Assembly: GCF_022763525.1 (NCBI RefSeq)
Contig: NZ_JALEGG010000087.1
Location: 1,691-65,690 of the forward strand
Length of the DNA: 64,000 nucleotides
Direction of reading: 5' to 3'
DNA from: Acidovorax sp.
Lineage (GTDB): Bacteria > Pseudomonadota > Gammaproteobacteria > Burkholderiales > Burkholderiaceae_C
The notes beneath the pieces are model-generated. The model did not search any database and had not been told where the DNA came from. It saw only the letters and a list, made by a program, of their open reading frames with translations. The position numbers were made by a program, and so were the translations under genes. Shown here piece by piece: positions 1 to 64,000 of this stretch. How positions within the stretch are numbered: the first letter of the stretch is position 1; each line of letters starts with the position of its first letter.

Positions 1-39
1 GCTGCCTGCGCCTGATTTGTAGGCGCTGGAGCCCGGAAA

Positions 40-1083
40 TTACAGAATCCGGCCGTACCACGCCACCGACAGCCCTGCCGCCAGCAACGCCAGCGCGGCG
101 CCCAGCAGGGCCAGCAGCGAAGAAATTTCGGTCTCTTTCTTCTCGATCGTGAGCCGGGAGCTCAGCGTCTCATAGACCTTCTTCAAGTCTTCGGCCGTCG
201 CCGCGTGGAAATACTCGGCATTGGTGCGCGCGGCCACGGCCTTGAGGGTCTCCTCGTCCAGCCGCACGCGCATCGACCAGCCCTCGAAGCCAATGGTCTC
301 GCCCTGTACCGTGCCCACCCCCACGGTGTATACGCGCACGCCCCGGTCGGCGGCCCACTTGGCAGCTTCCAGCGGGTCCACGCCGGTCGTCCGCTGCCCG
401 TCGGTCAGCATGATGATAGCGGCCGAGGTGTAGGAGCCCGGCGCCACCGGGGTGAAGGACTTGGCCGGGTCCTGCTTTCCGATCTCTTCGATCGGGCGCG
501 GGCGCATGGCCTGGCGGCCTCCCAGGGCCGCGATGTCGATGCCTGCGTCGGGAAACAGCGTGGCCAGCGACAGCATGATGCCGTTGCCCGTGGCCGTGCC
601 GCGCTGCAGCTGAAAGCTGTCGATGGCCTTGATGAGGTCCTCGCGGCTTTGCGTCGGCAACTGGGCCAGCTGCGCGCTGCCCGCAAAGGCCACGATGCCC
701 ACGCGCACATGGCGCGGCAGTTCGGCGATGAAGGCCTTGGCCGCGTTCTGGGCAGCGGTGATGCGGTCGGGCTCCACGTCGGCGGCGCGCATGCTGCCGG
801 ACACATCCATGGCCAGCATGATGGTCTGATCCTGCGCGGGCAGGGTGATGACGGCCAGTGGGCGCGCCGCGGCCAGCAGCAGCGCCACCAGCGCCAGCAG
901 GAACAGCACCGGCGGGATGTGGCGGCGCAGGCGCTGGCCAGGACCCATGGCCTCGCGCACCAGCGCCAGGCTCGAATAGCTCAGCGCCGCCTTCTTGCGC
1001 CGGTGCAGCAGCCACCAGTACAGCAGCACCAGCAGCGGGGCGATGAGCAGTAGCCAGAGAAAGGTGGGCCAGAGGAAAACCAT
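40..1083 (-). CDS. VWA domain-containing membrane protein (BatA-like)
   Basis: 347-aa ORF with N-terminal TM helices, a MIDAS-type motif DVSGSM and a C-terminal TM. It lies 29 nt downstream of the DUF58 gene on the same strand. Confidence 0.8.
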   Translation of the reverse strand: MVFLWPTFLWLLLIAPLLVLLYWWLLHRRKKAALSYSSLALVREAMGPGQRLRRHIPPVLFLLALVALLLAAARPLAVITLPAQDQTIMLAMDVSGSMRAADVEPDRITAAQNAAKAFIAELPRHVRVGIVAFAGSAQLAQLPTQSREDLIKAIDSFQLQRGTATGNGIMLSLATLFPDAGIDIAALGGRQAMRPRPIEEIGKQDPAKSFTPVAPGSYTSAAIIMLTDGQRTTGVDPLEAAKWAADRGVRVYTVGVGTVQGETIGFEGWSMRVRLDEETLKAVAARTNAEYFHAATAEDLKKVYETLSSRLTIEKKETEISSLLALLGAALALLAAGLSVAWYGRIL

Positions 1084-1112
1084 GGTTCGTGCGTCCCGGG
1101 TGTGTAATCGAT

Positions 1113-2150
1113 TCAGGCCTGGGCGGGCAGGGCCGCGTCTGCCGTGGCTGAGCGCGGCGCGGCACGCGGCATTCGCACGTGCCGTTGGCGCAGGTCCATG
1201 TAGCGCAGCAGGGCGTCGACCAGATCGTCATCGGTGCTCAGCTCCAGCGTGTCGGCTCCGGCACGCGCGAGCGAAGTGCGCAGCGCGCCCTCGCGTTCGG
1301 CGGCCAGGCGCGCGAAGCGGCGGCGGAATCCCGCATCGTGCGTGTCCACCTGCAGCTGCTCGCCGCTCTCGGCATCGCGCAGCAGCAGCAGGCCCACGTC
1401 AGGCAACTCCATCTCCAGCGGGTCCACCAGCCGCACGGCCACCACGTCGTGGCGCTGCGCCAGCTGGGCCAGGGGCTTTTCCCAGCCGGGAGCGCTGATG
1501 AAGTCGGACACAACGAACACCGCACTGCGGCGGCGCACGTTGGCCAAACCGGCCTGCAGCAGCCGGTGCAGTTCGGTCGCTGCGCCCTGCTGCGCACGGG
1601 GCGATGCGGGGGCAGGCGCGGCGGGTTCCAGCAGGCGATGCAAGAGGTGCAGCACGTGAGCACGGCTGCTGCGCGGGGGCAGCACGGCATCCACCCCGCG
1701 CCCGGCCTGGCTGCTGGCGCCGCCATACAGCAGCGCTCCCACGCGGTTGCCGTGCCGCGTCAGCAGGCGCGAGAGCACGGCCACGAACCCCGTGAGGATG
1801 TCGCGCTTGGCATGGCCCGGGGGGCCGAAGCTGATCGAGGGGCTCAGGTCCAGCAGAAACCACGCCGTCATCTCGCGGTCTTCGGTGAACACGCGCACGT
1901 GGGGCGTGCTCAGCCGCGCGGTGACGTTCCAGTCGATGTGGCGCACGTCATCGTGTGGCTGGTACTCCCGCAGGTCGGCCAGGTCGAGCCCGGTGCCGCG
2001 CAGGAGCGTGCGGTAGTCGCCCTGCAGCAGGCCGTCCAGGCGCCGGATGACCTTCCACTCCAGCTCGCGCAGCAGCCGGTCGGCCTGCGCGGGCTGGGCC
2101 GGAAGTGCCTGGGCCAGGGCGACGGGGGAGGGCTGGGGAGTGTTGCGCAT
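1113..2150 (-). CDS. DUF58 domain-containing protein
   Basis: Start moved to the internal ATG at 2150 (MRNTPQPSP...) of the 475-aa track ORF. Typical DUF58 region ...LREYQPHDDVRHIDWNVTARLSTPHVRVF.... It begins 26 nt after the moxR stop. Confidence 0.8.
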   Translation of the reverse strand: MRNTPQPSPVALAQALPAQPAQADRLLRELEWKVIRRLDGLLQGDYRTLLRGTGLDLADLREYQPHDDVRHIDWNVTARLSTPHVRVFTEDREMTAWFLLDLSPSISFGPPGHAKRDILTGFVAVLSRLLTRHGNRVGALLYGGASSQAGRGVDAVLPPRSSRAHVLHLLHRLLEPAAPAPASPRAQQGAATELHRLLQAGLANVRRRSAVFVVSDFISAPGWEKPLAQLAQRHDVVAVRLVDPLEMELPDVGLLLLRDAESGEQLQVDTHDAGFRRRFARLAAEREGALRTSLARAGADTLELSTDDDLVDALLRYMDLRQRHVRMPRAAPRSATADAALPAQA

Positions 2151-2176
2151 GGCAGGCCTCAGGCAACGCGGGCGGG

Positions 2177-3202
2177 TCAGGCGGCTTTTTGCCGTTCGTG
2201 GTGCAACGGCCGAGCAGGTGCGGGGATCTTGGCCATGATGCGCTGGATCAGCGCGTCGGCGTCCAGACCGTCGGAGAGCGCCTCGTACGACAGGCTGATG
2301 CGGTGGCGCAGCACATCGGCTGCCAGGTCGGTCATGTCCTCCGGCAGAACATAGTTGCGTCCGCGCAGCATGGCCAGAGCCTGTGCGCCTTCGGCCAGGG
2401 CGATGGTGGCGCGGGGGCTGGCCCCGCAGCTGATGAAGGCGGCCAAGTCCTTGAGGCCATGCCGTGCGGGTTCCCGGGTGGCCGCCACCAGCTTCACCGC
2501 GTATTGCAGCATCGAGGGGTCGACATACACCGTGCGGCACTCGGTCTGCAATGCTGCCAGCTGGCTGGTGGTCGCCACGGGCAGCACCTGCACGGGCAGG
2601 TCGAGCGCGCGCTGGGCGATCACGAACTCTTCCTCCTCGGTGGGGTAGGAGAGCAGCACTTTCATCATGAAGCGGTCCACTTGCGCCTCGGGCAGCGCGT
2701 AGGTGCCTTCGGTTTCGATGGGGTTCTGTGTGGCCATCACGAGGAACGGCTCGGGCACCCGGTGCGTTTCGCCCGCAATGGTCACCTGGCGCTCCTGCAT
2801 CACCTCCAGCAGGGCGCTTTGCACCTTCGCGGGGGCGCGGTTGATCTCGTCGGCCAGCAGCAGATGCGTGAACACGGGGCCCAGTGCCGTGCTGAACTCG
2901 CCCGTTTTCTGGTTGTACATGCGTGTACCCACCAGGTCGGCTGGCACCAGGTCGGGCGTGAACTGGATGCGCTTGAAGCTGCCCTGGATCGTGCTGGCCA
3001 GGGTCTTCACCGTGAGCGTCTTGGCCAGGCCTGGAACCCCTTCCACCAGCAGGTGGCCCTGGGCGAGCATGGCCACCATGACACGTTCCAGGAATCGGTC
3101 TTGCCCGACCACCACGCGTTTGACTTCAAAAAGCACCTGTTCCATCAAGGTGGCGGTGTTGGTGGTGGTTTCCATGGGTGTCCTTCCTTGTGTCTGATCC
3201 AC
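2177..3202 (-). CDS. MoxR-family AAA+ ATPase
   Basis: 341-aa ORF with Walker A GVPGLAKT and a MoxR-type core ...LLADEINRAPAKVQSALLEVMQERQVT.... Confidence 0.9.
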   Translation of the reverse strand: MDQTQGRTPMETTTNTATLMEQVLFEVKRVVVGQDRFLERVMVAMLAQGHLLVEGVPGLAKTLTVKTLASTIQGSFKRIQFTPDLVPADLVGTRMYNQKTGEFSTALGPVFTHLLLADEINRAPAKVQSALLEVMQERQVTIAGETHRVPEPFLVMATQNPIETEGTYALPEAQVDRFMMKVLLSYPTEEEEFVIAQRALDLPVQVLPVATTSQLAALQTECRTVYVDPSMLQYAVKLVAATREPARHGLKDLAAFISCGASPRATIALAEGAQALAMLRGRNYVLPEDMTDLAADVLRHRISLSYEALSDGLDADALIQRIMAKIPAPARPLHHERQKAA

Positions 3203-3218
3203 GATGCGCGGCCGCCCG

Positions 3219-4223
3219 CTAGAACGGCGGCATGCCCACGGCCGAGGCCGCGTTTTCGATGGGCACGGCGAACCCGATACCGATGAACGTCCGCGCCGGG
3301 GTGGGGTTGAGGATGGCGGTCACGATGCCCACGACCTCACCATCGAGCGTGACCAGCGGGCCGCCGGAGTTGCCCGGATTGGCCGCTGCGTCGAACTGGA
3401 TCAGGTTGCTGAGCTGGCGTTTGCCCTCGGGCGAAGTGAACTCGCGCTGGAGGCCGGAGATCACGCCTGCAGACGCCGATGGCCCGATGCCGAACGGAAA
3501 GCCTACCGCCACCACGTGGTCGCCCGGGCGCAGGTCCTGCGTGGAGCGCAGGGGCGCGGCAAACAGATCGTCGGGCACCTTGTGCGCCTGCAGTACGGCC
3601 AGGTCGTTTTCGGGCTGCGCGCCCGTGATGCTGGCCGTGGTCTCCAGGCCGTCGTGGAAGGTGATGGCAATGCGGTCCGAGCCCGCCACCACATGCAGGT
3701 TGGTCAGGATGATGCCCTTGTCGACAATCACCACACCGGTGCCGATGCCGCGCTCGACTTCTTCCTTGCCGTTCTTGCTGCGGCCGTAGCCCACGACCCG
3801 CACGATCGAAGGCGAAATGGCTTCCACAGCCCGCGCGGCGGCGGATGGTGGCGTGGTGGTCTCCAGGGTGCGCAACACCGCGGCATCGATGTCCTCCTGC
3901 GTGATCCGGTGCGGGGCCGGGCGCTGGTGCAGCCAGAGGCTGGCGATGAGCAGGGCAGCGAGCAGTGCTGTGGTGGCCCACAGCCCGCGCAACTGCCGCC
4001 GCGACGGGTGGGGGCCTGGGGCGGGCCCGGCGGCCGGGGCTTCCTGCGCTTCGGAGACCGGCGGCGCGGGGGGGGGCTCGGGCGGGGCCACGCTCGGCGC
4101 GGAGCGGGGGGCGCGGCGGGATTGGATGTAGAGGGCGGGCCGGGGCATCCTGTCACCTTGACGATGAGCACGCCGCAGGGGCGCGAGCGGATTCACGTTA
4201 GCACGGATCGCCCGCCACTGCAC
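3219..4223 (-). CDS. Trypsin-like (S1C, HtrA-like, no PDZ) serine protease, membrane-anchored
   Basis: Catalytic triad contexts TNLHVV, ENDLAVL and GNSGGPLV. Pro-rich N-terminus followed by one TM. It ends 16 nt upstream of moxR. An alternative start is the ATG at 4148 (MPRPALY). Confidence 0.75.
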   Translation of the reverse strand: MQWRAIRANVNPLAPLRRAHRQGDRMPRPALYIQSRRAPRSAPSVAPPEPPPAPPVSEAQEAPAAGPAPGPHPSRRQLRGLWATTALLAALLIASLWLHQRPAPHRITQEDIDAAVLRTLETTTPPSAAARAVEAISPSIVRVVGYGRSKNGKEEVERGIGTGVVIVDKGIILTNLHVVAGSDRIAITFHDGLETTASITGAQPENDLAVLQAHKVPDDLFAAPLRSTQDLRPGDHVVAVGFPFGIGPSASAGVISGLQREFTSPEGKRQLSNLIQFDAAANPGNSGGPLVTLDGEVVGIVTAILNPTPARTFIGIGFAVPIENAASAVGMPPF

Positions 4224-4331
4224 ATCCGAGGTCTCATCAAGGTGTTGCTGAATGCATGTATTGCGGAACCCGTAGGGGTGGGCTGCCTACGCCTCTGCGG
4301 TCGGTGGCAGCGTGGCCTCGGCTGGTCCGCC

Positions 4332-4390
4332 GTTGCTTTTTCCAGCCAATAGCTGGGCGATTGACTTCGAAAAGGCGCTTGGCGGCCTAT
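4332..4390 (+). repeat. Short AT-rich interspersed repeat (ad hoc name SAR), intergenic copy
   Basis: gTTGCTttttccagccAATAGCTGggcgattgacttcgaaaagGCGCTtgGCGGCCtat. Same ordered blocks as the copies at 59932 and 40556. Lies between the protease and tatD starts. Confidence 0.6.
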
Positions 4391-4462
4391 CCCGACCCGC
4401 ACTACCACGGACTCGCGAGGGCTATGCACGCCATCCCCATGCTGCTGGGGCATCATGGCGCC

Positions 4463-5290
4463 ATGCACGCCTGGATCGATACCCATTGCCACCTGGACGC
4501 CCCGGAGTTCGACCCCGACCGCGACCGGGTGCGCAGCGACGCCCGGGATCGGGGCGTGATCCACTGCGTGATCCCTGCGGTGGCCCGCAGCAACTGGGCT
4601 ACCGTGCGGGACTTGGCGCACCGCCACGGCGACAGCTACGCGCTGGGCATCCATCCGTTGTGCACCCCCGACGCCCACGACGACGACCTGGATTGGCTGG
4701 CCCGCGAACTCGACGCTCACCGCAACGATCCGCGCCTGGTCGCCGTTGGCGAGATCGGTCTGGACTATTTCGTGCCGGGCCTGGACCCTGCGCGGCAGGA
4801 GCGTTTTTACCGCGGGCAGCTGCAGTTGGCCCGCCGTTTCGACCTCCCCGTGTTGCTGCACGTGCGGCGTTCTGCCGACAAGCTGCTCAAGGCCCTGCGC
4901 GAGTTGCCCGTGCAAGGCGGCATTGCGCACGCCTTCAATGGCAGCCTGCAGCAGGCGCAGGCGTTCATCGGCCTGGGATTCAAGCTCGGCTTTGGCGGCG
5001 CCATGACCTATGACCGCGCGCTGCAGCTGCGCCGCTTGGCCGCCGAGCTGCCGCAGGAGGCGCTGGTGGTCGAAACCGATGCGCCCGATATCCCGCCCCA
5101 CTGGCTGTACACCACGGCCGCCCAACGGGCCGCGGGCCAGCCGCAGGGCCGCAACACGCCGGGGGAGCTCGCGCGCATCGCACCCCTCCTGGCGCAATTG
5201 CGCGGCCAGCCCGAGGACGCGCTGGCCAGCAGCACCTGTGCCAACGCGCTGGCGGCGCTGCCCCGGTTGCGGTCCCTCGTTCGCGCTTGA
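4463..5290 (+). CDS. TatD-family metal-dependent hydrolase/DNase
   Basis: MHAWIDTHCHLD... N-terminus plus GEIGLDY and HAFNGS motifs. The start is uncertain; in-frame ATGs also occur at 4424 and 4439. Confidence 0.8.
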   Translation: MHAWIDTHCHLDAPEFDPDRDRVRSDARDRGVIHCVIPAVARSNWATVRDLAHRHGDSYALGIHPLCTPDAHDDDLDWLARELDAHRNDPRLVAVGEIGLDYFVPGLDPARQERFYRGQLQLARRFDLPVLLHVRRSADKLLKALRELPVQGGIAHAFNGSLQQAQAFIGLGFKLGFGGAMTYDRALQLRRLAAELPQEALVVETDAPDIPPHWLYTTAAQRAAGQPQGRNTPGELARIAPLLAQLRGQPEDALASSTCANALAALPRLRSLVRA

Positions 5291-5292
5291 AT

Positions 5293-5356
5293 GGCCGACA
5301 TTTTGATGAGCCACCGCTGAGTGGCAAACGGTTGGCCGCTATCGTTTTTTTGCAAA
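5293..5356 (-). repeat. SAR repeat, degenerate intergenic copy
   Basis: The reverse complement reads tTTGCaaaaaaacGATAGCGgccaaccgtttgccactcAGCGGtGGCtcatcaaaatg. Block order is retained but several blocks are eroded. Confidence 0.4.
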
Positions 5357-5396
5357 TGGTGAGGGAGTCCGGAAAGTTTGGGGTCAGAATGGGTGG

Positions 5397-6047
5397 ATGC
5401 CCGAAGTCCTCACCATGCCCCCCTCGCCGCACGCCGGTGATCAGCCGCCGGCATCGCCCGCGCGCCTGGCAGGGTTGCCGCCGGTGGTGTCGGCGGACTC
5501 GGTGGTATTGATCCTCGGGAGCTTTCCGGGGGCGGCTTCCTTGAGGCTTCGCCAGTACTATGCGCACCCACAAAACCATTTCTGGAAAATTTTGCAGGCA
5601 CTGTGGCCGCAGCATCCCTTGCCACCCGCTGGAACCGACGGGTACGCCGCGCGGTGCGACTGGCTGCTGGCACGGCGGCTGGGCCTGTGGGATGTGTACG
5701 AGAGCTGCGAGCGGGAAGGCAGCCTGGACACCAGCATCCGCCATCCGCAAGTGAACGATTTTGCGCGCCTGCGTCAGGCGTGCCCCCGGCTCGCCGCCGT
5801 TGCGCACAATGGCGGCGAAAGCTTCAAGCATGCGCGCGCGGTGCTCGCCAGTTTTGGCCAGCCCCGCCCGACGGTGGGCGGCGGCGTGCCCGCCCGCCCC
5901 GGGCGGAAGCAGGGTGCTGGTGCGGATCTCGCCAGCCCCGTCGCGTCGCACCGCCTTCCCTCCACCAGCCCCGCCAATGCGTCCTGGAGCTTTGAGCGTA
6001 AATTGGCCGCCTGGACGGCACTCATGTCCACCCATGGCCTGCTTTGA
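5397..6047 (+). CDS. UDG-superfamily DNA glycosylase (hypoxanthine/deoxyinosine DNA glycosylase-like)
   Basis: 216-aa ORF with ...LILGSFPGAASLRLRQYYAHPQNHFWKIL... and ...LPSTSPANA..., as in family-6 UDG/HDG proteins. An alternative start is at 5415. Confidence 0.6.
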   Translation: MPEVLTMPPSPHAGDQPPASPARLAGLPPVVSADSVVLILGSFPGAASLRLRQYYAHPQNHFWKILQALWPQHPLPPAGTDGYAARCDWLLARRLGLWDVYESCEREGSLDTSIRHPQVNDFARLRQACPRLAAVAHNGGESFKHARAVLASFGQPRPTVGGGVPARPGRKQGAGADLASPVASHRLPSTSPANASWSFERKLAAWTALMSTHGLL

Positions 6048-6056
6048 CTGCCTTGA

Positions 6057-6821
6057 ATGACCCGCAAGAAAGATAAACCGAAAGAACTGCCCGAAGTCAG
6101 CGTGTCCGACGACGGAGATGTGCGCCACCTGCACTTGGGCACCCCCTGGATCCAGGGCTCGATGCGCATTGCCGAGCCCTTTGCGCTGGAGCTGGAGTAC
6201 GTTCAGCGCATGATGGCCTGGCTGTTGTTTGCCGACCTGGCTCAGGTTTCCAAAGGCCACGCGATGCAGCTGGGCCTGGGCGCAGGCGCCATCACCAAGT
6301 TCTGCCACAAGAAGCTGCGCATCTGCACCACGGCCATTGAGCTCAACCCGCAGGTGCTGGCCGTGTGCCGGCACTGGTTCAAGCTGCCGCCGGATGGTCC
6401 CAAGCTGCGCGTGGTGCTGGCGGATGCCGCGCAAGAGATCAGAAACCCCATGTGGCTGGGCACGGTGGATGCGCTGGCGGTGGACCTGTATGACCATGAA
6501 GCCGCCGCGCCCGTGCTGGACAGCCCCGAGTTCTACGCCGACTGCCGCGCGTTGCTCACCGAAACCGGCAGCATGACCGTGAACCTTTTCGGGCGTGCGT
6601 CGAGCTTCGACCGCAGCCTGCAAAGCATGGCAGCGGCGTTTGGCGAAGATGCGCTGTGGGCCTTCAAGCCCACGCGCGAGGGCAACACCGTGGTGCTGGC
6701 GCAAAGGACTCCCACCCGCCCCAAGCGCGCCGAACTGGCCGAACGCGCCCAGGCGATCCAGGAGCGCTGGGAGCTGCCCACCGCCAAGGGGTTGCGGGCG
6801 TTCAAGCCCGTGGTGGCCTAG
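6057..6821 (+). CDS. Spermidine synthase-like class I methyltransferase
   Basis: 254-aa ORF with SAM-binding-like LGLGAGA and ...AIELNPQVLAVCRHWFKLP...DLYD. The TAG stop is part of the CTAG that flanks the downstream MITE-like element. Confidence 0.6.
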   Translation: MTRKKDKPKELPEVSVSDDGDVRHLHLGTPWIQGSMRIAEPFALELEYVQRMMAWLLFADLAQVSKGHAMQLGLGAGAITKFCHKKLRICTTAIELNPQVLAVCRHWFKLPPDGPKLRVVLADAAQEIRNPMWLGTVDALAVDLYDHEAAAPVLDSPEFYADCRALLTETGSMTVNLFGRASSFDRSLQSMAAAFGEDALWAFKPTREGNTVVLAQRTPTRPKRAELAERAQAIQERWELPTAKGLRAFKPVVA

Positions 6822-7085
6822 GGCCTGTTCACATTATTTTTGCCAGATGCGTTGCGTTGCCAAGGGCCATGCGCGAGGCGCCAAACCAATCTGGGGTGGG
6901 GCCCCAGCGCGGGGTTGCCACGCCGCGGATGGGCCGTGGGCATCGCCACCCGAAGGGAAGGCTTCCCGCGCCACGCCACTCGTCGTTGCGTTCCTAGCCA
7001 AGGCCCCCGGCCTTGGCGTCGTCACGCGCCTAGATTGGCGTGGCGGGAGAGGCCTTCGCAATGGCAAAAATAGTGTGAACAGGCC
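6822..7085. mobile_element. MITE-like element X (264 bp) with 24-bp terminal inverted repeats
   Basis: The left end is ggcctgttcacattatttttgcca. The right end tggcaaaaatagtgtgaacaggcc is its reverse complement with one mismatch. The interior is an imperfect long palindrome. CTAG flanks both sides (6818-6821 and 7086-7089). No transposase gene. Confidence 0.7.
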
Positions 7086-7089
7086 CTAG

Positions 7090-7247
7090 TGTCCTGTCCC
7101 GCAAATAAATGCCAATAAAACCGCGTCTTTCACGCCAGGGCTGCGTTGCAAATCCTCGCGATAGCACTGACTCTCGCTGCGGTTTGCGCCTTGCCCTGGC
7201 GCGAAATCCATCGGTTTTATTTCGTCATCTATTTACGGGACAGGACA
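7090..7247. mobile_element. MITE-like element Y (158 bp) with ~38-bp imperfect terminal inverted repeats
   Basis: The left end is tgtcctgtcccgcaaataaatgccaataaaaccg. The right end is cggttttatttcgtcatctatttacgggacaggaca. CTAG flanks both sides (7086-7089 and 7248-7251). The interior is also palindromic (cgccagggc...gccctggcg). Confidence 0.7.
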
Positions 7248-7312
7248 CTAGCATTCAACTCCGGTGATCAGCGCCCGCGCTGCCCACCACGGTCTCATAT
7301 GAAAGGCAGTTG

Positions 7313-9106
7313 ATGAAAACTTCCCTGGCTTCCCCACAAGGCAGTACGGCGCGGCCTTTTGCCGGCCCGCTGGATTGGCGGCGCGTGGTGCAGTGGCTCA
7401 GCGATGACGAGGTCATCTCCCAAGAGGAGGCGCAGCGCACCATCGCCCGCTGTTCGCAGGCCGAAAGCTCGCAGCACGCCCTGGTGCGTCTGGCCAACGT
7501 GGCCATGACGCGCGCCAGCGACGGCAAGCCGCTCGATATCGAAGCGCTGTCCGAGTACCTTGCCAAGCGCGCGGGCCTGCCTTACCTGCGCATCGATCCG
7601 CTCAAGGTGGACGTGGGGCGCGTGGCCGACACCATGAGCGCGACCTATGCGGAGCGCCACAAGGTGCTTCCCGTGCAGGTCACGCCCAAGGAAGTGGTGG
7701 TGGCCACCGCCGAGCCATTCATCGAGGACTGGGTGGCCGAGGTGGAGCGGCAGTCCCGCCGCACGGTGCGCCGGGTGGTCGCCAACCCGGCGGACATTCA
7801 TCGGTTCACCGCCGAATTCTTCGCCTTGGCCAAATCGGTGCGTGCCGCCCAGAAGGCGGGCGGCAACTCCGGCGGCAGCAGCTTCGAGCAGCTGGTCGAG
7901 CTGGGCAAGAGCAACAAGCAGCTTGATGCCAACGACCAGGGCGTGGTCAAGGTGGTCGACTGGCTCTGGCAATACGCCTTTGACCAGCGCGCGAGCGACA
8001 TCCACCTGGAGCCGCGGCGTGACCAGGGCGTCATCCGTTTTCGCATCGACGGCGTGCTGCACCCGGTCTACCAGATGCCCATGGGCGTGCACAACGCCAT
8101 GGTCTCGCGCATCAAGCTGCTGGGCCGCATCGACGTGGTGGAAAAGCGCCGCCCGCAGGACGGCCGGATCAAGACACGAAACCAGCGCGGCGATGAGGTG
8201 GAAATGCGTCTGTCCACGCTGCCGACGGCCTTTGGCGAAAAGATGGTCATGCGGATCTTCGATCCGGACAACGCCGTTAAGGACCTGGATGCGCTGGGCT
8301 TTTCGCAGCACGACGCCGAGCGCTGGGAGGCGCTGGTCAAGCGGCCGCACGGCATCGTGCTGGTGACGGGCCCCACGGGCTCCGGCAAGACCACCACCTT
8401 GTACTCCACCTTGAAGCGCGTGGCCACCGAAGAGGTTAACGTGAGCACCGTGGAGGACCCGATCGAAATGATCGAGCCCAGCTTCAACCAGACGCAGGTG
8501 CAGCCCCAGTTGGATTTCAACTTTGCCGAAGGCCTGCGCGCACTGATGCGCCAGGACCCGGACATCATCATGGTGGGGGAAATCCGCGACTTGGAAACCG
8601 CCGAGATGGCCATCCAGGCAGCGCTCACAGGGCACCTGGTGTTCTCCACGCTGCACACCAACGATGCGCCCTCGGCCATCACCCGCATGATGGAACTGGG
8701 CGTGCCCCCCTATCTGCTCAACGCCACCTTGCTCGGCGTGCTGGCGCAGCGCCTGGTGCGCACGCTGTGCAAGCAGTGCAAGCAAAAAGACGACGGGGGC
8801 GACCGCGAGACGCTGATGGCGGCTGTCAAGCCGTGGAAGCTCAGCGGGGGCTACCACCCCTACAAGCCCGTGGGCTGCGTCGATTGCCGCATGAGCGGGT
8901 TCCGGGGCCGCATGGGCCTGTACGAACTGCTCACGGTCACCGAGCCCCTCAAGGAAAAGATCAACCAGTCTCCCTCTATCGACATGCTGCGCCGCCAAGC
9001 GGTGCAGGACGGCATGCGCCCGCTGCGGCTGGCGGGGGCGCTGCGTGTGGCGGAGGGTGTGACCACGCTGGACGAAGTCATTACCGCAACGCCACCGCTC
9101 GAATAG
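7313..9106 (+). CDS. GspE/PilB-family secretion ATPase (type II secretion / type IV pilus assembly ATPase family), orphan
   Basis: T2SSE_N-like N-terminal domain, Walker A GPTGSGKTT, Walker B DPDIIMVGEIRD and His box TGHLVFSTLHTND. C-terminal tetracysteine CKQC...CVDC. ATG at 7313 follows a TTG at 7310; GAAAGG lies upstream. Confidence 0.85.
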   Translation: MKTSLASPQGSTARPFAGPLDWRRVVQWLSDDEVISQEEAQRTIARCSQAESSQHALVRLANVAMTRASDGKPLDIEALSEYLAKRAGLPYLRIDPLKVDVGRVADTMSATYAERHKVLPVQVTPKEVVVATAEPFIEDWVAEVERQSRRTVRRVVANPADIHRFTAEFFALAKSVRAAQKAGGNSGGSSFEQLVELGKSNKQLDANDQGVVKVVDWLWQYAFDQRASDIHLEPRRDQGVIRFRIDGVLHPVYQMPMGVHNAMVSRIKLLGRIDVVEKRRPQDGRIKTRNQRGDEVEMRLSTLPTAFGEKMVMRIFDPDNAVKDLDALGFSQHDAERWEALVKRPHGIVLVTGPTGSGKTTTLYSTLKRVATEEVNVSTVEDPIEMIEPSFNQTQVQPQLDFNFAEGLRALMRQDPDIIMVGEIRDLETAEMAIQAALTGHLVFSTLHTNDAPSAITRMMELGVPPYLLNATLLGVLAQRLVRTLCKQCKQKDDGGDRETLMAAVKPWKLSGGYHPYKPVGCVDCRMSGFRGRMGLYELLTVTEPLKEKINQSPSIDMLRRQAVQDGMRPLRLAGALRVAEGVTTLDEVITATPPLE

Positions 9107-9119
9107 CGTTCTTGCAAGG

Positions 9120-9247
9120 CTGAGAGCGGCTAACAAAACTCCTTTGCTCCTCAGGCGTCGTTGCAGCGGCTTGTCGTACACGTTGTACTGCCTGCAACGC
9201 AGCGCCTAGCCAGAACCGCTTCGCTGAGTTCTGCTGGCCGCTCTCAG
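9120..9247. repeat. GC-rich long palindromic element (ad hoc LPE), copy 1
   Basis: The arms ctgagagcggctaacaaaactc and gagttctgctggccgctctcag are inverted repeats. The core is ggcgtcgttgcagcggcttgtcgtaca/ttgtactgcctgcaacgcagcgcc. It starts 13 nt after the gspE-like stop. Confidence 0.7.
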
Positions 9248-9423
9248 GCAGATCGCGCGCTCTGCCGAAACCGCTGCCTGCCCGGCCTGGGCAAGCTTTA
9301 CGACCCCATGGCCGCTGATGGCTGGGACGGGAAGGGTTACGGAATGTAGGTGGAATCCACATCCACGCACGCCCTGGATGCCCCCACAATCGCGCAGTCG
9401 AAAATCCGCCAAGGAGACAATTC

Positions 9424-9912
9424 GTGAAAATCAAAAGTCAAAAGGACTTCTTTGCCGGCCTCATGTTCATGGGTGTGGGCGTGGCGTTTGCGTGGGGAGC
9501 CACTACGTACAACGTCGGAAATGGGGCTCGCATGGGCCCGGGTTACTTCCCGCTACTGCTGGGGATCCTGCTGGCCATCATCGGCGGCGCGATCACCTTC
9601 AAGGCCACCACGGTCGAGACGCAGGATGGTGACAAGATCGGCAAGTGGGCCTGGAAGCCGCTGTTCTTCATCCTGGCTGCCAACTTTGCGTTCGGCATCC
9701 TGCTGGGCGGACTGCCCAGCCTGGGTGTGCCTGCCATGGGCCTCATCGTGGGCATCTATGCGCTGGTCTTCATTTCCAGCCTGGCTGGCCAGGAGTTCCA
9801 CGCCAAATCGGTATTCCTTCTGGCCACGATCCTGGCCATAGGAAGTTATGTGGCATTCGTCTGGGCGCTCAAGCTGCAGTTCCCTGTGTGGCCGAGTTTC
9901 ATCACGGGTTGA
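9424..9912 (+). CDS. tctB: Tripartite tricarboxylate transporter TctB-family small permease
   Basis: 162-aa four-TM protein immediately upstream of tctA. GTG start with AAGGAG 6-7 nt upstream. Confidence 0.8.
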   Translation: MKIKSQKDFFAGLMFMGVGVAFAWGATTYNVGNGARMGPGYFPLLLGILLAIIGGAITFKATTVETQDGDKIGKWAWKPLFFILAANFAFGILLGGLPSLGVPAMGLIVGIYALVFISSLAGQEFHAKSVFLLATILAIGSYVAFVWALKLQFPVWPSFITG

Positions 9913-9927
9913 GCAGGAGCACCGACC

Positions 9928-11439
9928 ATGGAATTATTTGACAACCTCGCGATGGGTTTTGGCGTGGCCTTCACGTTCCAGAACCTGATCTACTGCTTCA
10001 TCGGCTGCCTGCTGGGTACGCTCATCGGTGTGCTGCCCGGCATCGGGCCGGTGGCCACCATCGCCATGCTGTTGCCGGCCACGTATGCGCTGCCGCCCGT
10101 GGCCGCGCTGATCATGCTGGCGGGCATCTACTACGGTGCACAGTACGGCGGCTCCACCACCGCGATCCTGGTGAACCTGCCCGGCGAATCTTCGTCGGTG
10201 GTGACCGTGATCGACGGCTACCAAATGGCGCGCAAGGGCCGAGCTGGCCCTGCGCTGGCGGCGGCGGGCCTGGGCTCGTTCTTTGCCGGCTGCGTGGGTA
10301 CGCTGATCCTGGCGGCCTTCGCTCCTCCGTTGACCGAAGTGGCGTTCAAGTTCGGCCCTGCCGAGTACTTCTCGCTGATGGTGCTGGGCCTGATTGGCGC
10401 CGTGGTTCTGGCTTCGGGCTCGCTGCTCAAGGCCGTGGCCATGATCGTGCTGGGCCTGCTGATGGGCCTCGTGGGTACCGACGTGAACTCGGGTGTCGCG
10501 CGTTTCAGCTTCGACATTCCGGAGCTGACCGACGGCATCGGCTTTGTGACCATCGCCATGGGTGTGTTCGGCTACGGCGAAATCATCGCCAACCTCTCGC
10601 GCCCCGATGACGAGCGCGAAGTGTTCACTGCCAAGGTGGAAGGTCTGTTCCCCACCAAGGATGACTTCAAGCGCATGATTCCTGCCGTGCTGCGGGGTAC
10701 GGCGCTGGGTGCCGCCCTCGGCATCCTGCCCGGTGGTGGTGCCTTGCTGGCCGCGTTTGCAGCCTACACGGTGGAGAAGAAGACCAAGCTCAAGCCCGGT
10801 GAAGTGCCGTTCGGCCAGGGCAACATCCGCGGTGTGGCGGCGCCCGAGTCGGCCAACAATGCCGGTTCGCAGACTTCCTTCATCCCGCTGCTGACGCTGG
10901 GTATCCCTCCCAACGCCGTGATGGCGCTGATGGTGGGTGCCATGACGATCCACAACATCCAGCCTGGTCCCCAGGTGATGACGAGCAATCCCGAGCTGTT
11001 CTGGGGCCTGATCGCCTCGATGTGGCTGGGCAATGCCATGCTGATCATCTTGAACCTGCCGCTGATCGGCATCTGGATCAAGCTGCTCACGGTGCCCTAC
11101 CGCTGGCTGTTCCCGTCCATCGTGCTGTTCTGCGCCGTGGGTGTGTATTCGACCAACAACAACACCTGGGACATCTGGATGGTGGGTGCGTTTGGTCTGG
11201 TGGGCTACATCTTCCACAAGCTGGGCACCGAACCCGCACCTCTGCTGCTGGGCTTCATCCTCGGCCCGATGATGGAAGAAAACCTGCGCCGCGCGCTGCT
11301 GCTGTCGCGTGGCGACTGGAGCGTGTTTGTCACGCGTCCGCTGTCGGCGGGCCTGCTGGCTGCTGCGGCGCTGCTGCTCATCATCGTGCTGCTGCCTTCG
11401 GTGAAGAGCAAGCGCGAGGAAGCCTTCGTCGAAGACTGA
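9928..11439 (+). CDS. tctA: Tripartite tricarboxylate transporter TctA-family large permease
   Basis: 503-aa polytopic membrane protein with a typical TctA sequence (MELFDNLAMGFGVAF...GYGEII...). Confidence 0.9.
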   Translation: MELFDNLAMGFGVAFTFQNLIYCFIGCLLGTLIGVLPGIGPVATIAMLLPATYALPPVAALIMLAGIYYGAQYGGSTTAILVNLPGESSSVVTVIDGYQMARKGRAGPALAAAGLGSFFAGCVGTLILAAFAPPLTEVAFKFGPAEYFSLMVLGLIGAVVLASGSLLKAVAMIVLGLLMGLVGTDVNSGVARFSFDIPELTDGIGFVTIAMGVFGYGEIIANLSRPDDEREVFTAKVEGLFPTKDDFKRMIPAVLRGTALGAALGILPGGGALLAAFAAYTVEKKTKLKPGEVPFGQGNIRGVAAPESANNAGSQTSFIPLLTLGIPPNAVMALMVGAMTIHNIQPGPQVMTSNPELFWGLIASMWLGNAMLIILNLPLIGIWIKLLTVPYRWLFPSIVLFCAVGVYSTNNNTWDIWMVGAFGLVGYIFHKLGTEPAPLLLGFILGPMMEENLRRALLLSRGDWSVFVTRPLSAGLLAAAALLLIIVLLPSVKSKREEAFVED

Positions 11440-11467
11440 CGGCACGGCCTTTTCCATCCGACTCCAG

Positions 11468-11499
11468 AACAACGGCGCCTTCGGGCGCCGTTGTTTTTT
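11468..11499 (+). terminator. Rho-independent terminator after tctA
   Basis: aacaacggcgcc-ttcg-ggcgccgttgtt followed by tttt. Confidence 0.8.
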
Positions 11500-11560
11500 G
11501 GCGATCTGCAGCCGCAGCACGCCCTCAGCGCCAGTACACAATGGCGGGCAAGAGGCCCGC

Positions 11561-12859
11561 ATGTCCACTCCAATCCACCTGCCGCAGCATCCCCACCGGG
11601 CGATGCTGCACAACGAAATCCACGCCCGTCCGCCTGAGGCCATGACGGCCCCGCTGGCCATCGCACACATCGTGATGCTGGCCGACGCCGCGGGGCGCGA
11701 AGCAAGCAGGGCCCACGTGGCGGCCCTATTGCGCGACCATCACCTGGCACTGCCCGATGCGAACACCACCCACCTGCGCATGGACCTGGGGGCTTTCCGC
11801 ATGCGGTGGGAACTGCACACCGAGTTTGTCTCGTGGACTTTCATGGTGCCTCTGGTGGCGGACGCCTTTGGCGAGCGGGAGCCCGCCAGCGCTGCCGACA
11901 CCGTGCCGCGCGAGTGGCTGTCGGCCTTGCCCGGCCAGTGCCTGTGCAGCCTCAACCTGTGGGTGCTGCCCACGCACACCTTCGGTTCGGGTTCGCTGGT
12001 CAAGCATGTGCTGCACGAGGACACGCTGGTGGCCTCCACGGTGGCAGACGGGCATGGCGAGGTCTACACGGACTTTGCGATCCACGCCGATGGGTTTTCG
12101 CGCATGGTGCTGCTCGCGGGCGGCATGACGCAGCGCCGACTGGGCCGACTGGTGCAGCGCCTGCTGGAGATCGAGACCTACCGCATGGCGGCGTTGCTGG
12201 GCCTGCCGGCTGCGCGCGAGGCCGCGAGCGTGCTGGCCTTTGCCGAGCGGGAACTGGCCGAGCTGGCCAATGCCATCCGCACCGCCAACCGCGACGCCGA
12301 GCCCGTGCTGCTCGACCGCCTGACCCGCCTGGCGGGGCAGGTGGAGAGCCAGTACGCGGCCACGCACTCGCGCTTTTCTGCTAGCAGTGCGTATTTCGAG
12401 CTGCTGGACCGCCGCATCGAGGACATCGCCGAAACGCGCCTGGCAGGGATGCAGACCATCCGCGAATTCATGGACCGGCGCCTCACGCCCGCACGCAGCA
12501 CCTGCGAGTGGGCAGCGCGGCGCCAGGATGCGCTGTCGCAACGCGTATCGCGCATGAGCAACTTGCTGCGCACGCGCGTGGAGATCGAGCAGCAGCAGAG
12601 CAGCCAGGCGCTGCTGACCACCATGAACCACCGGCAGGATTTGCAGCTGCAGATGCAGTCCACGGTGGAGGGGCTGTCGGTGGCGGCCATCACCTACTAC
12701 ATCGTGGGGCTGGTCAGCTACCTGGCCAAGGGAGCGCAAAAACTGGGCTGGCCGCTGTCGCCCGAGACCACGGCGGCCATCGCGATCCCCGTGGTGGCGC
12801 TGGGGGTATGGTGGTCGCTGCGCAGGCTGCACCACAAGGTCTTCCGCAAGCACGGCTGA
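11561..12859 (+). CDS. DUF3422-family membrane-anchored protein
   Basis: Start moved to ATG 11561 (MSTPIHLPQHPHRAMLHNEIHARP...). Two C-terminal TM helices. The family assignment is from memory of the N-terminal HNEIHARP-type motif. Confidence 0.6.
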   Translation: MSTPIHLPQHPHRAMLHNEIHARPPEAMTAPLAIAHIVMLADAAGREASRAHVAALLRDHHLALPDANTTHLRMDLGAFRMRWELHTEFVSWTFMVPLVADAFGEREPASAADTVPREWLSALPGQCLCSLNLWVLPTHTFGSGSLVKHVLHEDTLVASTVADGHGEVYTDFAIHADGFSRMVLLAGGMTQRRLGRLVQRLLEIETYRMAALLGLPAAREAASVLAFAERELAELANAIRTANRDAEPVLLDRLTRLAGQVESQYAATHSRFSASSAYFELLDRRIEDIAETRLAGMQTIREFMDRRLTPARSTCEWAARRQDALSQRVSRMSNLLRTRVEIEQQQSSQALLTTMNHRQDLQLQMQSTVEGLSVAAITYYIVGLVSYLAKGAQKLGWPLSPETTAAIAIPVVALGVWWSLRRLHHKVFRKHG

Positions 12860-12925
12860 ACGCTGCCGCGAGGGGTGTTCGCGCAGAGGGCAGCGCTGCC
12901 GCGGGGTGCGGCCCATAATGCCCCG

Positions 12926-14548
12926 ATGGACTTCAGCTATACCCCTTCTTATGCCAGCACGCGCTTGCCGGTGTTCGCCCGCAACGTGGTTTCCACCTCC
13001 CATCCGCTGGCTGCCCAGGCGGGCCTGCGCATGCTGCAGCAGGGCGGCAACGCCGTGGATGCTGCGGTGGCGGCGGCAGCGGCCATGACGATCTGCGAGC
13101 CCGTGAGCAACGGGCTGGGCAGCGATGCTTTTTGCATTTTGTGGGACGGGAAAGCCCTGCATGGGCTCAATGCCTCCGGCCGCGCCCCCGCTGCCTGGAC
13201 GCCGTCTTACTTTCATAGCCGCTACGGCGAGGGGCAGGCCAGCCCGCCTAAGCGGGGCATCGATTCCGTCACCGTGCCGGGCGCCGTCAGCGCCTGGGTC
13301 GCCTTGTCGGAGCGGTTTGGCAAGCTGCCTTTTGCCGACCTGATGGAGCCCGCGGCCGAGATCGCCGAGCGCGGCTACCTGGTGCCAGTGGTGGTGCAGC
13401 AGAAGTGGGCGGCCGCGGTGCCCGAGCTGCACGTGCAGCCCGGCTTTGCGCAGAGTTTCATGCCCTGGGGCCGCGCGCCGCAGGTGGGCGAGCTGTTCCA
13501 GTTTGCTGCAGCAGCGCGGGCGTTGCGGGCCATTGGCGCGACGCGCGGCCAGGCGTTCTATACGGGCGAGATTGCACAGGCGCTGGTGGCCTTTTCGCAG
13601 GCGCTGGGTGGGGGGCTGACCTTGGCGGACTTCGCGGCGCACCAGCCGGAGTGGGTGGCGCCCATCGCCCGCGACTACCGTGGCTACACGCTGCACGAGA
13701 TTCCGCCCAACGGCCAGGGCATTGCTGCCCTGATCGCCCTGGGCATCCTGGAGCAGTTCGACCTGGCCGAGCTGGCGGCGGATGGCGCCCGTGCACAGCA
13801 TCTGCAGATCGAGGCGATGAAGCTCGCGTTTGCCGATGTGTACCGCTATGTGGCCGAGCCATCGTCCATGGCGGTGACCCCCGCGCAAATGCTCGATGAC
13901 GCGTACCTCGCCTCCCGTGCCAAACTCATCGACATGAACAAGGCGCAGGATTTTGGGGCAGGCAACCCGGCCAAGGGCGGCACCATTTATCTCACGGCGG
14001 CCGACGAGAACGGCATGATGGTGAGCTTCATCCAGAGCAACTACATGGGCTTCGGCTCGGGCTGTGTGGAGCCCACGTTCGGCATCAGCCTGCAGAACCG
14101 CGGCCAGGCGTTCAGCACCGACCCGGCGGGTGCCAATGCCGCCAACCTCGTGGCACCCGGCAAGCGGCCGTTCCACACCATCATCCCGGCCTTTCTCACG
14201 CAGGGCGGGCAGCCGGTGATGAGCTATGGCGTCATGGGCGCGAACATGCAGCCGCAAGGCCACCTGCAAACCCTGGTGCGCATGCTCGACTACGGGCAGA
14301 ACCCCCAGACCGCGTGCGACGCGCCGCGCTGGCGCTTCAACGAAGGCCTTTCCCTCAATGTCGAAGCCAGCATGGCCCCCGGCACCGTGCAGGGGCTGCA
14401 GGCCCTGGGACACCAGCTGGATGTGCTGCAGGACCCCTACCAGGACTTCGGCGCGGGCCAGTTCATTTGGCGCATGGGCGATCCCAAGGTGCAGGGCTAC
14501 GTGGCAGCCAGCGATCCGCGCCGTGATGGGCTGGCGGCAGGGTACTGA
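12926..14548 (+). CDS. ggt: Gamma-glutamyltransferase family protein
   Basis: Start moved to ATG 12926 (MDFSYTP...). ...STSHPLAAQAGLRMLQQGGNAVDAAVA... and the autoprocessing/nucleophile region ...KGGTIYLTAADENGMMVSFIQSNY.... Confidence 0.85.
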   Translation: MDFSYTPSYASTRLPVFARNVVSTSHPLAAQAGLRMLQQGGNAVDAAVAAAAAMTICEPVSNGLGSDAFCILWDGKALHGLNASGRAPAAWTPSYFHSRYGEGQASPPKRGIDSVTVPGAVSAWVALSERFGKLPFADLMEPAAEIAERGYLVPVVVQQKWAAAVPELHVQPGFAQSFMPWGRAPQVGELFQFAAAARALRAIGATRGQAFYTGEIAQALVAFSQALGGGLTLADFAAHQPEWVAPIARDYRGYTLHEIPPNGQGIAALIALGILEQFDLAELAADGARAQHLQIEAMKLAFADVYRYVAEPSSMAVTPAQMLDDAYLASRAKLIDMNKAQDFGAGNPAKGGTIYLTAADENGMMVSFIQSNYMGFGSGCVEPTFGISLQNRGQAFSTDPAGANAANLVAPGKRPFHTIIPAFLTQGGQPVMSYGVMGANMQPQGHLQTLVRMLDYGQNPQTACDAPRWRFNEGLSLNVEASMAPGTVQGLQALGHQLDVLQDPYQDFGAGQFIWRMGDPKVQGYVAASDPRRDGLAAGY

Positions 14549-14710
14549 TGAAACTCCCCCTGAGTCGCCTTCGGCGCCTTCCCCCTCTCTCGCTGCGCGG
14601 GAGGGGGACGCCACCGGTGGCCTGGCGAAGCCAGATCCATGGTGGCACTGGCTTGGGCTACGCCACTTGCCAGCGACACGGGTCGTACGCACGTCATTGA
14701 TGAGTGGAAA

Positions 14711-14774
14711 GCTATATTAAAAGTGCCTCCAGCCCAATCACCACAAGCGCAAGCAGCTAGAAAAAATGTAGCAA
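14711..14774 (-). repeat. SAR repeat copy overlapping the 5' end of the EamA gene
   Basis: The reverse complement reads TTGCTAcattttttcTAGCTGcttGCGCTTgtggtgattgggctgGAGGCActtttaatatagc. It is read in frame as ...AILKVPPAQSPQAQAARKNVA.... Confidence 0.65.
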
Positions 14775-15652
14775 CCGGGCTCGTCCTGGCGCTGCTGGGC
14801 TCCATCGCCTTCAGCGGCAAGGCCATCATCGTCAAGCTGGCGTACCGCTATGGCGTCGATGCGGTCACGCTCATCATGTACCGCATGCTGTTCGCGCTGC
14901 CCATCTTCGCCGTGATGGCATGGTGGGCCAGCCGGGGCCAGCCACCTTTGACTCGCAAGGACTGGCTGGGCGTGCTGGGCCTGGGGCTCACAGGCTACTA
15001 CCTGGCGAGTTTCCTGGACTTCGCCGGGCTGGCCTACATCAGCGCAAGCCTGGAGCGCCTGATCCTGTACCTCAACCCGACGCTGGTGGTCGTGCTGGGC
15101 TGGGTGCTTTACCGGCGCAGCATCACGTGGGGGCAGGCGCTGGGCATGCTCATCAGCTACTGCGGCGTCGTGCTGGTGTTCGGGCATGAGGCCAATCTGC
15201 AGGGCGCCAACGCGGCCTGGGGCACCTTGCTGGTGTTCCTGAGCGCGGTGAGCTATGCCATTTACCTGGTCTACAGCGGCGAAATGGTGCGGCGCCTCGG
15301 CTCGCTGCGGCTCGTGGGCCTGGCCACCTCCGTGGCGTGCCTGCTGTGCCTGTTGCAGTTCGTGTTGCTCCGCCCCCTGAGCGCCGCGGTGGTGGCCCCT
15401 GAGGTGGTCTGGCTGTCCATCCTGAACGCGACGCTGTGCACGGCGGCCCCGGTGCTCATGGTGATGATGGCCATTGAACGCGTGGGTGCGGGCACGACGG
15501 CGCAGACGGGCATGGTGGGGCCCTTGTCGACCATCCTCATGGGCGTGTGGATCCTGGGCGAGCCGTTCACGGTGTGGGTGGCGGCGGGCACGGCGCTGGT
15601 GTTGGCGGGCATTTTCGTGTTCACGCAGATGGCGCGCCGTCAGGCACCGTAG
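14723..15652 (+). CDS. EamA/DMT-family transporter
   Basis: Ten-TM DMT protein (...GLVLALLGSIAFSGKAIIVKLAY...). The start is uncertain. GTG 14723 gives a normal short N-terminus; the track start ATG 14639 adds 28 aa. Confidence 0.7.
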   Translation: MPPAQSPQAQAARKNVATGLVLALLGSIAFSGKAIIVKLAYRYGVDAVTLIMYRMLFALPIFAVMAWWASRGQPPLTRKDWLGVLGLGLTGYYLASFLDFAGLAYISASLERLILYLNPTLVVVLGWVLYRRSITWGQALGMLISYCGVVLVFGHEANLQGANAAWGTLLVFLSAVSYAIYLVYSGEMVRRLGSLRLVGLATSVACLLCLLQFVLLRPLSAAVVAPEVVWLSILNATLCTAAPVLMVMMAIERVGAGTTAQTGMVGPLSTILMGVWILGEPFTVWVAAGTALVLAGIFVFTQMARRQAP

Positions 15653-15673
15653 CCCCCGTCACGTGACATCTGA

Positions 15674-15862
15674 TGCGGATCGCGCGCGGACTGGACCCAC
15701 AGCAGCGACTACGCTGCGAACCACGCCGTGGCCTTCGATGTGGACAGCCGTTACGAACCCGTGCAGGGCCTGCACCGCACCATTCAGCGTTGGGTCTGCA
15801 AGGCACCCCGTGCCTCGGTGATGCTCGCCAAGGGCAAAGAGACCTTCGTCTGGGAGTTTTAG
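15674..15862 (+). pseudogene. Possible gene remnant or small ORF (coding-like frame without an ATG)
   Basis: An open frame reads ...DWTHSSDYAANHAVAFDVDSRYEPVQGLHRTIQRWVCKAPRASVMLAKGKETFVWEF* with GC-rich third positions. The only starts are GTG (15728) or ATG (15821). It ends where LPE copy 2 begins. Confidence 0.25.
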
Positions 15863-15975
15863 GAGCGGCTAACAAAGCTCTTCTGGCGTCGTTGCAGCGT
15901 CTTGCCGTACGACTTCTTGTACTGCCTGCGACGCGGCGCCTCGCCAGAACCACTTCGCTGAGTTTGGTTAGCGCC
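15863..15975. repeat. GC-rich long palindromic element (LPE), copy 2
   Basis: gagcggctaacaaagctc...ggcgtcgttgcagcgtcttgccgtac...ttgtactgcctgcgacgcggcgcc...gagtttggttagcgcc. Lies between the convergent EamA and M48 genes. Confidence 0.7.
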
Positions 15976-16000
15976 AAGTCCGCCGGTGAGGCGGCGTTGC

Positions 16001-16978
16001 TTATCCAGTCTTCTTGGTCGGCCGGGCCGCAGGCGCCGGTGCCGGCGTACTGGCAGGCGCGTTGCCGCCCACGCGCTGGGCAATCGAGGCACGCGAGCCG
16101 CCCAGGCCATCGAACTGCCGGCCCATGGACTGCTCCAGGTAGTCCAGGCGTGCTTGTGCTGCGGGGTGGGTCGACATCGTCAGCGTGAACATGGGATTGT
16201 CGGGCGTGACGGTGCGCAGCTGCTGCAGCACCGAGACGAGGCCATACGGATCAAAACCCGCCTTGGCCGCCAGCGATACGCCGGTGCGGTCTGCCTCGAA
16301 CTCGTCGGTCTGGCTCAGTCCCTTGGTATAGACCGTTCGGAACAGCGACAGCAGCTGGTCCTTGACGAGCTGCCCCGCCACGTTGCTGGTGCGGATCTGC
16401 GAGGCCAGCAGCTGCGTGCCGACGCCGGCCATGGCGCTTTGCCGGATGGCCTGCAGGTGATGCTTGGCAGTGACGTGCGTGATCTCGTGGGCCAGGATGC
16501 CCGCCAGCTCGGACTCGTCGGCACAGCGGTCGATGAGCCCCTTGGTCACAAACACGTAGCCGCCCGGCGCCGCGAAGGCGTTGTAGCCCGCGTCGTCGAG
16601 CACCACAAAGGTCCAGGGCAGGCCGGCCCGGGGAGATTGCAGGCTGATCCAGCGGCCCAGACGGTTCACGTAGCGCTGCAGTGCCATGTCCGGGTGGGCG
16701 GGCTTGGCGCCCAGCAGCAAGGCGGCCAACTGCCGGCCAATCTCGATTTCCTTGGGCTCGTCGATGTTCTCCATCGACTGCGTCAGCAGGCTGATCAGGT
16801 CGTCGCCCTGCGCCGCGGGAGCCGACCTGCCGCCCGTGATGGCAGAGCCCAGGCCGCCGCCCAGCGAGTTGAGAATGTTCATCATGCCCTGGCTGTGGGC
16901 GGCCAGCGGGGCCGCGGCGAGCACCGTGCACAAGGCTACCGTCTGTGCGCGGCGTTTCCAGGTGGAAATCCGGTTCAT
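16001..16978 (-). CDS. Secreted M48-family zinc metalloprotease
   Basis: HEITH zinc motif (GILAHEITHVTAKHH). Start moved to ATG 16978 (MNRISTWKRRAQTVALCTVLAAAPLAAHS signal peptide) with GAGGAG 6 nt upstream. Confidence 0.8.
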   Translation of the reverse strand: MNRISTWKRRAQTVALCTVLAAAPLAAHSQGMMNILNSLGGGLGSAITGGRSAPAAQGDDLISLLTQSMENIDEPKEIEIGRQLAALLLGAKPAHPDMALQRYVNRLGRWISLQSPRAGLPWTFVVLDDAGYNAFAAPGGYVFVTKGLIDRCADESELAGILAHEITHVTAKHHLQAIRQSAMAGVGTQLLASQIRTSNVAGQLVKDQLLSLFRTVYTKGLSQTDEFEADRTGVSLAAKAGFDPYGLVSVLQQLRTVTPDNPMFTLTMSTHPAAQARLDYLEQSMGRQFDGLGGSRASIAQRVGGNAPASTPAPAPAARPTKKTG

Positions 16979-16988
16979 GGGCATCTCC

Positions 16989-17600
16989 TCAGTTGGGGCT
17001 GTAGTTGGGGTCGGCGGGGTTGCCGGAATTGCTGCCGGAGCTGCGGTTCGAGGTGGGCAGTGCAGGCTGTGCCAGCGCGGGCACCTCGCGGGATTGCAGG
17101 GACGCGGAGCTGGCGAACTGGCGTGCCTGGTCGGCATTCACCCGCAGGCCTTCCACCCTCCCGACGGCCGCAGGGTCGGGCTGTGCATTGGCGATGTCTT
17201 CAGCACCCAGGCCGCGAATGCCCACCGTGGAGGTGGCGGTGGTGGTGGAGCCACCGGTGCCGCCAAACAATCCACCCAGGCCCCGCAGTCCGCTGGTCGC
17301 CGCGTTGTTGGAGGGGGTGGCCGCACCCGACTGCGGGCCCAGATCGAACATGTGCACCCAGCCGCTGGCGCCTTGCTGCGTGCTCACCTTGGTCCAGGGG
17401 CCCTTGCGCTCGTTGGTGCGCGTGACCACGGTGTTGGCTTCCAGCGGAGCCACGCTCGCGCCGCCGTCGCTGGGAGCGTCGCGCAGCTGGGTGGCCCGCT
17501 TGATCACGGCCGCCTCCTGCGCATGCACGCTACCTGCCAGGGGCGCCAATGCGGCGCATGCCAGCCAGGTGGCCAGGGCTCCGCGGTGCAGCCAGTTCAT
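16989..17600 (-). CDS. Secreted SH3b-like domain protein
   Basis: Start at ATG 17600 (MNWLHRGALATWLACAALAPLAGSVHA signal peptide). SH3_3-like segment ...VVTRTNERKGPWTKVSTQQGASGWVHMFDL.... Low-complexity G/A/T/S-rich C-terminal half. It ends 10 nt before the M48 gene. Confidence 0.6.
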   Translation of the reverse strand: MNWLHRGALATWLACAALAPLAGSVHAQEAAVIKRATQLRDAPSDGGASVAPLEANTVVTRTNERKGPWTKVSTQQGASGWVHMFDLGPQSGAATPSNNAATSGLRGLGGLFGGTGGSTTTATSTVGIRGLGAEDIANAQPDPAAVGRVEGLRVNADQARQFASSASLQSREVPALAQPALPTSNRSSGSNSGNPADPNYSPN

Positions 17601-17673
17601 GTTGCAGCTCTCCACTTATGATGATTCGATGATTTTGTGAGTGCTGCAGGTGGCAGCAGAACCGGAGATTGTT

Positions 17674-18504
17674 ATGGATTTGGGTATCGCAGGCAAATGG
17701 GCGCTGGTGTGCGGCGCCAGCAAGGGGCTGGGCTATGGCTGTGCTCAAGCCCTGGTGCGCGAGGGCGTCAATGTGGTCATCAATGCCCGCAATGCGCAGG
17801 CGCTCGAACAGGCTGCTAGCAATTTGGTAGCTGATGCCGCGCTTGCTGCAAGCGCGGGGGGGCAAAAAATTGTCCAACCCCAGGTCGTGGCGGTGGCCGC
17901 CGACATCACCACGGCCGAGGGGCGCGCGGCCGTGTTCTCGGTGCCGGGTGGGCCGGGGCGCGACTTCGACATCGTGGTGACGAACGCGGGTGGCCCGCCC
18001 ACCGGAGATTTTCGCGACTGGGACCGCGATGCCTGGATCAAGGCGGTGGATGCCAACATGCTCACTCCCATCGAGCTGATCCGCGCCACGGTGGACGGCA
18101 TGGCCGCACGGGGCTTCGGGCGCATCGTCAACATCACCTCCAGCGCCGTGAAGGCCCCCATCGACATCCTGGGCCTTTCCAACGGCGCGCGCAGCGGGCT
18201 GACCGGCTTTGTGGCAGGGGTTGCTCGCAGCAAGATTGCCGCGCAGGGCGTAACCATCAACAACTTGCTGCCGGGAAAGTTTGACACCGATCGGCTCGCG
18301 GCCACGGTGGTCGCCGCCGCCGGCAAGTCAGGCAAGTCGGTGGACGATGTCCGCCAGGCCCAGCAGGCCCAGATTCCGGCAGGCCGCTATGGCACCGCGC
18401 AGGAGTTCGGAGCGATCTGCGCCTTCCTGTGCAGCCAGCATGCCGCGTACATGACCGGACAGAACATCCTGGCCGATGGGGGCGCCTACCCAGGCACGTT
18501 CTGA
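17674..18504 (+). CDS. SDR-family oxidoreductase
   Basis: Start moved to ATG 17674 (MDLGIAGKWALVCGASKGLGYG...). Contains an NAGG motif and an SDR fold sequence. A SAR repeat copy sits in the loop after the second beta-strand. Confidence 0.85.
   Translation: MDLGIAGKWALVCGASKGLGYGCAQALVREGVNVVINARNAQALEQAASNLVADAALAASAGGQKIVQPQVVAVAADITTAEGRAAVFSVPGGPGRDFDIVVTNAGGPPTGDFRDWDRDAWIKAVDANMLTPIELIRATVDGMAARGFGRIVNITSSAVKAPIDILGLSNGARSGLTGFVAGVARSKIAAQGVTINNLLPGKFDTDRLAATVVAAAGKSGKSVDDVRQAQQAQIPAGRYGTAQEFGAICAFLCSQHAAYMTGQNILADGGAYPGTF
17813..17872 (+). repeat. SAR repeat copy inside the SDR gene (sense orientation)
   Basis: cTGCTAgcaatttgGTAGCTGatgccGCGCTTGctgCAAGCGCgGGGGGCaaaaaattg. Translated in frame as AASNLVADAALAASAGGQKIV. 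Confidence 0.65.
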
Positions 18505-18900
18505 TCGGCAGCGGTGTGCCAGGCAGGAGTGCGCCGTGGCTTATTGCACACAGTTTTCGCCTGCGAGGGGGGGAATATGGTGAAAAATGTGAACTGAGAG
18601 TTTGCGCGCCAGAAAAGGGAAGCGGGGCAAAGTGCGATCCGTAGCGAGGTCTCTTTCCCACCTCCCGCTTCGATGCCTTCCGCCGCAGGCTCCCCGCACC
18701 CATTTGAAAGTACCGGACATGAGACCGCATATTCATCCTGCAGACGGAGCTTCTGGTCCTTGTGGATTCCACGGGTTTTCGGGTTGTGCCGGGCGTGTGT
18801 CGGATGTGGCCGCCGGGCGCAGCCCTTTGCGCCCGGGTGGCAAGCTGCTGGGGACGCTCGGGCTGCTGAACATCGCGTGGCCCTGCACCCGGGTTCTGCC

Positions 18901-20001
18901 ATGAGCCGCCTCCGCCATCGCATCGCGATCGCCTGTGCAGCCCTGGGCTTGCTGTGCGCGGGCGTGCCGCAGGCCGGAGGCCAAACCGCGACACCCAGTT
19001 CCGCGCCCGCCGCGGCGGCGGCGCCGTACAAGCTGCGCATCGTCGGCGGCTTGGCCGGCATCAACCAGTACACGCGCCAGGAAGAACCGTTCTGGAGCAA
19101 GGAACTGTTGCGCCTGAGCGGCGGGCGGTACGATGCCGAGATCGTGCCCTTCGACCGCGCAGGCGTGCCTGGCACCGAGATGCTTCGGCTCCTGCAACTG
19201 GGCGTTGTGCCGTTTGGCACCACGCTCATGAGCTCCTTCACGGCCCAGTACCCTGAATACACCGCCCCCGATCTGGCGGGCCTCAATCCCGACATCGCCA
19301 CGCTCAAGTCCACCCTGGCCGCATTTCGCCCCTACCTGGAAAAGCGGATGCGCGAGCAGCATGGCGTGGAGCCGCTGGCCGTGTATGTGTACCCGGCCCA
19401 GGTGGTCTTCTGCAAGAAGCCACTGCGTGGCCTGGCCGACTTGGCAGGACGCCGCACCCGCGTGTCTTCGTCCACCCAGGCGGACTTTGTCGCCGCACTG
19501 GGCGGTGTGGCCGTGCTGACGGGGTTTGCCCAGATCGTGCCCAGCCTCACCGATGGCAACACCGAGTGCGCGATCACCGGCACCATGTCGGGCAACACAC
19601 TGGGCTTGCCCGGCATCACCACCCACGTACATGCCATGCCGATCACCTGGGGCTTGGCGATTTTCGGGGCCAACCGTGCGGCGTGGGAGGCTCTGCCGCC
19701 CGATCTCCGGGCGCTGCTGCGCCGGGAATTGCCTCGGCTGGAGGCCGCCATCTGGGACGAGTCCGAGCGCGAGACCTCCGATGGCATGGCCTGCAACCGG
19801 GGTCTGCCTACTTGCCAGGGCGGTCGCAAGGGCAAGATGGTGATGGTGCCAATCTCTGCCCAGGATGAGCGCAGCCGTCAGGAGATCCTGGCCTCCACGG
19901 TGTTGCCGCGCTGGGTTCAGCGCTGCGGAGTGCGGTGTGCCCAAGTCTGGAACCAGACCATCGGCCCCGTCCGAGGCGTGTCTGCGAGCGCAGCCAAATG
20001 A
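18901..20001 (+). CDS. Periplasmic solute-binding protein, TRAP DctP-like family (tentative); no DctQM partner
   Basis: Start moved to ATG 18901 (MSRLRHRIAIACAALGLLCAGVPQAGG signal peptide). DctP-like pattern ...GTEMLRLLQLGVVPFG...LRGLADLAGRRTRVSS...ALGGVAVL...TDGNTECAITG.... Cys-rich C-terminus. The TGA stop overlaps the ATG of the next gene. Confidence 0.55.
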   Translation: MSRLRHRIAIACAALGLLCAGVPQAGGQTATPSSAPAAAAAPYKLRIVGGLAGINQYTRQEEPFWSKELLRLSGGRYDAEIVPFDRAGVPGTEMLRLLQLGVVPFGTTLMSSFTAQYPEYTAPDLAGLNPDIATLKSTLAAFRPYLEKRMREQHGVEPLAVYVYPAQVVFCKKPLRGLADLAGRRTRVSSSTQADFVAALGGVAVLTGFAQIVPSLTDGNTECAITGTMSGNTLGLPGITTHVHAMPITWGLAIFGANRAAWEALPPDLRALLRRELPRLEAAIWDESERETSDGMACNRGLPTCQGGRKGKMVMVPISAQDERSRQEILASTVLPRWVQRCGVRCAQVWNQTIGPVRGVSASAAK

Positions 20002-22715
20002 GGGATTCCCCGACGCCACGACGCATCAGGGCTTTTGTGTGGGCAGCGACCATGGTGTTCATGGGCGCTGTGGTGCTGGTGTCCGTGGCGCTGGTCATGA
20101 ATGCGCGCCGGGTCGCGCTGGATGATTACGAAGCCCAGGCCAGCCGCTTCGTCGCGGGCGCCGAATCGGCGCTCAACCGTTCCCTGCTGGCCGTGGATGT
20201 GCTGCTGGCCAGCATGGATGAGTTGCTGGGCCTGTCGGTGGCGGTGAACGACTGGGTGGATGCGGCCCCGGCCAGCGAGCGCCTGCGCAGCTCGGCCCGG
20301 CAGAACCTGATGGTGCGCTACGTGGCATTGCTCAATGCCCAGGGCCAGACCCTGGCGTCGTCGGACGCTTCGGGTGGCGCCCTGGCAGTGCAGCTGCCCC
20401 CAGGCTTTCTCGCGTCGGTGCTGGAGCAGTCCGTCTCCACGCTCATGGTGAGCCCGCCGGTCGTGAGCTTCACCACGGCCGAACGCGTGCTGTACTTTGC
20501 GCGCCACCTGCGCATGGCCGACAGTACCCGGGTAGTGGCGGTGGCCGAAGTGCCAGTGGGGGCGCTCAGCTCGGTGCTGGTTCAGGGCGTGGACATCAGC
20601 GGCCTGCAGGTCACGCTGGAGCGGGCCGGCGGCGAACTGCTGCTGAGCGTGCCCCACCGCGAAGAGCCGGCCGCCCCCTTGCTGAAGCCCCCTTTGCACG
20701 AGGTGACTTCCGCTGGGCACGAATGGCGCGCCGCTGCCCGGCTCAGTGGTGACCCCGCGCTGGTCGTGTACCGGCCCGTGCTGTACCAGGACCTGCGCAT
20801 CTCCGCGAGCATTCCATTGCGCGACGCACTGGCGGGCTGGCGCGAGCAGCGCACGGCCATCGGGCTCACGGGATTGCTGTTCGTGGCAATGATCGCGGCC
20901 GCCGGCGTTCTGGCGCTGCGCTATCTGGACCGCCTCTCGCTCGCGCGCATCGCGATCGCGCAGTCCAAGGCCACGCTCGACCAGGCACTGGAATCGATGG
21001 TGAGCGGCTTCCTGCTGCTGGACGGGGAGCAACGCGTCGTGCAGTGGAACAGTCGGTTCGAGGAGATCTTTCCGTGGCTTCGCGGCGTGATCGCCCCCAT
21101 GCTGCCGTTTCGCCGCGTGATGGAGGAAACCTCGCGGCATCACCTGCCGCGCGCCAGCGAGGAGGAGCGCATGCGCTGGGTCGAGCTGCGGCTGCTCAAG
21201 CAGAAGCAGCACCAGGAGCCGCATGAGCAGGTGCTGCCCAATGGCCGCACCATCCAGATCACCGAGCGGCCCACGCCCGAAGGCGGGCTGGTCATCACCT
21301 ACCACGACGTGACGGCCCTGCGCCGCGCCAGCGCCGAGATCGAGAGCCTGGCGTTCTACGACCCGCTGACCAACCTGCCCAACCGGCGCCTGCTCATGGA
21401 CCGCATGCAACAGGTGGTGGCGGCCAGTGTGCGCAGCGGGCAGTATGGCGCGCTGCTGTTCCTGGACCTCGACCATTTCAAGACGCTGAACGATACCCAG
21501 GGCCACGAGGTGGGCGACATGCTGCTGCGCCAGGTGGCCGATCGCCTGAAGACCTGCGTGCGCCGTGAGGACACCGTGGCACGGCTGGGGGGAGACGAGT
21601 TCGTGGTGATGCTGCATGAGCTGTCGACCCGCAGCGAAGAGGCGGCCGCGTATGCGCGGCGCGTGGGCGAGAAGATCCTGCGCGCACTCAACGTGCCATA
21701 TTCGCTGGGTGCGCTCAGCTACCACAGCACCCCCAGCATTGGCGCGACGCTGATGGGCGGGCCGCTGCAGCCCGGTGGCGTGGATCCACTCAAGCAGGCT
21801 GACATCGCCATGTACCAGGTCAAGTCGCAGGGGCGCAATGCGCTTTGCTTCTTCGACCCGGAGATGCAGATCGCCATCAGTGCCCGGGCCCAGTTGGAGA
21901 CCGATCTGCAGACGGCCCTCGCGGCGCGCCAGTTCGTGCTGTACTACCAGCCCCAGTTCCACCTGGACGGGCGCATGGTGGGTGCGGAAGCCCTGATCCG
22001 CTGGGTCCACCCCGAGCGCGGGCTGATTGCGCCCGGCGCCTTCATTGGCGTGGCGGAAGAGAGCGAACTGATCGTCCCCATGGGCCACTGGGTGCTGCGC
22101 ACGGCCTGCGAGCAACTGGCGGCCTGGCAGAGCGACCCGCGCTGCAGCCACCTCCAGCTGTCGGTCAACGTGAGCGCGCGGCAGTTCCGCCAACGCGATT
22201 TTGTGGCCCGCGTGGTCGAGGTGCTGCGCGAGACCGGCGCGCGGCCGCACTTGCTCAAGCTGGAGTTGACCGAGTCGCTGGTGCTCGACGATGTGGAGGA
22301 CACCGTCGCCAAGATGGGCCTGCTCAAGACCAAGGGTGTGCGGTTTTCCGTGGACGACTTCGGAACCGGGTATTCGTCGCTGGCCTACCTCACGCGGCTG
22401 CCGCTGGACCAGCTCAAGATTGACCAGTCCTTCGTGCACAACCTGGCCGTGCGCCACACGGACGACGTGATCGTGCAGACCATCATCGGCATGGCGCGCA
22501 ACCTGGAGCTCGACGTGATCGCTGAGGGTGTGGAAACCCTCACCCAGAAAAACCTGCTGGCGGAATATGGCTGCCAGCTCTTCCAGGGCTACCTCATGGG
22601 CATGCCCGGTCCGGTGGAAGAGCTGGAAGCGCTACTGCACAACGGCGCGGTGGTGGCGCCGCCTCCCGGCGCTCCGGCGGGGGCTGCGTCGACAGCGCCA
22701 GACGCTGCGGCCTGA
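19998..22715 (+). CDS. Membrane sensor protein with periplasmic domain-TM-PAS-GGDEF-EAL
   Basis: Start moved to ATG 19998 (MRDSPTPRRIRAF...). Two TMs bracket a ~270-aa periplasmic domain, followed by a PAS region. Contains GGDEF with an RxxD I-site (RREDTVARLGGDEF) and an EAL domain (EALIRW, ELTES, DDFGTGYSSL, KIDQSF). Confidence 0.9.
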   Translation: MRDSPTPRRIRAFVWAATMVFMGAVVLVSVALVMNARRVALDDYEAQASRFVAGAESALNRSLLAVDVLLASMDELLGLSVAVNDWVDAAPASERLRSSARQNLMVRYVALLNAQGQTLASSDASGGALAVQLPPGFLASVLEQSVSTLMVSPPVVSFTTAERVLYFARHLRMADSTRVVAVAEVPVGALSSVLVQGVDISGLQVTLERAGGELLLSVPHREEPAAPLLKPPLHEVTSAGHEWRAAARLSGDPALVVYRPVLYQDLRISASIPLRDALAGWREQRTAIGLTGLLFVAMIAAAGVLALRYLDRLSLARIAIAQSKATLDQALESMVSGFLLLDGEQRVVQWNSRFEEIFPWLRGVIAPMLPFRRVMEETSRHHLPRASEEERMRWVELRLLKQKQHQEPHEQVLPNGRTIQITERPTPEGGLVITYHDVTALRRASAEIESLAFYDPLTNLPNRRLLMDRMQQVVAASVRSGQYGALLFLDLDHFKTLNDTQGHEVGDMLLRQVADRLKTCVRREDTVARLGGDEFVVMLHELSTRSEEAAAYARRVGEKILRALNVPYSLGALSYHSTPSIGATLMGGPLQPGGVDPLKQADIAMYQVKSQGRNALCFFDPEMQIAISARAQLETDLQTALAARQFVLYYQPQFHLDGRMVGAEALIRWVHPERGLIAPGAFIGVAEESELIVPMGHWVLRTACEQLAAWQSDPRCSHLQLSVNVSARQFRQRDFVARVVEVLRETGARPHLLKLELTESLVLDDVEDTVAKMGLLKTKGVRFSVDDFGTGYSSLAYLTRLPLDQLKIDQSFVHNLAVRHTDDVIVQTIIGMARNLELDVIAEGVETLTQKNLLAEYGCQLFQGYLMGMPGPVEELEALLHNGAVVAPPPGAPAGAASTAPDAAA

Positions 22716-22767
22716 GCAAGGGCCAGAAAAGCGAGCTTCCTTCCTGCGCGCTTCTTGCAAGGGGTCG

Positions 22768-23667
22768 CTACTTGCGCGATGACACCACAATGCCGCCCAC
22801 AATGAGCGCAAAGGCCAGGCCGTGGAACAGCTGCGGCGTCTCGCCCAGGAACGCGGCCGACAGGATGCCGGCAAACAGCGGTGTCAGGTTGACAAAAAAA
22901 CCGGCCACCGCCGGCCCTGCACGCTGCACACCCACACCCCAGCACCGGTAGGCCAGCACGGCCGGCCCCACGGCGATGAATGCCAATGCGGCCGCCAGCG
23001 GCCAGCCCCATGCGATGTGGGTGCGGCCGGTGGCCCACTCGGCACCGGCAAAGCTGCCCGACCAGGCCAGGCCGAACACCATCTGCGCCATCAGGAATGC
23101 GGCCCAATCGCCGCGGATGTTGGAGGGCTCGCTCGTGCGGGACAGCAGCCAGCTGTAGAACGCCCATGAGATGGTGGCCAGCAGCATGAACAGATCGCCC
23201 GGCACCAGACGGAAGGCCAGCAGCTGCGCCCATTCGCCCCGGCTGAGCACCAGCAGCACGCCGCACATCGACAGCAGCGCGCCCAGCAGCTGCCGCCGCG
23301 TCACGGCCGCGCCAAAGAACAGCGCGCCCACGGCCAGCATCCACACCGGCATGCTGGAGCCCACCAGCGTCACGTTGATGGGCGTGGAGGTCTGCAGCGC
23401 CATGTACTGCAGCGCGTTGTAGGCGCCGATGCCCAGGAGCCCCAGCAGTGCATAGCGGCGCCAGTGCGGCCACAGCGGGCTGTCTTTGCGCAGCACTTGG
23501 TGCGCCAGCGGCAGCAGGATGAAGAACGCCAGCACCCAGCGGATGAAGTTCAGCGTGATGGGAGGAATCAGATCGTGGACCAGGCGCCCGGTGACGGCAT
23601 TGCCGGCCCACAGCAGGGGCGGAACCACCAGCAGCACGGCCGTGCCGGGTGTGAGTTTTTGAGTCAT
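22768..23667 (-). CDS. EamA/DMT-family transporter
   Basis: Only the C-terminal 299 aa of the 756-aa track ORF are used, with the start at ATG 23667 (MTQKLTPGTAVLLVVPPLLWAGN...). Ten-TM DMT pattern. Confidence 0.8.
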   Translation of the reverse strand: MTQKLTPGTAVLLVVPPLLWAGNAVTGRLVHDLIPPITLNFIRWVLAFFILLPLAHQVLRKDSPLWPHWRRYALLGLLGIGAYNALQYMALQTSTPINVTLVGSSMPVWMLAVGALFFGAAVTRRQLLGALLSMCGVLLVLSRGEWAQLLAFRLVPGDLFMLLATISWAFYSWLLSRTSEPSNIRGDWAAFLMAQMVFGLAWSGSFAGAEWATGRTHIAWGWPLAAALAFIAVGPAVLAYRCWGVGVQRAGPAVAGFFVNLTPLFAGILSAAFLGETPQLFHGLAFALIVGGIVVSSRK

Positions 23668-23880
23668 GGGGCTGCACTGTAACGGTGCGCGCGTTGCGCT
23701 GCAGCAAACTGCGGGAACGCCCTTGAAGGAGACCGGGCAGATGGGTGCGGCGGTAGGCGCCATCTGCCGATTCGTGGCAGGATGGCCGCCGTTTTGGTGT
23801 GTGTCGGCCCGGCCGGTACCTCGTTCCCCCCATTCGTCCGCTTTCCATTTTCCGTTCGTCCGTTCGCCACAGGAGCCCCC

Positions 23881-24867
23881 ATGAGCCTTGCCGTCCAGAT
23901 CCGCCAGCACGGTGGACCCGAAGAACTCCACCTCGTCGATGTTCCCGTCGGCGAGCCCGGTCCGGGCGAGGTGCGCATCCGCCACCACGCCATCGGCCTG
24001 AACTTCATCGACGTGTACCACCGCACCGGCCTGTACCCGCTGGGCATGCCAGCCACCATCGGCATGGAGGGCGCGGGCGTGATCGAAGCCGTGGGCGAAG
24101 GCGTCACGCACCTCCAGGTGGGCGACCGGGCTGCCTATGCCAGCAACCCGCCCGGCGCGTACAGCGAGGCGCGCGTGATGCCCGCCAAGTGCGTGTGCAA
24201 GCTGCCCGACGCGATCAGTTTCGAGACCGGCGCAGCCATGATGCTCAAGGGCCTGACGGCGCAGTACCTGCTCAAGAAAACGCTGCCCGTGGAGGGCCTG
24301 CAACCTGGCGACCATGTGCTTTTCCACGCGGCGGCGGGCGGCGTGGGGCTGATTGCCACGCAGTGGGCCAAGGCCCTGGGCCTGCAGCTGATCGCCACTG
24401 CCGGCTCCGACGCCAAATGCCAGCTCGCGCTGGCCAACGGCGCTGCCCATGCCATCAACTATCAGCAGGAAGACTTCGCGGCCCGGGTCAAGGAGATCAC
24501 CGGCGGCAAGGGGGTGAAGGTGGTGTACGACTCGGTGGGCAAGGACACCTGGGACAAGTCGCTCGAGTGCCTTCGCCCCTTTGGCTTGATGGCCAGCTTT
24601 GGCAACGCCTCGGGTCCCGTGCCACCGTTCGCGCCCGGCAGCCTGGGCGCCAAGGGCTCGCTCTACGTCACGCGCCAGACACTGTTCACCCACATCGCCA
24701 CGCGCGAGTCCACCCAGGCCATGGCCGACGACCTGTTCGCCGTGGTGGCCAGCGGCCAGGTCAAGATCCACATCGACCAGCGCTACCCGCTGGCCGAGGT
24801 GCAGCAGGCGCATCGCGACCTGGAGGCACGCAAGACCACGGGCTCCACGATCCTCACACTGTCGTGA
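23881..24867 (+). CDS. qor: NADPH:quinone oxidoreductase (zeta-crystallin/MDR family)
   Basis: Start moved to ATG 23881 (MSLAVQIRQHGGPEELHLVDVPVGEPGPGEVRIRHHAIGLNFIDVY...). AAAGGVG nucleotide-binding motif. Confidence 0.85.
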   Translation: MSLAVQIRQHGGPEELHLVDVPVGEPGPGEVRIRHHAIGLNFIDVYHRTGLYPLGMPATIGMEGAGVIEAVGEGVTHLQVGDRAAYASNPPGAYSEARVMPAKCVCKLPDAISFETGAAMMLKGLTAQYLLKKTLPVEGLQPGDHVLFHAAAGGVGLIATQWAKALGLQLIATAGSDAKCQLALANGAAHAINYQQEDFAARVKEITGGKGVKVVYDSVGKDTWDKSLECLRPFGLMASFGNASGPVPPFAPGSLGAKGSLYVTRQTLFTHIATRESTQAMADDLFAVVASGQVKIHIDQRYPLAEVQQAHRDLEARKTTGSTILTLS

Positions 24868-25682
24868 CTGCCGCGCTGCAAGCCTGGCTGCAGGCGGCGC
24901 GCCAGCGCGCGCAGCAGCCGCCTGCCCAGCCGCGCCTGCCCCTGTGGGTGGCCGGGCAGTCCGTTGGATCGGTGGCGGAGGGGGTTTTGAATGAAATTGG
25001 CCTCCAGCGCTTGAAGGACAAGCGCTATAAGCTATCAAAGCAGGAGCATTCTGCCGGAGTAGCCTGGCACCTGGATGTGCCTGTGGCGGCAGCCACTGAC
25101 GCCCTCAATACCCTGGCTGCCGCGTTGCGCGATGCCGACCTTTGCGGCCCCTGGCGGAGCGAGCAGTTGGCGGTGTGCAACCCGGCGGGCGAGCGTGTGG
25201 CCACGGTGGAGCGCGGTGCCGTGCGTGTGCTGGGCATCTCCACTTCCGCCGTGCACCTGGTCGGCCAGGCGGTGGATGGGCGCATGTGGGTGCAAAGGCG
25301 CGCCCTCACCAAGCCCAACGACCCCGGGCTGTGGGACACGCTGATGGGCGGCATGATCGCCGCCACCGATTCGCTGCAGCAGGCCCTGGTGCGCGAAACC
25401 TGGGAAGAGGCCGGCCTGCGCGTGGCCGACCTGCACCAGGTCTCGCATGGCGGCCACGTGCTTTTCAGCCGCCCCAGCAGCGAAGCCAGCGGCACAGGCT
25501 ACATGGTGGAACGCATCGACTGGTTCCGCGCCACGGTCCCCCAAGGCCTGACGCCTGCCAACCAGGACGGCGAGGTGGACGAGTTCGCGCTGCGCACCCC
25601 TGAAGAGCTGTACGCCCAGGTGGCAGACGGCCGTTTCACGCTGGAAGCCGCGCTGGTGATGGCCGCGCACTGGGGGCTGTAG
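24864..25682 (+). CDS. NUDIX hydrolase (DUF4743-like N-terminus, tentative)
   Basis: GTG start at 24864 overlaps the qor stop (GTGA). NUDIX box ...GGMIAATDSLQQALVRETWEEAGL.... Only the last 272 codons of the 627-aa track ORF are used. Confidence 0.7.
   Translation: MTAALQAWLQAARQRAQQPPAQPRLPLWVAGQSVGSVAEGVLNEIGLQRLKDKRYKLSKQEHSAGVAWHLDVPVAAATDALNTLAAALRDADLCGPWRSEQLAVCNPAGERVATVERGAVRVLGISTSAVHLVGQAVDGRMWVQRRALTKPNDPGLWDTLMGGMIAATDSLQQALVRETWEEAGLRVADLHQVSHGGHVLFSRPSSEASGTGYMVERIDWFRATVPQGLTPANQDGEVDEFALRTPEELYAQVADGRFTLEAALVMAAHWGL
24984..25043 (-). repeat. SAR repeat copy inside the NUDIX gene (antisense orientation)
   Basis: The reverse complement reads cTGCTttGATAGCTtatAGCGCTTGtccttCAAGCGCTgGAGGCCaatttcattcaaaac. 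Translated in frame as VLNEIGLQRLKDKRYKLSKQ. Confidence 0.7.
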
Positions 25683-25785
25683 CTGATCGCGCCGGCAGCG
25701 CTGCAGTGGGGCTGCAGACGCCTTATGGTCCAACGTCCGGAGCGGGCGGATCCCAGTCCCGGCGTCGCAGGCGCACAGCGCAGCT

Positions 25786-27438
25786 TTAAGCCTGCTCGTT
25801 CAGCGCACGCAGCCGACTGGGCGCCAGCGCGCCGGCCGATTCGAGGATGGGGTAAGCGACCGAGCACAGCAGCGAGTTGATGCGCTTGAGCTCGCTGATC
25901 AGGTCGATGTGCAGGGAACTGGTCTCGATGCTCTGCACTGTGTTGTCGGACAGCCGCGCGAGGTGGGTGGCCGAGTACGCGTGCTCCAGGTCGCGGAAAC
26001 GCGCTTTTTCTTCCAACAGCTTTTGCGCATCGCGCACACTGCCGTTCAGGAACACGCTCATCGCCAGCCGCAGGTTGTCGATCAGGCGGGCGTGCAGTTC
26101 GTTGATCTCTTCCATGCCCGCCTCGGAGAACTGGCGTCCCTTCTTGATCTTCTTGTCCTCGATGTCGATGAGTACGCGCTCGATGATGTCGCCGATCTGC
26201 TCCATGTTGATCGTGAAGCTGATGATGTCGGCCCAGCGGCGGCCCTCGCGTTCGTCCAGGGCCTCGCGCGAGATCTTGGTCATGTAGTACTTGATGGCCG
26301 AGTACAGGCCATCCACCTCGTCGTCGAGCTTGCGCAGGTCCTGCGCGAGCTGCAGGTCGTCGGTGCGGATCACCTTGTGCAGGCCCAGCAGCATGGACTC
26401 GACCACGTCGGCTTGGTGCAGCGCCTCGCGGGCGGCGCAGGAGATGGCCAGCGAGGGCGTGGCCAGGGCCGAAGGGTCCAGATGCTGCGGACGCGTGCCC
26501 GCCGCCTGCGCCTTTTCATGGGGCAGCAGGCGCTGCACCGCGCGCGCCACCGTGCCGGTCAGACCGATGCAGATGATGCCGACCACGACGTTGAACGCCA
26601 GATGGAACAGCACCACCAGCGTCGCAATGTCGGGCACATAAGGGCGCACGTGCTTCAGCCAGAGGCCGGCGACCGGGGTCATGATGACGACGCCGATGAT
26701 CTTGAAAAAGAGGTTGCCCAGTGGTACCTGGCGGGTCTGCACGTTGGCCTTCAGCGTGGTCAGCACGGCGAGCACTCCGCTGCCCAGGTTGGCGCCCAGC
26801 ACGAGGCCGAGGGCCACATCGGGCGGAATGCCGCCCGAGCCTGCCAGCGCGGCGGTGAGCAGCACGGTGGCGAGGCTCGAATAGGCGACGATCGCCAGGA
26901 CCGAGCCGGTGAAAATTTCGAGCAGCAGGTCGCTGGTCAGCGCCCCCAGCAGGGTGCGCACGGTGGGCGACTGGGTGAGCACCGTGGTGGATTCGGTGAT
27001 GAGCCGCAGTGCCAGCAGCATCAGGCCGAGCCCGATGAGCACGCGGCCCACGCGGCCCACGGCCGTGTCCTTGCGTGAAATGAAGAGCACGACGCCCGCG
27101 AAGATAAACAGTGGGGAGAGCCATGAAAGGTCCATCGAGAACACCACGGCCATGACGCTGGTGCCCACGTCCGCCCCCAGCATCACGGCCAGCGCAGCCG
27201 GCAGCCCGACCAGCCCCTGGCCCACGAAGGACGACACGATGAGTGCCGTTGCCGTGCTGGACTGCACCACCGCCGTCACTCCCAAGCCGGACAGCACGGC
27301 GGTGAAGCGGTTGCTGACGCTGCGCGCAATCAGCTGGCGCAAATTGGCGCCAAATACGCGCAGGATGCCGGTGCGCACCAGGTGCGTGCCCCAGATCAGC
27401 AGTGAGACAGCTGCCAGCAGATTCAAAAGATGCTTCAT
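25786..27438 (-). CDS. Na+/phosphate cotransporter family protein with C-terminal PhoU-like domains
   Basis: 550-aa ORF with an N-terminal Na/Pi symporter membrane domain (MKHLLNLLAAVSLLIWGTHLVRTGILR...) and a C-terminal PhoU-like helical repeats. Confidence 0.85.
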   Translation of the reverse strand: MKHLLNLLAAVSLLIWGTHLVRTGILRVFGANLRQLIARSVSNRFTAVLSGLGVTAVVQSSTATALIVSSFVGQGLVGLPAALAVMLGADVGTSVMAVVFSMDLSWLSPLFIFAGVVLFISRKDTAVGRVGRVLIGLGLMLLALRLITESTTVLTQSPTVRTLLGALTSDLLLEIFTGSVLAIVAYSSLATVLLTAALAGSGGIPPDVALGLVLGANLGSGVLAVLTTLKANVQTRQVPLGNLFFKIIGVVIMTPVAGLWLKHVRPYVPDIATLVVLFHLAFNVVVGIICIGLTGTVARAVQRLLPHEKAQAAGTRPQHLDPSALATPSLAISCAAREALHQADVVESMLLGLHKVIRTDDLQLAQDLRKLDDEVDGLYSAIKYYMTKISREALDEREGRRWADIISFTINMEQIGDIIERVLIDIEDKKIKKGRQFSEAGMEEINELHARLIDNLRLAMSVFLNGSVRDAQKLLEEKARFRDLEHAYSATHLARLSDNTVQSIETSSLHIDLISELKRINSLLCSVAYPILESAGALAPSRLRALNEQA

Positions 27439-27628
27439 GAAAACCGTCGATTCTTCTTCTTGGAACGCGCGGACCGCGGCGCTGCGCTTTCAGGCGGTGG
27501 ATGGCGCCATCATGCACCCGCAACGCGGACACTCGCTACGGGGCCCGTGCCGGAAGATGGCTCCGATGTGCCATGCTGCACGGTGGCCGCATCTGGCGAT
27601 GTGCGGGCCGGGAACGGCACCCACCACT

Positions 27629-27644
27629 TGTCACAAATCTGACA
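27629..27644. promoter_or_regulatory. Candidate operator, inverted repeat TGTCA-N6-TGACA
   Basis: tTGTCAcaaatcTGACAt, about 190 nt upstream of the Na/Pi transporter start. The same palindrome occurs upstream of the DUF47-pit operon at 60477-60492. Confidence 0.35.
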
Positions 27645-27729
27645 TATGAGGATACCCGGGATTGCCGGCGCCCGGTGTAGGCAGATGCAGGCAACCGCGC
27701 CGGTGGACGGGATTTGGTGGCGCCCCATG

Positions 27730-27753
27730 AAAAAGGCCCGCGCAGGGCGGGCC
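27730..27753 (-). terminator. Rho-independent terminator after lspA
   Basis: On the minus strand: ggcccgc-cctgc-gcgggcc followed by ttttt. Lies 22 nt downstream of the lspA stop. Confidence 0.75.
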
Positions 27754-27774
27754 AGTCAGCTCTGGAGCGCCGTG

Positions 27775-28299
27775 TCAGCGCTCGCGGCGTACGCGCAGGA
27801 ACTCATCCAGGATCAGGCAGGCTGCGCCCACGCTGATGGCCATGTCGGCCACATTGAATGCCGGGAAGTGGCCGCCCGGGAAGATGCCCGAGAGAAACGT
27901 CCAGTGGAAGTCGAGGAAGTCCACCACGTAGCCGTGCATCAACCGGTCCACCACATTGCCCACGGCCCCGCCCAGAATGCTCGACAGCGCGAAGCCGAAG
28001 AGCTTCTGGCCCGGGTGCGCCCGCAGCTGCCACACGATGAACACCGTGGCCGCGAGGCCGATGCCGGTGAACAGCCACCGCTGCCAGCCCCCCGCGTCCT
28101 GCAGGAACGAGAACGCCGCCCCCGTGTTGTGCGCCCGCACGATGTTGAAGAAGCTGGTGATCACCGTGCCATCGCCCAGCTTGTAGTGCTCCAGGATGAG
28201 CGACTTGGTGACCTGGTCGGCCACCAGCAGCAGCACGGCCCAGGCCAGCCAGGGCCACATGCTTGCGCCGGATCGCCCGGCCAGCGACGACCGCGCCAT
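27775..28299 (-). CDS. lspA: Lipoprotein signal peptidase (signal peptidase II)
   Basis: Start moved to ATG 28299 ([10 protein letters not shown]...), which overlaps the ileS stop (ATGA). ...ADQVTKSLI...NTGAAFSFL...VVDFLDF... motifs. Confidence 0.9.
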
Positions 28300-31178
28300 C
28301 AGGCGTGCGCGCGGCTCTCGCCGCTGCCGTAGAGGTTGCTGGTGCAGCGGCCGCACAGGGTGGGGTGCGCGGCATCGTGTCCCACATCGCTGCGGTAGTG
28401 CCAGCAGCGGTCGCATTTCTGGTCGGAACTGGCCTTGACGCTGATCTGGAGAGCGCTACCAGCTACCAATTCAATAGCAGATGTGATGAACACGAATTTC
28501 AGGTCGTCGCCCAGGCTGGTCAGCAACGCATGGTCCTCAGGGGCTGCGGTCAGCACGACATTGGCCTGCAGCGAAGACCCCACCTGACCGGCGGCGCGCA
28601 GGGCCTCGATCTCCTTGTTCACCGCGTCGCGGATCTCGCGCAGGCGGGCCCACTTGGCCAGCAGGCCCTCATCGGCGTGGGCAATGGTGCCGTAGGTTTC
28701 CAGGAAGATGGAGTCGGAGCTGCCGAACACCTTCCACGCCTCTTCGGCCGTGAACGACAGGAACGGCGCCATCCAGCGCAGCATGGCGTGCGTGATCTGG
28801 TAGAGCGCGGTCTGCGCGCTGCGGCGCGCCAGGCTCTTGGGCGCGGTGGTGTACAGGCGATCCTTGAGCACGTCCAGGTAGAAGCCGCCCAGGTCTTCCG
28901 AGCAGTACAGCTGCAGCTTGGCGACCACAGGGTGGAACTCATACACCTTGTAGTGCGCCAGCACCTCGGCCTGGAACTCGGCCGCGCGCGTGAGCGCGTA
29001 GCGGTCGATCTCCAGCATCTGGTCGAAAGGCACGGCGTCCTGGGCGGGGTCGAAGTCGCTCACGTTGGCCAGCAGGAAGCGCAGCGTATTGCGGATGCGG
29101 CGGTAGGCGTCCACCACGCGCGCGAGGATCTTCTCGTCACCGGCGATGTCGCCCGAGTAGTCGCTCGCGGCCACCCACAGGCGGATGATCTCGGCGCCCA
29201 GTTTTTTGTTGATCTCCTGCGGATCGATGCCGTTGCCCAGCGACTTGCTCATCTTGCGGCCCTGGCTGTCCACAGTGAAGCCGTGGGTCAGCAGGCCGCG
29301 ATAGGGCGCGCGGCCTTCGAGGGCCGAGGCCAGCAGCAGCGAGCTGTGGAACCAGCCGCGGTGCTGGTCATGGCCTTCGAGGTACAGGTCGGCCTCGGGG
29401 CCGGTGTCGTGGTGCACGTTCGGGTGCGTGCCGCGCAGCACGTGGCTGAAGGTCGAGCCGGAATCGAACCACACCTCCAGGATGTCGGTGCTCTTGGTGT
29501 AGTGCGGCGCGTCTTCGGCGCCCAGGATCTCTTCCACCGTCACGCGGCTCCAGGCCTCGATGCCGCCCTTTTCCACGATGTCCGCCGCCTGGTCCATGAT
29601 TTCCATGGTGCGCGGGTGCAGTTCGCCCGAATCCTTGTGCAGGAAGAACGGGATGGGCACGCCCCAGCTGCGCTGGCGCGAGATGCACCAGTCCGGCCGC
29701 CCGGCGATCATGTCGTGCAGGCGGGCCTTGCCGTTCTCGGGGTAGAAGCTGGTGTGCTCGATCGCATCCAGCGCGATCTGGCGCAGCGTCTTGGCGGGCT
29801 TCATGCCTGGCTTTGTGAACACGCCTTCGCCTTCGTCCATGCGGATGAACCACTGCGCGGCGGCGCGGTAGATCACCGGCGTCTTGTGGCGCCAGCAGTG
29901 GGGGTAGCTGTGCGTGATGTCCTTGGTGGTCATCAGGCGGCCCGCGTTGCGCAGGGCTTCGATGATGACGGGCACCGCCTTCCAGATGTGCTGGCCGCCA
30001 AACAGCGGGAAGTCGGCCGCATAGGTGCCGTTGCCCTGCACGGGGTTCAGGATCTCGTCGAGCGCCATGCCATGGGCGCGGCAGGAGTTGAAGTCCTCCA
30101 GCCCGTAGGCGGGCGAGGAGTGCACAATACCCGTGCCGTCGTCGGCCGTGGCGTAGTCGGCCAGGTACACGGGCGACAGGCGGCGGTAGCCAAAGCTGCC
30201 GTCTTCGCCCGCCACGTCGTACAGCGGGTGTTCAAACTCGAGACCACCCAGCTTTTCACCGGCGGTGGTGGCGATCACCGTGCCGGTGAGGCCGTAGCGC
30301 TCCAGGCACTGCTCCACCAGCGCTTCTGCCAGCACCAGGTAGCCCTTGGGCGTGTCCACCAGCGCGTACATCAGCGTGGGGTTCAGGTTCAGCGCCTGGT
30401 TGGCGGGGATGGTCCAGGCCGTGGTGGTCCAGATGACGATGAAGGCGTCCTTGGCCAGGGCAGGTGCGCCGAAGGCTGCGGCCAGCTTGGCGGGCTCGTG
30501 CGCCTTGAAGGCCACATCCAGCGTGGTGCTCTTCTTGTCCTGGTATTCGATCTCGAACTCGGCCAGCGACGAGCCGCAGTCGAAGCACCAGTACACGGGC
30601 TTCAGGCCGCGATATACGAAGCCCCGCTCCATCACGCGCTTGAACGCGCGGATCTCGCCCGCCTCGTTGGCGGGGTTCATGGTCTTGTAGGGGTTGTCCC
30701 ATTCGCCCAGCACACCCAGGCGCTTGAAATCGTCCATCTGCTGCGCGATCTGCTCGGTGGCATAGGCGCGGCTCTTGGCCTGCATGTCGTCGCGGCTGAG
30801 GTTGCGGCCGTGTTTCTTCTCGATGGCGTTTTCGATCGGCAGGCCGTGGCAGTCCCAGCCCGGCACGTACAGCGCATCAAAGCCTTCGAGCTGGCGCGCC
30901 TTGGTGATCATGTCCTTCAGGATCTTGTTGACCGCGTGGCCCATGTGGATCTGGCCGTTGGCATAGGGAGGGCCGTCGTGCAGGATGAACTTGGGGGCGC
31001 CGCAGCGGGCATCGCGCAGGCGCTTGTACAGGCCCTTGTCTTCCCATTCCTTCACCCATCCCGGCTCGCGCTTGGGCAGGTCGCCGCGCATGGGGAAGGA
31101 GGTATCGGGCAGGTTCAGCGTGCTGCGGTAGTCAGCGGCTGAGGTGGTGGATGCGGTGCTGGCGTTGTCGTCGGACAT
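28299..31178 (-). CDS. ileS: Isoleucine--tRNA ligase
   Basis: Start moved to ATG 31178 (MSDDNAST...[18 protein letters not shown]...). HMGH (HIGH-type) and KMSKS motifs. C-terminal Zn knuckles CDRCWHY...CGRC. Confidence 0.97.
28427..28480 (-). repeat. SAR repeat copy inside ileS (sense orientation)
   Basis: The reverse complement reads cTGCTATtgaattgGTAGCTGgtAGCGCTctccagatcAGCGtcAAGGCCagtt. By eye, 23 of 27 identities to the intergenic copy at 40558 over the 5' part. Translated as [18 protein letters not shown] just before the Zn-binding motif. Confidence 0.7.
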
Positions 31179-31458
31179 GGGGAGCCTTAAAACAGGGCAT
31201 TCCGGGGCAGGGCCCGGAGCAAGAACGGGATGGAGCGCGAAGGAGAGCGGGCCCGTCAGGCGGGCGCTGCGAGAAGCAGCTCCCTCAAATTCGGTCGCGG
31301 GTGGTCTGGCGACGGGTTTCGGTGTGGTTGGGCGCAAGCACCGAGGCAAAGTAGGCACGCGCTTCGGCGCAATCCTTGGAGATGCCGGCTGTCAGGGCGT
31401 CCAGGCCATGGCGGGTTGGCTGATCTTGCAGTGTGTGCAGTGGTTCCACGCAGAGATT

Positions 31459-32667
31459 TTACTGTAACGTCTTCGAGAGCCCTTCATCCCGGGCCACCAG
31501 GGCGGCGGCAAGCGCGACGGGGTAGTTCAGCAGATGCGATCCCGCCATCAGCGCCTGCCTCAGCACCGGTTGCAGGGTGGGCTCTCGACCGTCCATTCGC
31601 AAGAGGCTCAGCGAACCCTGGGCGCCATGGCTCAGCCACAGGCTGCGGCCGTCGCCTGCCAGTGCGGCGCCTCGCACGTTGTCGACCGGGGTGACGAGGG
31701 ATAGCGACTGGTCGTCCAGGCGCCAGAAGGTCAGCAAACCAGGGGTCGGGTGCGTCACCACGGCCAAGCCCTCGCGGGGAAGCACTGCGATGCTCAGGGC
31801 CTCTCCCAGCAGGCGAGGGGCGAGGTCCTGCACGGACGGCAGGCCCCGCAAGGTGGTTTCGCTTCGCTGGCACCAGCTGACACTTCCCGCGTGGTCCACG
31901 CCCAGCCCGAGCCGGGGGGCGGAAGCGATCACTGCGGTGTTGTCAGAGACCGGCGCCATGTGCCCGGTGTTGAAAGCCGAGCCCGACATCTCATGGCGAT
32001 CCAGCAGTCGGCGCGTTTTCACATCGATGTAGCTGACGCAGGGGGCCGGATCTTCTCCTGCGGCCCCGCCGCCGTTGGTCACGGCCAGCACCCGCCCACC
32101 TTCCACCAGATGACAGTCGTGCGGACGGGCCCCGAAACTCGGGAAGTCGCCGAGGTAACGCAGGGTGCTGGCGTCACGCATGCCGATAAAGCCCCGCCCC
32201 TGCGCGTCGGACTCTGTGCTGAGCAGCAGTCCTCCGTCATCGGCGAGCACGCCATGACCATAGAACTGCCTCTGCTCGAAAGGAGCGATGGTTTGCACAA
32301 ACCGTTGTTGCTCCAGGTCGAAAACCCCGGCCCCGGGGCCGTGCTTTTCAAAAAAGAATGCCCGGGTCTTCTGGCGGACGTCCAGTGCCCAGCCATGGGG
32401 AAAGAACGGGGACTCGATCAGGCGTGCGCCTTGCACTTGCAGGCTGGCGTAGGCCAAGGCGGTTTTGTGAGGGGCTCCAGCACGCTCCTGGTAGCGGCAC
32501 CCGGCAAACAACTGGTCGCCTTGCATGGCGGGCGACATTGCGGCCGCTGAGGTAGGGGTGCTGCGGGATGCCATGGAGACTGGGAGAAGGGTGCAACCCA
32601 TTGCGTGGGCAAGAAGGCTGCGCCGGTTGATTTGGGGGCGGACAGGGGGTTGAATCAGGTGGCGCAT
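31459..32667 (-). CDS. DUF1513 domain-containing protein (Tat-signal, beta-propeller-like)
   Basis: 402-aa ORF with the Tat-like motif NRRSLL near the N-terminus. DUF1513-like sequence ...FFPHGWALD...FYGHGVL.... Confidence 0.65.
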   Translation of the reverse strand: MRHLIQPPVRPQINRRSLLAHAMGCTLLPVSMASRSTPTSAAAMSPAMQGDQLFAGCRYQERAGAPHKTALAYASLQVQGARLIESPFFPHGWALDVRQKTRAFFFEKHGPGAGVFDLEQQRFVQTIAPFEQRQFYGHGVLADDGGLLLSTESDAQGRGFIGMRDASTLRYLGDFPSFGARPHDCHLVEGGRVLAVTNGGGAAGEDPAPCVSYIDVKTRRLLDRHEMSGSAFNTGHMAPVSDNTAVIASAPRLGLGVDHAGSVSWCQRSETTLRGLPSVQDLAPRLLGEALSIAVLPREGLAVVTHPTPGLLTFWRLDDQSLSLVTPVDNVRGAALAGDGRSLWLSHGAQGSLSLLRMDGREPTLQPVLRQALMAGSHLLNYPVALAAALVARDEGLSKTLQ

Positions 32668-32727
32668 TCACGGGCTTTCGACCAAAGGACCTCTCCGGAT
32701 GAACCTTCCGCCTCGGGACGCTGTTTG

Positions 32728-33741
32728 TCAACCCGGGGCTTGGGTGTTGTCTATCCCCAGCGGCGGGTTTCGCCGAGTCTCAAAATGCTGGCGGGCCTGG
32801 ATGCAATCCCGGGCAATCCCCTCCTTCAGCGCATCCAGGCTCGGGTACTTGAGTTCATCGTGCAGCTTGTGGAGTAGTTCCACATGGACGATCTTGCCGT
32901 AGGCATCGTCTGCGCCCAGGTGTTCGGGCCAGTCCAAACAGTGGGTCTCCAGGAGCACCCGCCCTCCATTCACATCGTCGGGGTCCAGGGAGGGCCGCAC
33001 GCCCAGGTTGGCCACTCCGGGTAGCGGACGGTCCGTGAGGCCTTGCACGCTGACGGCAAAAATGCCACTGGCGGCGGGTTTCCAATGGCTGAACCGCATG
33101 TTCAGCGTGCGAAATCCCAACTCGCGCCCCAGCTTGCGGCCGTGCACCACATGCCCGCTGATCGTGTACGGCCGCCCCAGCAACCTCGCTGCGGCCTCCA
33201 TGTCGCCGGCTGCCAGGGCCTGGCGGACGGCGGAGCTGGATACGCGCAGTCCGTGCACCTCGTAGCTGTTCATGCGGGCCACATCAAAGCCCTTTGCCTG
33301 CCCAGCGGCGTCCAGCATGGCGTAGTCGCCTGCGCGCTGGCGGCCAAAGCGGAAGTCATCGCCCACCAGCACGTAGCGGGCTCCCAAGCCCTGGATCAGC
33401 ACGTCCTGGATAAACGCTTCCGGGGATTGGGCGGCCAGCTTGGCATCAAAAGGCAGCACCACCGTTTGCTGAACGCCGCAGCGCCGCAGTTCGGTCAGCT
33501 TGTCTCGCAAGGTTCCGATGCGTGCGGGTGCCAGTTCAGGCTTGTGCAGGGCGCCGGCGAAGTAGTCGCGCGGATGCGGCTCGAATGTCAGCACGCAGCT
33601 CTCCACGCCCCGATGCGCGGCCTCGCTGTTCAGCAGGGCCAGCATGGCTTGGTGCCCCCGATGCACACCATCGAAATTACCGATGGTCAACGCACAGGCA
33701 TCCGCAATGCCAGGGTGGTGAAATCCGCGAAAGATCTTCAT
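32728..33741 (-). CDS. ribF: Bifunctional riboflavin kinase / FAD synthetase
   Basis: MKIFRGFHHP...LTIGNFDGVHRGHQAML.... The C-terminal riboflavin kinase domain contains PTLN-like ...GFRTLNM.... Confidence 0.95.
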   Translation of the reverse strand: MKIFRGFHHPGIADACALTIGNFDGVHRGHQAMLALLNSEAAHRGVESCVLTFEPHPRDYFAGALHKPELAPARIGTLRDKLTELRRCGVQQTVVLPFDAKLAAQSPEAFIQDVLIQGLGARYVLVGDDFRFGRQRAGDYAMLDAAGQAKGFDVARMNSYEVHGLRVSSSAVRQALAAGDMEAAARLLGRPYTISGHVVHGRKLGRELGFRTLNMRFSHWKPAASGIFAVSVQGLTDRPLPGVANLGVRPSLDPDDVNGGRVLLETHCLDWPEHLGADDAYGKIVHVELLHKLHDELKYPSLDALKEGIARDCIQARQHFETRRNPPLGIDNTQAPG

Positions 33742-33744
33742 CGG

Positions 33745-33804
33745 TTTGTTATCTTTTTGATAGCACCATGCGCAGGTCCATCAAGCGCAGGACGCCAATT
33801 TGTC
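33745..33804 (+). repeat. SAR repeat copy, intergenic (ribF 5' UTR / divergent HNH promoter region)
   Basis: tTTGTTAtctttttGATAGCaccatGCGCaggtccatcAAGCGCaGGACGCCaatttgtc. It begins 3 nt upstream of the ribF ATG. Confidence 0.65.
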
Positions 33805-33908
33805 ATGAAAACGGAGTATATTGTGATCTACGGCTGTCCCTGCGCAGGGCTGCCCGCGAGACTCCGCGTTCCGAATCCTTGTGTACTTTGTGTTCCAGGA
33901 GGCGTGTT

Positions 33909-34466
33909 TTGAAGGTCTTGAAGCTGTCAGCCCAGGGGCTGCCCCAATCGTGGATATCACTGGAGCAAGCGGTCATCCATTACGCCGCTGGCGAGGTGCG
34001 CTGGGAGTCTGGCGGCCAGATCGCGCGTTTTCGCGGGGGGCACAACGCCGTCACGGGCGAGCAGTCGGTCATTGCCATCAACAGCATCATCGGCACCAAG
34101 GGGGTGCCCAGCATCAACCCCTTCGACCTCAAGCCCAGCCTCACCAACAGCAAGCTCTTTGCCCGCGACCGCAATGTGTGCGCCTACTGCGGCGGGCAGT
34201 TCCATGAAGAGCACCTCACGCGCGAGCACATCGTGCCCTTTGCGCGCAACGGGCAGGACCATTGGATGAATGTCGTCACCGCCTGCCGCCCGTGCAACCA
34301 CCGCAAGGGCCCGCGCACGCCCGAGCAGGCCCACATGCCGCTGCTGTACGCCCCCTATGTGCCCAGCCTGTGGGAGGACTTCATCCTGCGCAACCGGCGC
34401 ATCCTGGCCGATCAAATGGAGTTCCTGATAGCCCACGTCCCCAAGTCGTCCCGGCTTCTTGTGTAG
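33909..34466 (+). CDS. HNH endonuclease family protein
   Basis: TTG start at 33909 with AGGAGG 6 nt upstream. HNH/zinc motif CAYCGG...REHIVP...NVVTACRPCNHRKG. Confidence 0.75.
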   Translation: MKVLKLSAQGLPQSWISLEQAVIHYAAGEVRWESGGQIARFRGGHNAVTGEQSVIAINSIIGTKGVPSINPFDLKPSLTNSKLFARDRNVCAYCGGQFHEEHLTREHIVPFARNGQDHWMNVVTACRPCNHRKGPRTPEQAHMPLLYAPYVPSLWEDFILRNRRILADQMEFLIAHVPKSSRLLV

Positions 34467-34601
34467 GGGAGCGGCCAGTACGAGCCTGCTGCTGGCGCTG
34501 CTGGTCGGTCTTGCCATACGGGGAGTCTGGGCACTGCGCCGCCTTGACCGCTCTGCCTGGTGCTTAGCGCGGAGCACGGCTACCTGACCCCGCCCGTCCA
34601 T

Positions 34602-35996
34602 TCAATATGTCAACTCCAGAAATACCAAGTGGCCGCTCGCTGCAGGCCATGTTTGCCCCACCACGCGCTCTCCATTGAATTCACCCGCAATGCTGCGCAC
34701 GCCGCCCGATGGCTTGACCTTGGCCGAGGCCACGCCCGCGCCGGGGGGCACACCGGCCGGCGCAGCACCATCGAGCAGCATCTGGTCGCGCGCCGGGTCC
34801 AGGTAACCGCGGGGGCGGGTCAGCGTGACCACGCTCTCGGCGCCTTTGTCGGCATCGGCCATGCGCTCTGCGCGCAGGTGGACGATGTTGCTGCTGCGCG
34901 GGAAGCCGCTGCGGTAGATGTGGGTGGTGGCATAACCCGGCGCGGTGATCACGAACTCGACGGGCGAGCCGGCGGGCACCGTCAGCGGACCCCATTGGCC
35001 ATCCGCACCCACGGTCTTGCGCAGCAGGGCGCCGCCGGTGCGGGCGCCGGTGGCGGGGTCAGTGGCATACACCTCCAGCTGAGCTCCCCTCAGGGGCAGG
35101 TTGTTGCTGAAATTGCCGGTCTGGGGGGCTGCTGGGTCCACGCCCAGGCCGGTGACCTTGCCGTTCAGCACCACCTGCGTTTCTGCCGCGATGGTGGTGA
35201 GCTGCGGCGCCTTGCCTGTGATGAAGCGGTAGGCGGCTTCGAACGCGGCGGGCGAGTACGAGGTTTCGCGGTGGTCGATGCGCGGGATCACGATGTTGGT
35301 GGCGCCCTTGAGCTCAGGGCCTGCGGCGGTCACGTTCGTGGGTTTGCCCTTCTGGCCGATCCACACGCCATCGGGCTGGGCGAACTTGTCGTTGTTGTCC
35401 GAGCGGATGGTCATCCACTTCACCGGGCCGCTCACCTCGTCGCCCGCGGCGTTCTTCGGTGCGTTCAGGGCCATGAGGAACGGGCCAGTGCCCGAAAACT
35501 CGTTGCCTTCGCGGAAACCAGGAATCGCCCACACGCCATGGTTGGGCGTGCCGCCCAGGATGGCATGGCTCACGGTGCGGTCGCCACCGCCGTTGTAGAT
35601 GTAGTTGCGAATGGCGTTGCCCCCGCGCGAGTTGCCCACCAGCACGACCTGGCTGGCGCCCGTGGACTTCAGAACCTTGTCTACCTCGGCCTTCAGGTAG
35701 GCCATGTGCTCAGCCGCGGAAGTGCGGCCCGGCTGGGCCTTGGCATCGTCGTCGCGCGAGAGCGGATAGGGCACGTCGATGGCATGCAGGCGCTCGCGGG
35801 GCCAGCCGTTCGATTCAAACCGCCACACGGTGGTCTGCCACAGCGCGGCGGTGTCGCCGTTGCCATGCACGAAGACGATGGGGGGTGTCTCTGCGAGGCT
35901 GGGGCTCTTGGTGGCGCAGCCGGCCAGGGTCAGCGCCAGTACCGATGTCGCGGCTGCGAGCACGAATCGGCGGGTGAGAAGAGCGGTGGGGTTCAT
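34602..35996 (-). CDS. Lipoprotein, alpha/beta-hydrolase (lipase-like) with C-terminal beta-rich domain
   Basis: Lipobox LTLAGC, HGNGD oxyanion-type motif and nucleophile elbow GNSRG. 464 aa. Confidence 0.65.
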   Translation of the reverse strand: MNPTALLTRRFVLAAATSVLALTLAGCATKSPSLAETPPIVFVHGNGDTAALWQTTVWRFESNGWPRERLHAIDVPYPLSRDDDAKAQPGRTSAAEHMAYLKAEVDKVLKSTGASQVVLVGNSRGGNAIRNYIYNGGGDRTVSHAILGGTPNHGVWAIPGFREGNEFSGTGPFLMALNAPKNAAGDEVSGPVKWMTIRSDNNDKFAQPDGVWIGQKGKPTNVTAAGPELKGATNIVIPRIDHRETSYSPAAFEAAYRFITGKAPQLTTIAAETQVVLNGKVTGLGVDPAAPQTGNFSNNLPLRGAQLEVYATDPATGARTGGALLRKTVGADGQWGPLTVPAGSPVEFVITAPGYATTHIYRSGFPRSSNIVHLRAERMADADKGAESVVTLTRPRGYLDPARDQMLLDGAAPAGVPPGAGVASAKVKPSGGVRSIAGEFNGERVVGQTWPAASGHLVFLELTY

Positions 35997-36090
35997 GGGA
36001 GCTCCGGAAAGTAAAAATGCCCGTGGACAGGGAAATCCACGAGCATCGTTGGCGGGTATGACGCGCCTGCGTCAGATCAGGTCAGGCGAC

Positions 36091-37206
36091 TCAGGCAAAG
36101 ACGCCCGCCGTGTCCTGCATGCGGGCTGAAACCTCGCCCAGGTGGTGCAGCGTGTCGCCGTAGGTCATCTCCAGCTGCGTGAGCTTCTTGAAGTAATGGC
36201 TCACGATGTACTCGTCGGTCACGCCGATGCCGCCATGCATCTGCACCGCCTGCTGGCCCACAAAGCGCATGGACTGCCCCAGCTGCACCTTGGCACGCGC
36301 GATGGCGCGGCGGCGCTCATCGGCGGGGGCGCCGAGCTTGAGGCTGGCGTAATAGCTCATGGAGCGGGCCAGCTCCAGCTGCATCTTCATGTCGGCCGCG
36401 CGGTGGCGCAGCGCCTGGAAGCTGGCGATGGGCACGCCGAACTGCTTTCGCTGGTTGAGGTAGTCGAATGTGACGGCGGCGGTCTTGTCCATCACGCCCA
36501 CGGCTTCGGCGCACAAGGCGGCGATGCCCACGTCCACGGCCAGCTCCAGCGCTGCCAGGCCGTCGGTGGTGACGAGGGTGGCTGGGGTGTTGGAGAGCTG
36601 CACTTCGGCGGCGCGGCTGCCATCCTGCGTGACGTAGCCTTGCGTGGTGACACCGCTGGCGGTGCGCTCCACCAGGAAGAGGGCGATCTTGCCGTCGAGT
36701 TGGGCAGGAAGGAGGAAGGCGTCGGCCTGGTCGCCTGCGGGTACTATGTTTTTGATAGCTGCTACCGCATATCCAGACTGCGCCGGAACCGCTTTTGCCT
36801 CGCAAACGTTCAGGCGGTAGCGGGCCTTGCTCTCTTGCTGGGCCAGCACCACCAGGGCTTCGCCGCTGGCAATCTTGGGCAGCCACGCAGCCTGCACGTC
36901 TTGCGCGCCAAACTGGGAGAGCACGCTGCTGGCAATGAAGGCCTGGGCCAGGGGCTCCAGTACGATGCCGCGGCCCAGCTCTTCGGCCACCACCATGGCG
37001 TCAATGGCGCCCTGGCCCATGCCACCGTGTGCTTCGGGCACCGTCAGGGCCGTGAGGCCCAGCTCGGCCAGCTCGCCCCAGGCGGCGCGGTCAAAGCCGC
37101 CCGCAGCCACGGCCGCGCGGCGGCGTTCGAATGTGTAGCCCTTGTCCACCCACTTGCGCACGGCATCGCGCAGTTGTTCCTGGTCGTCAGAAAAATCGAA
37201 ATCCAT
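36091..37206 (-). CDS. Acyl-CoA dehydrogenase family protein
   Basis: 371-aa ACAD-fold sequence (MDFDFSDDQEQLRDAVRKWV...HGGIGVTDEY...). Lies 24 nt downstream of a second ACAD gene. Confidence 0.85.
   Translation of the reverse strand: MDFDFSDDQEQLRDAVRKWVDKGYTFERRRAAVAAGGFDRAAWGELAELGLTALTVPEAHGGMGQGAIDAMVVAEELGRGIVLEPLAQAFIASSVLSQFGAQDVQAAWLPKIASGEALVVLAQQESKARYRLNVCEAKAVPAQSGYAVAAIKNIVPAGDQADAFLLPAQLDGKIALFLVERTASGVTTQGYVTQDGSRAAEVQLSNTPATLVTTDGLAALELAVDVGIAALCAEAVGVMDKTAAVTFDYLNQRKQFGVPIASFQALRHRAADMKMQLELARSMSYYASLKLGAPADERRRAIARAKVQLGQSMRFVGQQAVQMHGGIGVTDEYIVSHYFKKLTQLEMTYGDTLHHLGEVSARMQDTAGVFA
36741..36798 (+). repeat. SAR repeat copy inside the ACAD gene (antisense orientation)
   Basis: gtactatgttttTGATAGCTGctaccGCatatccagactGCGCcGGAACCgcttttgc. 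Read on the minus strand as EAKAVPAQSGYAVAAIKNIVP. Confidence 0.6.
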
Positions 37207-37230
37207 GTTCTTGTCTCCTGGAACTTGGGA

Positions 37231-38412
37231 TCAGCCGAGGACGGTCTGAGCCACGATGTTGCGCTGCACTTCGTTGGAGCCGCCGTAGATGGTGGTCTTG
37301 CGCAGGTTGAAGTAGGTGGACGCCAGCGGCGCGTTGGCGGTGACGCCGCCCGGGAAGTTGCCCTGCCAGCCGGCTTCCATGGCTTCTTCGATGAAGGGCA
37401 GGCTGAACGGGCCGGCGGCCAGCATCATCAGCTCGGCATAGCGCTGCTGGATCTCGCTGCCCTTGATCTTGAGCAGCCCTGCGATGTCGAGCGAGTTCTT
37501 GCCGCTCTTCTCGGCCGAGAGCACGCGCAGCACCAGCATCTCCAGCGCCACGATGTCCACTTCCAGCAGGGCGATCTGGTCGCGGAAACGTACGTCGTCC
37601 CAGACGCCTTCGGCCCTGGCGATGCGCTTGAGGCGCTCCAGCTCGCGCTTGCTGCGGTTCACGTCGGCGATGTTGGTGCGCTCGTGGCTGAGCAGGTGCT
37701 TGGCGTAGGTCCAGCCCTTGTTTTCTTCGCCGATCAGGTTCTCGGCGGGCACTTCGACGTTGTCGAAGAACACCTCATTGACTTCGCACTCGCCGTCCAG
37801 CAACTTGATGGGGCGCACGGTGACGCCCTTGGACTTCATGTCGAGCAGCAGGAAGGAGATGCCGGTCTGGGGCTTGCCCTCGGTGCTGGTGCGCACCAGG
37901 TTGAACATCCAGTCGCCGTACTGCCCAAGGGTCGTCCAGGTCTTCTGGCCGTTGACGATGTACTTGTCGCCCACGCGTTCGGCGCGGGTCTTGACGCTGG
38001 CCAGGTCCGAGCCCGAGCCCGGTTCGCTGTAGCCCTGGCTCCACCAGACCTCGCCGCTGGCGATGCCGGGCAGGAAGCGCTTTTGCTGCTCGGCATTGCC
38101 AAACGCCATGATCACCGGCGCCACCATCACGGGCCCGAAGGGCACGATGCGCGGCGCACCCGCCAGTGCGCATTCTTCTTCGAACAGGTGCTTTTGCACG
38201 GCCGTCCAGCCCGGCCCGCCAAATTCCTTGGGCCAGCCGAAACCCAGCCACCCCTTCTTGCCCAGGATCTTGGCCCAACCCTGCAGGTCGTCGCGGGTCA
38301 GGCGCAGGGCGTTGTGCACCTTGTGCGAAATTTCTTTCGGTAGATTGGCTTGAACCCAGGCGCGAATTTCCTCGCGGAAGGCCTGTTCTTCGGGGGTGAA
38401 TGCGAGATCCAT
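37231..38412 (-). CDS. Acyl-CoA dehydrogenase
   Basis: Start moved to ATG 38412 (MDLAFTPEEQAFREEIRAWV...). ...WWSQGYSEPGSGSDLAS...GQKTWTT... ACAD motifs. Confidence 0.9.
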   Translation of the reverse strand: MDLAFTPEEQAFREEIRAWVQANLPKEISHKVHNALRLTRDDLQGWAKILGKKGWLGFGWPKEFGGPGWTAVQKHLFEEECALAGAPRIVPFGPVMVAPVIMAFGNAEQQKRFLPGIASGEVWWSQGYSEPGSGSDLASVKTRAERVGDKYIVNGQKTWTTLGQYGDWMFNLVRTSTEGKPQTGISFLLLDMKSKGVTVRPIKLLDGECEVNEVFFDNVEVPAENLIGEENKGWTYAKHLLSHERTNIADVNRSKRELERLKRIARAEGVWDDVRFRDQIALLEVDIVALEMLVLRVLSAEKSGKNSLDIAGLLKIKGSEIQQRYAELMMLAAGPFSLPFIEEAMEAGWQGNFPGGVTANAPLASTYFNLRKTTIYGGSNEVQRNIVAQTVLG

Positions 38413-38458
38413 CGGTTTGTCTCCAAATGATCCCGCAGTTGTAGCACGGTCGTTCGTT

Positions 38459-39145
38459 TTAGTCCTGTCCGGGTGGTGACATGGCGGGGTCAATGCCCAG
38501 TTCGGAACACAGGCGCTGCACAGTGGCCTGCAAGGCCGCCACTTGGCTTTCGAGGGCTTCCACGCGGGCCTGCAGCGCGGGCGAGGCACCGCCGCTGGCC
38601 GGTGCCGGCACGCTGGCGCGGGTGTCGACTGCTCCGCAAAGCAGGTGCGCCCAGCGCGGCTCGCGGGCACCGGGGGCGCGAGGCAGCAGGGTAACCAACG
38701 GTCCGCCTTTCTCGGCGCTGCGTTCCTGCAGCTCATCCAGAAACGCCTCCACCGAGGAAATGTCCGCAAACCGGTACCAGCGCTCCGCATTGATGCGCAG
38801 CTCGCCCGCTGTTTGAGGGCCGCGCAGCATCAACAGGCCCAGCAGCACGGCCGATTGCTCGGGCACCCCCACGCCGCGCTGGAAGTTGTGCTCCCAGCGG
38901 GTGGTGCGGTTGCCGCTGGTCTCGAACGCCAGCGTCAGGAGCTTGAGCGAATCCAGCGCCTCCTGCACCTCGCTCTCGCTCAGGTTCATCACCGGATCGC
39001 GGCTGGTCTTCTGGTTGCAGCCGGTGACCAGCGCGTTAAGCGACATGGGATAGCTGTCGGGCACGGTGCGGGCCTTCTCCATCAGGGTGGCGAGCACGCG
39101 GGCTTCGGCGGGCGTGAGGGGGCGGGTGGTTGGATCGAAGGGCAC
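38459..39145 (-). CDS. yceH: DUF480 (YceH) family protein
   Basis: ...[52 protein letters not shown]... The start is uncertain. GTG 39145 is preferred because ATG 39172 would overlap the divergent purN start. Confidence 0.75.
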
Positions 39146-39161
39146 GGATAATTGATGGCAA

Positions 39162-39743
39162 ATGAAAAACATCGTGATTTTGATCTCAGGCGGCGGCTCC
39201 AACATGGCCGCCATCGTCCGGACGGCGCAGCAGGAGGCTTGGGCGCAGCGCTATGGCGCCCGTGTGGCGGCCGTGATCAGCAACAAGGCGGACGCAGGCG
39301 GTCTGGCCTTTGCGCGGGAGCAGGGGATCCCCACCGAGACGCTCGACCACAAGCAGTTTGCAAGCCGCGAAGCGTTTGATGCCGAGCTGGCCGCGCTGGT
39401 CGATCGCTACGATCCCGCGCTGGTGTTGCTGGCCGGCTTCATGCGCATCCTCACGCCGGGCTTCGTGGCGCGGTATGCGGGACGCCTCATCAATATCCAT
39501 CCCTCGCTGCTGCCGGCTTTCACGGGTTTGCACACGCACCAGCGCGCCATTGATGCAGGTTGCAAGTTCGCTGGCGTCACCGTGCACCAGGTGACGGCGG
39601 AGCTGGATGTGGGGCCCATCCTGGACCAGGCGGTGGTGCCTGTGCTACCCGATGACACGGCCGACACGCTGGCCGCCCGCGTGCTCACGCAGGAGCACGT
39701 GATCTATCCGCGGGCGGTGCGTGCGCTGCTGCAGACGCTGTAA
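39162..39743 (+). CDS. purN: Phosphoribosylglycinamide formyltransferase
   Basis: [19 protein letters not shown]...[19 protein letters not shown]... Confidence 0.93.
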
Positions 39744-39809
39744 GACCGTTGCCCCGCCGCAAGGGATGCGCCGCTGCACTCGCGGTGTTTGCCAGGGGGA
39801 AGGCAGCCG

Positions 39810-40364
39810 CTACAGCGTGGTAACGACCTCTGCCGCGTGCTGCTCCAGCACTTGGCGCACGCGCTGCGTCTGTTCCGGGTTGATGGGATGGGCCACTACG
39901 GCCCACTGGTCATGGCGCAACGCCGACCGCACCCGCGTGATCAGCCGGACATGATCGGGCCGCATGGTCAACAGCCCGCCCGCCAACAGCCCGAACGTGG
40001 TGGCAAACCCCACGATGGCGATGAAGGCAACCAGCGGGCTGCTCACGATCATCGGGTGGGCGGCCCGGTAGAACCAGAGATAGAGGGCCAAGCCCGCCAC
40101 CGCACCCGCCATGCCACCTACCAGGTGGGTCTGCAAAAAAGTCCGGGCAATTCCCGCGCTTTCGGGTTCGACCGCCCGGCCGAACAGCTCGCGCCGCGCG
40201 TTGCGCGCATCCTCTGGGCCTAGGAGCCGGACCTGCGGGGCGCTCAGCCCCCCTGCGCGCAGCACCTGGTCCATGGTCGACTCGGCTTGGCTCTTCTGCG
40301 CGAACAGGCCGGCCACCTTGGTGAGGGAACGTTCTCCGAAAAGACCTTGCAAAAAGTAGCTCAT
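39810..40364 (-). CDS. Hypothetical membrane protein
   Basis: Start moved to ATG 40364 (MSYFLQGLFG...) with AGGAGG upstream. Two or three predicted TM helices in the middle. No family recognised. Confidence 0.5.
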   Translation of the reverse strand: MSYFLQGLFGERSLTKVAGLFAQKSQAESTMDQVLRAGGLSAPQVRLLGPEDARNARRELFGRAVEPESAGIARTFLQTHLVGGMAGAVAGLALYLWFYRAAHPMIVSSPLVAFIAIVGFATTFGLLAGGLLTMRPDHVRLITRVRSALRHDQWAVVAHPINPEQTQRVRQVLEQHAAEVVTTL

Positions 40365-40555
40365 ACGGCCTCCTGCACACGGTTGGCAAGGGGCTCTGCA
40401 GGCGGCGCGCGCTGGCAGCCGCAGAAAGCCCTGTCGGCAACATACGTCGGCCGGGGCGCGGGCTGTGTAGGAAGCGGCCAAACCCCGGGGTAGGTGGCAT
40501 CAACGCAAGGTGCGACAGGCCGGGGACCTTTGCGGTCGGAAAAGCGGCCGGAGTG

Positions 40556-40613
40556 ATTGCTATTGAAATGCTAGCTGTTGACGCATTTCGTATAAGCGCT
40601 AAAGGCCGTTTTC
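40556..40613 (+). repeat. SAR repeat, well-conserved intergenic copy
   Basis: aTTGCTATtgaaatgcTAGCTGttgaCGCAtttcgtatAAGCGCTaAAGGCCgttttc. It abuts the stop codon of the DUF1653 gene. Confidence 0.75.
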
Positions 40614-40863
40614 AAGAATTTTCGTCATCGCTGCATTTCTCGAACCGCGGCCGCATCGTGCCATCGATGAGCACCTGCTCTTCAAACATGGCCGCAGGCC
40701 GCACCCACAGCCCCCGCTCGCCGTAGAGCGCGCGGTAGAGCGTCATGGGCTCCAGGGTCTCGCTGTGGCGCACGGTGTCCAGAACCTCGTAGAGCATGCC
40801 CTTGTAGTGGCGGTATCTGCCCGGCGGTGTGCGGATGAGGGCGGGAAGATCGTCGTCGTTCAT
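40612..40863 (-). CDS. DUF1653 domain-containing protein
   Basis: 83 aa with ...GRYRHYKGMLYEVLDTVRHSETLEPMTLYRALYGERGLWVRPAAMFEE.... Confidence 0.8.
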   Translation of the reverse strand: MNDDDLPALIRTPPGRYRHYKGMLYEVLDTVRHSETLEPMTLYRALYGERGLWVRPAAMFEEQVLIDGTMRPRFEKCSDDENS

Positions 40864-40933
40864 GTTCGTTAGGATGGCGGGTTTACAGGTTTACAAGAAG
40901 CTGTTCAGCAGAGCAACTATCGGGGGAGATTCC

Positions 40934-42787
40934 GTGGACCAGGCAGATTTTGTGCACATGGTGCGCATGAGCGAGCATGCCAGCGCCGACAACAGCCGGG
41001 CGTATCGCCGCAGCGTGGCTGCGTTTGCGGCGCTGGGCTATGCCTGGGTGCTGGGCTGCCTGGGCCTGGCCGTGGCCATGCTGGCGTGGGTGCTGCCGCA
41101 GGTGCTGCAGGGGCGGTTTCGGATCTCGATGGTGTGGGCGCTGATCGCCGCGGCCAGCCTGCTGTGGATCAGTCTTCGCGCGTTGTGGGTGCGGTTTGAC
41201 GAGCCCGAGGGCGTGGAGATCAAAGCAGCGGATGCACCCGAGCTCTTCGAGGCGCTGGAACGCATCCGCCGCAAGATCAAGGGGCCACCCATCCACAAGG
41301 TCACGCTCAACGACGAGTTCAACGCCAGTATTCAGCAGCTACCCCGGTATGGCCTGCTGGGCGGCGCCGTCAACCACTTGAGCGTTGGCCTGCCCCTGCT
41401 GATGGCACTGGACCGACCGCGCTTTCTGGCCGTGCTGGCGCATGAGTATGGCCACCTGCGCGGCGACCACGGGCGCTTCGCGGCCTGGATCTACCGCACG
41501 CGCCTGTCGTGGATGCGCCTCAACCACAGCCTCGCCGACGACGAAGGTCCGGTGGGGGCGGCCACACAGGCTTTCATGCGCTGGTACTTTCCACGGTTTT
41601 CCGCCAAGACGTTTGCGCTGGCGCGCCAGGATGAGTACGAAGCCGACCGCATTGCCGGCAAGCTGCTGGGGCGCGAGGTGACCGCGGCCGCACTGGCCGA
41701 GATCGAGATCCGCGGCGCCGCGCTGGACGCCGACTTCTGGCGGGACCATTGGTGCGCTGCCGCTGGCAACCCCTTGCCGGTCGGGCCCTATCGCGGCATG
41801 CGCCGATTCCTCGCCAAGCCCCCGGATGCCGCGTTTGCCAACGATGCGCTGCGGCTGGCGCTCAAGCGGCTGAGCAGCGTGGACGACACCCACCCCAGTT
41901 TGCGGGACCGCATCGAGGCGCTCGACGCCACCCCCACCTTGCCGGAGTGGTCGCGCGGCAGCGCGCTGGGCATCCTGGGCGAGGAAGCCAAGCGCTGGGT
42001 AAAGCACTTTGACAACCAATGGTGCCGCGACAACGCCACCGAATGGAAACAGCACCACGCATGGCTGGTGCGGGTGCGTGCCCGGGCCGATGCCCTGGCC
42101 GCCATGGCAGCGCAGGCCAGTGCCGCCGAACTGGTGGAACTGGCGCGCTTGCGGCGCCATCTGGATCCGCATGCCGACGTGCGCGGGCTGTATGAGCTGG
42201 CGCTGGAGCGCAGCCCCGAAAACCCGGCCGCCCTGCGTGGGCTGGTGCCGTGCCTGGCCGAGGACGACCGCGAAGGCCGCCTTGCATTGCTGCACCGCCT
42301 GTGGGACGCGGGCAGCAGCGACCGCTACTGGGCAGCACGCACTGCGCTGGCCGAACTGGATACGCCCCGCATGGGCATGGACCACGACGCTGCAGCCTTC
42401 AAGCAGTGGCGCAAGCGCCTGGAACGGGCGCAGGAGTCCGAGGAGCGGGCGTGGGAGGAACTGTCCAGCACGTCCTTCTTCAGCCAGATCACGCGGCACG
42501 ACCTGAGTGCCTTCGAGCTGGCGGAACTTCAGTCCGAGTTGGCCCGCTGTGCACCTGTGGCCCGCTGCTGGCTGGTGCGCAAGAACCTGCGCGAGCATCC
42601 CCAGCGCCGGGCCTACCTCATCTTTGTGGAGCTGCCGGGCATGGACGATGAAAGCCGCTACCACCTGTGCCGCGCGCTGGAGCGCAACCTCAGCCTGCCG
42701 GGCCCGGCGTTGGCGCTGTGGGCGGGCGAGTCGCCCACACTGAAGGAAATCCAGCGCTACGCGTTTGACCCGGTGCATTCACGCTGA
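40934..42787 (+). CDS. M48-family metallopeptidase with membrane N-terminus and long helical C-terminal domain
   Basis: HEYGH zinc motif. GTG 40934 is preferred (GGGGGAG 5 nt upstream). The track start 40829 would overlap the divergent DUF1653 gene. Confidence 0.75.
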   Translation: MDQADFVHMVRMSEHASADNSRAYRRSVAAFAALGYAWVLGCLGLAVAMLAWVLPQVLQGRFRISMVWALIAAASLLWISLRALWVRFDEPEGVEIKAADAPELFEALERIRRKIKGPPIHKVTLNDEFNASIQQLPRYGLLGGAVNHLSVGLPLLMALDRPRFLAVLAHEYGHLRGDHGRFAAWIYRTRLSWMRLNHSLADDEGPVGAATQAFMRWYFPRFSAKTFALARQDEYEADRIAGKLLGREVTAAALAEIEIRGAALDADFWRDHWCAAAGNPLPVGPYRGMRRFLAKPPDAAFANDALRLALKRLSSVDDTHPSLRDRIEALDATPTLPEWSRGSALGILGEEAKRWVKHFDNQWCRDNATEWKQHHAWLVRVRARADALAAMAAQASAAELVELARLRRHLDPHADVRGLYELALERSPENPAALRGLVPCLAEDDREGRLALLHRLWDAGSSDRYWAARTALAELDTPRMGMDHDAAAFKQWRKRLERAQESEERAWEELSSTSFFSQITRHDLSAFELAELQSELARCAPVARCWLVRKNLREHPQRRAYLIFVELPGMDDESRYHLCRALERNLSLPGPALALWAGESPTLKEIQRYAFDPVHSR

Positions 42788-42883
42788 AGCCCGCAGGTAG
42801 CCCGTGGACAGCCCGCAGCCGCGCCGCGCGGCCGGAGATCGCCCCACGGTCGCCCTCGCAGCAGGGAATGGGACAATTGGGGG

Positions 42884-44158
42884 ATGCATCCCAAAGTTCT
42901 CCTCGACGCCTGCGCCGAACTCATCAGGCTCACTCTCACGTTTGAACACCCCGCCGACGCGGTGGTGTCACGCTTCTTTCGCGACAACCGCGGCCTGGGC
43001 CCGCGCGAGCGCGCCACCCTGGCCGAGACGGTCTACACCGTTCTGCGCAAGAAGCTGCTGTTCGACCACATGGCGCCCTCCGGCTCGGGCCCCAAGGAGC
43101 GCCGCCTGGCCATCCTGGGCTTCCATGGCCCGCGCGACTTTCTCAAGAGCGCGCTGACCGAGCAGGAGAAGAAATGGCTCGACCAGTGCGACGCCGTTAC
43201 GGCCGACGACCTGATGGAGCGGCACCGCCACAACCTGCCCGAATGGCTGGTGAAACCCCTGAAGGACCAGGTGGGAGACGGTTTCTGGCCGTTGGTGGAA
43301 AGCCTGGCTCAGAGCGCTCCGCTGGACTTGCGCGTCAACGCGCTCAAGGACAAGCGTGCCGACGTGCAAAAGGAGCTTGCCAAGGCCGGCATCCAGGCCA
43401 TGCCCACACCGTATTCGCCCTGGGGCCTGCGCATTGACGGCAAGCCGGCGCTGACCAAGCTTGATGCGTTCACGCGCGGGGCCGTCGAAGTGCAGGACGA
43501 AGGCTCGCAATTGCTGGCTCTGCTGCTCGATGCCAAGCGGGGCGAAATGGTCGTGGATTTCTGCGCCGGAGCCGGCGGCAAGACACTGGCCATTGGCGCC
43601 AGCATGCGCAACACCGGTCGCTTGTATGCGTTTGATGTCTCGGCGCACCGCCTGGATGCGCTCAAACCCCGGCTGGCGCGTAGCGGCCTGTCCAATGTGC
43701 ACCCGGCCGCCATCGCCCACGAACGCGACGAGCGCGTGAAACGGCTGGCGGGGAAGATCGATCGCGTTCTGGTGGATGCCCCGTGCTCCGGCCTGGGGAC
43801 GCTGCGGCGCAACCCCGACCTCAAATGGCGCCAGTCACCGAAGGCCATCGAAGAGCTGGTGGCCAAGCAGACCGCCATCCTGGCCAGTGCCGCGCGCCTG
43901 CTCAAGCCCGGCGGCCGCCTGGTGTATGCCACCTGCAGCATCTTGCCCCAGGAAAACGAGGCCATCGCGGAGGCCTTCAGCGCATCGCACCCCGACTTTG
44001 AGCTGCTGGACGCTGGGGCCGTGCTGCAACAGCTCAAGGTAGAGGGTGCCGCGGGTCTGTGCAGCGGTGGCGAGACGGGCGGCAGATACCTGCGCCTGTG
44101 GCCCCATGTGCATCAGACGGACGGGTTTTTTGCGGCAATCTGGACAAAAAAGCCCTGA
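42884..44158 (+). CDS. RsmB/NOP-family SAM-dependent RNA cytosine-C5 methyltransferase
   Basis: 424 aa with DFCAGAGGKT and DAPCSGLGTLRRNPD motifs, plus ATCS in the C-terminal part. Confidence 0.8.
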   Translation: MHPKVLLDACAELIRLTLTFEHPADAVVSRFFRDNRGLGPRERATLAETVYTVLRKKLLFDHMAPSGSGPKERRLAILGFHGPRDFLKSALTEQEKKWLDQCDAVTADDLMERHRHNLPEWLVKPLKDQVGDGFWPLVESLAQSAPLDLRVNALKDKRADVQKELAKAGIQAMPTPYSPWGLRIDGKPALTKLDAFTRGAVEVQDEGSQLLALLLDAKRGEMVVDFCAGAGGKTLAIGASMRNTGRLYAFDVSAHRLDALKPRLARSGLSNVHPAAIAHERDERVKRLAGKIDRVLVDAPCSGLGTLRRNPDLKWRQSPKAIEELVAKQTAILASAARLLKPGGRLVYATCSILPQENEAIAEAFSASHPDFELLDAGAVLQQLKVEGAAGLCSGGETGGRYLRLWPHVHQTDGFFAAIWTKKP

Positions 44159-44289
44159 CATAGCCCCCTAAAGCGGCTAAATCACCGCAAATACCGTGGA
44201 TACCCCTGAACCTACCCCGGGGACACGTCTCTAAAATGGGACTCCGTCCGCTGGTGAACGGGTTCCTGTCAAAGTAAGGTTTTCTGAAT

Positions 44290-45504
44290 ATGCTGTTACC
44301 CGATTGGGCTGTCCTGAACGCTGCCATCGACTGGCTGGGCCATGGTCTTTGGAATCTGGCTTGGTGGCAGATCGTGCTGTACACCCTGGCGACGACCCAC
44401 GTCACCATTGCGGCGGTCACGATCTTCCTGCACCGCGCGCAAGCGCACCGCGCGCTGGACCTGCACGCCATTCCCTCGCACTTTTTCCGCTTCTGGCTGT
44501 GGGTTGGCACGGGCATGCTGACCAAGGAATGGGTGGCCATCCACCGCAAGCACCACGCCAAGTGCGAAACCGCCGAAGACCCGCACAGCCCGCAGACACG
44601 CGGCCTGGACACGGTGATGTGGCGCGGCGCCGAGCTGTACCGCGCCGAGGCCAAGAACCAGGACACCCTGAAGAAATTCGGCCACGGCACACCCGACGAC
44701 TGGGTGGAACGCAATGTCTACAGCCGCTTCCCCTGGCAGGGCGTGGGCCTGATGCTGGTGCTCGATCTCGCGCTCTTCGGCGCCGTCGGCGCTGCTGTGT
44801 GGGCTGTGCAGATGCTCTGGATCCCTTTCTGGGCCGCGGGCGTGGTCAACGGCATTGGCCACTACTGGGGCTATCGCAATTTCGAGGCGCAGGACGCCAG
44901 CACCAACCTCTCCCCCTGGGGTGTGATCATCGGTGGCGAAGAGCTGCACAACAACCACCACACCTATCCCACATCGGCCAAGTTCTCGGTCAAGCCGTAC
45001 GAGTTCGACATCGGCTGGGTCTACATCAGCCTGATGAAGAAAGTGGGCTGGGCCACCGTGAAGAAGGTGCCGCCCAAGCTGCAATTGGGCGACGTGAAGG
45101 CGGTGGCCGATGAGAAGACCCTGGAGGCGCTCATTGCCAACCGCTATGAGGTCATGGCGGGCTACGCACGCGGCGTGCGCCGGGCCTGCAAGGAAGAGAT
45201 TGCCGCACTCAAGGCGCGCCAGGCGGACGTTTCGGTGCTCAAGGCTGCCAAGCGCTGGCTGCATCGCGATGCCGAGAAGGTGCCGGCCATCGCGCTGCCG
45301 CAACTGGCCCAGGTCCGCGCCGCCCACCCGGCGCTCGACAAGATGGTCACCATGCGCGAGGAGCTGCGCCAGCTGTGGCTCAACACTTCCCACTCGCGCG
45401 AGCAGCTGACGGCCGACTTGCAGGCCTGGTGCCGCCGTGCCGAGGAAAGCGGCATTGCCGCGTTGCGCGAGTTCTCGCTGCGGTTGCGGGCAGCACAGGC
45501 CTGA
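44290..45504 (+). CDS. Acyl-CoA (delta-9-type) fatty acid desaturase
   Basis: Three His boxes: HRAQAH, HRKHH and HNNHH. Membrane N-terminal half. Confidence 0.85.
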   Translation: MLLPDWAVLNAAIDWLGHGLWNLAWWQIVLYTLATTHVTIAAVTIFLHRAQAHRALDLHAIPSHFFRFWLWVGTGMLTKEWVAIHRKHHAKCETAEDPHSPQTRGLDTVMWRGAELYRAEAKNQDTLKKFGHGTPDDWVERNVYSRFPWQGVGLMLVLDLALFGAVGAAVWAVQMLWIPFWAAGVVNGIGHYWGYRNFEAQDASTNLSPWGVIIGGEELHNNHHTYPTSAKFSVKPYEFDIGWVYISLMKKVGWATVKKVPPKLQLGDVKAVADEKTLEALIANRYEVMAGYARGVRRACKEEIAALKARQADVSVLKAAKRWLHRDAEKVPAIALPQLAQVRAAHPALDKMVTMREELRQLWLNTSHSREQLTADLQAWCRRAEESGIAALREFSLRLRAAQA

Positions 45505-45537
45505 GGTCGTTTCAGAAACCCGGACTGCACCTTTGCG

Positions 45538-45570
45538 AAAAAGGCCCTGCCGGTTGGCAGGGCCTTTTTA
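45538..45570. terminator. Bidirectional rho-independent terminator
   Basis: aaaaaggccctgcc-ggtt-ggcagggccttttt, lying between the convergent desaturase and the 133-aa ORF. Confidence 0.85.
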
Positions 45571-45614
45571 TTTTCTTTTTTTGCCTGACCCCTTGTGCAA
45601 GGGGGTGCGCAGGC

Positions 45615-46016
45615 TCAGCGCGCCCCGTGCCATGCGCTGCGCCGCGAGGGCAGTTCGCGCGCGGCATTGCCACTGCGCCGCAAGGCCGCGCGCAGCTCTC
45701 GCCAGATCTTCGGCCACAGCGTTGGCGTGGGAGCAGCTTCCTCCAGCTGGACCGCGGCCGGCTCGTGCGTCGCGTTGTACAACTGAACCCAGATGGCCTG
45801 CGCTGTCCCACTCCATGCCAGGGGCTCGCCTGCCGCCAGCAGGGTCATGGGCGGGGTGTGCAAGGTGTGCCCGCAGGGCTGGGGTGCCCAGCGGACGCTG
45901 ATAGTGCCTCGGGTGGGGCGCAATGTGCTGCCCGGTGGCAGGCAAAGCCAGAGGCTCTCGCCCGAGGGCAGGGGCAGGGGCGGGGAAAACGTCGTGGAGG
46001 GACTGTGTGGCGACAT
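45615..46016 (-). CDS. Small hypothetical protein (DUF2917-like, tentative)
   Basis: Start moved to ATG 46016 (MSPHSPSTTF...). GC-rich third codon positions. Divergent from the MocR-type regulator. The family guess rests on ...LWLCLPPGSTLRPTRGTISV...LAAGEPL... and is weak. Confidence 0.45.
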   Translation of the reverse strand: MSPHSPSTTFSPPLPLPSGESLWLCLPPGSTLRPTRGTISVRWAPQPCGHTLHTPPMTLLAAGEPLAWSGTAQAIWVQLYNATHEPAAVQLEEAAPTPTLWPKIWRELRAALRRSGNAARELPSRRSAWHGAR

Positions 46017-46215
46017 GCTGTGCTCCGTAAGAAATGCACGGTAGGGAGGGCTCCAGCTTAGAAAAAGCGTCTGCCGCCCAACAGGTACACGTGGCGCTAC
46101 AGAGCGGTAGAACAGCAACGATTTTTCAGAGGCTGTTATGGTCGTGTCTGCGCCTTCCTGTATCTGTACCCGTAGCCAGCGTTCCGGCACGATGCCCAGA
46201 TCCGTTGTCCAGCCC

Positions 46216-47724
46216 ATGTCATACACCTCCTCCGATCAGCGGGAAGCCCCGCGCTACCGCCAGCTGGCCGCCCTGTATGAACAGGCGATCGCCGCCGGCA
46301 GCCTTTCACCCGGCATGCGCATGCCTTCGGTGCGCGAGCTGTGCCAGCGGCACCAGGTGAGCCTGACGACGGCGCTGCAGGTGCTGCGCCACCTCGAATC
46401 CCAGGGCTGCGTGGAGGCGCGGGAGCGCGTGGGCTACTTCGTGCGCGAGTCCGGAGGGGTGATGTTGCCCGAGGCCCGTGAGCCCGAGCTGCACGAACCC
46501 CTGGCCCAGGACCCGCATGTCTTCGCCGGCATCAATGAACGGATTTCCGGCTTTCTGGAGAAGGCCCGTCGCGCTGGCCCCCTGCCATTGGACCTGGGCA
46601 GTGCCATGCCCGCGCCCAGTCTGTTCGACGCCGCAGCGCTCAACCGGCTCGCCCACGGCCTGCTGCGCGAGCAGCCCGACATCCTGGTCTACGGGCCCTC
46701 TGCGCCCACCACCCACCCGAAGTTCCAGCAGGCGATGGCGCGGCATGCGCTGACCTTTGGCGTGTGTGTCGCACCGGCCGACATCGGCGCTACGCACGGC
46801 AACTCCGAGGCGGTGAACCTGGCGCTCGATGCCATTGCCGAGCCGGGTGATGTGATCGCGGTGGAATCACCCACGTTCTTCGGCATCCTGCAAGCCATCG
46901 AAGTGCGCGGCCTGCGCGCCCTGGAGATTCCATGCAGCCCCCACACCGGCATGTCGCTGGAGGCTCTGGAGTTGGCGGCGCGCAACGAGCCCCGGCTCAA
47001 GGGCGTGGTGGTGGTGCCCCACTTGCAGATGCCCCAGGGCAGCGTGATGCCCGACGCGCACAAAGAGCGCCTGGTGGCGCTGTGCGTCGAGCATGGCTTG
47101 GCGCTCATTGAGGACGACATCTACCGGGAGTTTGTGGAGTCCCCGCGTGTGCTGCGGCCCGCCAAGGCCTGGGACCGCCCGGGCGACGCTGGACAGGTAA
47201 TCTACTGCGCGTCGCTCAGCAAGAGCTTTGCGCCTGGGCTGCGCCAGGGCTGGATGAGCGCGGGCCGCTGGCAGGCCCGCGTGCAGATGATCAAGTTCGC
47301 CCGCACGCGCAACATGCAGACCTGGTCGCAACTGCTGGCGGCGCGCAGCGTGGATTCGCCAGCGTACGAACGCCACATGCGCCGCATGCGGGCGCAGTTG
47401 CGCCTCCAGCGCGAGCAAGCCGCACGCGCCGTGGCGCGTTATTTTCCGCCCGGGACCCGCCTCAGCCTGCCACCGGGAGGGCTCAGCCTGTGGCTGGAAC
47501 TGCCCGTTGGCATCTCATCGACCCGCCTGTACGACGAGGCGCTGCAAAAGGGCATCCGCGTGGCGCCGGGCCCCATGTTCTCTAACACGGGGCGGTACGA
47601 GCATTTCCTGCGCTTGAGCTGCGGCATGCCGTTCACGCCCGAGGTGGAAGCAGGCTACCAAACGCTGGGCGCCTTGCTCGCCGCGCAGATGGCGGAACTG
47701 CCCGCACCGCGCAAAGCGGCCTGA
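46216..47724 (+). CDS. MocR/GntR-family PLP-dependent transcriptional regulator
   Basis: N-terminal GntR wHTH (...MPSVRELCQRHQVSLTTALQVLRHLE...) plus an aminotransferase-like domain with SLSKSFAPGLR. The start is uncertain (ATGs at 46138, 46192 and 46216). Confidence 0.85.
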   Translation: MSYTSSDQREAPRYRQLAALYEQAIAAGSLSPGMRMPSVRELCQRHQVSLTTALQVLRHLESQGCVEARERVGYFVRESGGVMLPEAREPELHEPLAQDPHVFAGINERISGFLEKARRAGPLPLDLGSAMPAPSLFDAAALNRLAHGLLREQPDILVYGPSAPTTHPKFQQAMARHALTFGVCVAPADIGATHGNSEAVNLALDAIAEPGDVIAVESPTFFGILQAIEVRGLRALEIPCSPHTGMSLEALELAARNEPRLKGVVVVPHLQMPQGSVMPDAHKERLVALCVEHGLALIEDDIYREFVESPRVLRPAKAWDRPGDAGQVIYCASLSKSFAPGLRQGWMSAGRWQARVQMIKFARTRNMQTWSQLLAARSVDSPAYERHMRRMRAQLRLQREQAARAVARYFPPGTRLSLPPGGLSLWLELPVGISSTRLYDEALQKGIRVAPGPMFSNTGRYEHFLRLSCGMPFTPEVEAGYQTLGALLAAQMAELPAPRKAA

Positions 47725-47758
47725 GGAAGCGCCGCACGCGGTGGGGCGAAGCGGGCAT

Positions 47759-47790
47759 AAAAAAACCGCCCTGAAAAGGGCGGCTTTTTG
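47759..47790. terminator. Bidirectional rho-independent terminator
   Basis: aaaaaaaccgccc-tgaaaa-gggcggcttttt, lying between the MocR-type regulator and rpmG. Confidence 0.85.
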
Positions 47791-47807
47791 GAAGGTCATG
47801 GGCCGAA

Positions 47808-47978
47808 TTACTTCAGCTTCATTTCCTTGTATTCGACGTGCTTGCGAGCCTTGGGATCAAATTTCATGATCAGCATCTTCTCGGGCATCGTCTTCTTGTT
47901 CTTGGTCGTCGTGTAGAAGTGGCCGGTACCCGCAGTGGATTCCAGCTTGATCTTGTCGCGTCCGCCTTTGCTTGCCAT
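47808..47978 (-). CDS. rpmG: 50S ribosomal protein L33
   Basis: Not in the ORF track because it is only 56 aa. Hand translation gives [61 protein letters not shown] lies upstream. Confidence 0.93.
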
Positions 47979-47989
47979 GGTGCTACTCC

Positions 47990-48223
47990 TTAAGCCTGGC
48001 CACGGGCACGCAGGTCTGCGAGCACCGAGTCGATACCGTTCTTGTCGATCAAACGCAGGGCAGCGCTCGAAACACGCAGGCGCACCCAGCGGTTTTCGCT
48101 CTCGACCCAGAAACGGCGGTATTGCAGGTTCGGCAGGAACCGGCGCTTGGTTTTGTTGTTGGCGTGGGAAACGTTGTTTCCGACCATGGGCTTCTTGCCC
48201 GTTACGTCGCAGACGCGTGCCAT
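47990..48223 (-). CDS. rpmB: 50S ribosomal protein L28
   Basis: [39 protein letters not shown]... Confidence 0.95.
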
Positions 48224-48408
48224 GAGGACACTCCGATACTTTTTAACGGCCGTTCGCTGGGCCCCGGGGCATGATTTCCCGGGTTGGCTTGCGGCCTCAC
48301 CTCGCCAGAAAGGGTGGCGGTAACCCGATTTGCCTGTTTCGAAAGGACCGTGAAGAACGGGTCGAAATCAGCAAAGCCGCAGATTATAGCCTGCAGCTTA
48401 ATTTTTGA

Positions 48409-49434
<1,026 letters not shown>

Positions 49435-49543
49435 TCAACCGGCGGCCACTTGGGCAAACGGCTGCTTTATCAATCACGGCGATTGTAAGAACCCATCAGT
49501 GACGTGTGGCGGCACAGGGGTTCGCACTGAGAGGAGAGGTTTC

Positions 49544-50221
49544 ATGTCGACGATGTTGTCCAACCTGGATCTGCTGCGCCGGGTTCCACTGTTCTCGCTG
49601 CTCACGGTGGCGCAGGCCGAGGTGCTCAGCGGGGCTGTGGTCAAGCGCCGCTTCAAGCGGGGCGAGGTGCTGGTGGAGCAGGGGCAGAAGTCCGATGCGC
49701 TGTACATCCTGCTCACGGGGCGGGCGCGGGTGATGGCCTCCGACAGCCGGGGCCGCGAGGTGATCCTGGCCACGCTCTCGCAGGGCGACTACCTGGGCGA
49801 GATGAGCATCATCGACAACGAGCCGCACTCCGCCACGGTGCGGGCCGAGGTGCAGACCGACGTTCTGACGCTGGGCCGGGCGGAGTTTGCGCGCTGCCTC
49901 ACCGAGAACGCCTCCATGTCGCTGGTGGTGATGCGCGGCCTGGTCAAGCGGCTGCGCCACGCAGACCGCAAGATCGAGTCACTGGCCTTGCTGGACGTGT
50001 ACGGGCGCGTGGCGCACGCGTTGCTGGACTTTGCGGTGCCCGATGCCCAGGGCCAGTTGGTGATCAAGGACAAGATCTCGCGCCAGGACCTGGCCAAGAT
50101 GGTGGGCGCCTCGCGCGAGATGGTCAGCCGTGTGATGAAGGACCTGGAGGAGCGCGGCTTCATCGAAGCGCTGCCCAGTGGCGCCACCTTGCTCAAGGAC
50201 CGTTTGAACGCGTTGGGCTGA
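49544..50221 (+). CDS. Crp/Fnr-family transcriptional regulator (cNMP-binding domain + HTH)
   Basis: Start moved to ATG 49544 (MSTMLSNLDLLRRVPLF...) with GAGAGGAGAGG upstream. C-terminal HTH ...SRQDLAKMVGASREMVSRVMKDLEE.... Confidence 0.85.
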   Translation: MSTMLSNLDLLRRVPLFSLLTVAQAEVLSGAVVKRRFKRGEVLVEQGQKSDALYILLTGRARVMASDSRGREVILATLSQGDYLGEMSIIDNEPHSATVRAEVQTDVLTLGRAEFARCLTENASMSLVVMRGLVKRLRHADRKIESLALLDVYGRVAHALLDFAVPDAQGQLVIKDKISRQDLAKMVGASREMVSRVMKDLEERGFIEALPSGATLLKDRLNALG

Positions 50222-50331
50222 GTTATTCATTCATGGGCGAGCACGTGGCCAGCGCGAGGGGGGAAACGGCGTAGCCGTTCAGGGGACTGTCGCTTCGTCC
50301 AGTGCTTGGGGTAAGCTCGCCCGGCACGCAT

Positions 50332-52671
50332 ATGACCTATTCCCTCAATACCCTGAATGCATCGGCGGCGGCCAAGTCACCGCCCCGCACGGGCGCTGCC
50401 CGTTTTGGCCATGAAATCGGTCTGGTCGTGGGCCTGCTGGCCCTGGTTTTCTGGTTGCTGGCGTTGGTCAGCTACTCCGCGCAGGACGCGGCTTTTTCAA
50501 GTTCCGGCACCCGCGACGCACGCATGGTGGCCAACTGGGCCGGCCGGTTAGGTGCTTGGCTGGCCGATGGCAGCTACTTCGCGCTGGGATTTTCTGTCTG
50601 GTGGTGCGTGGCCGCGGGCGTGCGTGCTTGGCTTTCGTCGCTCGCGCGCTGGATGCGCGGTGGCGAGTCGATCCCGGGTGCGGCCAGCCCGTTGCGGCGC
50701 CGGGCCCTGTTTTGGGGCGGATTGGTGCTGCTGATGTGCGCCAGCACGGCGCTTGAGTGGTCGCGGCTGTACCGCTTCGAATCCCTGCTGCCGGGCGGGC
50801 ACGCCGGCGGCGTGCTGGGCTACGTGGTGGGGCCAGCGAGCGTGAAGTGGCTGGGCCACACGGGTTCGGCTCTGCTGTCCATCGTGGCGGCGGTGCTCGG
50901 GGCGGCGCTGGTGTTCCGCTTCTCGTGGGGCCATGTGGCCGAGGGCCTGGGCGCTCGCATCGACGCGCTCATCCAGTCGCGCCTGGCCAAGCGCGAGGTC
51001 GCCAAGGACGTGGCCGTGGGCCGCAAGGCCGCGCGCGAGCGCGAAGTGGTGGTGCTGGAGGAGCGCACCGAGAGCGAGGTGCACCACCCCGAACCCATCC
51101 AGATCATCGAACCTGTGCTGGTGGACGTGCCGCAAAGCACCCGCGTGGTGAAAGAGCGCCAGAAGCCCCTGTTCACCGAGATGCCTGACAGCAAGCTGCC
51201 GCTGGTGGACCTGCTGGACGGCCCCCAGCAGCGCCAGGAAACCGTGGCGCCCGAGACGCTGGAGATGACCAGCCGCCTCATCGAGAAAAAGCTCAAGGAC
51301 TTTGGCGTGGAAGTGCGCGTGGTGGCCGCCATGCCCGGCCCCGTGATCACGCGCTACGAGATCGAGCCCGCCACGGGCGTCAAGGGCTCGCAGATCGTGG
51401 GCCTGGCCAAGGACCTGGCCCGCTCGCTCAGCCTGGTGTCCATCCGCGTGATCGAGACCATTCCGGGCAAGAACTACATGGCGCTGGAGCTGCCCAACGC
51501 CAAGCGCCAGTCCATCCGTCTGTCCGAGATTCTCGGCTCGCAGGTCTATCACGAAGCCAAGAGCATGCTCACCATGGGCCTGGGCAAGGACATCGTGGGC
51601 AACCCTGTGGTGGCCGACCTCGCCAAGATGCCGCACGTGCTGGTGGCGGGTACCACGGGCTCGGGCAAGTCAGTGGGGATCAACGCGATGATCCTCTCGC
51701 TGCTGTACAAGGCCGAGGCGCGCGATGTGCGCCTTTTGATGATCGACCCCAAGATGCTGGAAATGTCGGTCTACGAGGGCATTCCGCACCTGCTGGCGCC
51801 TGTGGTGACCGACATGAAGCAGGCGGCCCACGGCCTGAACTGGTGCGTGGCCGAGATGGAGCGGCGCTACAAGCTCATGTCCAAACTGGGCGTGCGCAAC
51901 CTGGCGGGCTACAACGCCAAGATCGATGAAGCCAAGGCGCGCGAGGAGTTCATTTACAACCCCTTCAGCCTCACGCCCGAGGAGCCCGAGCCGCTGCAGC
52001 GCCTGCCGCACATCGTGGTCATCATCGACGAGCTGGCCGACCTGATGATGGTGGTGGGCAAGAAGATCGAGGAGCTCATCGCCCGCCTGGCGCAGAAGGC
52101 GCGTGCGGCGGGCATTCACCTGATCCTGGCCACCCAGCGCCCCAGCGTGGACGTGATCACCGGCCTGATCAAGGCCAACATCCCCACCCGCATCGCGTTC
52201 TCGGTGGGCTCCAAGATCGACAGCCGCACCATCCTCGACCAGATGGGCGCCGAAGCGCTGCTGGGCATGGGCGACATGCTCTACATGGCCAGCGGCACGG
52301 GTCTGCCGATCCGCGTGCATGGCGCTTTCGTGTCGGACGAGGAAGTACACCGTGTCGTCAACTACCTCAAGGAACAAGGGGAGCCGGACTACATCGAGGG
52401 GGTGCTCGAAGGCGGAACTGTGGATGGAGATGGCGATCTGACCGGGGACGGCGGCAGTGGCGAAGGCGGTGAGAAAGACCCCATGTACGACCAGGCTGTC
52501 GAGGTGGTGCTCAAGGACCGCAAGGCGAGCATCTCGTATGTGCAGCGCAAGCTGCGCATTGGCTACAACCGCTCGGCCCGCCTGCTGGAAGACATGGAAA
52601 AAGCCGGTCTGGTCAGCGGCCTGACGGCCAGCGGCCAGCGTGAAGTGCTGGTGCCCAACCGCAACGAATGA
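50332..52671 (+). CDS. ftsK: DNA translocase FtsK
   Basis: N-terminal TM helices, Walker A GTTGSGKS and a C-terminal gamma wHTH ...[23 protein letters not shown].... ATG 50332 is preferred over the track GTG 50302. Confidence 0.93.
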
Positions 52672-52733
52672 CGGGCCGGCTGGCTGGCCACGACAAGCCG
52701 GCCGGGCCCGCATCCCCAGATCAGGAGTTTCTG

Positions 52734-53366
52734 TTGAAAAAGATCGCCACTGCAATTTTGATAGCTGCTGCCGCAAGCGTAGCAAGCGCTGACGGCCTTA
52801 AAAGCCTGGAGTCCTTCATGAAGGGCACACAGACCGGCAAGGCGGATTTCACGCAGACGGTGACCTCGCCGCCGAAGGATGGGCAGGCCGCGCGCACCAA
52901 GACATCCAGCGGCAGCTTCGAGTTCCAGCGACCCAACCGCTTCAAGTTCGCCTACAGGAAGCCGTTCGAGCAGATCATCGTGGCCGACGGGCAAACGCTG
53001 TGGCTGTACGACGTGGATCTGAACCAGGTCACGCAGCGCTCGCAGTCGCAAGCCCTGGGCACCACACCCGCTGCATTGCTCGCGTCGGCCCCCGACCTGT
53101 CGGCGCTCAAGGCCGAGTTCGCGCTGGAAAACGCCCCCGACCAGGACGGTCTGCAGTGGGTGCAGGCCACGCCCAAAACCAAGGATGGTCAGCTCAAGAG
53201 CGTGCGCGTGGGCTTTGCGGGTGAGCAGCTCGCGGCCCTGGACATCCTGGACAGCTTTGGCCAGCGCTCGCTGATTCGCTTTACCGGCATGCAGGCCAAT
53301 GCGACGCTGCCTGCAGGCAGCTTCCAGTTCAAGCCGCCAGCCGGGGCGGATGTGGTGAAGCAGTAG
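52734..53366 (+). CDS. lolA: Outer-membrane lipoprotein carrier protein LolA
   Basis: TTG start at 52734 with AGGAG 6 nt upstream gives the signal peptide (M)KKIATAILIAAAASVASA|DG. The mature part is LolA-like (...FTQTVTS...LWLYDVDLNQVTQR...). An alternative ATG at 52668 overlaps the ftsK stop. Confidence 0.85.
   Translation: MKKIATAILIAAAASVASADGLKSLESFMKGTQTGKADFTQTVTSPPKDGQAARTKTSSGSFEFQRPNRFKFAYRKPFEQIIVADGQTLWLYDVDLNQVTQRSQSQALGTTPAALLASAPDLSALKAEFALENAPDQDGLQWVQATPKTKDGQLKSVRVGFAGEQLAALDILDSFGQRSLIRFTGMQANATLPAGSFQFKPPAGADVVKQ
52750..52805 (+). repeat. SAR repeat copy encoding the LolA signal peptide (sense orientation)
   Basis: cTGCAattttGATAGCTGctgccGCaagcgtagcAAGCGCTgaCGGCCttaaaagc. 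Translated as AILIAAAASVASADGLKS. Confidence 0.65.
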
Positions 53367-53369
53367 CGT

Positions 53370-53427
53370 TTTGCTTCAAAAAACATAACTGTCAGCGCTT
53401 GCTGGCTGGGCGATTGAGGCATTTTTC
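53370..53427 (+). repeat. SAR repeat, intergenic copy between lolA and rarA
   Basis: tTTGCTTcaaaaaacATAACTGtcaGCGCTTgctggctgggcgatTGAGGCatttttc. Confidence 0.6.
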
Positions 53428-53463
53428 GCTTGAAAGCCTGACGTAGACAGGATCCACTCCAAC

Positions 53464-54813
53464 ATGGCAACACGCAGTGCCTCCACCCCCGCGGCGATGC
53501 ATGCCCCCGCCCACCAGCCCCTGGCGGAGCGCCTGCGGCCCCGCACGCTCGGCGAGGTGATCGGCCAGCAGCATGTGCTGGGCCCGGGCATGCCGCTGCG
53601 GCTGGCCTTTGAATCGGGCCGCCCGCACAGCTGCATCCTGTGGGGCCCGCCGGGCGTGGGCAAGACGACCATCGCGCGGCTGATGGCCGATGCGTTCGAC
53701 GCACAGTTCATCAGCATCAGCGCCGTGCTGGGCGGGGTCAAGGACATCCGCGAGGCGGTCGAACGTGCCGAGGCGGCGCGCGACGGGCTGATGCAGCAGC
53801 GCACGATCGTCTTCGTGGATGAAGTGCACCGCTTCAACAAGAGCCAGCAAGATGCCTTCTTGCCGCATGTGGAGAGCGGGCTGTTTACCTTCATTGGGGC
53901 AACCACCGAAAACCCGTCGTTCGAGGTGAACTCGGCGCTGCTGTCACGCGCTGCCGTGTACGTGCTGCAGCCGCTGTCCGAACAGGATCTGAAGCAAATA
54001 GTGGCTCTGGCGCAGGCAGAGAAAGCGCTGCCAGCTATCGAAGATGTAGCAATCGATCGCTTGGTGGCCTATGCCGATGGCGATGCCCGCAGATTGCTCA
54101 ACACACTCGAAACCCTGGCCATGGCGGCCACGCAGGAGAAGCTGACCGAGATCACCGACACCTGGCTCCTCAAGGTGCTGGGCGAGCGCATGCGCCGCTA
54201 CGACAAGGGCGGCGAGCAGTTCTACGACACCATCAGCGCGCTGCACAAGTCGGTGCGCGGCTCCGACCCCGATGCTGCGCTGTATTGGCTGGTGCGCATG
54301 CTCGACGGAGGTGCCGACCCGCGCTACATGGCCCGCCGTTTGGTGCGCATGGCCAGCGAAGACATTGGCCTGGCAGACCCGCGCGCGCTGCGCCTGGCGC
54401 TGGACGCCAGCGAGGTGTACGAACGACTGGGCAGTCCTGAAGGGGAACTGGCCTTGGCTGAATGCGTGGTGTATCTGGCCGTGGCACCCAAGTCCAACGC
54501 CGTCTACAAAGCCTACAACGCGGCCCGTGCCTGGGTGAAGCAGGACGGCACCCGCCCGGTGCCGATGCACCTTCGCAATGCACCAACGCAGCTCATGAAA
54601 CAGCTCGACTACGGCAAAGGCTACCGTTACGCGCACGACGAAGAGGGAGGCTTTGCGGCGGGCGAAAACTACCTGCCGGAGGGGATGCCGGAGCCCGGTT
54701 TCTACGTGCCAGTGGAGCGCGGACTCGAAATCAAGATCGCACACAAATTGCGTGAGTTGCGTGCTCGCAATGCTTCCGCGGATTCCGCGGGCATTGCCAG
54801 CGAAGAGTCTTGA
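53464..54813 (+). CDS. rarA: Replication-associated recombination protein A (MgsA/RarA AAA+ ATPase)
   Basis: Walker A GPPGVGKTT, DEVHRFNK, and the C-terminal MgsA domain ...YDKGGEQFYDTISALHKSVRGSD.... Confidence 0.93.
   Translation: MATRSASTPAAMHAPAHQPLAERLRPRTLGEVIGQQHVLGPGMPLRLAFESGRPHSCILWGPPGVGKTTIARLMADAFDAQFISISAVLGGVKDIREAVERAEAARDGLMQQRTIVFVDEVHRFNKSQQDAFLPHVESGLFTFIGATTENPSFEVNSALLSRAAVYVLQPLSEQDLKQIVALAQAEKALPAIEDVAIDRLVAYADGDARRLLNTLETLAMAATQEKLTEITDTWLLKVLGERMRRYDKGGEQFYDTISALHKSVRGSDPDAALYWLVRMLDGGADPRYMARRLVRMASEDIGLADPRALRLALDASEVYERLGSPEGELALAECVVYLAVAPKSNAVYKAYNAARAWVKQDGTRPVPMHLRNAPTQLMKQLDYGKGYRYAHDEEGGFAAGENYLPEGMPEPGFYVPVERGLEIKIAHKLRELRARNASADSAGIASEES
53994..54054 (-). 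repeat. SAR repeat copy inside rarA (antisense orientation)
   Basis: The reverse complement reads gaTTGCTAcatcttcGATAGCTGgcaGCGCTTtctctgcctGCGCcAGAGCCactatttgc. Translated in rarA as QIVALAQAEKALPAIEDVAI. Confidence 0.65.
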
Positions 54814-54907
54814 GAAGGCGGCAGCAAGCCCACCGGGCCCCGCTGATCCCGCCAAAACGCACCCGCTCGTCGTTACGAGTGCTCGCCACAGCCCGCGCTA
54901 TGGCGGC

Positions 54908-55026
54908 GGCTAGAGCGGGAACTAAAACTCTTCCGGCGTCGTTGCTACGTCTTGTTGTACGCCCAGTCCTGCCTGCGATGCAGCGCCTGGCCCGAACCGT
55001 TTCGCTGAGTTTTGTCAGCGGCTGTT
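54908..55026. repeat. GC-rich long palindromic element (LPE), copy 3
   Basis: ggctagagcgggaactaaaactc...ggcgtcgttgctacgtcttgttgtac...cctgcctgcgatgcagcgcc...gagttttgtcagcggctg. Lies about 95 nt downstream of the rarA stop. Confidence 0.65.
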
Positions 55027-55280
55027 AGCGTTTAGGCCCGGCGCATTATGTCGGCCTGCTCGACCCCGCCAGCGCCATTCACAGCTTCTGAATCCACGAG
55101 TGCGCTGCCCGTTATGCTGATTTGGCATAAAGGTGGTAATAAGTTAGCACATCAATTTTCCTGCTCGCATCATTCCAACTTATGGATTGCGTTCTGCGCT
55201 GATGTGGCGCAAACCCGAGGGAAAACCCCGCCCGGCGCCGCAAGGGCTGCGAGGGACTACTGGCTACAATCCCGTCCACA

Positions 55281-55313
55281 AACCCGCACAGCTGCACTTC
55301 TGGCGGGTTTTTT
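55281..55313 (+). terminator. Terminator-like hairpin in the long livH leader (attenuator or end of a small transcript?)
   Basis: aacccgc(a)cag-ctgcactt-ctggcgggtt followed by tttt. Lies about 80 nt upstream of the livH ATG. Confidence 0.35.
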
Positions 55314-55394
55314 GCTAGGTGGCAGTCGGGCCCACAAGGCTGTGCCGATTCCGGTGCCGAGCGGTGGGTACGTTACAAACGAAGGACTTCTCTT

Positions 55395-56324
55395 ATGGAC
55401 ATTTTGCTGCAACAGATCATCAACGGTCTGGTTCTCGGCAGCATGTACGCCTTGATAGCCTTGGGCTATACGATGGTGTACGGCATTATTCAGCTGATCA
55501 ATTTTGCCCACGGCGAGGTGCTCATGATCGGGGCACTGACCAGTTGGAGCTGTATCGGAATCATGCAGGCTGCCATGCCCGGCGCCCCAGGCTGGCTCAT
55601 CCTGCTGCTGGCCACGCTCATTGCCTGCGTGGTCGCCGCAACCCTCAATTTCGTGATCGAAAAGGTGGCCTACCGGCCCCTGCGCAACAGCCCCCGTCTC
55701 GCTCCCCTGATCACCGCCATCGGCATGTCCATCCTGCTGCAGACGCTGGCCATGATCATCTGGAAGCCCAACTACAAGCCCTATCCCACGATGCTGCCCA
55801 GCACGCCTTTTGAGGTGGGCGGCGCCTACATCACCCCCACGCAGATCCTCATCCTGGGCGTGACTGCCATTGCCCTGGCATCGCTGGTGTACCTGGTCAA
55901 CCACACCAACCTGGGCCGCGCCATGCGTGCCACGGCAGAGAACCCCCGCGTGGCCTCCCTGATGGGCGTCAAGCCCGACATGGTGATCTCGGCCACCTTC
56001 ATCATCGGCGCCGTCTTGGCGGCCATTGCCGGCATGATGTACGCCTCCAACTACGGCACGGCGCAGCACACCATGGGCTTCCTGCCTGGCCTCAAGGCGT
56101 TCACGGCGGCCGTGTTCGGCGGCATCGGCAACCTGGCCGGCGCGGTGGTGGGCGGCATCCTGCTGGGCCTCATCGAAGCCATCGGCTCGGGCTACATCGG
56201 CACGCTCACTGGCGGCCTGCTGGGTAGCCACTACACCGACATCTTTGCGTTCATCGTGCTCATCATCATCCTGACGCTGCGCCCCTCGGGCCTGCTGGGT
56301 GAGCGTGTGGCCGATCGCGCCTGA
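55395..56324 (+). CDS. livH: Branched-chain amino acid ABC transporter permease
   Basis: MDILLQQIINGLVLGSMYALIALGYTMVYG... Confidence 0.9.
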   Translation: MDILLQQIINGLVLGSMYALIALGYTMVYGIIQLINFAHGEVLMIGALTSWSCIGIMQAAMPGAPGWLILLLATLIACVVAATLNFVIEKVAYRPLRNSPRLAPLITAIGMSILLQTLAMIIWKPNYKPYPTMLPSTPFEVGGAYITPTQILILGVTAIALASLVYLVNHTNLGRAMRATAENPRVASLMGVKPDMVISATFIIGAVLAAIAGMMYASNYGTAQHTMGFLPGLKAFTAAVFGGIGNLAGAVVGGILLGLIEAIGSGYIGTLTGGLLGSHYTDIFAFIVLIIILTLRPSGLLGERVADRA

Positions 56325-56337
56325 GGAGCCTCACACC

Positions 56338-57414
56338 ATGAAGAACACCAAAACCAACTGGATCATCGGCGCCGTCGCGCTGCTGGTGCTGCCGCTGATC
56401 CTGCAATCCTTCGGCAACGCCTGGGTGCGCATTGCCGACCTAGCACTGCTGTACGTGCTGCTGGCCCTGGGCCTGAACATCGTGGTGGGCTACGCCGGCC
56501 TGCTGGACCTGGGCTACGTGGCGTTCTACGCCGTGGGCGCCTACCTGTTTGCCTTGATGGCTTCGCCGCACCTGGCGGACAACTTTGCGGCGTTTGCCGC
56601 CATGTTCCCCAACGGGCTGCATACCTCCCTATGGCTCGTGATACCGGTGGCGGCGCTGCTGGCGGCGTTCTGCGGAGCCCTGCTCGGGGCGCCCACGCTC
56701 AAGCTGCGCGGGGACTACCTGGCCATCGTCACGCTGGGCTTCGGCGAGATCATCCGCATCTTCCTGAACAACCTGGATCACCCCGTCAACCTGACCAACG
56801 GCCCCAAGGGCCTGGGCCAGATCGATTCGGTCAAGATCTTTGGCCTGGATCTGGGCAAGCGCCTGGAACTGTTCGGATTCGACATCAACTCCGTCACGCT
56901 GTATTACTACCTGTTCCTGATTCTGGTGGTGCTGTCGATCATCATCTGCTACCGCCTGCAGGATTCGCGCATCGGCCGCGCCTGGATGGCCATTCGTGAA
57001 GACGAAATCGCGGCCAAGGCCATGGGCATCAACACCCGCAACATGAAGCTGCTGGCCTTCGGCATGGGCGCTTCGTTTGGTGGCGTGTCGGGTGCGATGT
57101 TCGGCGCGTTCCAGGGCTTCGTGTCGCCCGAGTCCTTCAGCCTGATGGAGTCGGTCATGATCGTCGCCATGGTGGTGTTGGGCGGTATCGGCCACATCCC
57201 TGGCGTGATCCTGGGTGCCGTGCTGCTGTCGGCTTTGCCCGAAGTGCTGCGCTACGTGGCCGGCCCGCTGCAGGCCATGACCGATGGCCGCCTGGACTCC
57301 GCCATCCTGCGCCAGTTGCTGATCGCGCTGGCCATGATCATCATCATGCTGATCCGCCCCCGCGGCCTGTGGCCGTCGCCCGAGCACGGCAAGAGCCTGA
57401 CGCAGAAGACCTGA
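56338..57414 (+). CDS. livM: Branched-chain amino acid ABC transporter permease
   Basis: Start moved to ATG 56338 (MKNTKTNWIIGAV...) with GAGGAG upstream. LivM-type permease. Confidence 0.9.
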   Translation: MKNTKTNWIIGAVALLVLPLILQSFGNAWVRIADLALLYVLLALGLNIVVGYAGLLDLGYVAFYAVGAYLFALMASPHLADNFAAFAAMFPNGLHTSLWLVIPVAALLAAFCGALLGAPTLKLRGDYLAIVTLGFGEIIRIFLNNLDHPVNLTNGPKGLGQIDSVKIFGLDLGKRLELFGFDINSVTLYYYLFLILVVLSIIICYRLQDSRIGRAWMAIREDEIAAKAMGINTRNMKLLAFGMGASFGGVSGAMFGAFQGFVSPESFSLMESVMIVAMVVLGGIGHIPGVILGAVLLSALPEVLRYVAGPLQAMTDGRLDSAILRQLLIALAMIIIMLIRPRGLWPSPEHGKSLTQKT

Positions 57415-57439
57415 AGCAGAACACCACTGAAAGTTAGCA

Positions 57440-58222
57440 ATGACAGAGAAATCCAATGAAGTGGTGCTGAAGGTCGCCGGTATCTCCAAGCGCTTTGGCG
57501 GCCTGCAGGCCCTGTCCGATGTGGGCATCACCATCCAGCGCGGTCAGGTCTATGGCCTGATCGGCCCCAACGGTGCGGGCAAGACCACGTTCTTCAACGT
57601 GATCACCGGCCTGTACACACCTGATGCGGGCACGTTTGAGCTGGCAGGCAAGCCCTACGAGCCCACGGCCGTGCACGAAGTGGCCAAGGCCGGTATCGCG
57701 CGCACGTTCCAGAACATCCGCCTGTTCGCTGAAATGACGGCGCTGGAGAACGTGATGGTGGGCCGCCACATCCGGACCAAGTCCGGCCTGGTAGGCGCGG
57801 TCTTCCGCACCAAGGGCTTCAAGGAAGAAGAGGCTGCCATCGCCAAGCGTGCCCAGGAACTGCTCGACTACGTAGGCATCGGCAGGTTTGCAGACTACAA
57901 GGCGCGCACGCTGAGCTACGGCGACCAGCGCCGCCTGGAGATTGCCCGCGCGCTGGCCACGGATCCTCAGCTGATCGCGTTGGACGAGCCCGCTGCCGGT
58001 ATGAATGCCACCGAGAAGGTGCAGTTGCGCGAGCTGATCGACCAGATCCGAAAGGACAACCGCACCATCTTGTTGATCGAACACGATGTGAAGCTGGTGA
58101 TGGGCCTGTGCGACCGCGTGACGGTGCTCGACTACGGCAAACAGATCGCCGAAGGCAACCCTGCCGAGGTGCAGAAGAACGAAAAAGTGATCGAGGCCTA
58201 CCTGGGCACCGGCGGGCACTGA
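57440..58222 (+). CDS. livG: Branched-chain amino acid ABC transporter ATP-binding protein
   Basis: Walker A GPNGAGKTT and the signature LSYGDQRRLE. Confidence 0.9.
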   Translation: MTEKSNEVVLKVAGISKRFGGLQALSDVGITIQRGQVYGLIGPNGAGKTTFFNVITGLYTPDAGTFELAGKPYEPTAVHEVAKAGIARTFQNIRLFAEMTALENVMVGRHIRTKSGLVGAVFRTKGFKEEEAAIAKRAQELLDYVGIGRFADYKARTLSYGDQRRLEIARALATDPQLIALDEPAAGMNATEKVQLRELIDQIRKDNRTILLIEHDVKLVMGLCDRVTVLDYGKQIAEGNPAEVQKNEKVIEAYLGTGGH

Positions 58223-58234
58223 AGGACAGAACAA

Positions 58235-58963
58235 ATGGCCGAAAAATCCAACAAAGTTTTATTGCAGGTCAAGGGCCTGAAGGTGGCCTACGGCGGCATC
58301 CAGGCCGTCAAGGGCGTGGACTTCGAAGTGCGCGAGGGCGAACTGGTCTCGCTGATTGGCTCCAACGGTGCTGGCAAGACCACCACCATGAAGGCCATCA
58401 CCGGCACGCTGGGCATGAACGATGGCGACATCGAGTACCTGGGCCAGAGCATCAAGGGCAAGGGTGCCTGGGACCTGGTCAAGGAAGGCCTCGTGATGGT
58501 GCCGGAAGGCCGCGGCGTGTTCGCACGCATGACCATCACCGAAAACCTGCAGATGGGTGCCTACATCCGCAAGGACAAGGCGGGCATCCTCGCCGACATC
58601 GAGAAGATGTTCACCATCTTCCCCCGCCTGCGCGAACGCAAGGACCAGCTGGCCGGCACCATGTCCGGCGGCGAGCAGCAGATGCTGGCCATGGGCCGCG
58701 CGCTGATGAGCCAGCCCAAGGTGCTGCTGCTGGACGAGCCTTCCATGGGCCTGTCGCCCATCATGGTCGACAAGATCTTCGAGGTGGTGCGCGACGTGTA
58801 CGCCCTGGGCGTGACCATCGTGCTGGTGGAGCAGAACGCGAGCCGCGCGCTCGCGATTGCCGACCGCGGCTATGTGATGGAATCGGGCTTGATCACCATG
58901 ACGGGCCCCGGCCAGGACCTGCTGAACGATCCCAAGGTGCGTGCGGCGTACCTGGGCGAGTAA
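58235..58963 (+). CDS. livF: Branched-chain amino acid ABC transporter ATP-binding protein
   Basis: Walker A GSNGAGKTT and the signature MSGGEQQML. Confidence 0.9.
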   Translation: MAEKSNKVLLQVKGLKVAYGGIQAVKGVDFEVREGELVSLIGSNGAGKTTTMKAITGTLGMNDGDIEYLGQSIKGKGAWDLVKEGLVMVPEGRGVFARMTITENLQMGAYIRKDKAGILADIEKMFTIFPRLRERKDQLAGTMSGGEQQMLAMGRALMSQPKVLLLDEPSMGLSPIMVDKIFEVVRDVYALGVTIVLVEQNASRALAIADRGYVMESGLITMTGPGQDLLNDPKVRAAYLGE

Positions 58964-58994
58964 GTCCAGCGGCGGCTGGCCTGACAAGCAGACG

Positions 58995-59030
58995 AAAAGG
59001 GGCGCAGGTCACGGACCGCGCCCCTTTTTT
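58995..59030. terminator. Bidirectional rho-independent terminator
   Basis: aaaaggggcgc-loop-gcgcccctttttt, lying between livF and the convergent OMP gene. Confidence 0.8.
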
Positions 59031-59077
59031 CGTGGTGACTGCCGCTATGGTTGGCAGGGGGCCGTGCCGCGCTGCTG

Positions 59078-59710
59078 TCAGAACCGGTATTGCAATCCCA
59101 CCGTGGTCATCTTCACCGCATTGTCCCCGTCGGAGAACTTGAACTTGTGGCTTTCCCACTCGACCACGGCGGCCCATTGCGGTGTGAACGCCCAGCGCGC
59201 GCCCAAGCCGTACGACAGTCCGAAGCCGTCTTCCTTGCCTGTTCGCACGCCCAGGCCGCTGGCGCCCGAGGTGCGGGTGCGGCCGTAGGTCGTGCCGACC
59301 TTGCCGAACAGGTCGAATTGCTCGCTCAGAGGCGCGCGGCCCACGAGGCTCAGGTTGAAGCCGTGCGCCTCGGTATCACCGCCCAGGCGGTGGGCCTTGC
59401 CTGCGTTGAGGTAGCCGAGTTCCACGCCCACGTTGGGGTGGAAGAACCCGCCGGTGTACACCTTGAAGGCGCTGTCCGAATCGTCAAAGGGCGCGCCGCC
59501 CGCGCCGCTACGGATGTCGTACTTCGAGTTGCCGGCGCTGATGCCCAGGTAGCCATTCTGCGTATATGGCAGCACGGACATGCGGTCACTGCGGGTGGAC
59601 GCCGAAGAAGAGGGCGCTGGCGCGGAAGACGTGGAAACCTGGGCTTGCGCACCCATGGAGATGCAGGCGACGGCCAAAGCCACGGGCACAAGGCGGTGAT
59701 GGAATGTCAT
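59078..59710 (-). CDS. Outer-membrane beta-barrel protein (OmpA-like TM / OmpW-like porin family)
   Basis: Start moved to ATG 59710 (MTFHHRLVPVALAVACISMGAQA signal peptide). Alternating beta-strand pattern and a C-terminal ...VGLQYRF. Confidence 0.75.
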   Translation of the reverse strand: MTFHHRLVPVALAVACISMGAQAQVSTSSAPAPSSSASTRSDRMSVLPYTQNGYLGISAGNSKYDIRSGAGGAPFDDSDSAFKVYTGGFFHPNVGVELGYLNAGKAHRLGGDTEAHGFNLSLVGRAPLSEQFDLFGKVGTTYGRTRTSGASGLGVRTGKEDGFGLSYGLGARWAFTPQWAAVVEWESHKFKFSDGDNAVKMTTVGLQYRF

Positions 59711-59931
59711 GAAGCGGTCCTCGGGTCGGTTGGGGCAGAAGGGATGCGGCCCCATGCGCGCCTTGTAGGTCCCGGTAACGCGTGGGGTGCATTGCCAATG
59801 TAGGAACTGACCGAGGTCCTCTCCGTGGGAGTGCAGGGAACCCGCTTGTAGGAACCGGCTGATGGTGCCGCCTGTGCAGGCCCGGCACGTCCTGGGGCCG
59901 CAGAGGGGGCGAACCTAACGAGTCGTATCGG

Positions 59932-59990
59932 TTTGCTATAAAAATAATAGCTGATTGCGCTTGTGGGTAAAGCGCTAGAGCCTCTTTTTA
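59932..59990 (+). repeat. SAR repeat, best-conserved intergenic copy
   Basis: tTTGCTATaaaaataATAGCTGattGCGCTTgtgggtaAAGCGCTaGAGCCtcttttta. 22 of 59 positions are G+C by hand count. Confidence 0.75.
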
Positions 59991-60040
59991 TCTAGAATCC
60001 GTGGCTCCATCCGTTGGGGCGCAACGCCCCGTGATACGCC

Positions 60041-60403
60041 ATGAACACCCTCCAATCCTTGCCCATCTCGCTGCAAACCGTCCTGCTGCTGGTCGCCAGC
60101 AACGTTTTCATGACCTTTGCCTGGTATGGCCACCTCAAGAGCCTTGCAACGTCGCCCTGGTACACGGCCGCACTGATCAGCTGGGGCATTGCGCTGTTCG
60201 AGTACCTGCTGCAAGTGCCTGCCAACCGCATTGGCTTCACACAGTTCAACGTAGGGCAGCTCAAGATCATGCAAGAGGTCATCACGCTGGCCGTGTTTGT
60301 CCCGTTCGCGGTTTTCTACATGGGGCAGCCGCTCAAGTGGGACTACCTCTGGGCCGGGCTTTGCCTGGTGGGCGCTGTGTATTTCATTTTCCGGGGCGCC
60401 TGA
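60041..60403 (+). CDS. DMT-superfamily small membrane protein (DUF486)
   Basis: 120 aa with four TMs: ...ASNVFMTFAWYGHLK...LFEYLLQVPANRIGF... Confidence 0.75.
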   Translation: MNTLQSLPISLQTVLLLVASNVFMTFAWYGHLKSLATSPWYTAALISWGIALFEYLLQVPANRIGFTQFNVGQLKIMQEVITLAVFVPFAVFYMGQPLKWDYLWAGLCLVGAVYFIFRGA

Positions 60404-60476
60404 CGCTGCTCAGCTACCACACGCCCAGCCACCCAAGTGCACGGGTGCGCCGGTTAAACTCGCGCGGTCCCGCAAA

Positions 60477-60492
60477 TGTCATGCAAGTGACA
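60477..60492. promoter_or_regulatory. Candidate operator, inverted repeat ATGTCA-N6-TGACAT
   Basis: aATGTCAtgcaagTGACATgg, 52 nt upstream of the DUF47 gene ATG. It matches the site at 27629-27644. Confidence 0.4.
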
Positions 60493-60543
60493 TGGTTTTG
60501 TCTTTTACAGAAACGATCGCGAGCCGATCCAGGAGCCTCCCCC

Positions 60544-61191
60544 ATGCTGTTTGCCAAGCTGTTGCCACGCGAAGGCAATTTTTTCGAAATGTTCAACCAG
60601 CATGCGGACCGCATCGTCGAGGCGGCCCGGGCCTTCTCGCAACTGGTGGCCAACTACGGTGACCTGCACCTGCGCGACAAGTACAACCAGGACGTGGACA
60701 ACGCCGAGCGCGCCGCGGACCGCGTGACGCACGAAGTGAACAAGGCCATCCACAAGACCTTCATCACCCCCATCGACCGCGAGCAGATCCACGCGCTGAT
60801 CAACACGATGGACGATGTGGCCGACTTGATCCAGGACTCGGCCGAAACCATGGCGCTGTATGACGTGCGCCACATGACGGAAGAGATCACGCGCCTCACC
60901 GACCTAAGCCTCAAGTGCTGCGAACGCCTGCGCGACGCAGTGAAGCTGCTGGACAAGATCGCCGACCCGGCAGTGGCCGAAGCCGCCCTCAAGACCTGCG
61001 AGGAAATCGACAAGCTCGAATCCGACGCCGACCGCGTGATGCGCAGCGCCATGAGCAAGCTGTTCCGCGAAGAGCCCGATGTGCGCGAGGTGATCAAGCT
61101 CAAGGCCATCTATGAGCTGCTGGAGACCATCACCGACAAGTGCGAGGACGTGGCCAACTGCATCGAGGGCATCGTCCTCGAAAACTCCTGA
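60544..61191 (+). CDS. DUF47-family (PhoU-like) phosphate transport regulator
   Basis: Start moved to ATG 60544 (MLFAKLLPREGNFFEMFNQHADRIVEAA...) with AGGAG upstream. Directly precedes pit. Confidence 0.85.
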   Translation: MLFAKLLPREGNFFEMFNQHADRIVEAARAFSQLVANYGDLHLRDKYNQDVDNAERAADRVTHEVNKAIHKTFITPIDREQIHALINTMDDVADLIQDSAETMALYDVRHMTEEITRLTDLSLKCCERLRDAVKLLDKIADPAVAEAALKTCEEIDKLESDADRVMRSAMSKLFREEPDVREVIKLKAIYELLETITDKCEDVANCIEGIVLENS

Positions 61192-61210
61192 TCCCCGCAG
61201 GCTGACCAGC

Positions 61211-62221
61211 ATGGAAACCATACAGACGGCCCTGTGGGTTGTGGTGTTGCTCGTGGCGCTGGCGCTCCTGTTCGACTTCATGAACGGGTTCCACGACGCG
61301 GCCAATTCGATTGCCACGGTGGTGTCCACCGGCGTGCTCAAGCCCGCGCAGGCGGTGCTGTTCGCGGCGTTCTTCAACTTCGTCGCGATCTTCATCTTCC
61401 ACCTGAGTGTGGCGGCCACCGTGGGCAAGGGCATCGTCCAGCCAGGTGTGGTCGACACGCACGTCGTGTTTGGCGCGCTCGTGGGCGCCATCACCTGGAA
61501 CGTGATCACCTGGTATTACGGCATCCCCAGCAGTTCCTCGCATGCGCTGATCGGCGGCATTGTGGGCGCGGTGATCGCCAAGGCGGGCGCCAGCGCGCTC
61601 ATCTCCGCGGGCATTCTCAAGACGGTGGCGTTCATCTTCGTGTCGCCGCTGCTCGGGTTTGCGCTCGGCTCGCTGATGATGGTGGCCGTGGCCTGGATCT
61701 TCCGGCGTACCCGGCCCAGCAAGGTCGACAAGTGGTTCCGCCGGCTGCAGCTGGTGTCTGCCGGTGCCTACAGCCTGGGCCACGGCGGGAACGACGCGCA
61801 AAAGACCATCGGCATCATCTGGCTGCTGCTGATCGCTACCGGGTATTCGTCTGCCGGGGACGCCTCCCCGCCCACCTGGACCATCGTGAGCTGCTATGTG
61901 GCCATCGGCCTGGGCACCATGTTCGGCGGCTGGCGCATCGTCAAGACCATGGGCCAGAAGATCACCAAGCTCAAGCCCGTGGGCGGCTTTTGCGCCGAAA
62001 CCGGCGGGGCGCTCACACTGTTCCTGGCCACCACGCTCGGTATCCCGGTGTCCACCACGCACACTATCACGGGCGCCATCGTGGGCGTCGGCTCCACGCA
62101 GCGCGCCAGCGCAGTGCGCTGGGGCGTGGCGGGCAACATCATCTGGGCCTGGATCCTGACCATCCCCGCCAGCGCTTTTGTGGCGGCGGTGGCCTACTGG
62201 ATCAGCCTTCAGATCTTTTGA
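61211..62221 (+). CDS. pit: Inorganic phosphate transporter, PiT family
   Basis: Start moved to ATG 61211 (METIQTALWVVV...). PiT signatures ...FMNGFHDAANSIATVV... and ...GHGGNDAQKTIG.... Confidence 0.92.
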   Translation: METIQTALWVVVLLVALALLFDFMNGFHDAANSIATVVSTGVLKPAQAVLFAAFFNFVAIFIFHLSVAATVGKGIVQPGVVDTHVVFGALVGAITWNVITWYYGIPSSSSHALIGGIVGAVIAKAGASALISAGILKTVAFIFVSPLLGFALGSLMMVAVAWIFRRTRPSKVDKWFRRLQLVSAGAYSLGHGGNDAQKTIGIIWLLLIATGYSSAGDASPPTWTIVSCYVAIGLGTMFGGWRIVKTMGQKITKLKPVGGFCAETGGALTLFLATTLGIPVSTTHTITGAIVGVGSTQRASAVRWGVAGNIIWAWILTIPASAFVAAVAYWISLQIF

Positions 62222-62277
62222 TTCCCGCGTCGGGTTTGCTGCTGAAAAGTAGCGAAAAAGCCTGACTGAGAAAGCGC

Positions 62278-62314
62278 AAACGCCCTGCAGGATTTCCATC
62301 CCGTAGGGCGTTTT
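62278..62314 (+). terminator. Rho-independent terminator after pit
   Basis: aaacgccct-18 nt loop-agggcgtttt. Confidence 0.7.
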
Positions 62315-62368
62315 GCTTGGTGGGATCGATCGGGCTGCGAGGCACCGAGGCAGGGCGCTACCGCTGCA

Positions 62369-62827
62369 TCATTGCGAGATCTTGCGGGCTTCCTCGATCT
62401 GGTATTCGAAGTAGCGCTGAAAGCTGAAAGCCAGGCTGGCCATCAACACGGCCGTGCCCACCATCAGAGCCACGATGATGGCGCCGATGGTGATCCATTG
62501 CGTCCGCCCCGCGGGGGAATCTGGCGCGGCGCCGGGGTTGTAGCGTTCGTTCCAGGCCTCGGGTGTTTTCAGTGCGAACAGAATCGCTTGCAGCGCGCAG
62601 CCCGCGATGGTGAAGCCCAGCAGCGGAATCAGCATCCAGCTCATGTGGTCGTCCTGGCCCATCTGCTGGACGCGCTGGATGCCGTAGATCCCCAGCGCCG
62701 TAGGGATCGGCAGCAACCACCCGATGAGGTCGCCCATTCCGTGCAGGTAGAAGCGGTGCAGGCCCAGGGGTCCGCCGGCGAAAGCGAGCCAGGCTGCCAA
62801 GGTCTTGTTTTTCATGGTGCGCTTCAT
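62369..62827 (-). CDS. TM2 domain-containing membrane protein
   Basis: The start ATG at 62827 (MKRTMKNKTLAAWLAFAGGPLGLHRFYLHG...) overlaps the stop of the upstream GNAT gene (ATGA). Confidence 0.75.
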   Translation of the reverse strand: MKRTMKNKTLAAWLAFAGGPLGLHRFYLHGMGDLIGWLLPIPTALGIYGIQRVQQMGQDDHMSWMLIPLLGFTIAGCALQAILFALKTPEAWNERYNPGAAPDSPAGRTQWITIGAIIVALMVGTAVLMASLAFSFQRYFEYQIEEARKISQ

Positions 62828-63345
62828 TCGGGCGAGGTGGTGTCGCCTGCGCCCAGGGCCTTTTCCATGAGCACGATGTCGCGCCAGGCCCCGAATTTCC
62901 AGCCCACCGAGCGCATGATGCCCACGTCGGTAAATCCCAGCGCACGGTGCACGCCGATGGAGCCGGCATTCGCCGAGTCGCCGATGACGGCCAGCAGTTT
63001 GCGCACGCCGACGGCCTCGGCCTGTGCGGCCAGCTCGGCCAGCAGCAGGCGGCCCAGCCCCATGCCGCGGGCGTCTTCCGCCACGTAGATCGAATCCTCG
63101 GCCGAGAACCGGTAGGCCGGCCGCGGCTTGAACCAATTGGCATAGGCGAAGCCCAGCACACGCCCATCCTGCTCGGCCACTAGCCAGGGCAAGCCTTTGC
63201 CCAGCACATCGGCGCGGCGGGCGGCCATGTCGGCTTCGGAGGGAGGGTCGATCTCGAAGGTGCCCGTGCCGTGCAATACGTGATGCCGGTAAATGGCGGT
63301 GATGTGGGGGATGTCAGCGTCGGTGCTGGGCCGGATGATGGGCAT
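62824..63345 (-). CDS. GNAT-family N-acetyltransferase (phosphinothricin/methionine-sulfoximine acetyltransferase-like)
   Basis: Start moved to ATG 63345 (MPIIRPSTDADIPHITAIYRHHVLHGTGTFE...). Acetyl-CoA motif ...ARGMGLGRLLL.... Confidence 0.8.
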   Translation of the reverse strand: MPIIRPSTDADIPHITAIYRHHVLHGTGTFEIDPPSEADMAARRADVLGKGLPWLVAEQDGRVLGFAYANWFKPRPAYRFSAEDSIYVAEDARGMGLGRLLLAELAAQAEAVGVRKLLAVIGDSANAGSIGVHRALGFTDVGIMRSVGWKFGAWRDIVLMEKALGAGDTTSPE

Positions 63346-63360
63346 TTGGGAAGAAGTGGA

Positions 63361-63366
63361 TATAAT
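63361..63366 (+). promoter_or_regulatory. Candidate -10 box for the rpsP operon
   Basis: A perfect TATAAT lies 126 nt upstream of the rpsP ATG. Only a weak -35 (tgatgg, 19-nt spacer) is present. Confidence 0.3.
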
Positions 63367-63491
63367 CGCGGGCTTTGCAGCGTGTCGCTGGCCGGGTGGC
63401 CATGTCGCGTGTCTCAAGCGTTGCGAATATGGTTGCGAACACTGTGGCTCTCGGCAAATAGCGCCGGAGTTCACCACCCGAAGGATAAATC

Positions 63492-63743
63492 ATGGTCGTC
63501 ATTCGACTCTCCCGCGGCGGCTCCAAGGGCCGTCCTTTCTTCAATATCGTCGTTGCTGACAAGCGCGTGCGCCGCGATGGCCGTTTCATTGAGCGCATTG
63601 GCTTCTACAACCCCACCGCCAAGGAATCCGAAGAAGGCCTGCGCATTGCACAGGACCGCCTGACGTACTGGACGGGTGTGGGCGCCCAGACCTCGGCCAC
63701 CGTGGATCGCCTGATCAAGCAAGCTGCCAAGAAGGCCGCTTAA
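63492..63743 (+). CDS. rpsP: 30S ribosomal protein S16
   Basis: [41 protein letters not shown]... Confidence 0.95.
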
Positions 63744-63753
63744 AGCTCTTCGC

Positions 63754-63798
63754 AAAAGGGCGGGTTTCGTCGGCAAGACTGGCGGAACCCGCCCTTTT
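63754..63798 (+). terminator. Hairpin with T-run between rpsP and rimM (partial terminator/attenuator)
   Basis: aaaagggcgggtt-loop-aacccgccctttt. Confidence 0.6.
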
Positions 63799-63822
63799 CC
63801 TATTCCGGAATCCGTACGCACC

Positions 63823-64000
63823 ATGGCCGACATTTCCCTGCACCTTGAATCCGCACAGTTGCCGGAAGACGCCGTTGAGGTGGGGCGCATTGCAGATGCC
63901 TGGGGGGTGAAGGGTTGGTTCAAGGTGTTGTCGCACAGCGGTAGCCCCGAAGCGCTGTTTTCAGCCAAGCGCTGGTACCTTCTGCCCTCCGAGCGAGGTG
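63823..64000 (+). CDS. rimM: Ribosome maturation factor RimM (5' partial; runs off the window)
   Basis: MADISLHLESAQLPEDAVEVGRIADAWGVKGWFKVLSHSG..., in the conserved position after rpsP. Confidence 0.8.
   Translation, partial: MADISLHLESAQLPEDAVEVGRIADAWGVKGWFKVLSHSGSPEALFSAKRWYLLPSERG

Follow-up and report, generated by a model that had tools for sequence, protein, structure and literature searches.

Organization of the window and membership of the family

The window, by which the whole analysed stretch of 64,000 nucleotides (64 kb) of Acidovorax sp. DNA is meant, carries ggt, ribF, ileS, lolA and rarA together with genes for an EamA transporter, an SDR oxidoreductase, a Nudix hydrolase and an acyl-CoA dehydrogenase, and copies of a composite motif lie both between and within its genes. 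The motif has a core of ~58 bp (~75 bp with its tail) and the consensus (T)TGCTA(Y)-N7-(R)ATAGCTG-N3-GCGC-N11-GCGC-N2-GAGGCC, after which come a run rich in T (in some copies in A) and the block GCTTSAAAT. Its invariant bases (columns C5, T6, A18, G19, C20, G28, C29 and G41) form two dyads, GCT-N11-AGC and GCGC-N11-GCGC, both of the single design GC-N13-GC, with centres 23 bp, or about two helical turns, apart. Internal indels are absent from the core in the 29 independent sites, one weak match excepted, and the conserved bases are dispersed over ~50 bp at constant spacing; the number of independent chromosomal sites is only 29 because the relatives examined comprise two genomic neighbourhoods and virus-like contigs. 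Short words are little enriched, the best 6-mers (TTGATA, TTGCTA) being ~3-fold over-represented. Extrapolation from density would put the genome-wide copy number at ~800-1000.

Of the 13 copies listed in an earlier note, 11 were recovered by leave-one-out nhmmer profiles searched against the 64-kb window (E 1e-2 to 7e-13), namely 14711(-), 17813(+), 24984(-), 28427(-), 33745(+), 36741(+), 40556(+), 52750(+), 53370(+), 53994(-) and 59932(+). A 90-copy profile returned the same 11 together with a truncated copy at the window edge, and gave nothing below E 0.01 in 20 Markov-shuffled windows. The remaining two, 4332-4390 and 5293-5356, were undetected by the profile searches even at E<=10 and align poorly to the others, and were dropped as family members. 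An independent count using 18 bases at fixed spacing with <=3 mismatches gave 12 matches in the window, 11 of them confirmed copies, against 0.57 +/- 0.79 (maximum 3) in dinucleotide shuffles. The block structure that had been proposed is real, as are the density of about one copy per 5 kb and the appearance of the copies as local AT-rich islands (0.37-0.57 G+C, compared with ~0.66 in the window). Identity between copies is just 55-70%, and there is therefore no sign of recent bursts. No published description of the motif was found. Identity with BRE, a repeat of Bordetella and Comamonadaceae that occasionally lies within coding sequences, was considered and rejected, BRE being ~90 bp long, G+C-rich (69%), often tandem, and present in <=29 copies per genome (PMC3110155).

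Copies between genes

The truncated copy (1-43, +) represents the 3' half of the motif (nhmmer E 1.5e-4, model positions 38-80), recurs in all leave-one-out runs, and lies just past the stop codon of a gene on the minus strand that ends at position 40. The copy at 14715-14790 (-; leave-one-out E 4.7e-9, 90-copy profile E 1.1e-13) falls between ggt, which ends at 14548, and the EamA transporter gene, where it is antisense to the 5' region of the reading frame; the Pfam EamA domain begins at residue 46 of the ORF (14639-15652), the true start codon of which is uncertain. An intergenic copy at 40546-40612 (+; leave-one-out E 1.8e-9), with stops in all six frames on the stop map, is flanked by a minus-strand ORF (39810-40481) and an M48 peptidase gene (40829-42787, +; Pfam). 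The best intergenic copy (59930-60008, +; 0.37 G+C, leave-one-out E 6.8e-13) matches the 18-base pattern exactly, lies in the spacer that separates the divergently oriented OmpA-like (-) and DMT_6/DUF486 (60041-60403, +; Pfam) genes, and has orthologues in 10 loci. The copy at 33743-33812 (+; leave-one-out E 2e-5) occupies the divergent spacer between ribF (-), whose start codon is at 33741, and an HNH endonuclease gene on the plus strand (Pfam), its head ~5 nt from the ribF ATG, and is found at the same orthologous position in 24 metagenome contigs.

The spacer between lolA and rarA holds a further copy (53352-53442, +; leave-one-out E 0.0099, 90-copy profile E 5e-11) that begins 4 nt beyond the stop codon of lolA, with 37 nt between its end and the rarA ATG. 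In the spacer alignment it is shared by the window and three close relatives only (L001-L003), with a fourth (L007) added by HMM match, and ~85 bp of the spacer is missing in Variovorax, Rhodoferax and Diaphorobacter despite identical gene order. As read from these alignments, the copy is a gain specific to the lineage. The ~85 bp of extra DNA, confined to the closest Acidovorax genomes and set cleanly between the stop and the conserved GCAGACAGG, means that at least this one intergenic copy behaves like added DNA, which speaks for the mobile-repeat analogy drawn in the earlier note.

Copies within genes

Six copies lie within coding sequence, which is at odds with an extragenic REP or MITE reading. 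The best documented is in rarA (53464-54813, +), where the copy (53971-54071, -) is antisense and the peptide is DLKQIVALAQAEKALPAIEDVAIDRL. Another antisense copy (24982-25055, -; leave-one-out E 3.6e-12) lies in the part of a Nudix hydrolase gene (~24870-25682, +; Pfam DUF4743 at residues 19-124, NUDIX at 135-250) that encodes the N-terminal DUF4743 region, and has orthologous copies in a cluster of 13 metagenome loci. The antisense copy in the acyl-CoA dehydrogenase gene (copy 36739-36814, +; gene 36091-37206, -), recovered by leave-one-out nhmmer, corresponds to the peptide AVPAQSGYAVAAIKNIVP, a segment that aligns to PDB 6wy8 with zero gaps, and belongs to a cluster of 10 orthologues including L084 and L085. 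In the sense orientation, a copy at the 3' end of ileS (copy 28416-28483, -; gene 28299-31358, -), upstream of lspA, encodes 21 residues, and one in the lolA signal peptide (52730-52827, +), with an A-rich rather than T-rich tail, encodes KKIATAILIAAAASVASA/DGLKSLESF. The weakest member is the sense copy in the SDR oxidoreductase gene (copy 17810-17879, +; gene 17674-18504; leave-one-out E 4e-6), which encodes AASNLVADAALAASAGGQKIV and likewise has an A-rich tail. At its position the protein has 12 residues more than PDB 5vps/5idx, in a loop that is hypervariable and prone to indels among the Acidovorax orthologues.

That these belong to the same family as the intergenic copies is indicated by a profile built from presumed intergenic copies alone, which finds the rarA (1.4e-9), acyl-CoA dehydrogenase (1.2e-7), ileS (1.1e-6) and lolA (4.7e-6) copies. 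Copies occur in either orientation relative to their host genes, as expected if the site is read on double-stranded DNA. Internal coding copies are chiefly antisense (6 vs 1), an excess that is largely due to stop codons, since TTGATAGCTG leaves one sense and two antisense frames open.

In the Nudix, acyl-CoA dehydrogenase, rarA and ileS genes the motif entails no insertion, or one of a few residues at most. The rarA protein alignment is gapless (81 sequences), and in the ileS codon alignment (n=81) the sole indel is one codon missing in two sequences (L114, L120). Third codon positions in rarA have a G+C content (GC3) of 0.49 inside the motif and 0.83 outside, compared with 0.85 and 0.84 in motif-less sequences; in ileS the values are 0.47 in the motif, 0.87 elsewhere in the gene, and 0.78 at the peptide in motif-less relatives. 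Motif-bearing lineages write the ileS peptide as GCT ATT GAA TTG GTA GCT GGT AGC where others have GCC ATC GAG CTG GCC GCC GGC, and a near-identical peptide is made from GC-rich codons in Variovorax, Hydrogenophaga and Limnohabitans for both rarA and ileS. The rare AT-rich rarA codons are kept in 31 sequences. The motif in rarA and ileS is built from AT-rich synonymous codons, and these synonymous positions are constrained.

Distribution across genera

Matches occur at 1.4-2.3 per 10 kb in Acidovorax, Giesbergeria, Simplicispira, Rhodoferax, Curvibacter and Xylophilus, and at 0-0.08 per 10 kb in Variovorax (357 kb), Hydrogenophaga (247 kb) and Limnohabitans (123 kb), so that presence and absence track lineage; virus-like contigs whose G+C is similar carry the motif too. 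Orthologous sites are shared by Acidovorax, Giesbergeria, Simplicispira, Rhodoferax and Curvibacter, with cross-genus positions in rarA (31 sequences), lolA (29 loci) and ileS (27), upstream of ribF (21-24), and also at the dehydrogenase and Nudix sites. One Acidovorax-like group keeps the motif at fixed places over long evolutionary times.

Nature of the signal

The element is best read as a DNA-level signal rather than a mobile repeat. We tentatively favour, at a probability of roughly 40%, a site that is maintained by selection and would be bound by a DNA-binding protein peculiar to the lineage. Presumably the motif is read by a protein, and the candidate sequence-specific protein would be confined to one sub-clade of the Comamonadaceae (Acidovorax, Giesbergeria, Simplicispira, Rhodoferax, Curvibacter). 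Its oligomeric architecture may be a dimer of dimers, as the footprint suggests by analogy with LysR-type tetramers, and with 1.5-2 sites in every 10 kb the protein's action would extend over the whole chromosome, in the manner of a nucleoid-associated protein or global regulator. Genic sites would arise in alanine-rich helices and signal peptides whose coding sequence half-matches the motif to begin with, point substitutions completing it through rare AT-rich synonymous codons and a few conservative replacements; intergenic sites would fall in short spacers next to the start or end of a gene, where a site may also be gained as extra DNA, and purifying selection would then hold sites at constant chromosomal positions.

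The resemblance to LysR operators (RBS and ABS, T-N11-A boxes) is geometric only: here too there are two N11 dyad boxes (T6-N11-A18 and C29-N11-G41), their centres separated by about two turns of the helix, within a footprint of ~55 bp overall, but each promoter under LysR control has a single operator, and such operators neither number ~1000 per genome nor lie inside genes. A 58-bp motif of this specificity, recurring every 5 kb or so, would to our knowledge be out of the ordinary for a bacterial DNA-binding protein, which counts against a binding site. So does the placement of intergenic copies, often directly after stop codons or filling the spacers of convergent genes, a position typical of REP elements and terminators. 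A precedent for a lineage-specific palindrome maintained by selection in both coding and non-coding DNA is HIP1 (GCGATCGC) of cyanobacteria (PMC5861425); HIP1, however, is an exact 8-mer occurring more than once per gene, whereas the present motif is a long composite found about once in 5 kb.

An alternative, unlikely though credible, is a signal preferred by a DNA-uptake or recombination machinery, in which point mutations towards the motif would be preferentially re-imported and recombined and the motif would accumulate by molecular drive, as USS of Haemophilus and DUS of Neisseria have spread. The population-genetic signature matches theirs: a genome-wide distribution in both orientations, coding copies arising by substitution in tolerant peptides, enrichment in intergenic DNA and at gene ends, positions stable among related species and across genera, and lineage-specific presence reminiscent of uptake 'dialects'. 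The copies on virus-like contigs also fit, as do the type IV pilus genes in the window (probable pilB, 7310-9106). However, known uptake sequences have a near-invariant core of 9-12 nt that is 100-1000 fold over-represented, at a density above that seen here, whereas this motif, with its weakly enriched words, spreads its conserved bases at fixed spacing through ~58-75 bp. In favour of this reading, another comamonad, Verminephrobacter, is naturally transformable via type IV pili, and hints of sequence specificity were noted by its authors (PMC4212676); against it, no paper in the literature searched ties Comamonadaceae to uptake sequences.

The invariant palindromic words could instead reflect hairpin recognition in single-stranded DNA or RNA. 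A REP-like element whose palindromes fold in transcripts or single-stranded DNA and serve in 3'-end stabilisation, termination or attenuation is in our estimate quite unlikely. Such a role would suit copies that lie a few nucleotides past a stop or fill convergent spacers (53370 after lolA, L081_13263, L091_20020, L054_15791 and L087_20442), the long perfect hairpin followed by a T-run in some copies (L009_17581), and the antisense predominance of internal coding copies, which might stop antisense transcription, the T-run being missing from the sense coding copies (lolA, SDR, ileS). A compensatory GCCC...GGGC variant at two sites (L054_15791, L147_13490) likewise argues for pairing and against the binding-site reading. 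The GCGCTT...AAGCGC stem-loop noted previously does exist as a palindrome in many copies, but it pairs no better than column shuffles: paired cells amount to 69.9%, compared with 69.6% for the shuffles (228 of 500 get as high as the real alignment), and covariation scores 0.086 as opposed to 0.083, with the same outcome for a long-hairpin model. Since pairing and covariation equal the shuffled control, nothing here points to a hairpin kept by selection. The RNAalifold consensus reaches only -4 kcal/mol, folds of individual copies are heterogeneous, the T-run usually lies 6-9 nt off the stem or is replaced by A, a terminator scan flagged none of the window copies, and Rfam gave zero matches even at E<=10; three window copies, moreover, sit in divergent promoter spacers.

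REP/BIME elements resemble the motif in being short, palindrome-containing, present in hundreds of copies, and often situated just past stops or between convergent genes, and binding of proteins (gyrase, IHF) at the DNA level has been proposed for them. REPs, however, are extragenic, G+C-rich in G+C-rich genomes, headed by GTAG/GTGG, strain-variable and linked to RAYT genes, whereas the present motif is half coding, AT-rich and without a GTAG head, at positions conserved across genera.

Very unlikely, in our judgement, is a weak sigma-70-type promoter in the AT-rich half, on the antisense strand and reading out of the motif head, with a -35 from GCGCTTG and a -10 from TATCAA/TATTAT 16 nt apart, which would drive the gene just past the head, or an antisense RNA where the motif is intragenic. 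In its favour, the sole sigma-70-like match in 52-61 kb is antisense to copy 59932 (TTTACC-16-TATTAT, towards the OmpA-like gene); the ribF ATG stands 0-15 nt past the head in 25 of 25 aligned sequences (24 metagenome loci and the window), which carry no Shine-Dalgarno sequence; gene starts lie just past the head at many other sites; and divergent spacers house three of the five intergenic window copies. Against this, TATCAA, the consensus -10, does not end in the critical T, the -35 would sit in the variable loop, the promoter scan gave no match in the other copies, many copies face gene ends, and neither the fixed ~58-bp geometry nor the GAGGCC and tail blocks would be needed.

The likening to mobile repeats (REP/BIME, ERIC, Correia elements as MITEs) fails for about half of the copies, which are native coding sequence, gapless, at cross-genus positions and written in synonymous codons; for coding copies the mobile-element view is already refuted. 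Rickettsia palindromic elements (RPEs), also invoked earlier, do share occurrence both within and between genes and conservation between species, but they are in-frame insertions adding 30-50 residues, whereas rarA, ileS and acyl-CoA dehydrogenase gain nothing and are homologous there to motif-less sequence in sister genera; only the SDR copy, with its 12 extra residues in a hypervariable loop, possibly fits. Spread by insertion of a non-autonomous element (MITE, REP or Correia-like, RPE-like if genic), which the lolA-rarA and SDR copies and those on virus-like contigs would favour, is thus highly improbable given stable positions across genera and the low identity between copies, in which neither terminal inverted repeats nor target-site duplications were seen; nor was a transposase or a RAYT gene seen in the window.

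As a minor observation, a separate G+C-rich repeat occurs in the window at 9128, 15862 and 54912.

The motif family in the window

Eleven of the thirteen copies of the AT-rich motif listed in the earlier note belong to one family. Leave-one-out nhmmer profiles recovered 14711-, 17813+, 24984-, 28427-, 33745+, 36741+, 40556+, 52750+, 53370+, 53994- and 59932+ (start position and strand) with E-values from 1e-2 to 7e-13 in the 64-kb window, while copies 4332 and 5293 gave no profile match even at E ≤ 10 and are excluded from membership. A twelfth, incomplete copy was matched at the window edge (1-43, E 1.5e-4) by a profile of 90 sequences. Twenty Markov-shuffled windows were without a match below E 0.01, and an 18-base pattern of fixed spacing matched the window 12 times with at most three mismatches, against 0.57 ± 0.79 times in shuffles. 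With a G+C content of 0.37-0.57, compared to about 0.66 for the window, the copies are indeed AT-rich islands, and leave-one-out recovery, shuffle controls and this contrast in composition bear out the family along with its density and its nature as AT-rich islands. No transposase-like ORF was noticed within the 64-kb window. The DNA is that of an Acidovorax species, its RarA being 94-95% identical to that of A. facilis and A. radicis, and a protein identical to its SDR is on record in public assemblies.

Over 29 independent sites the core, running from TGCTA to GAGGCC, contains no internal indels, with the exception of one weak match. In a 23-site, 59-column alignment, columns C5, T6, A18, G19, C20, G28, C29 and G41 are invariant, and T13, T17, G26, C27, C44 and G49 nearly so. 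These conserved positions make up two dyads of like design, GCT-N11-AGC and GCGC-N11-GCGC (each GC-N13-GC), whose centres are 23 bp apart, followed on the 3' side by GAGGCC, a T-rich run (A-rich in some copies) and GCTTSAAAT.

The extragenic location expected of a REP/BIME-type element was not found, six of the twelve window copies falling in coding sequence. The copies at 53994 and 36741 lie antisense in rarA and an acyl-CoA dehydrogenase gene, respectively, and that at 24984 antisense in a Nudix gene, in the stretch encoding DUF4743; those at 28427 and 17813 lie sense in the last 180 nt of ileS and in an SDR gene, respectively, and that at 52750 encodes the LolA signal peptide. The copy at 14711 overlaps an EamA transporter gene at its 5' end, the position of which is uncertain, and five (1-43, 33745, 40556, 53370 and 59932) are intergenic, three of them in divergent spacers, with 53370 beginning 4 nt past the lolA stop. 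When the profile is restricted to presumed intergenic copies, it still matches those in rarA (1.4e-9), the acyl-CoA dehydrogenase gene (1.2e-7), ileS (1.1e-6) and lolA (4.7e-6), so that the likeness among copies is no by-product of protein similarity, a cause further rejected by the occurrence of copies in sense, antisense and non-coding DNA alike.

Two features close to the copy upstream of ribF deserve mention. Just downstream of it, the block GGAGTATATTGTG (33812-33830) is almost invariant in 25 of 25 aligned sequences and lies outside the repeat consensus; it could provide the adjacent HNH endonuclease gene with a Shine-Dalgarno sequence and GTG start, or else with a -10-like element. Between ileS and ribF, a DUF1513 gene (31459-32667, minus strand) is without a motif copy and is missing in the closest metagenome relatives (loci L081, L084 and L085), where ribF adjoins ileS, an apparent lineage-specific insertion.

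Codon choice in the coding copies

Relatives were sampled around two of the genes carrying the motif: 80 Comamonadaceae genomes supplied rarA with 10 kb on either side, and 80 metagenome contigs the 3' end of ileS with flanks of equal length. Alignments of the coding copies do not support the analogy to RPEs drawn in the earlier note, and rule out an RPE-like in-frame insertion for rarA, ileS and the acyl-CoA dehydrogenase gene. RarA aligns through the motif without a gap in 81/81 sequences, IleRS is gapless except for one codon absent in 2/81 (L114 and L120), and the acyl-CoA dehydrogenase shows no gap against PDB 6wy8. The Nudix copy is covered by Pfam DUF4743, with at most four extra residues across 102 matched profile positions. 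The SDR copy is the exception, coinciding with 12 residues that are extra relative to PDB 5vps/5idx and lying in what is the most variable, indel-prone loop among Acidovorax orthologues; a search for SDR homologues returned close Acidovorax sequences only, with no motif-less outgroup among them.

The motif is written into these genes by codon choice. In motif-bearing lineages the rarA codons read TTG AAG CAA ATT/ATA GTG GCT ... CCA GCT ATC GAA nnn GTA GCA ATn, and those of ileS GCT ATT GAA TTG GTA GCT GGT AGC GCn ... GCC AGT TCT, whereas Variovorax, Hydrogenophaga, Limnohabitans and others arrive at almost identical peptides through codons of the GCC ATC GAG CTG GCC GCC GGC type. GC3 within the motif codons is 0.49 in rarA (31 sequences), against 0.83 in the rest of the gene and 0.85 in motif-less relatives, and 0.47 in ileS (27 sequences), against 0.87 and 0.78, a depression that is partly built in, since the motif-bearing group was defined by its match to an AT-rich profile. 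The informative points are that the same rare codons occupy the same positions across genera, that the flanks stay at about 0.85, and that sister genera are without these codons. In the acyl-CoA dehydrogenase copy (36741-36798) the motif-encoded peptide is GYAVAAIKNIV, compared to GWRLSGTKAVV in PDB 6wy8. The glycine of the homologue's G-x-K is alanine in the window's protein, and judging from this comparison the motif may have imposed an amino-acid replacement.

Orientation within genes is uneven. Among independent sites clearly internal to coding sequence, six are antisense and one, that of the SDR gene, is sense; of those at gene ends, ileS and lolA are sense, and of those near gene 5' ends, Nudix and EamA are antisense. 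On its sense strand TTGATAGCTG contains TGA and TAG, leaving one open frame as opposed to two on the antisense strand, and these stop codons largely explain the antisense excess inside genes, which is thus not taken to indicate a role as RNA. Between genes, the sites are found in short spacers of all arrangements, including positions right after stops, convergent spacers that they fill, and divergent promoter regions. Context counts beyond the window are indicative only, since gene calls in the fetched loci are heuristic and context there approximate, sorting into genic and intergenic by GC3 alone is unreliable, and codon log-likelihood, although better, is still weak on lower-G+C contigs.

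Occurrence among relatives and on virus-like contigs

Over 2.8 Mb of fetched loci, 201 profile matches clustered by their flanks into 29 independent sites, the largest clusters being those of rarA (n=31), lolA (n=29), ileS (n=27), the ribF-upstream site (n=21), Nudix (n=13), the DMT_6-upstream site (the window's 59932, n=10) and acyl-CoA dehydrogenase (n=10). Most sites are stably occupied across genera. Acidovorax, Giesbergeria, Simplicispira, Rhodoferax, Curvibacter and Xylophilus have 1.4-2.3 matches per 10 kb, Variovorax has 0.08 per 10 kb (357 kb covered), and there are none in 247 kb of Hydrogenophaga and 123 kb of Limnohabitans. These values are no independent whole-genome samples since the loci share two neighbourhoods. 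Extrapolation from the data covered, 64 kb of the source genome and these two orthologous neighbourhoods, gives a genome-wide copy number of about 800-1000.

Comparison of occupied with empty sites revealed one clear lineage-specific gain. A copy in the lolA-rarA spacer is present in the window and in three rarA-neighbourhood relatives (L001-L003), with an HMM match in L007 at the corresponding position. Variovorax, Rhodoferax and Diaphorobacter share the gene order; there, a conserved GCAGACAGG follows almost directly past the lolA stop, and about 85 bp were therefore gained in this spacer. The target-site duplication that a transposed element might have left is not visible beside the gain. 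Two loci of the rarA set, L004 (an Acidovorax sp. MAG) and L049 (an uncultured Acidovorax), have ordinary G+C-rich codons at the rarA site, with no motif copy in 21 kb of L004 and one match in 17 kb of L049, which suggests either that some lineages have lost the whole system or a taxonomic mislabel.

Copies were also found on IMG/VR contigs, where a scan with the 18-base pattern returned 37 stretches, only a handful being expected by chance from the count of specified bases; the profile confirmed 34 of the 37, and these 34 all lie on contigs of 58-68% G+C. L161 (2700-3970) and L197 (2060-3290), which resemble virus or plasmid DNA and have about 66-72% G+C, each carry three copies within 1.2 kb, all of them antisense in a single very long ORF of the minus strand that contains repeated modules. 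The motif of L161 lies within linker peptides of the type APALxxQxxAAIKxxA, and two copies checked by hand there have the antisense frame A-x-x-A-A-I-K/E, as in rarA and the acyl-CoA dehydrogenase gene. In the prophage-like contig L189 (1369-3100), two copies are found just upstream of a gene for a CI/XRE-like repressor; it is possible that mobile elements use the motif for regulation.

What the motif may be

The motif is interpreted here as a DNA-level signal, most simply one for a sequence-specific protein with a dimer-of-dimers footprint, a reading to which we assign a probability of roughly 0.4. It is suggested by the fixed geometry, the invariant short dyads devoid of covariation, the indifference to host-gene orientation, and the making of sites within genes by substitution. 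An operator-like feature is present in the dyad half-sites, which stand at fixed spacing, invariant or nearly so, without indels at the 29 sites, and the geometry resembles the T-N11-A, two-box layout of LysR-type operators. In its broadest form, put forward just as tentatively, a sub-clade of the Comamonadaceae would carry an undescribed chromosome-wide DNA code, a composite site of 58-75 bp in about 1000 copies, with a dedicated protein or the uptake/recombination machinery as its reader. Selection would override codon usage, and occasionally amino-acid choice, in essential genes (ileS, rarA) and would hold sites over genus-level divergence. Such a signal, whether it organises the genome or serves self-recognition, would form a new class beside REP, USS/DUS, Chi and HIP1.

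An uptake-sequence-like signal spread by molecular drive would be equally expected to leave this evolutionary signature. Natural transformation occurs in the comamonad Verminephrobacter, where specificity of uptake is hinted at (PMC4212676), and the motif resembles USS/DUS in that its coding copies were made by substitution in tolerant segments and hold positions that are stable among relatives. However, USS/DUS have a short, near-invariant core of 9-12 nt, whereas the motif's invariant bases are dispersed over 40 bp and its best 6-8-mers exceed Markov expectation only about 3-fold, and in view of this missing short, hugely over-represented core the uptake explanation is considered unlikely.

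Somewhat less probable still is a REP-like role for the motif as RNA or single strand, to which the positions at gene ends and two compensatory GCCC/GGGC variants lend some credence. The palindromes, of which the earlier note describes the GCGC one as a stem-loop, could pair, but do so at the level of chance given column composition, with 69.9% of cells paired against 69.6% in column shuffles (228 of the 500 are at or above the observed figure) and a covariation score of 0.086 against 0.083, a long-hairpin model behaving alike. This sets the motif apart from REP/BIME, imperfect palindromes conserved in structure. RNAalifold proposed only two 4-bp helices at -4 kcal/mol, pair counts for two-hairpin and long-hairpin models equalled those of shuffled controls, and folds differ between individual copies, so that a conserved hairpin or RNA structure was rejected. 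Rfam families gave 0 matches at gathering score over the 64 kb, and none on a copy at E ≤ 10 in the 52.6-60.1 kb segment. An intrinsic terminator was also discarded as a general property, a terminator scan flagging no window copy and the T-run being displaced or replaced by A in many copies.

A promoter module, improbable in our estimation, would accommodate the ribF arrangement and a promoter-like site on the antisense strand of 59932. The latter is the one such site that a consensus scan of the window copies provided, and a sigma-70 promoter was rejected as a general property; in a by-eye comparison, none of the consensus sequences of sigma-54, sigma-28, IHF, Fis, Lrp and FNR appeared to fit the spacing. 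Least probable is a MITE/REP reading, surviving for some intergenic copies only. The REP/BIME, MITE/Correia/ERIC and RPE analogies of the earlier note each fail a tested defining feature: the motif head is TTGCTA...ATAGCTG and not GTAG/GTGG (GGTAGC occurs in only two window copies), its ends (ATTGCTA... and ...TTTGCTTCAAAT) form no inverted repeats, and the three genes aligned above have no added peptide segment.

Among further known elements, HIP1 is similar in being a selected palindrome of unknown function, but is an exact 8-mer, and BRE (Hot et al. 2011, PMC3110155), G+C-rich and tandem, is a different element. A literature search of incomplete coverage found no described Comamonadaceae uptake sequence, REP or MITE, nor the motif itself. 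We place the motif among genome-wide interspersed sequence signals; a dedicated reader protein, if there is one, could make it categorically new.

Should the DNA-level signal be real, long DNA signals can overlie protein-coding sequence, and AT-rich patches of rare codons in conserved genes of these genomes would reflect constraint on DNA and not on translation. The motif would then offer a 58-bp bait for an abundant factor of DNA binding or DNA uptake in Comamonadaceae of environmental importance (Acidovorax, Rhodoferax, Curvibacter), and since sister genera divide sharply into those with and those without it, comparative genomics is a realistic route to the partner gene. It would also call for caution in annotation, as repeat finders and first-pass readers will call copies REP or MITE when half are ordinary coding sequence.

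Unrelated repeats

A second repeat family, unrelated to the AT-rich motif, occurs at 9128-9250, 15862-15985 and 54912-55035. Its G+C-rich copies of about 125 nt are 62-77% identical, end in terminal inverted repeats of about 17 nt (GAGCGGCTAACAAAACTC ... GAGTTTTGTTAGCGGCT), and are all three intergenic, following a probable pilB, the EamA gene and rarA. Of the two families it is this one that looks far more like a classical MITE/REP-type element, and it may be a relative of the BRE of Hot et al. Two adjoining MITE-like units (6818-7251), situated upstream of the probable pilB, have inverted repeats at their ends, of 28 nt and 96% complementary in the first (6818-7089) and of 35 nt and 83% in the second (7086-7251), and both units start and end with CTAG.

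Follow-up and report, generated by a model that had tools for sequence, protein, structure and literature searches.

Rickettsia palindromic elements, which Ogata et al. are said to have described in 2000, and intragenic REPs are dispersed palindromic repeats that lie within intact ORFs, including housekeeping genes such as those of tRNA synthetases, that use only stop-free frames and whose copies are common to related species, all of which also holds for the repeat that we analysed in Acidovorax. However, the Rickettsia elements and the intragenic REPs (Di Nocera et al. 2013, PMC3733652) lengthen the host protein by about 20-50 residues relative to homologues (net insertions), whereas here five host genes lack a repeat-sized indel and only the copy in an SDR gene behaves as an insertion.

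The uptake sequences of the Pasteurellaceae (USS) and Neisseriaceae (DUS) are likewise over-represented, occur in both orientations and lie to a large extent within ORFs (34.5-65%), where they use particular frames and poorly conserved residues (Findlay & Redfield 2009, PMC2817400). As with the present repeat, they are built by substitution at tolerant residues rather than by insertion, they show clade dialects, and the hosts are naturally transformable with an apparently selective uptake (PMC4212676). In contrast to the present repeat of about 65 nt with two palindromic modules, their cores are 9-12 bp long (about 30 bp with flanks) and do not form hairpins. They also occur at about 1 per kb, as compared to about 1 per 6 kb for the present candidate signal, which is known from sequence alone.

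HIP1 (GCGATCGC) of cyanobacteria is another hyper-abundant motif that lies mostly in genes, had a long unknown function (Xu et al. 2018, PMC5861425) and is reported to be maintained by selection (PMC5861425). Unlike the present repeat, which is eight times longer, rarer and structured, it is an 8-bp palindrome that is linked to methyltransferases and found about once per gene. REPs and MITEs, the features of which are partly textbook background, differ from it as well: REPs are 20-40 nt long, overwhelmingly extragenic and often arranged as inverted pairs beside a RAYT gene, and MITEs have terminal inverted repeats, target duplications and presence/absence polymorphism, none of which was seen for the present repeat. 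What REP/REPIN-RAYT systems and MITEs share with it are discrete, hairpin-forming intergenic copies that are AT-rich relative to the genome (PMC3733652, PMC3184786), chromosomal, slow-evolving and clade-specific.

The repeat family in the window

The window, that is, the whole 64,000-nucleotide stretch analysed (66% GC), contains exactly 11 copies of one AT-rich repeat of ~65-70 nt, with the layout TGCTAT-N6-7-(G/A)TAGCTG, a hairpin AGCGCTTaT-loop-AtAAGCGCT and then GGAGGCC-aATTT...AAA. An earlier note on this DNA had placed seven of them inside intact ORFs, and a profile, a weight matrix and the translations, which contain the peptides it quoted, confirmed all seven, although only six lie in real coding sequence and the span of the ileS copy had to be corrected. 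An nhmmer profile made only from three intergenic copies of the window retrieved the seven (E 5e-11 to 4e-3) and one further intergenic copy, after which the scores fell sharply. A weight matrix made only from 21 intergenic copies of other species, with a cut-off of 10 bits, gave exactly 11 sites (20.9-78.8 bits), with nothing else in 128,000 positions above the cut-off; the 99.99th percentile of all window positions was -0.7, and the maximum over 20 block-shuffled windows was -2.1. Among the 58 listed AT-rich islands of the window, only those at the 11 sites score as copies. When synonymous codons were resampled 20,000 times per copy, holding the amino acids and the window codon usage fixed, the observed score was reached in 0/20,000 cases for each of the seven copies, meaning that the resemblance resides in codon choice and not in the peptide alone. 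Hence, the seven segments are genuine members of one repeat family.

The weight matrix added four intergenic sites to the seven, all on the plus strand. The copy at 33744-33813 (56.8 bits), between the divergent ribF (start 33741, minus strand) and an HNH endonuclease gene (33909-34466, domain assigned by Pfam), is the most widely conserved, with an orthologous copy in most of 80 loci that is weak even in Variovorax. The others lie at 40555-40624 (56.6 bits, nhmmer E 1e-15), at 53369-53438 in the lolA-rarA gap (51 bits), with an orthologous copy in A. delafieldii, and at 59931-60000 (78.8 bits, nhmmer E 3e-19), the most canonical copy of the window, in GC-rich, unrelated flanks.

All copies of the window are single, with no inverted dimers, and their spacing is irregular (three within 1.3 kb, none in the first 14.7 kb). 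No Rfam family was found for the repeat, RNAalifold gave no consensus structure, terminal inverted repeats or target duplications were not evident at the copy borders, and the two intergenic copies scanned had no recurring promoter-like or terminator-like signal. The stem shows weak covariation (50 further pair types versus 43.9 in shuffles, reached in 0/500), and 66.7% of its cells are paired, as compared to 25-43% in slid controls.

No reading frame is interrupted by the intragenic copies, which are read solely in element frames without a stop. All three sense copies use one frame, which has no stop in 11 of 24 intergenic copies. Three antisense copies likewise use one frame, stop-free in eight of the 24, while the third sense frame contains a stop in all of them. 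The restriction to a few frames that the earlier note had described is therefore genuine, and stop codons in the other frames account for it.

Host genes of the copies

The sense copy in ileS (28413-28482, minus strand, 36 bits; previously said to start at 28427) lies in a minus-strand gene (28299-31178), where it directly precedes the C-terminal zinc finger and lspA follows 120-190 nt downstream. Its segment has an identical length in 73/80 orthologues and is shorter in none, and its residues are homologous even to Gram-positive IleRS, the query being 8-9 aa shorter than the structures 8C9F and 1FFY at the repeat. Bearers of the copy spell it TCn GCT ATy GAA TTr rTA GCT GGT AGC (GC3 of 0.3-0.7 in the segment versus 0.7-0.9 otherwise), and Variovorax, Ramlibacter and Hydrogenophaga have the same or similar residues in the GC-rich form GCC GTC GAG CTG GCG GCC GGC. 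Every ileS copy carries a gene-specific CAGATnAGCGTCAAG..CCAGTTC.

An acyl-CoA dehydrogenase-like gene (36091-37206, minus strand) has an antisense copy in its middle domain, at 36739-36808 on the plus strand (38 bits). The segment is free of indels in 46/47 orthologues, and its alignment to PDB 6WY8 is gapless. Bearers from six genera have the common spelling GAG GCA AAA GC. ... GCT A.. AAA A.C ATA GTA, and all 10 bearers have Ala (GCT) in place of the usual Gly (GGC). The near-canonical antisense copy in the N-terminal region of a NUDIX gene (about 24861-25682) lies at 24982-25051 on the minus strand (74.9 bits), where the two stops of the element frame are read as Q and Y. It was found in Acidovorax, Simplicispira and Verminephrobacter and, in a weaker form, in Polaromonas and Ramlibacter, and the protein is as long as in most genera, including the latter two. 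Across 24-80 Comamonadaceae orthologues, IleRS, the acyl-CoA dehydrogenase and the NUDIX protein thus have no repeat-sized indel. A further in-place copy, absent from the window, occurs in rsmB of Simplicispira and Giesbergeria; the segment has the same length in the 28 loci spanning it, and versions with and without the motif differ at about 10-12 positions (a manual count from codon rows).

This cross-genus comparison covered these four genes; for rarA, lolA and SDR, the comparison was with relatives within Acidovorax (85-100% identical) and with distant homologues from the PDB. In rarA (53464-54813), the antisense copy (53985-54054, minus strand, 45.2 bits) lies where the AAA+ core joins the lid and is conserved in A. 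delafieldii; no insertion was seen relative to E. coli MgsA (3PVS), and the small gaps fall in the query instead. The sense copy in lolA (52745-52814, plus strand, 27.4 bits) encodes the signal peptide of LolA, which is an ordinary one of normal form. Gene callers disagree on the start (182 aa versus 210 aa), which we placed at TTG 52733 (gene 52733-53366) rather than at ATG 52668, since the conservation with A. delafieldii, which is 91% identical in this region, begins at the ribosome-binding site. In summary, the sequence comparisons show an in-place re-coding in ileS, the acyl-CoA dehydrogenase gene, the NUDIX gene and, in relatives, rsmB, and rarA and lolA are consistent with this.

SDR (17674-18504) is the only host gene showing extra length. 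Its sense copy (17811-17880, plus strand, 20.9 bits, resampling p=0 for the whole copy as well as for its 5' core) lies in a loop with 12 more residues than the Burkholderia structures 5VPS, 5IDX and 5VA8; A. delafieldii retains the TTGrTAGCTG core and GGCCAAA, and within Acidovorax the loop differs in length by -3 to +3 aa. The remaining copy (14707-14776, minus strand, 45 bits, nhmmer E 3e-6) precedes an EamA gene or lies at its 5' end, between the stop of gamma-glutamyltranspeptidase (14548) and the first transmembrane helix, and GC3 upstream of it, as read from the sequence, is ~0.6. The copy is absent from A. delafieldii, where the intergenic region is rearranged; the EamA 5' regions could not be aligned, and the A. 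delafieldii gene starts 10 codons before the first transmembrane helix. A start at GTG 14723 is possible, and the copy is probably a leader or an N-terminal tail rather than a secure intragenic copy. The SDR copy may have arisen by ordinary insertion into a loop, and the EamA-proximal copy by ordinary insertion into a leader.

Codon choice, distribution and dialect

The spelling of the repeat runs counter to a GC3 of about 0.85-0.9: relatives without it write the same or similar residues in GC-rich codons, whereas bearers choose rare codons ending in A or T. The rare codons of the window are kept in other genera more often inside the element than elsewhere in the gene, in ileS (66% versus 30%), the acyl-CoA dehydrogenase gene (87% versus 41%) and the NUDIX gene (75% versus 21%), and retention was higher inside in 30/31 pairwise comparisons, which come from related lineages and so are not independent. 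The spelling is lost in lineages whose sampled loci have few or no other copies. Loci that score as an ileS copy have 1.7 other copies on average, as compared to 0.32 in the rest (Mann-Whitney p = 3e-6, the samples again being non-independent). The retention at synonymous sites across genera, together with the loss where other copies are few, points to a genome-wide recognition of the DNA sequence.

The copies are static between species, with 4/5 in common with A. delafieldii and no new ones in 19 kb. Only three Comamonadaceae megaplasmids have copies (1-2 each), and none was found in phages. The Acidovorax clade has AAGCGCT as the 3' hairpin arm, whereas Polaromonas and Rhodoferax have AAGGGCT. 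This dialect is found alike at the intergenic copies and at those in ileS, the NUDIX gene and the acyl-CoA dehydrogenase gene, which is what a single recognition specificity for every copy would be expected to produce.

Explanations for the copies within genes

With moderate confidence, we favour the explanation that substitutions at compatible sites created the repeat where it stands and that a force on the DNA itself maintains it. Protein segments already fitting a stop-free translation (sense ..A-I-x-L-(I/V)-A-x-S-A.., antisense ..A-(L/A)-A-A-I-K..) would have been re-coded into the repeat, mostly by synonymous A/T-ward substitutions with a few conservative replacements (Gly to Ala) and no change in length. 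A putative trans-acting machinery would recognise the sequence genome-wide, and better matches would be favoured where the protein tolerates them. The 12 extra residues at the SDR copy and the EamA-proximal copy missing from A. delafieldii speak against this.

As to the specific mechanism, our leading guess, tentative and speculative, is an uptake-sequence-like drive by analogy with USS and DUS, in which competent cells would preferentially take up and recombine fragments bearing the motif. We favour it because Acidovorax and Verminephrobacter are naturally transformable with an apparently selective uptake: A. temperans, A. facilis and V. eiseniae are transformed via type IV pili and excess heterologous DNA is a poor competitor, although no uptake sequence is known there (PMC4212676). 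However, the length, the palindromic modules and the low density of the repeat argue against an uptake signal, A. delafieldii bears the element and yet was not transformable in a published assay, and A. temperans was not transformed by DNA of other Acidovorax species sharing the element, which could be due to recombination barriers.

The main rival, to which we give a rather low probability, is a REP-like element with a local cis function for each copy (a gyrase, IHF or nucleoid-protein site, an RNA hairpin for mRNA stability, or an internal or antisense promoter), kept by ordinary purifying selection also where it overlaps genes. REP-RAYT systems are vertically inherited and slow, as is the present repeat. 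With its two palindromic modules and an (A/G)TAGC motif placed a few bases ahead of a ~9 bp hairpin, the repeat recalls the GTAG-tagged REPs (PMC3733652), and there is some stem covariation, a copy upstream of ribF that is kept across the family and an ileS copy close upstream of lspA. On the other hand, the host sites appear arbitrary, with copies in either orientation (a signal peptide, and antisense in a middle domain and an N-terminus), at least six of the 11 copies are in coding sequence, and the absence of inverted dimers, of an Rfam family, of a consensus structure and of a recurring promoter-like or terminator-like signal in the two intergenic copies scanned, as well as the irregular spacing, also speak against it.

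It is unlikely that ectopic gene conversion or template switching copied an intergenic repeat over a similar coding segment in one event, only length- and frame-keeping events surviving and later homogenisation keeping the copies alike. Many substitutions clustered within 60-70 nt, as in rsmB, and a lineage dialect common to genic and intergenic copies would fit this, and the earlier note had already raised the replacement of a segment of similar length, which comes nearer to the data than its main proposal. However, the residues are largely ancestral and not the translation of the element (KRPxVQKELA in rsmB; the ileS peptide as compared to SAVELAAGDNLSAQV), which argues for re-coding rather than replacement. 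Orthologous genic copies also keep their gene-specific features, such as CAGATnAGCGTCAAG..CCAGTTC in ileS, and are not pulled to the family consensus, and homologous recombination normally requires a far higher identity than the pre-existing ~60%.

We consider still less probable the main proposal of the earlier note, a selfish element landing in frame in genes, like the Rickettsia elements, with only harmless stop-free insertions surviving. Such insertions of intragenic REPs and Rickettsia elements are documented in other systems (PMC3733652), the intergenic copies are discrete with sharp, GC-rich flanks, and the variable SDR loop and the EamA-proximal copy would fit. However, the orthologue alignments rule it out for five host genes (ileS, acyl-CoA dehydrogenase, NUDIX, rarA and rsmB) and place an indel at SDR only, the residues under the copies are homologous to repeat-free relatives and distant PDB homologues, and the copies are static, near-absent from plasmids, absent from phages and bounded by no evident terminal inverted repeats or target duplications. 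The interpretation given in the note is partly supported, as regards the genuine copies of a dispersed repeat, the open reading frames and the stop-free element frames. It had also held that homologous residues without an indel and with GC-rich codons in relatives would make the resemblance coincidental; these are found in Variovorax, Ramlibacter and Hydrogenophaga, but the conclusion is wrong, since the spelling is common to several genera, tracks the presence of the family and is kept at synonymous sites. That Ala/Leu/Ile-rich peptides with local AT-rich codons merely mimic the repeat is ruled out by the synonymous resampling and the weight-matrix scan, even though AIELVAGSA-type peptides by themselves fix part of the core through codon positions 1 and 2 (NUDIX resamples still average +27 bits). 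The sites concerned are also scored as copies in other genera.

In summary, in-place building under a genome-wide force remains our preferred explanation. The repeat is best read as an old, chromosomal and vertically inherited element of the Comamonadaceae, the intragenic copies of which are not landed elements, and the fact that different genera keep its spelling suggests a genome-wide DNA signal rather than selfish DNA.

Detection, structure and position of the repeat copies

The window (62-70% GC) comes from the chromosome of a common Acidovorax species: its IleRS shares 93% identity with the A. radicis and A. facilis enzymes, and an identical RarA protein is found on at least 21 public contigs. 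The seven AT-rich stretches listed in the earlier note, together with the peptides quoted for them, were all found in the window sequence or its translations. An nhmmer profile built only from the three clearly intergenic window copies (59925-60004, 40549-40624 and 33736-33814) retrieved all seven, with E-values from 5e-11 (NUDIX) to 4e-3 (rarA), and matched one extra intergenic copy (53369-53438), after which the scores dropped off. A weight matrix made only from 21 intergenic copies of other species, used with a cut-off of 10 bits, gave exactly 11 sites in the window (20.9-78.8 bits), seven on the plus and four on the minus strand, while the 99.99th percentile over all 128,000 positions was -0.7 and the score never rose above -2.1 in 20 block-shuffled windows. 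At least six of the 11 copies are in coding sequence and the density in the 64-kb window is about one per 6 kb; across this window and 80 further loci, the repeat is far over-represented in both orientations and in both coding and non-coding DNA. We also resampled the codons of each of the seven listed copies, keeping the host peptide fixed and redrawing codons from the window's own usage (the SDR copy with a split alignment, the gapless matrix having put it out of register). None of the 20,000 draws reached the observed score for any copy, which rules out that the resemblance is a mere by-product of Ala/Leu/Ile-rich peptides.

The intergenic copies are about 65-70 nt long and stand out as discrete units from GC-rich, unrelated flanks. 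The unit starts with TGCTAT-N6-7-(G/A)TAGCTG, in which GCTAT and ATAGC are mutually reverse-complementary, continues with the hairpin AGCGCTTaT-loop-AtAAGCGCT and ends with GGAGGCC-aATTT...AAA; its most strongly conserved blocks are TTGATAGC, GCGC and AAGCGC, and the conserved blocks with their flanks span about 65 nt. A two-hairpin structure named by hand is modestly supported, with weak stem covariation: 66.7% of its cells are paired, compared to 25-43% when the partners are slid, and its pair types exceed all 500 shuffles. RNAalifold gave no consensus structure for 101 copies, and neither Rfam at gathering thresholds nor a tRNA scan gave a match. The borders of 22 intergenic copies carry neither terminal inverted repeats nor target duplications, and two intergenic copies, scanned for promoters and terminators, showed no recurring signal of either kind. 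The idea that copies are promoter or leader modules abutting start codons was dropped, as Pfam puts the true starts further off (in ORF 60001 the PhoU_div domain begins only at residue 183, and in ORF 28416 the LspA domain at residue 60). Nor are the copies evenly spaced, as sites marking topological domains would be: three fall within 1.3 kb, and the first 14.7 kb have none. Likenesses of the repeat consensus to sigma-54, FNR, IHF, DnaA-box and OxyR sites, seen by eye, were rejected on misfitting spacing or key bases and have no computational support.

Five copies are within Pfam-supported coding sequence: in SDR (17811-17880, residues ~47-69 from ATG 17674), in NUDIX (24982-25051, about 41 codons past the gene start), in ileS (28413-28482, in the part of IleRS that separates the anticodon-binding domain from the C-terminal zinc finger), in the acyl-CoA dehydrogenase-like gene (36739-36808, middle domain) and in rarA (53985-54054, where the AAA+ core meets the lid). 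The lolA copy (52745-52814) codes for the signal peptide, the gene starting at TTG 52733 after a CAGGAG ribosome-binding site to give MKKIATAILIAAAASVASA; conservation with A. delafieldii starts exactly at this CAGGAG. Automated calls on six contigs of the window's species start LolA at ATG 52818 (182 aa) and so lose the signal peptide, whereas the A. delafieldii call (210 aa) retains it; the AT-rich copy probably misleads the start prediction. The EamA copy (14707-14776) lies between the gamma-glutamyltranspeptidase stop (14548) and the first transmembrane helix, where the upstream part of the long EamA ORF has a GC3 of ~0.6, read from the sequence, and cannot be aligned with A. delafieldii, whose gene begins 10 codons before the helix; we treated this copy as a leader or N-terminal tail. 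That repeat copies sit inside ORFs that stay open was borne out for six copies in stop-free, Pfam-supported genes, their family membership resting on both nhmmer and the weight matrix.

The sense frame ..LIAASA.., stop-free in 11 of 24 intergenic copies, is used by all three sense copies, and the antisense frame ..ALAAI.., stop-free in eight, by three others; the third sense frame is stop-free in none of the 24. For the NUDIX copy the antisense frame is ..IGL*RLFNKR*QL.., with both stops (asterisks) replaced by Q and Y. The restriction to a few frames on which the earlier note relied is thus real, but it tells nothing about the mechanism, because any gene-preserving process yields the same pattern.

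Other features of the window include a second, unrelated, GC-rich repeat of ~100 nt (9147-9247, 15881-15981 and 54928-55028; 62-77% identity), each copy of which has an internal inverted repeat, GGCGTCGTTGCAGCG ... GCCTGCAACGCAGCGCC, and all three of which lie outside the examined genes, judged from ORF lists and from gene ends supported by Pfam. Two long inverted repeats lying side by side at 6818-7251 (6818-6845/7062-7089, 28 nt, 96% complementary; 7086-7120/7217-7251, 35 nt, 83%) both start with CTAG and are AT-rich, and may be remnants of small mobile elements. They are followed by a T2SSE-family ATPase with an MshEN domain, of PilB/MshE type by Pfam (7310-9106); no pilC or pilD was evident beside it in the window, and the window has no repeat copy in its first 14.7 kb.

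Orthologue lengths and codon spelling of the coding copies

The cross-genus comparison covered ileS, acyl-CoA dehydrogenase, NUDIX and rsmB, drawing on a scan for IleRS relatives that gave 80 Comamonadaceae loci with 10-kb flanks. For rarA, lolA, SDR and EamA, we compared Acidovorax relatives (those listed at least 92% identical for RarA and at least 85% for SDR) and distant PDB homologues. The ileS segment has the same length in 73 of the 80 species and is longer in the other seven, with none shorter. The peptides of Variovorax (SAVELAAGDNLSAQVTASSATKC) and Castellaniella (SAARAVAGDGDLRIDVRATTHEKC) align residue for residue with the window, and against the Gram-positive enzymes 8C9F and 1FFY the window IleRS is 8-9 residues shorter here, with ..s.lev.eg.. 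paired with ..saielvag... The acyl-CoA dehydrogenase segment has no indel in 46 of 47 orthologues and aligns without gaps to PDB 6WY8. The NUDIX segment is as long as in Polaromonas, Ramlibacter and several others, and two motif-less Acidovorax metagenome-assembled genomes have a 6-residue deletion. RarA has small gaps and no extra residues compared to E. coli MgsA (3PVS). SDR is the sole longer host, with 12 additional residues exactly at the copy relative to three Burkholderia SDR structures; its loop length varies from -3 to +3 residues within Acidovorax. A net insertion of some 20 or more residues, as expected of a Rickettsia palindromic element, was not found: there is no repeat-sized indel in ileS, acyl-CoA dehydrogenase, NUDIX, rarA or rsmB, and only the 12 residues in SDR. 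The peptides are not foreign either, the ileS segment being homologous to IleRS of Variovorax, Castellaniella and Gram-positive bacteria and the acyl-CoA dehydrogenase segment gapless against 6WY8.

The ileS repeat site clearly tolerates real insertions. An Acidovorax metagenome-assembled genome (locus L016, ~12690-12870) has an unrelated extra IleRS segment of ~33 residues exactly at the position of the copy, and three other genomes (L037, L040 and L082) have insertions of 5-11 residues there. The acyl-CoA dehydrogenase-like host is one of two neighbouring genes of this type on the minus strand (36091-37206 and 37231-38790). The smaller one has no Pfam middle-domain match, and its top matches are the actinobacterial acyl-CoA dehydrogenases 6WY8 and 4X28, which we take to be subunits of heteromeric alpha2-beta2 enzymes.

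The difference between bearers of the repeat and other lineages lies in the codons. In ileS, bearers (Acidovorax, Simplicispira, Giesbergeria, Polaromonas, Rhodoferax, Hylemonella and Ottowia) read TCn GCT ATy GAA TTr rTA GCT GGT AGC GCn, with a GC3 of 0.3-0.7 in the segment compared to 0.7-0.9 in the remaining C-terminal region compared, whereas Variovorax, Ramlibacter and Hydrogenophaga read GCC GTC GAG CTG GCG GCC GGC (GC3 0.86-1.0). In acyl-CoA dehydrogenase, bearers of six genera have GAG GCA AAA GC. ... GCT A.. AAA A.C ATA GTA in common, and all 10 have Ala (GCT) where Gly (GGC; SGTK, 6WY8) is usual. The same Gly codon change, GGC to GCT, is seen in rsmB, which carries a copy in Simplicispira and Giesbergeria (L015 3372-3434 and L017 866-926; ELAQAAIK, GC3 0.65-0.73) and none in the window (43283-43462, reading ELAKAGIQ) or the other loci. 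The rsmB segment has equal length in all 28 loci that span it, its central residues are ancestral (KRPxVQKELA), and the two states differ by ~10-12 mostly synonymous changes, counted manually on codon rows. The copies are real, and the cross-genus comparison of four genes shows them as overlays on homologous residues with no change of length. Substitution gives rise to the coding copies, which keep to certain frames and to residues that tolerate them; unchanged length, homologous residues and differing codons together argue, on the alignments, that they were made in place where the peptide already fitted a stop-free translation of the element.

Persistence and distribution of the family

We then asked how often the window's rare A/T-ending codons keep their third base in other genera where the residue is the same. 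Retention was 66% inside the element and 30% elsewhere in the gene for ileS, 87% and 41% for acyl-CoA dehydrogenase, and 75% and 21% for NUDIX. It was higher inside than outside in 30 of 31 pairwise comparisons, which, the lineages being related, are not independent tests. The A/T-ending codons of the copies persist against a strong GC3 bias. Loci in which the ileS segment scores as a copy hold 1.7 other copies on average, compared to 0.32 otherwise (Mann-Whitney p = 3e-6). The ileS copy can also be lost among close relatives, the segment having a GC3 of 0.89 in two Acidovorax metagenome-assembled genomes. A. delafieldii, at 88-92% protein identity to the window, has the SDR, lolA, intergenic and rarA copies at the same places; four of five copies are common to both, and there is no new copy in 19 kb. 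Among Comamonadaceae plasmids, only three megaplasmids carry copies, one or two each, and phage records held none. The static copies and the near-absence from plasmids and phages show that the repeat is a slow, chromosomal, vertically inherited family and not an active mobile element.

The 3′ arm of the hairpin differs between clades in the alignment of copies (A6; loci L050, L054, L075 and L085 against the Acidovorax loci), the Acidovorax clade having AAGCGCT where Polaromonas and Rhodoferax have AAGGGCT. The dialect is common to the small number of sites compared, namely ileS, NUDIX, acyl-CoA dehydrogenase and the intergenic copies. Parallel arm change at independent sites is expected of a shared trans-acting reader or of copy homogenisation, and so suggests either concerted change among the copies or a shared, co-evolving reader. 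The copy upstream of ribF (33744-33813) is the most deeply conserved; it begins ~5 nt beyond the ribF start codon, in the divergent ribF/HNH endonuclease region (33741-34466; HNH gene 33909-34466, Pfam HNH_5). Copies at this position keep AAGCGCT, and those of Variovorax have a GCGCCC..GGGC hairpin. Between ribF and ileS, the window has a DUF1513 gene (31459-32667, minus strand). From this copy to the ileS start there are 2.56 kb in the window compared to ~1.17 kb in A. radicis and A. facilis; judged from this spacing only, the gene appears to be a lineage-specific insertion.

Possible drivers and relation to known repeat systems

Copies occur in both orientations and at seemingly arbitrary host sites, among them a signal peptide, the variable stretch that precedes a zinc finger, part of a beta-domain and an N-terminal domain, which points to a signal that works independently of position and not to a separate local task for each copy. 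We infer that the DNA sequence of the repeat is itself recognised genome-wide, in which case substitutions improving the match would be favoured wherever the protein tolerates them. By analogy with uptake signal sequences (USS) and DNA uptake sequences (DUS), the driver could be biased DNA uptake, a speculative and rather doubtful proposal. A. temperans, A. facilis and Verminephrobacter eiseniae undergo type IV pilus-dependent natural transformation, which falls only ~10-fold when heterologous DNA is in 100-1500-fold excess; these hosts have no known uptake sequence (Davidson et al. 2014, PMC4212676). Findlay and Redfield (2009, PMC2817400) showed that a large share of known uptake sequences (34.5-65%) is in ORFs, where they occupy certain frames and weakly conserved residues. 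However, the element is structured, much longer than known uptake sequences and present only about once per 6 kb; A. delafieldii has it, yet was non-transformable in the published assay, and other Acidovorax DNA, which shares it, failed to transform A. temperans (PMC4212676).

The main rival, a REP-like element with local roles, we also consider unlikely: it is consistent with the hairpins and with the deeply conserved copy upstream of ribF, but does not account for at least six of 11 copies lying in genes, in both orientations. Replacement of a patch by ectopic conversion is more improbable still, because the copies overlie ancestral residues and gene-specific features are kept within each orthologous group. 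An insertion like that of Rickettsia palindromic elements (RPE) is very improbable, surviving only for SDR and perhaps for the EamA-proximal copy, and coincidence is excluded by the resampling and by the weight matrix, with its 11 sites and shuffles at or below -2.1.

In-place re-coding by substitution brings the family closest, in mechanism, to USS/DUS or HIP1, whose motifs are written into genes by substitution and held at synonymous sites, whereas in form the unit resembles a REP or small structured repeat. USS and DUS have a short duplex core (~9-12 bp) without structural requirement, unlike this element of ~65 nt with palindromic modules. REPs are imperfect palindromes of 20-40 nt with a GTAG or CGTC head; here, (A/G)TAGC stands 5-6 nt ahead of a ~9-bp hairpin in a unit of 65-70 nt, with a second palindrome, GCTAT-N7-ATAGC. 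REP/REPIN-RAYT systems have a cognate RAYT (Y1 transposase) gene with repeats on its flanks; no transposase-type gene was noticed among the 18 window ORFs covered by Pfam. Most REPs lie outside genes, often as inverted dimers, but at least six of these 11 copies are coding and all are single. RPE-type elements are defined by net insertion of a foreign peptide, which does not describe this repeat, and MITEs by terminal inverted repeats, target-site duplication and polymorphism, at odds with the 22 borders and the four of five shared copies. No description of the family was found in open-access papers and preprints by motif strings, Comamonadaceae repeats or RAYT/REPIN in these genera.

For annotation, AT-rich repeat-like islands in GC-rich Comamonadaceae genes should not be taken for insertions or pseudogene scars, and they can mislead start-codon calls, as in lolA. 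If codon choice lays a 65-nt element over essential genes and several genera retain it, this would show that a signal in the DNA can override codon bias and, at times, the preferred residue; such an overlay has so far been documented only for very short motifs (USS, DUS and HIP1). Natural transformation in Acidovorax and Verminephrobacter is reported to be sequence-selective, and the repeat is also a concrete candidate for the basis of this selectivity. It is conceivable, although unlikely, that this structured repeat is a self-recognition (DNA-uptake) signal of transformable Comamonadaceae such as these two genera, spread by an uptake-biased molecular drive that would re-code essential proteins and replace an otherwise prevalent glycine. 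If true, the Comamonadaceae would join two other bacterial families with uptake sequences, and theirs would be the first long signal to contain a hairpin.
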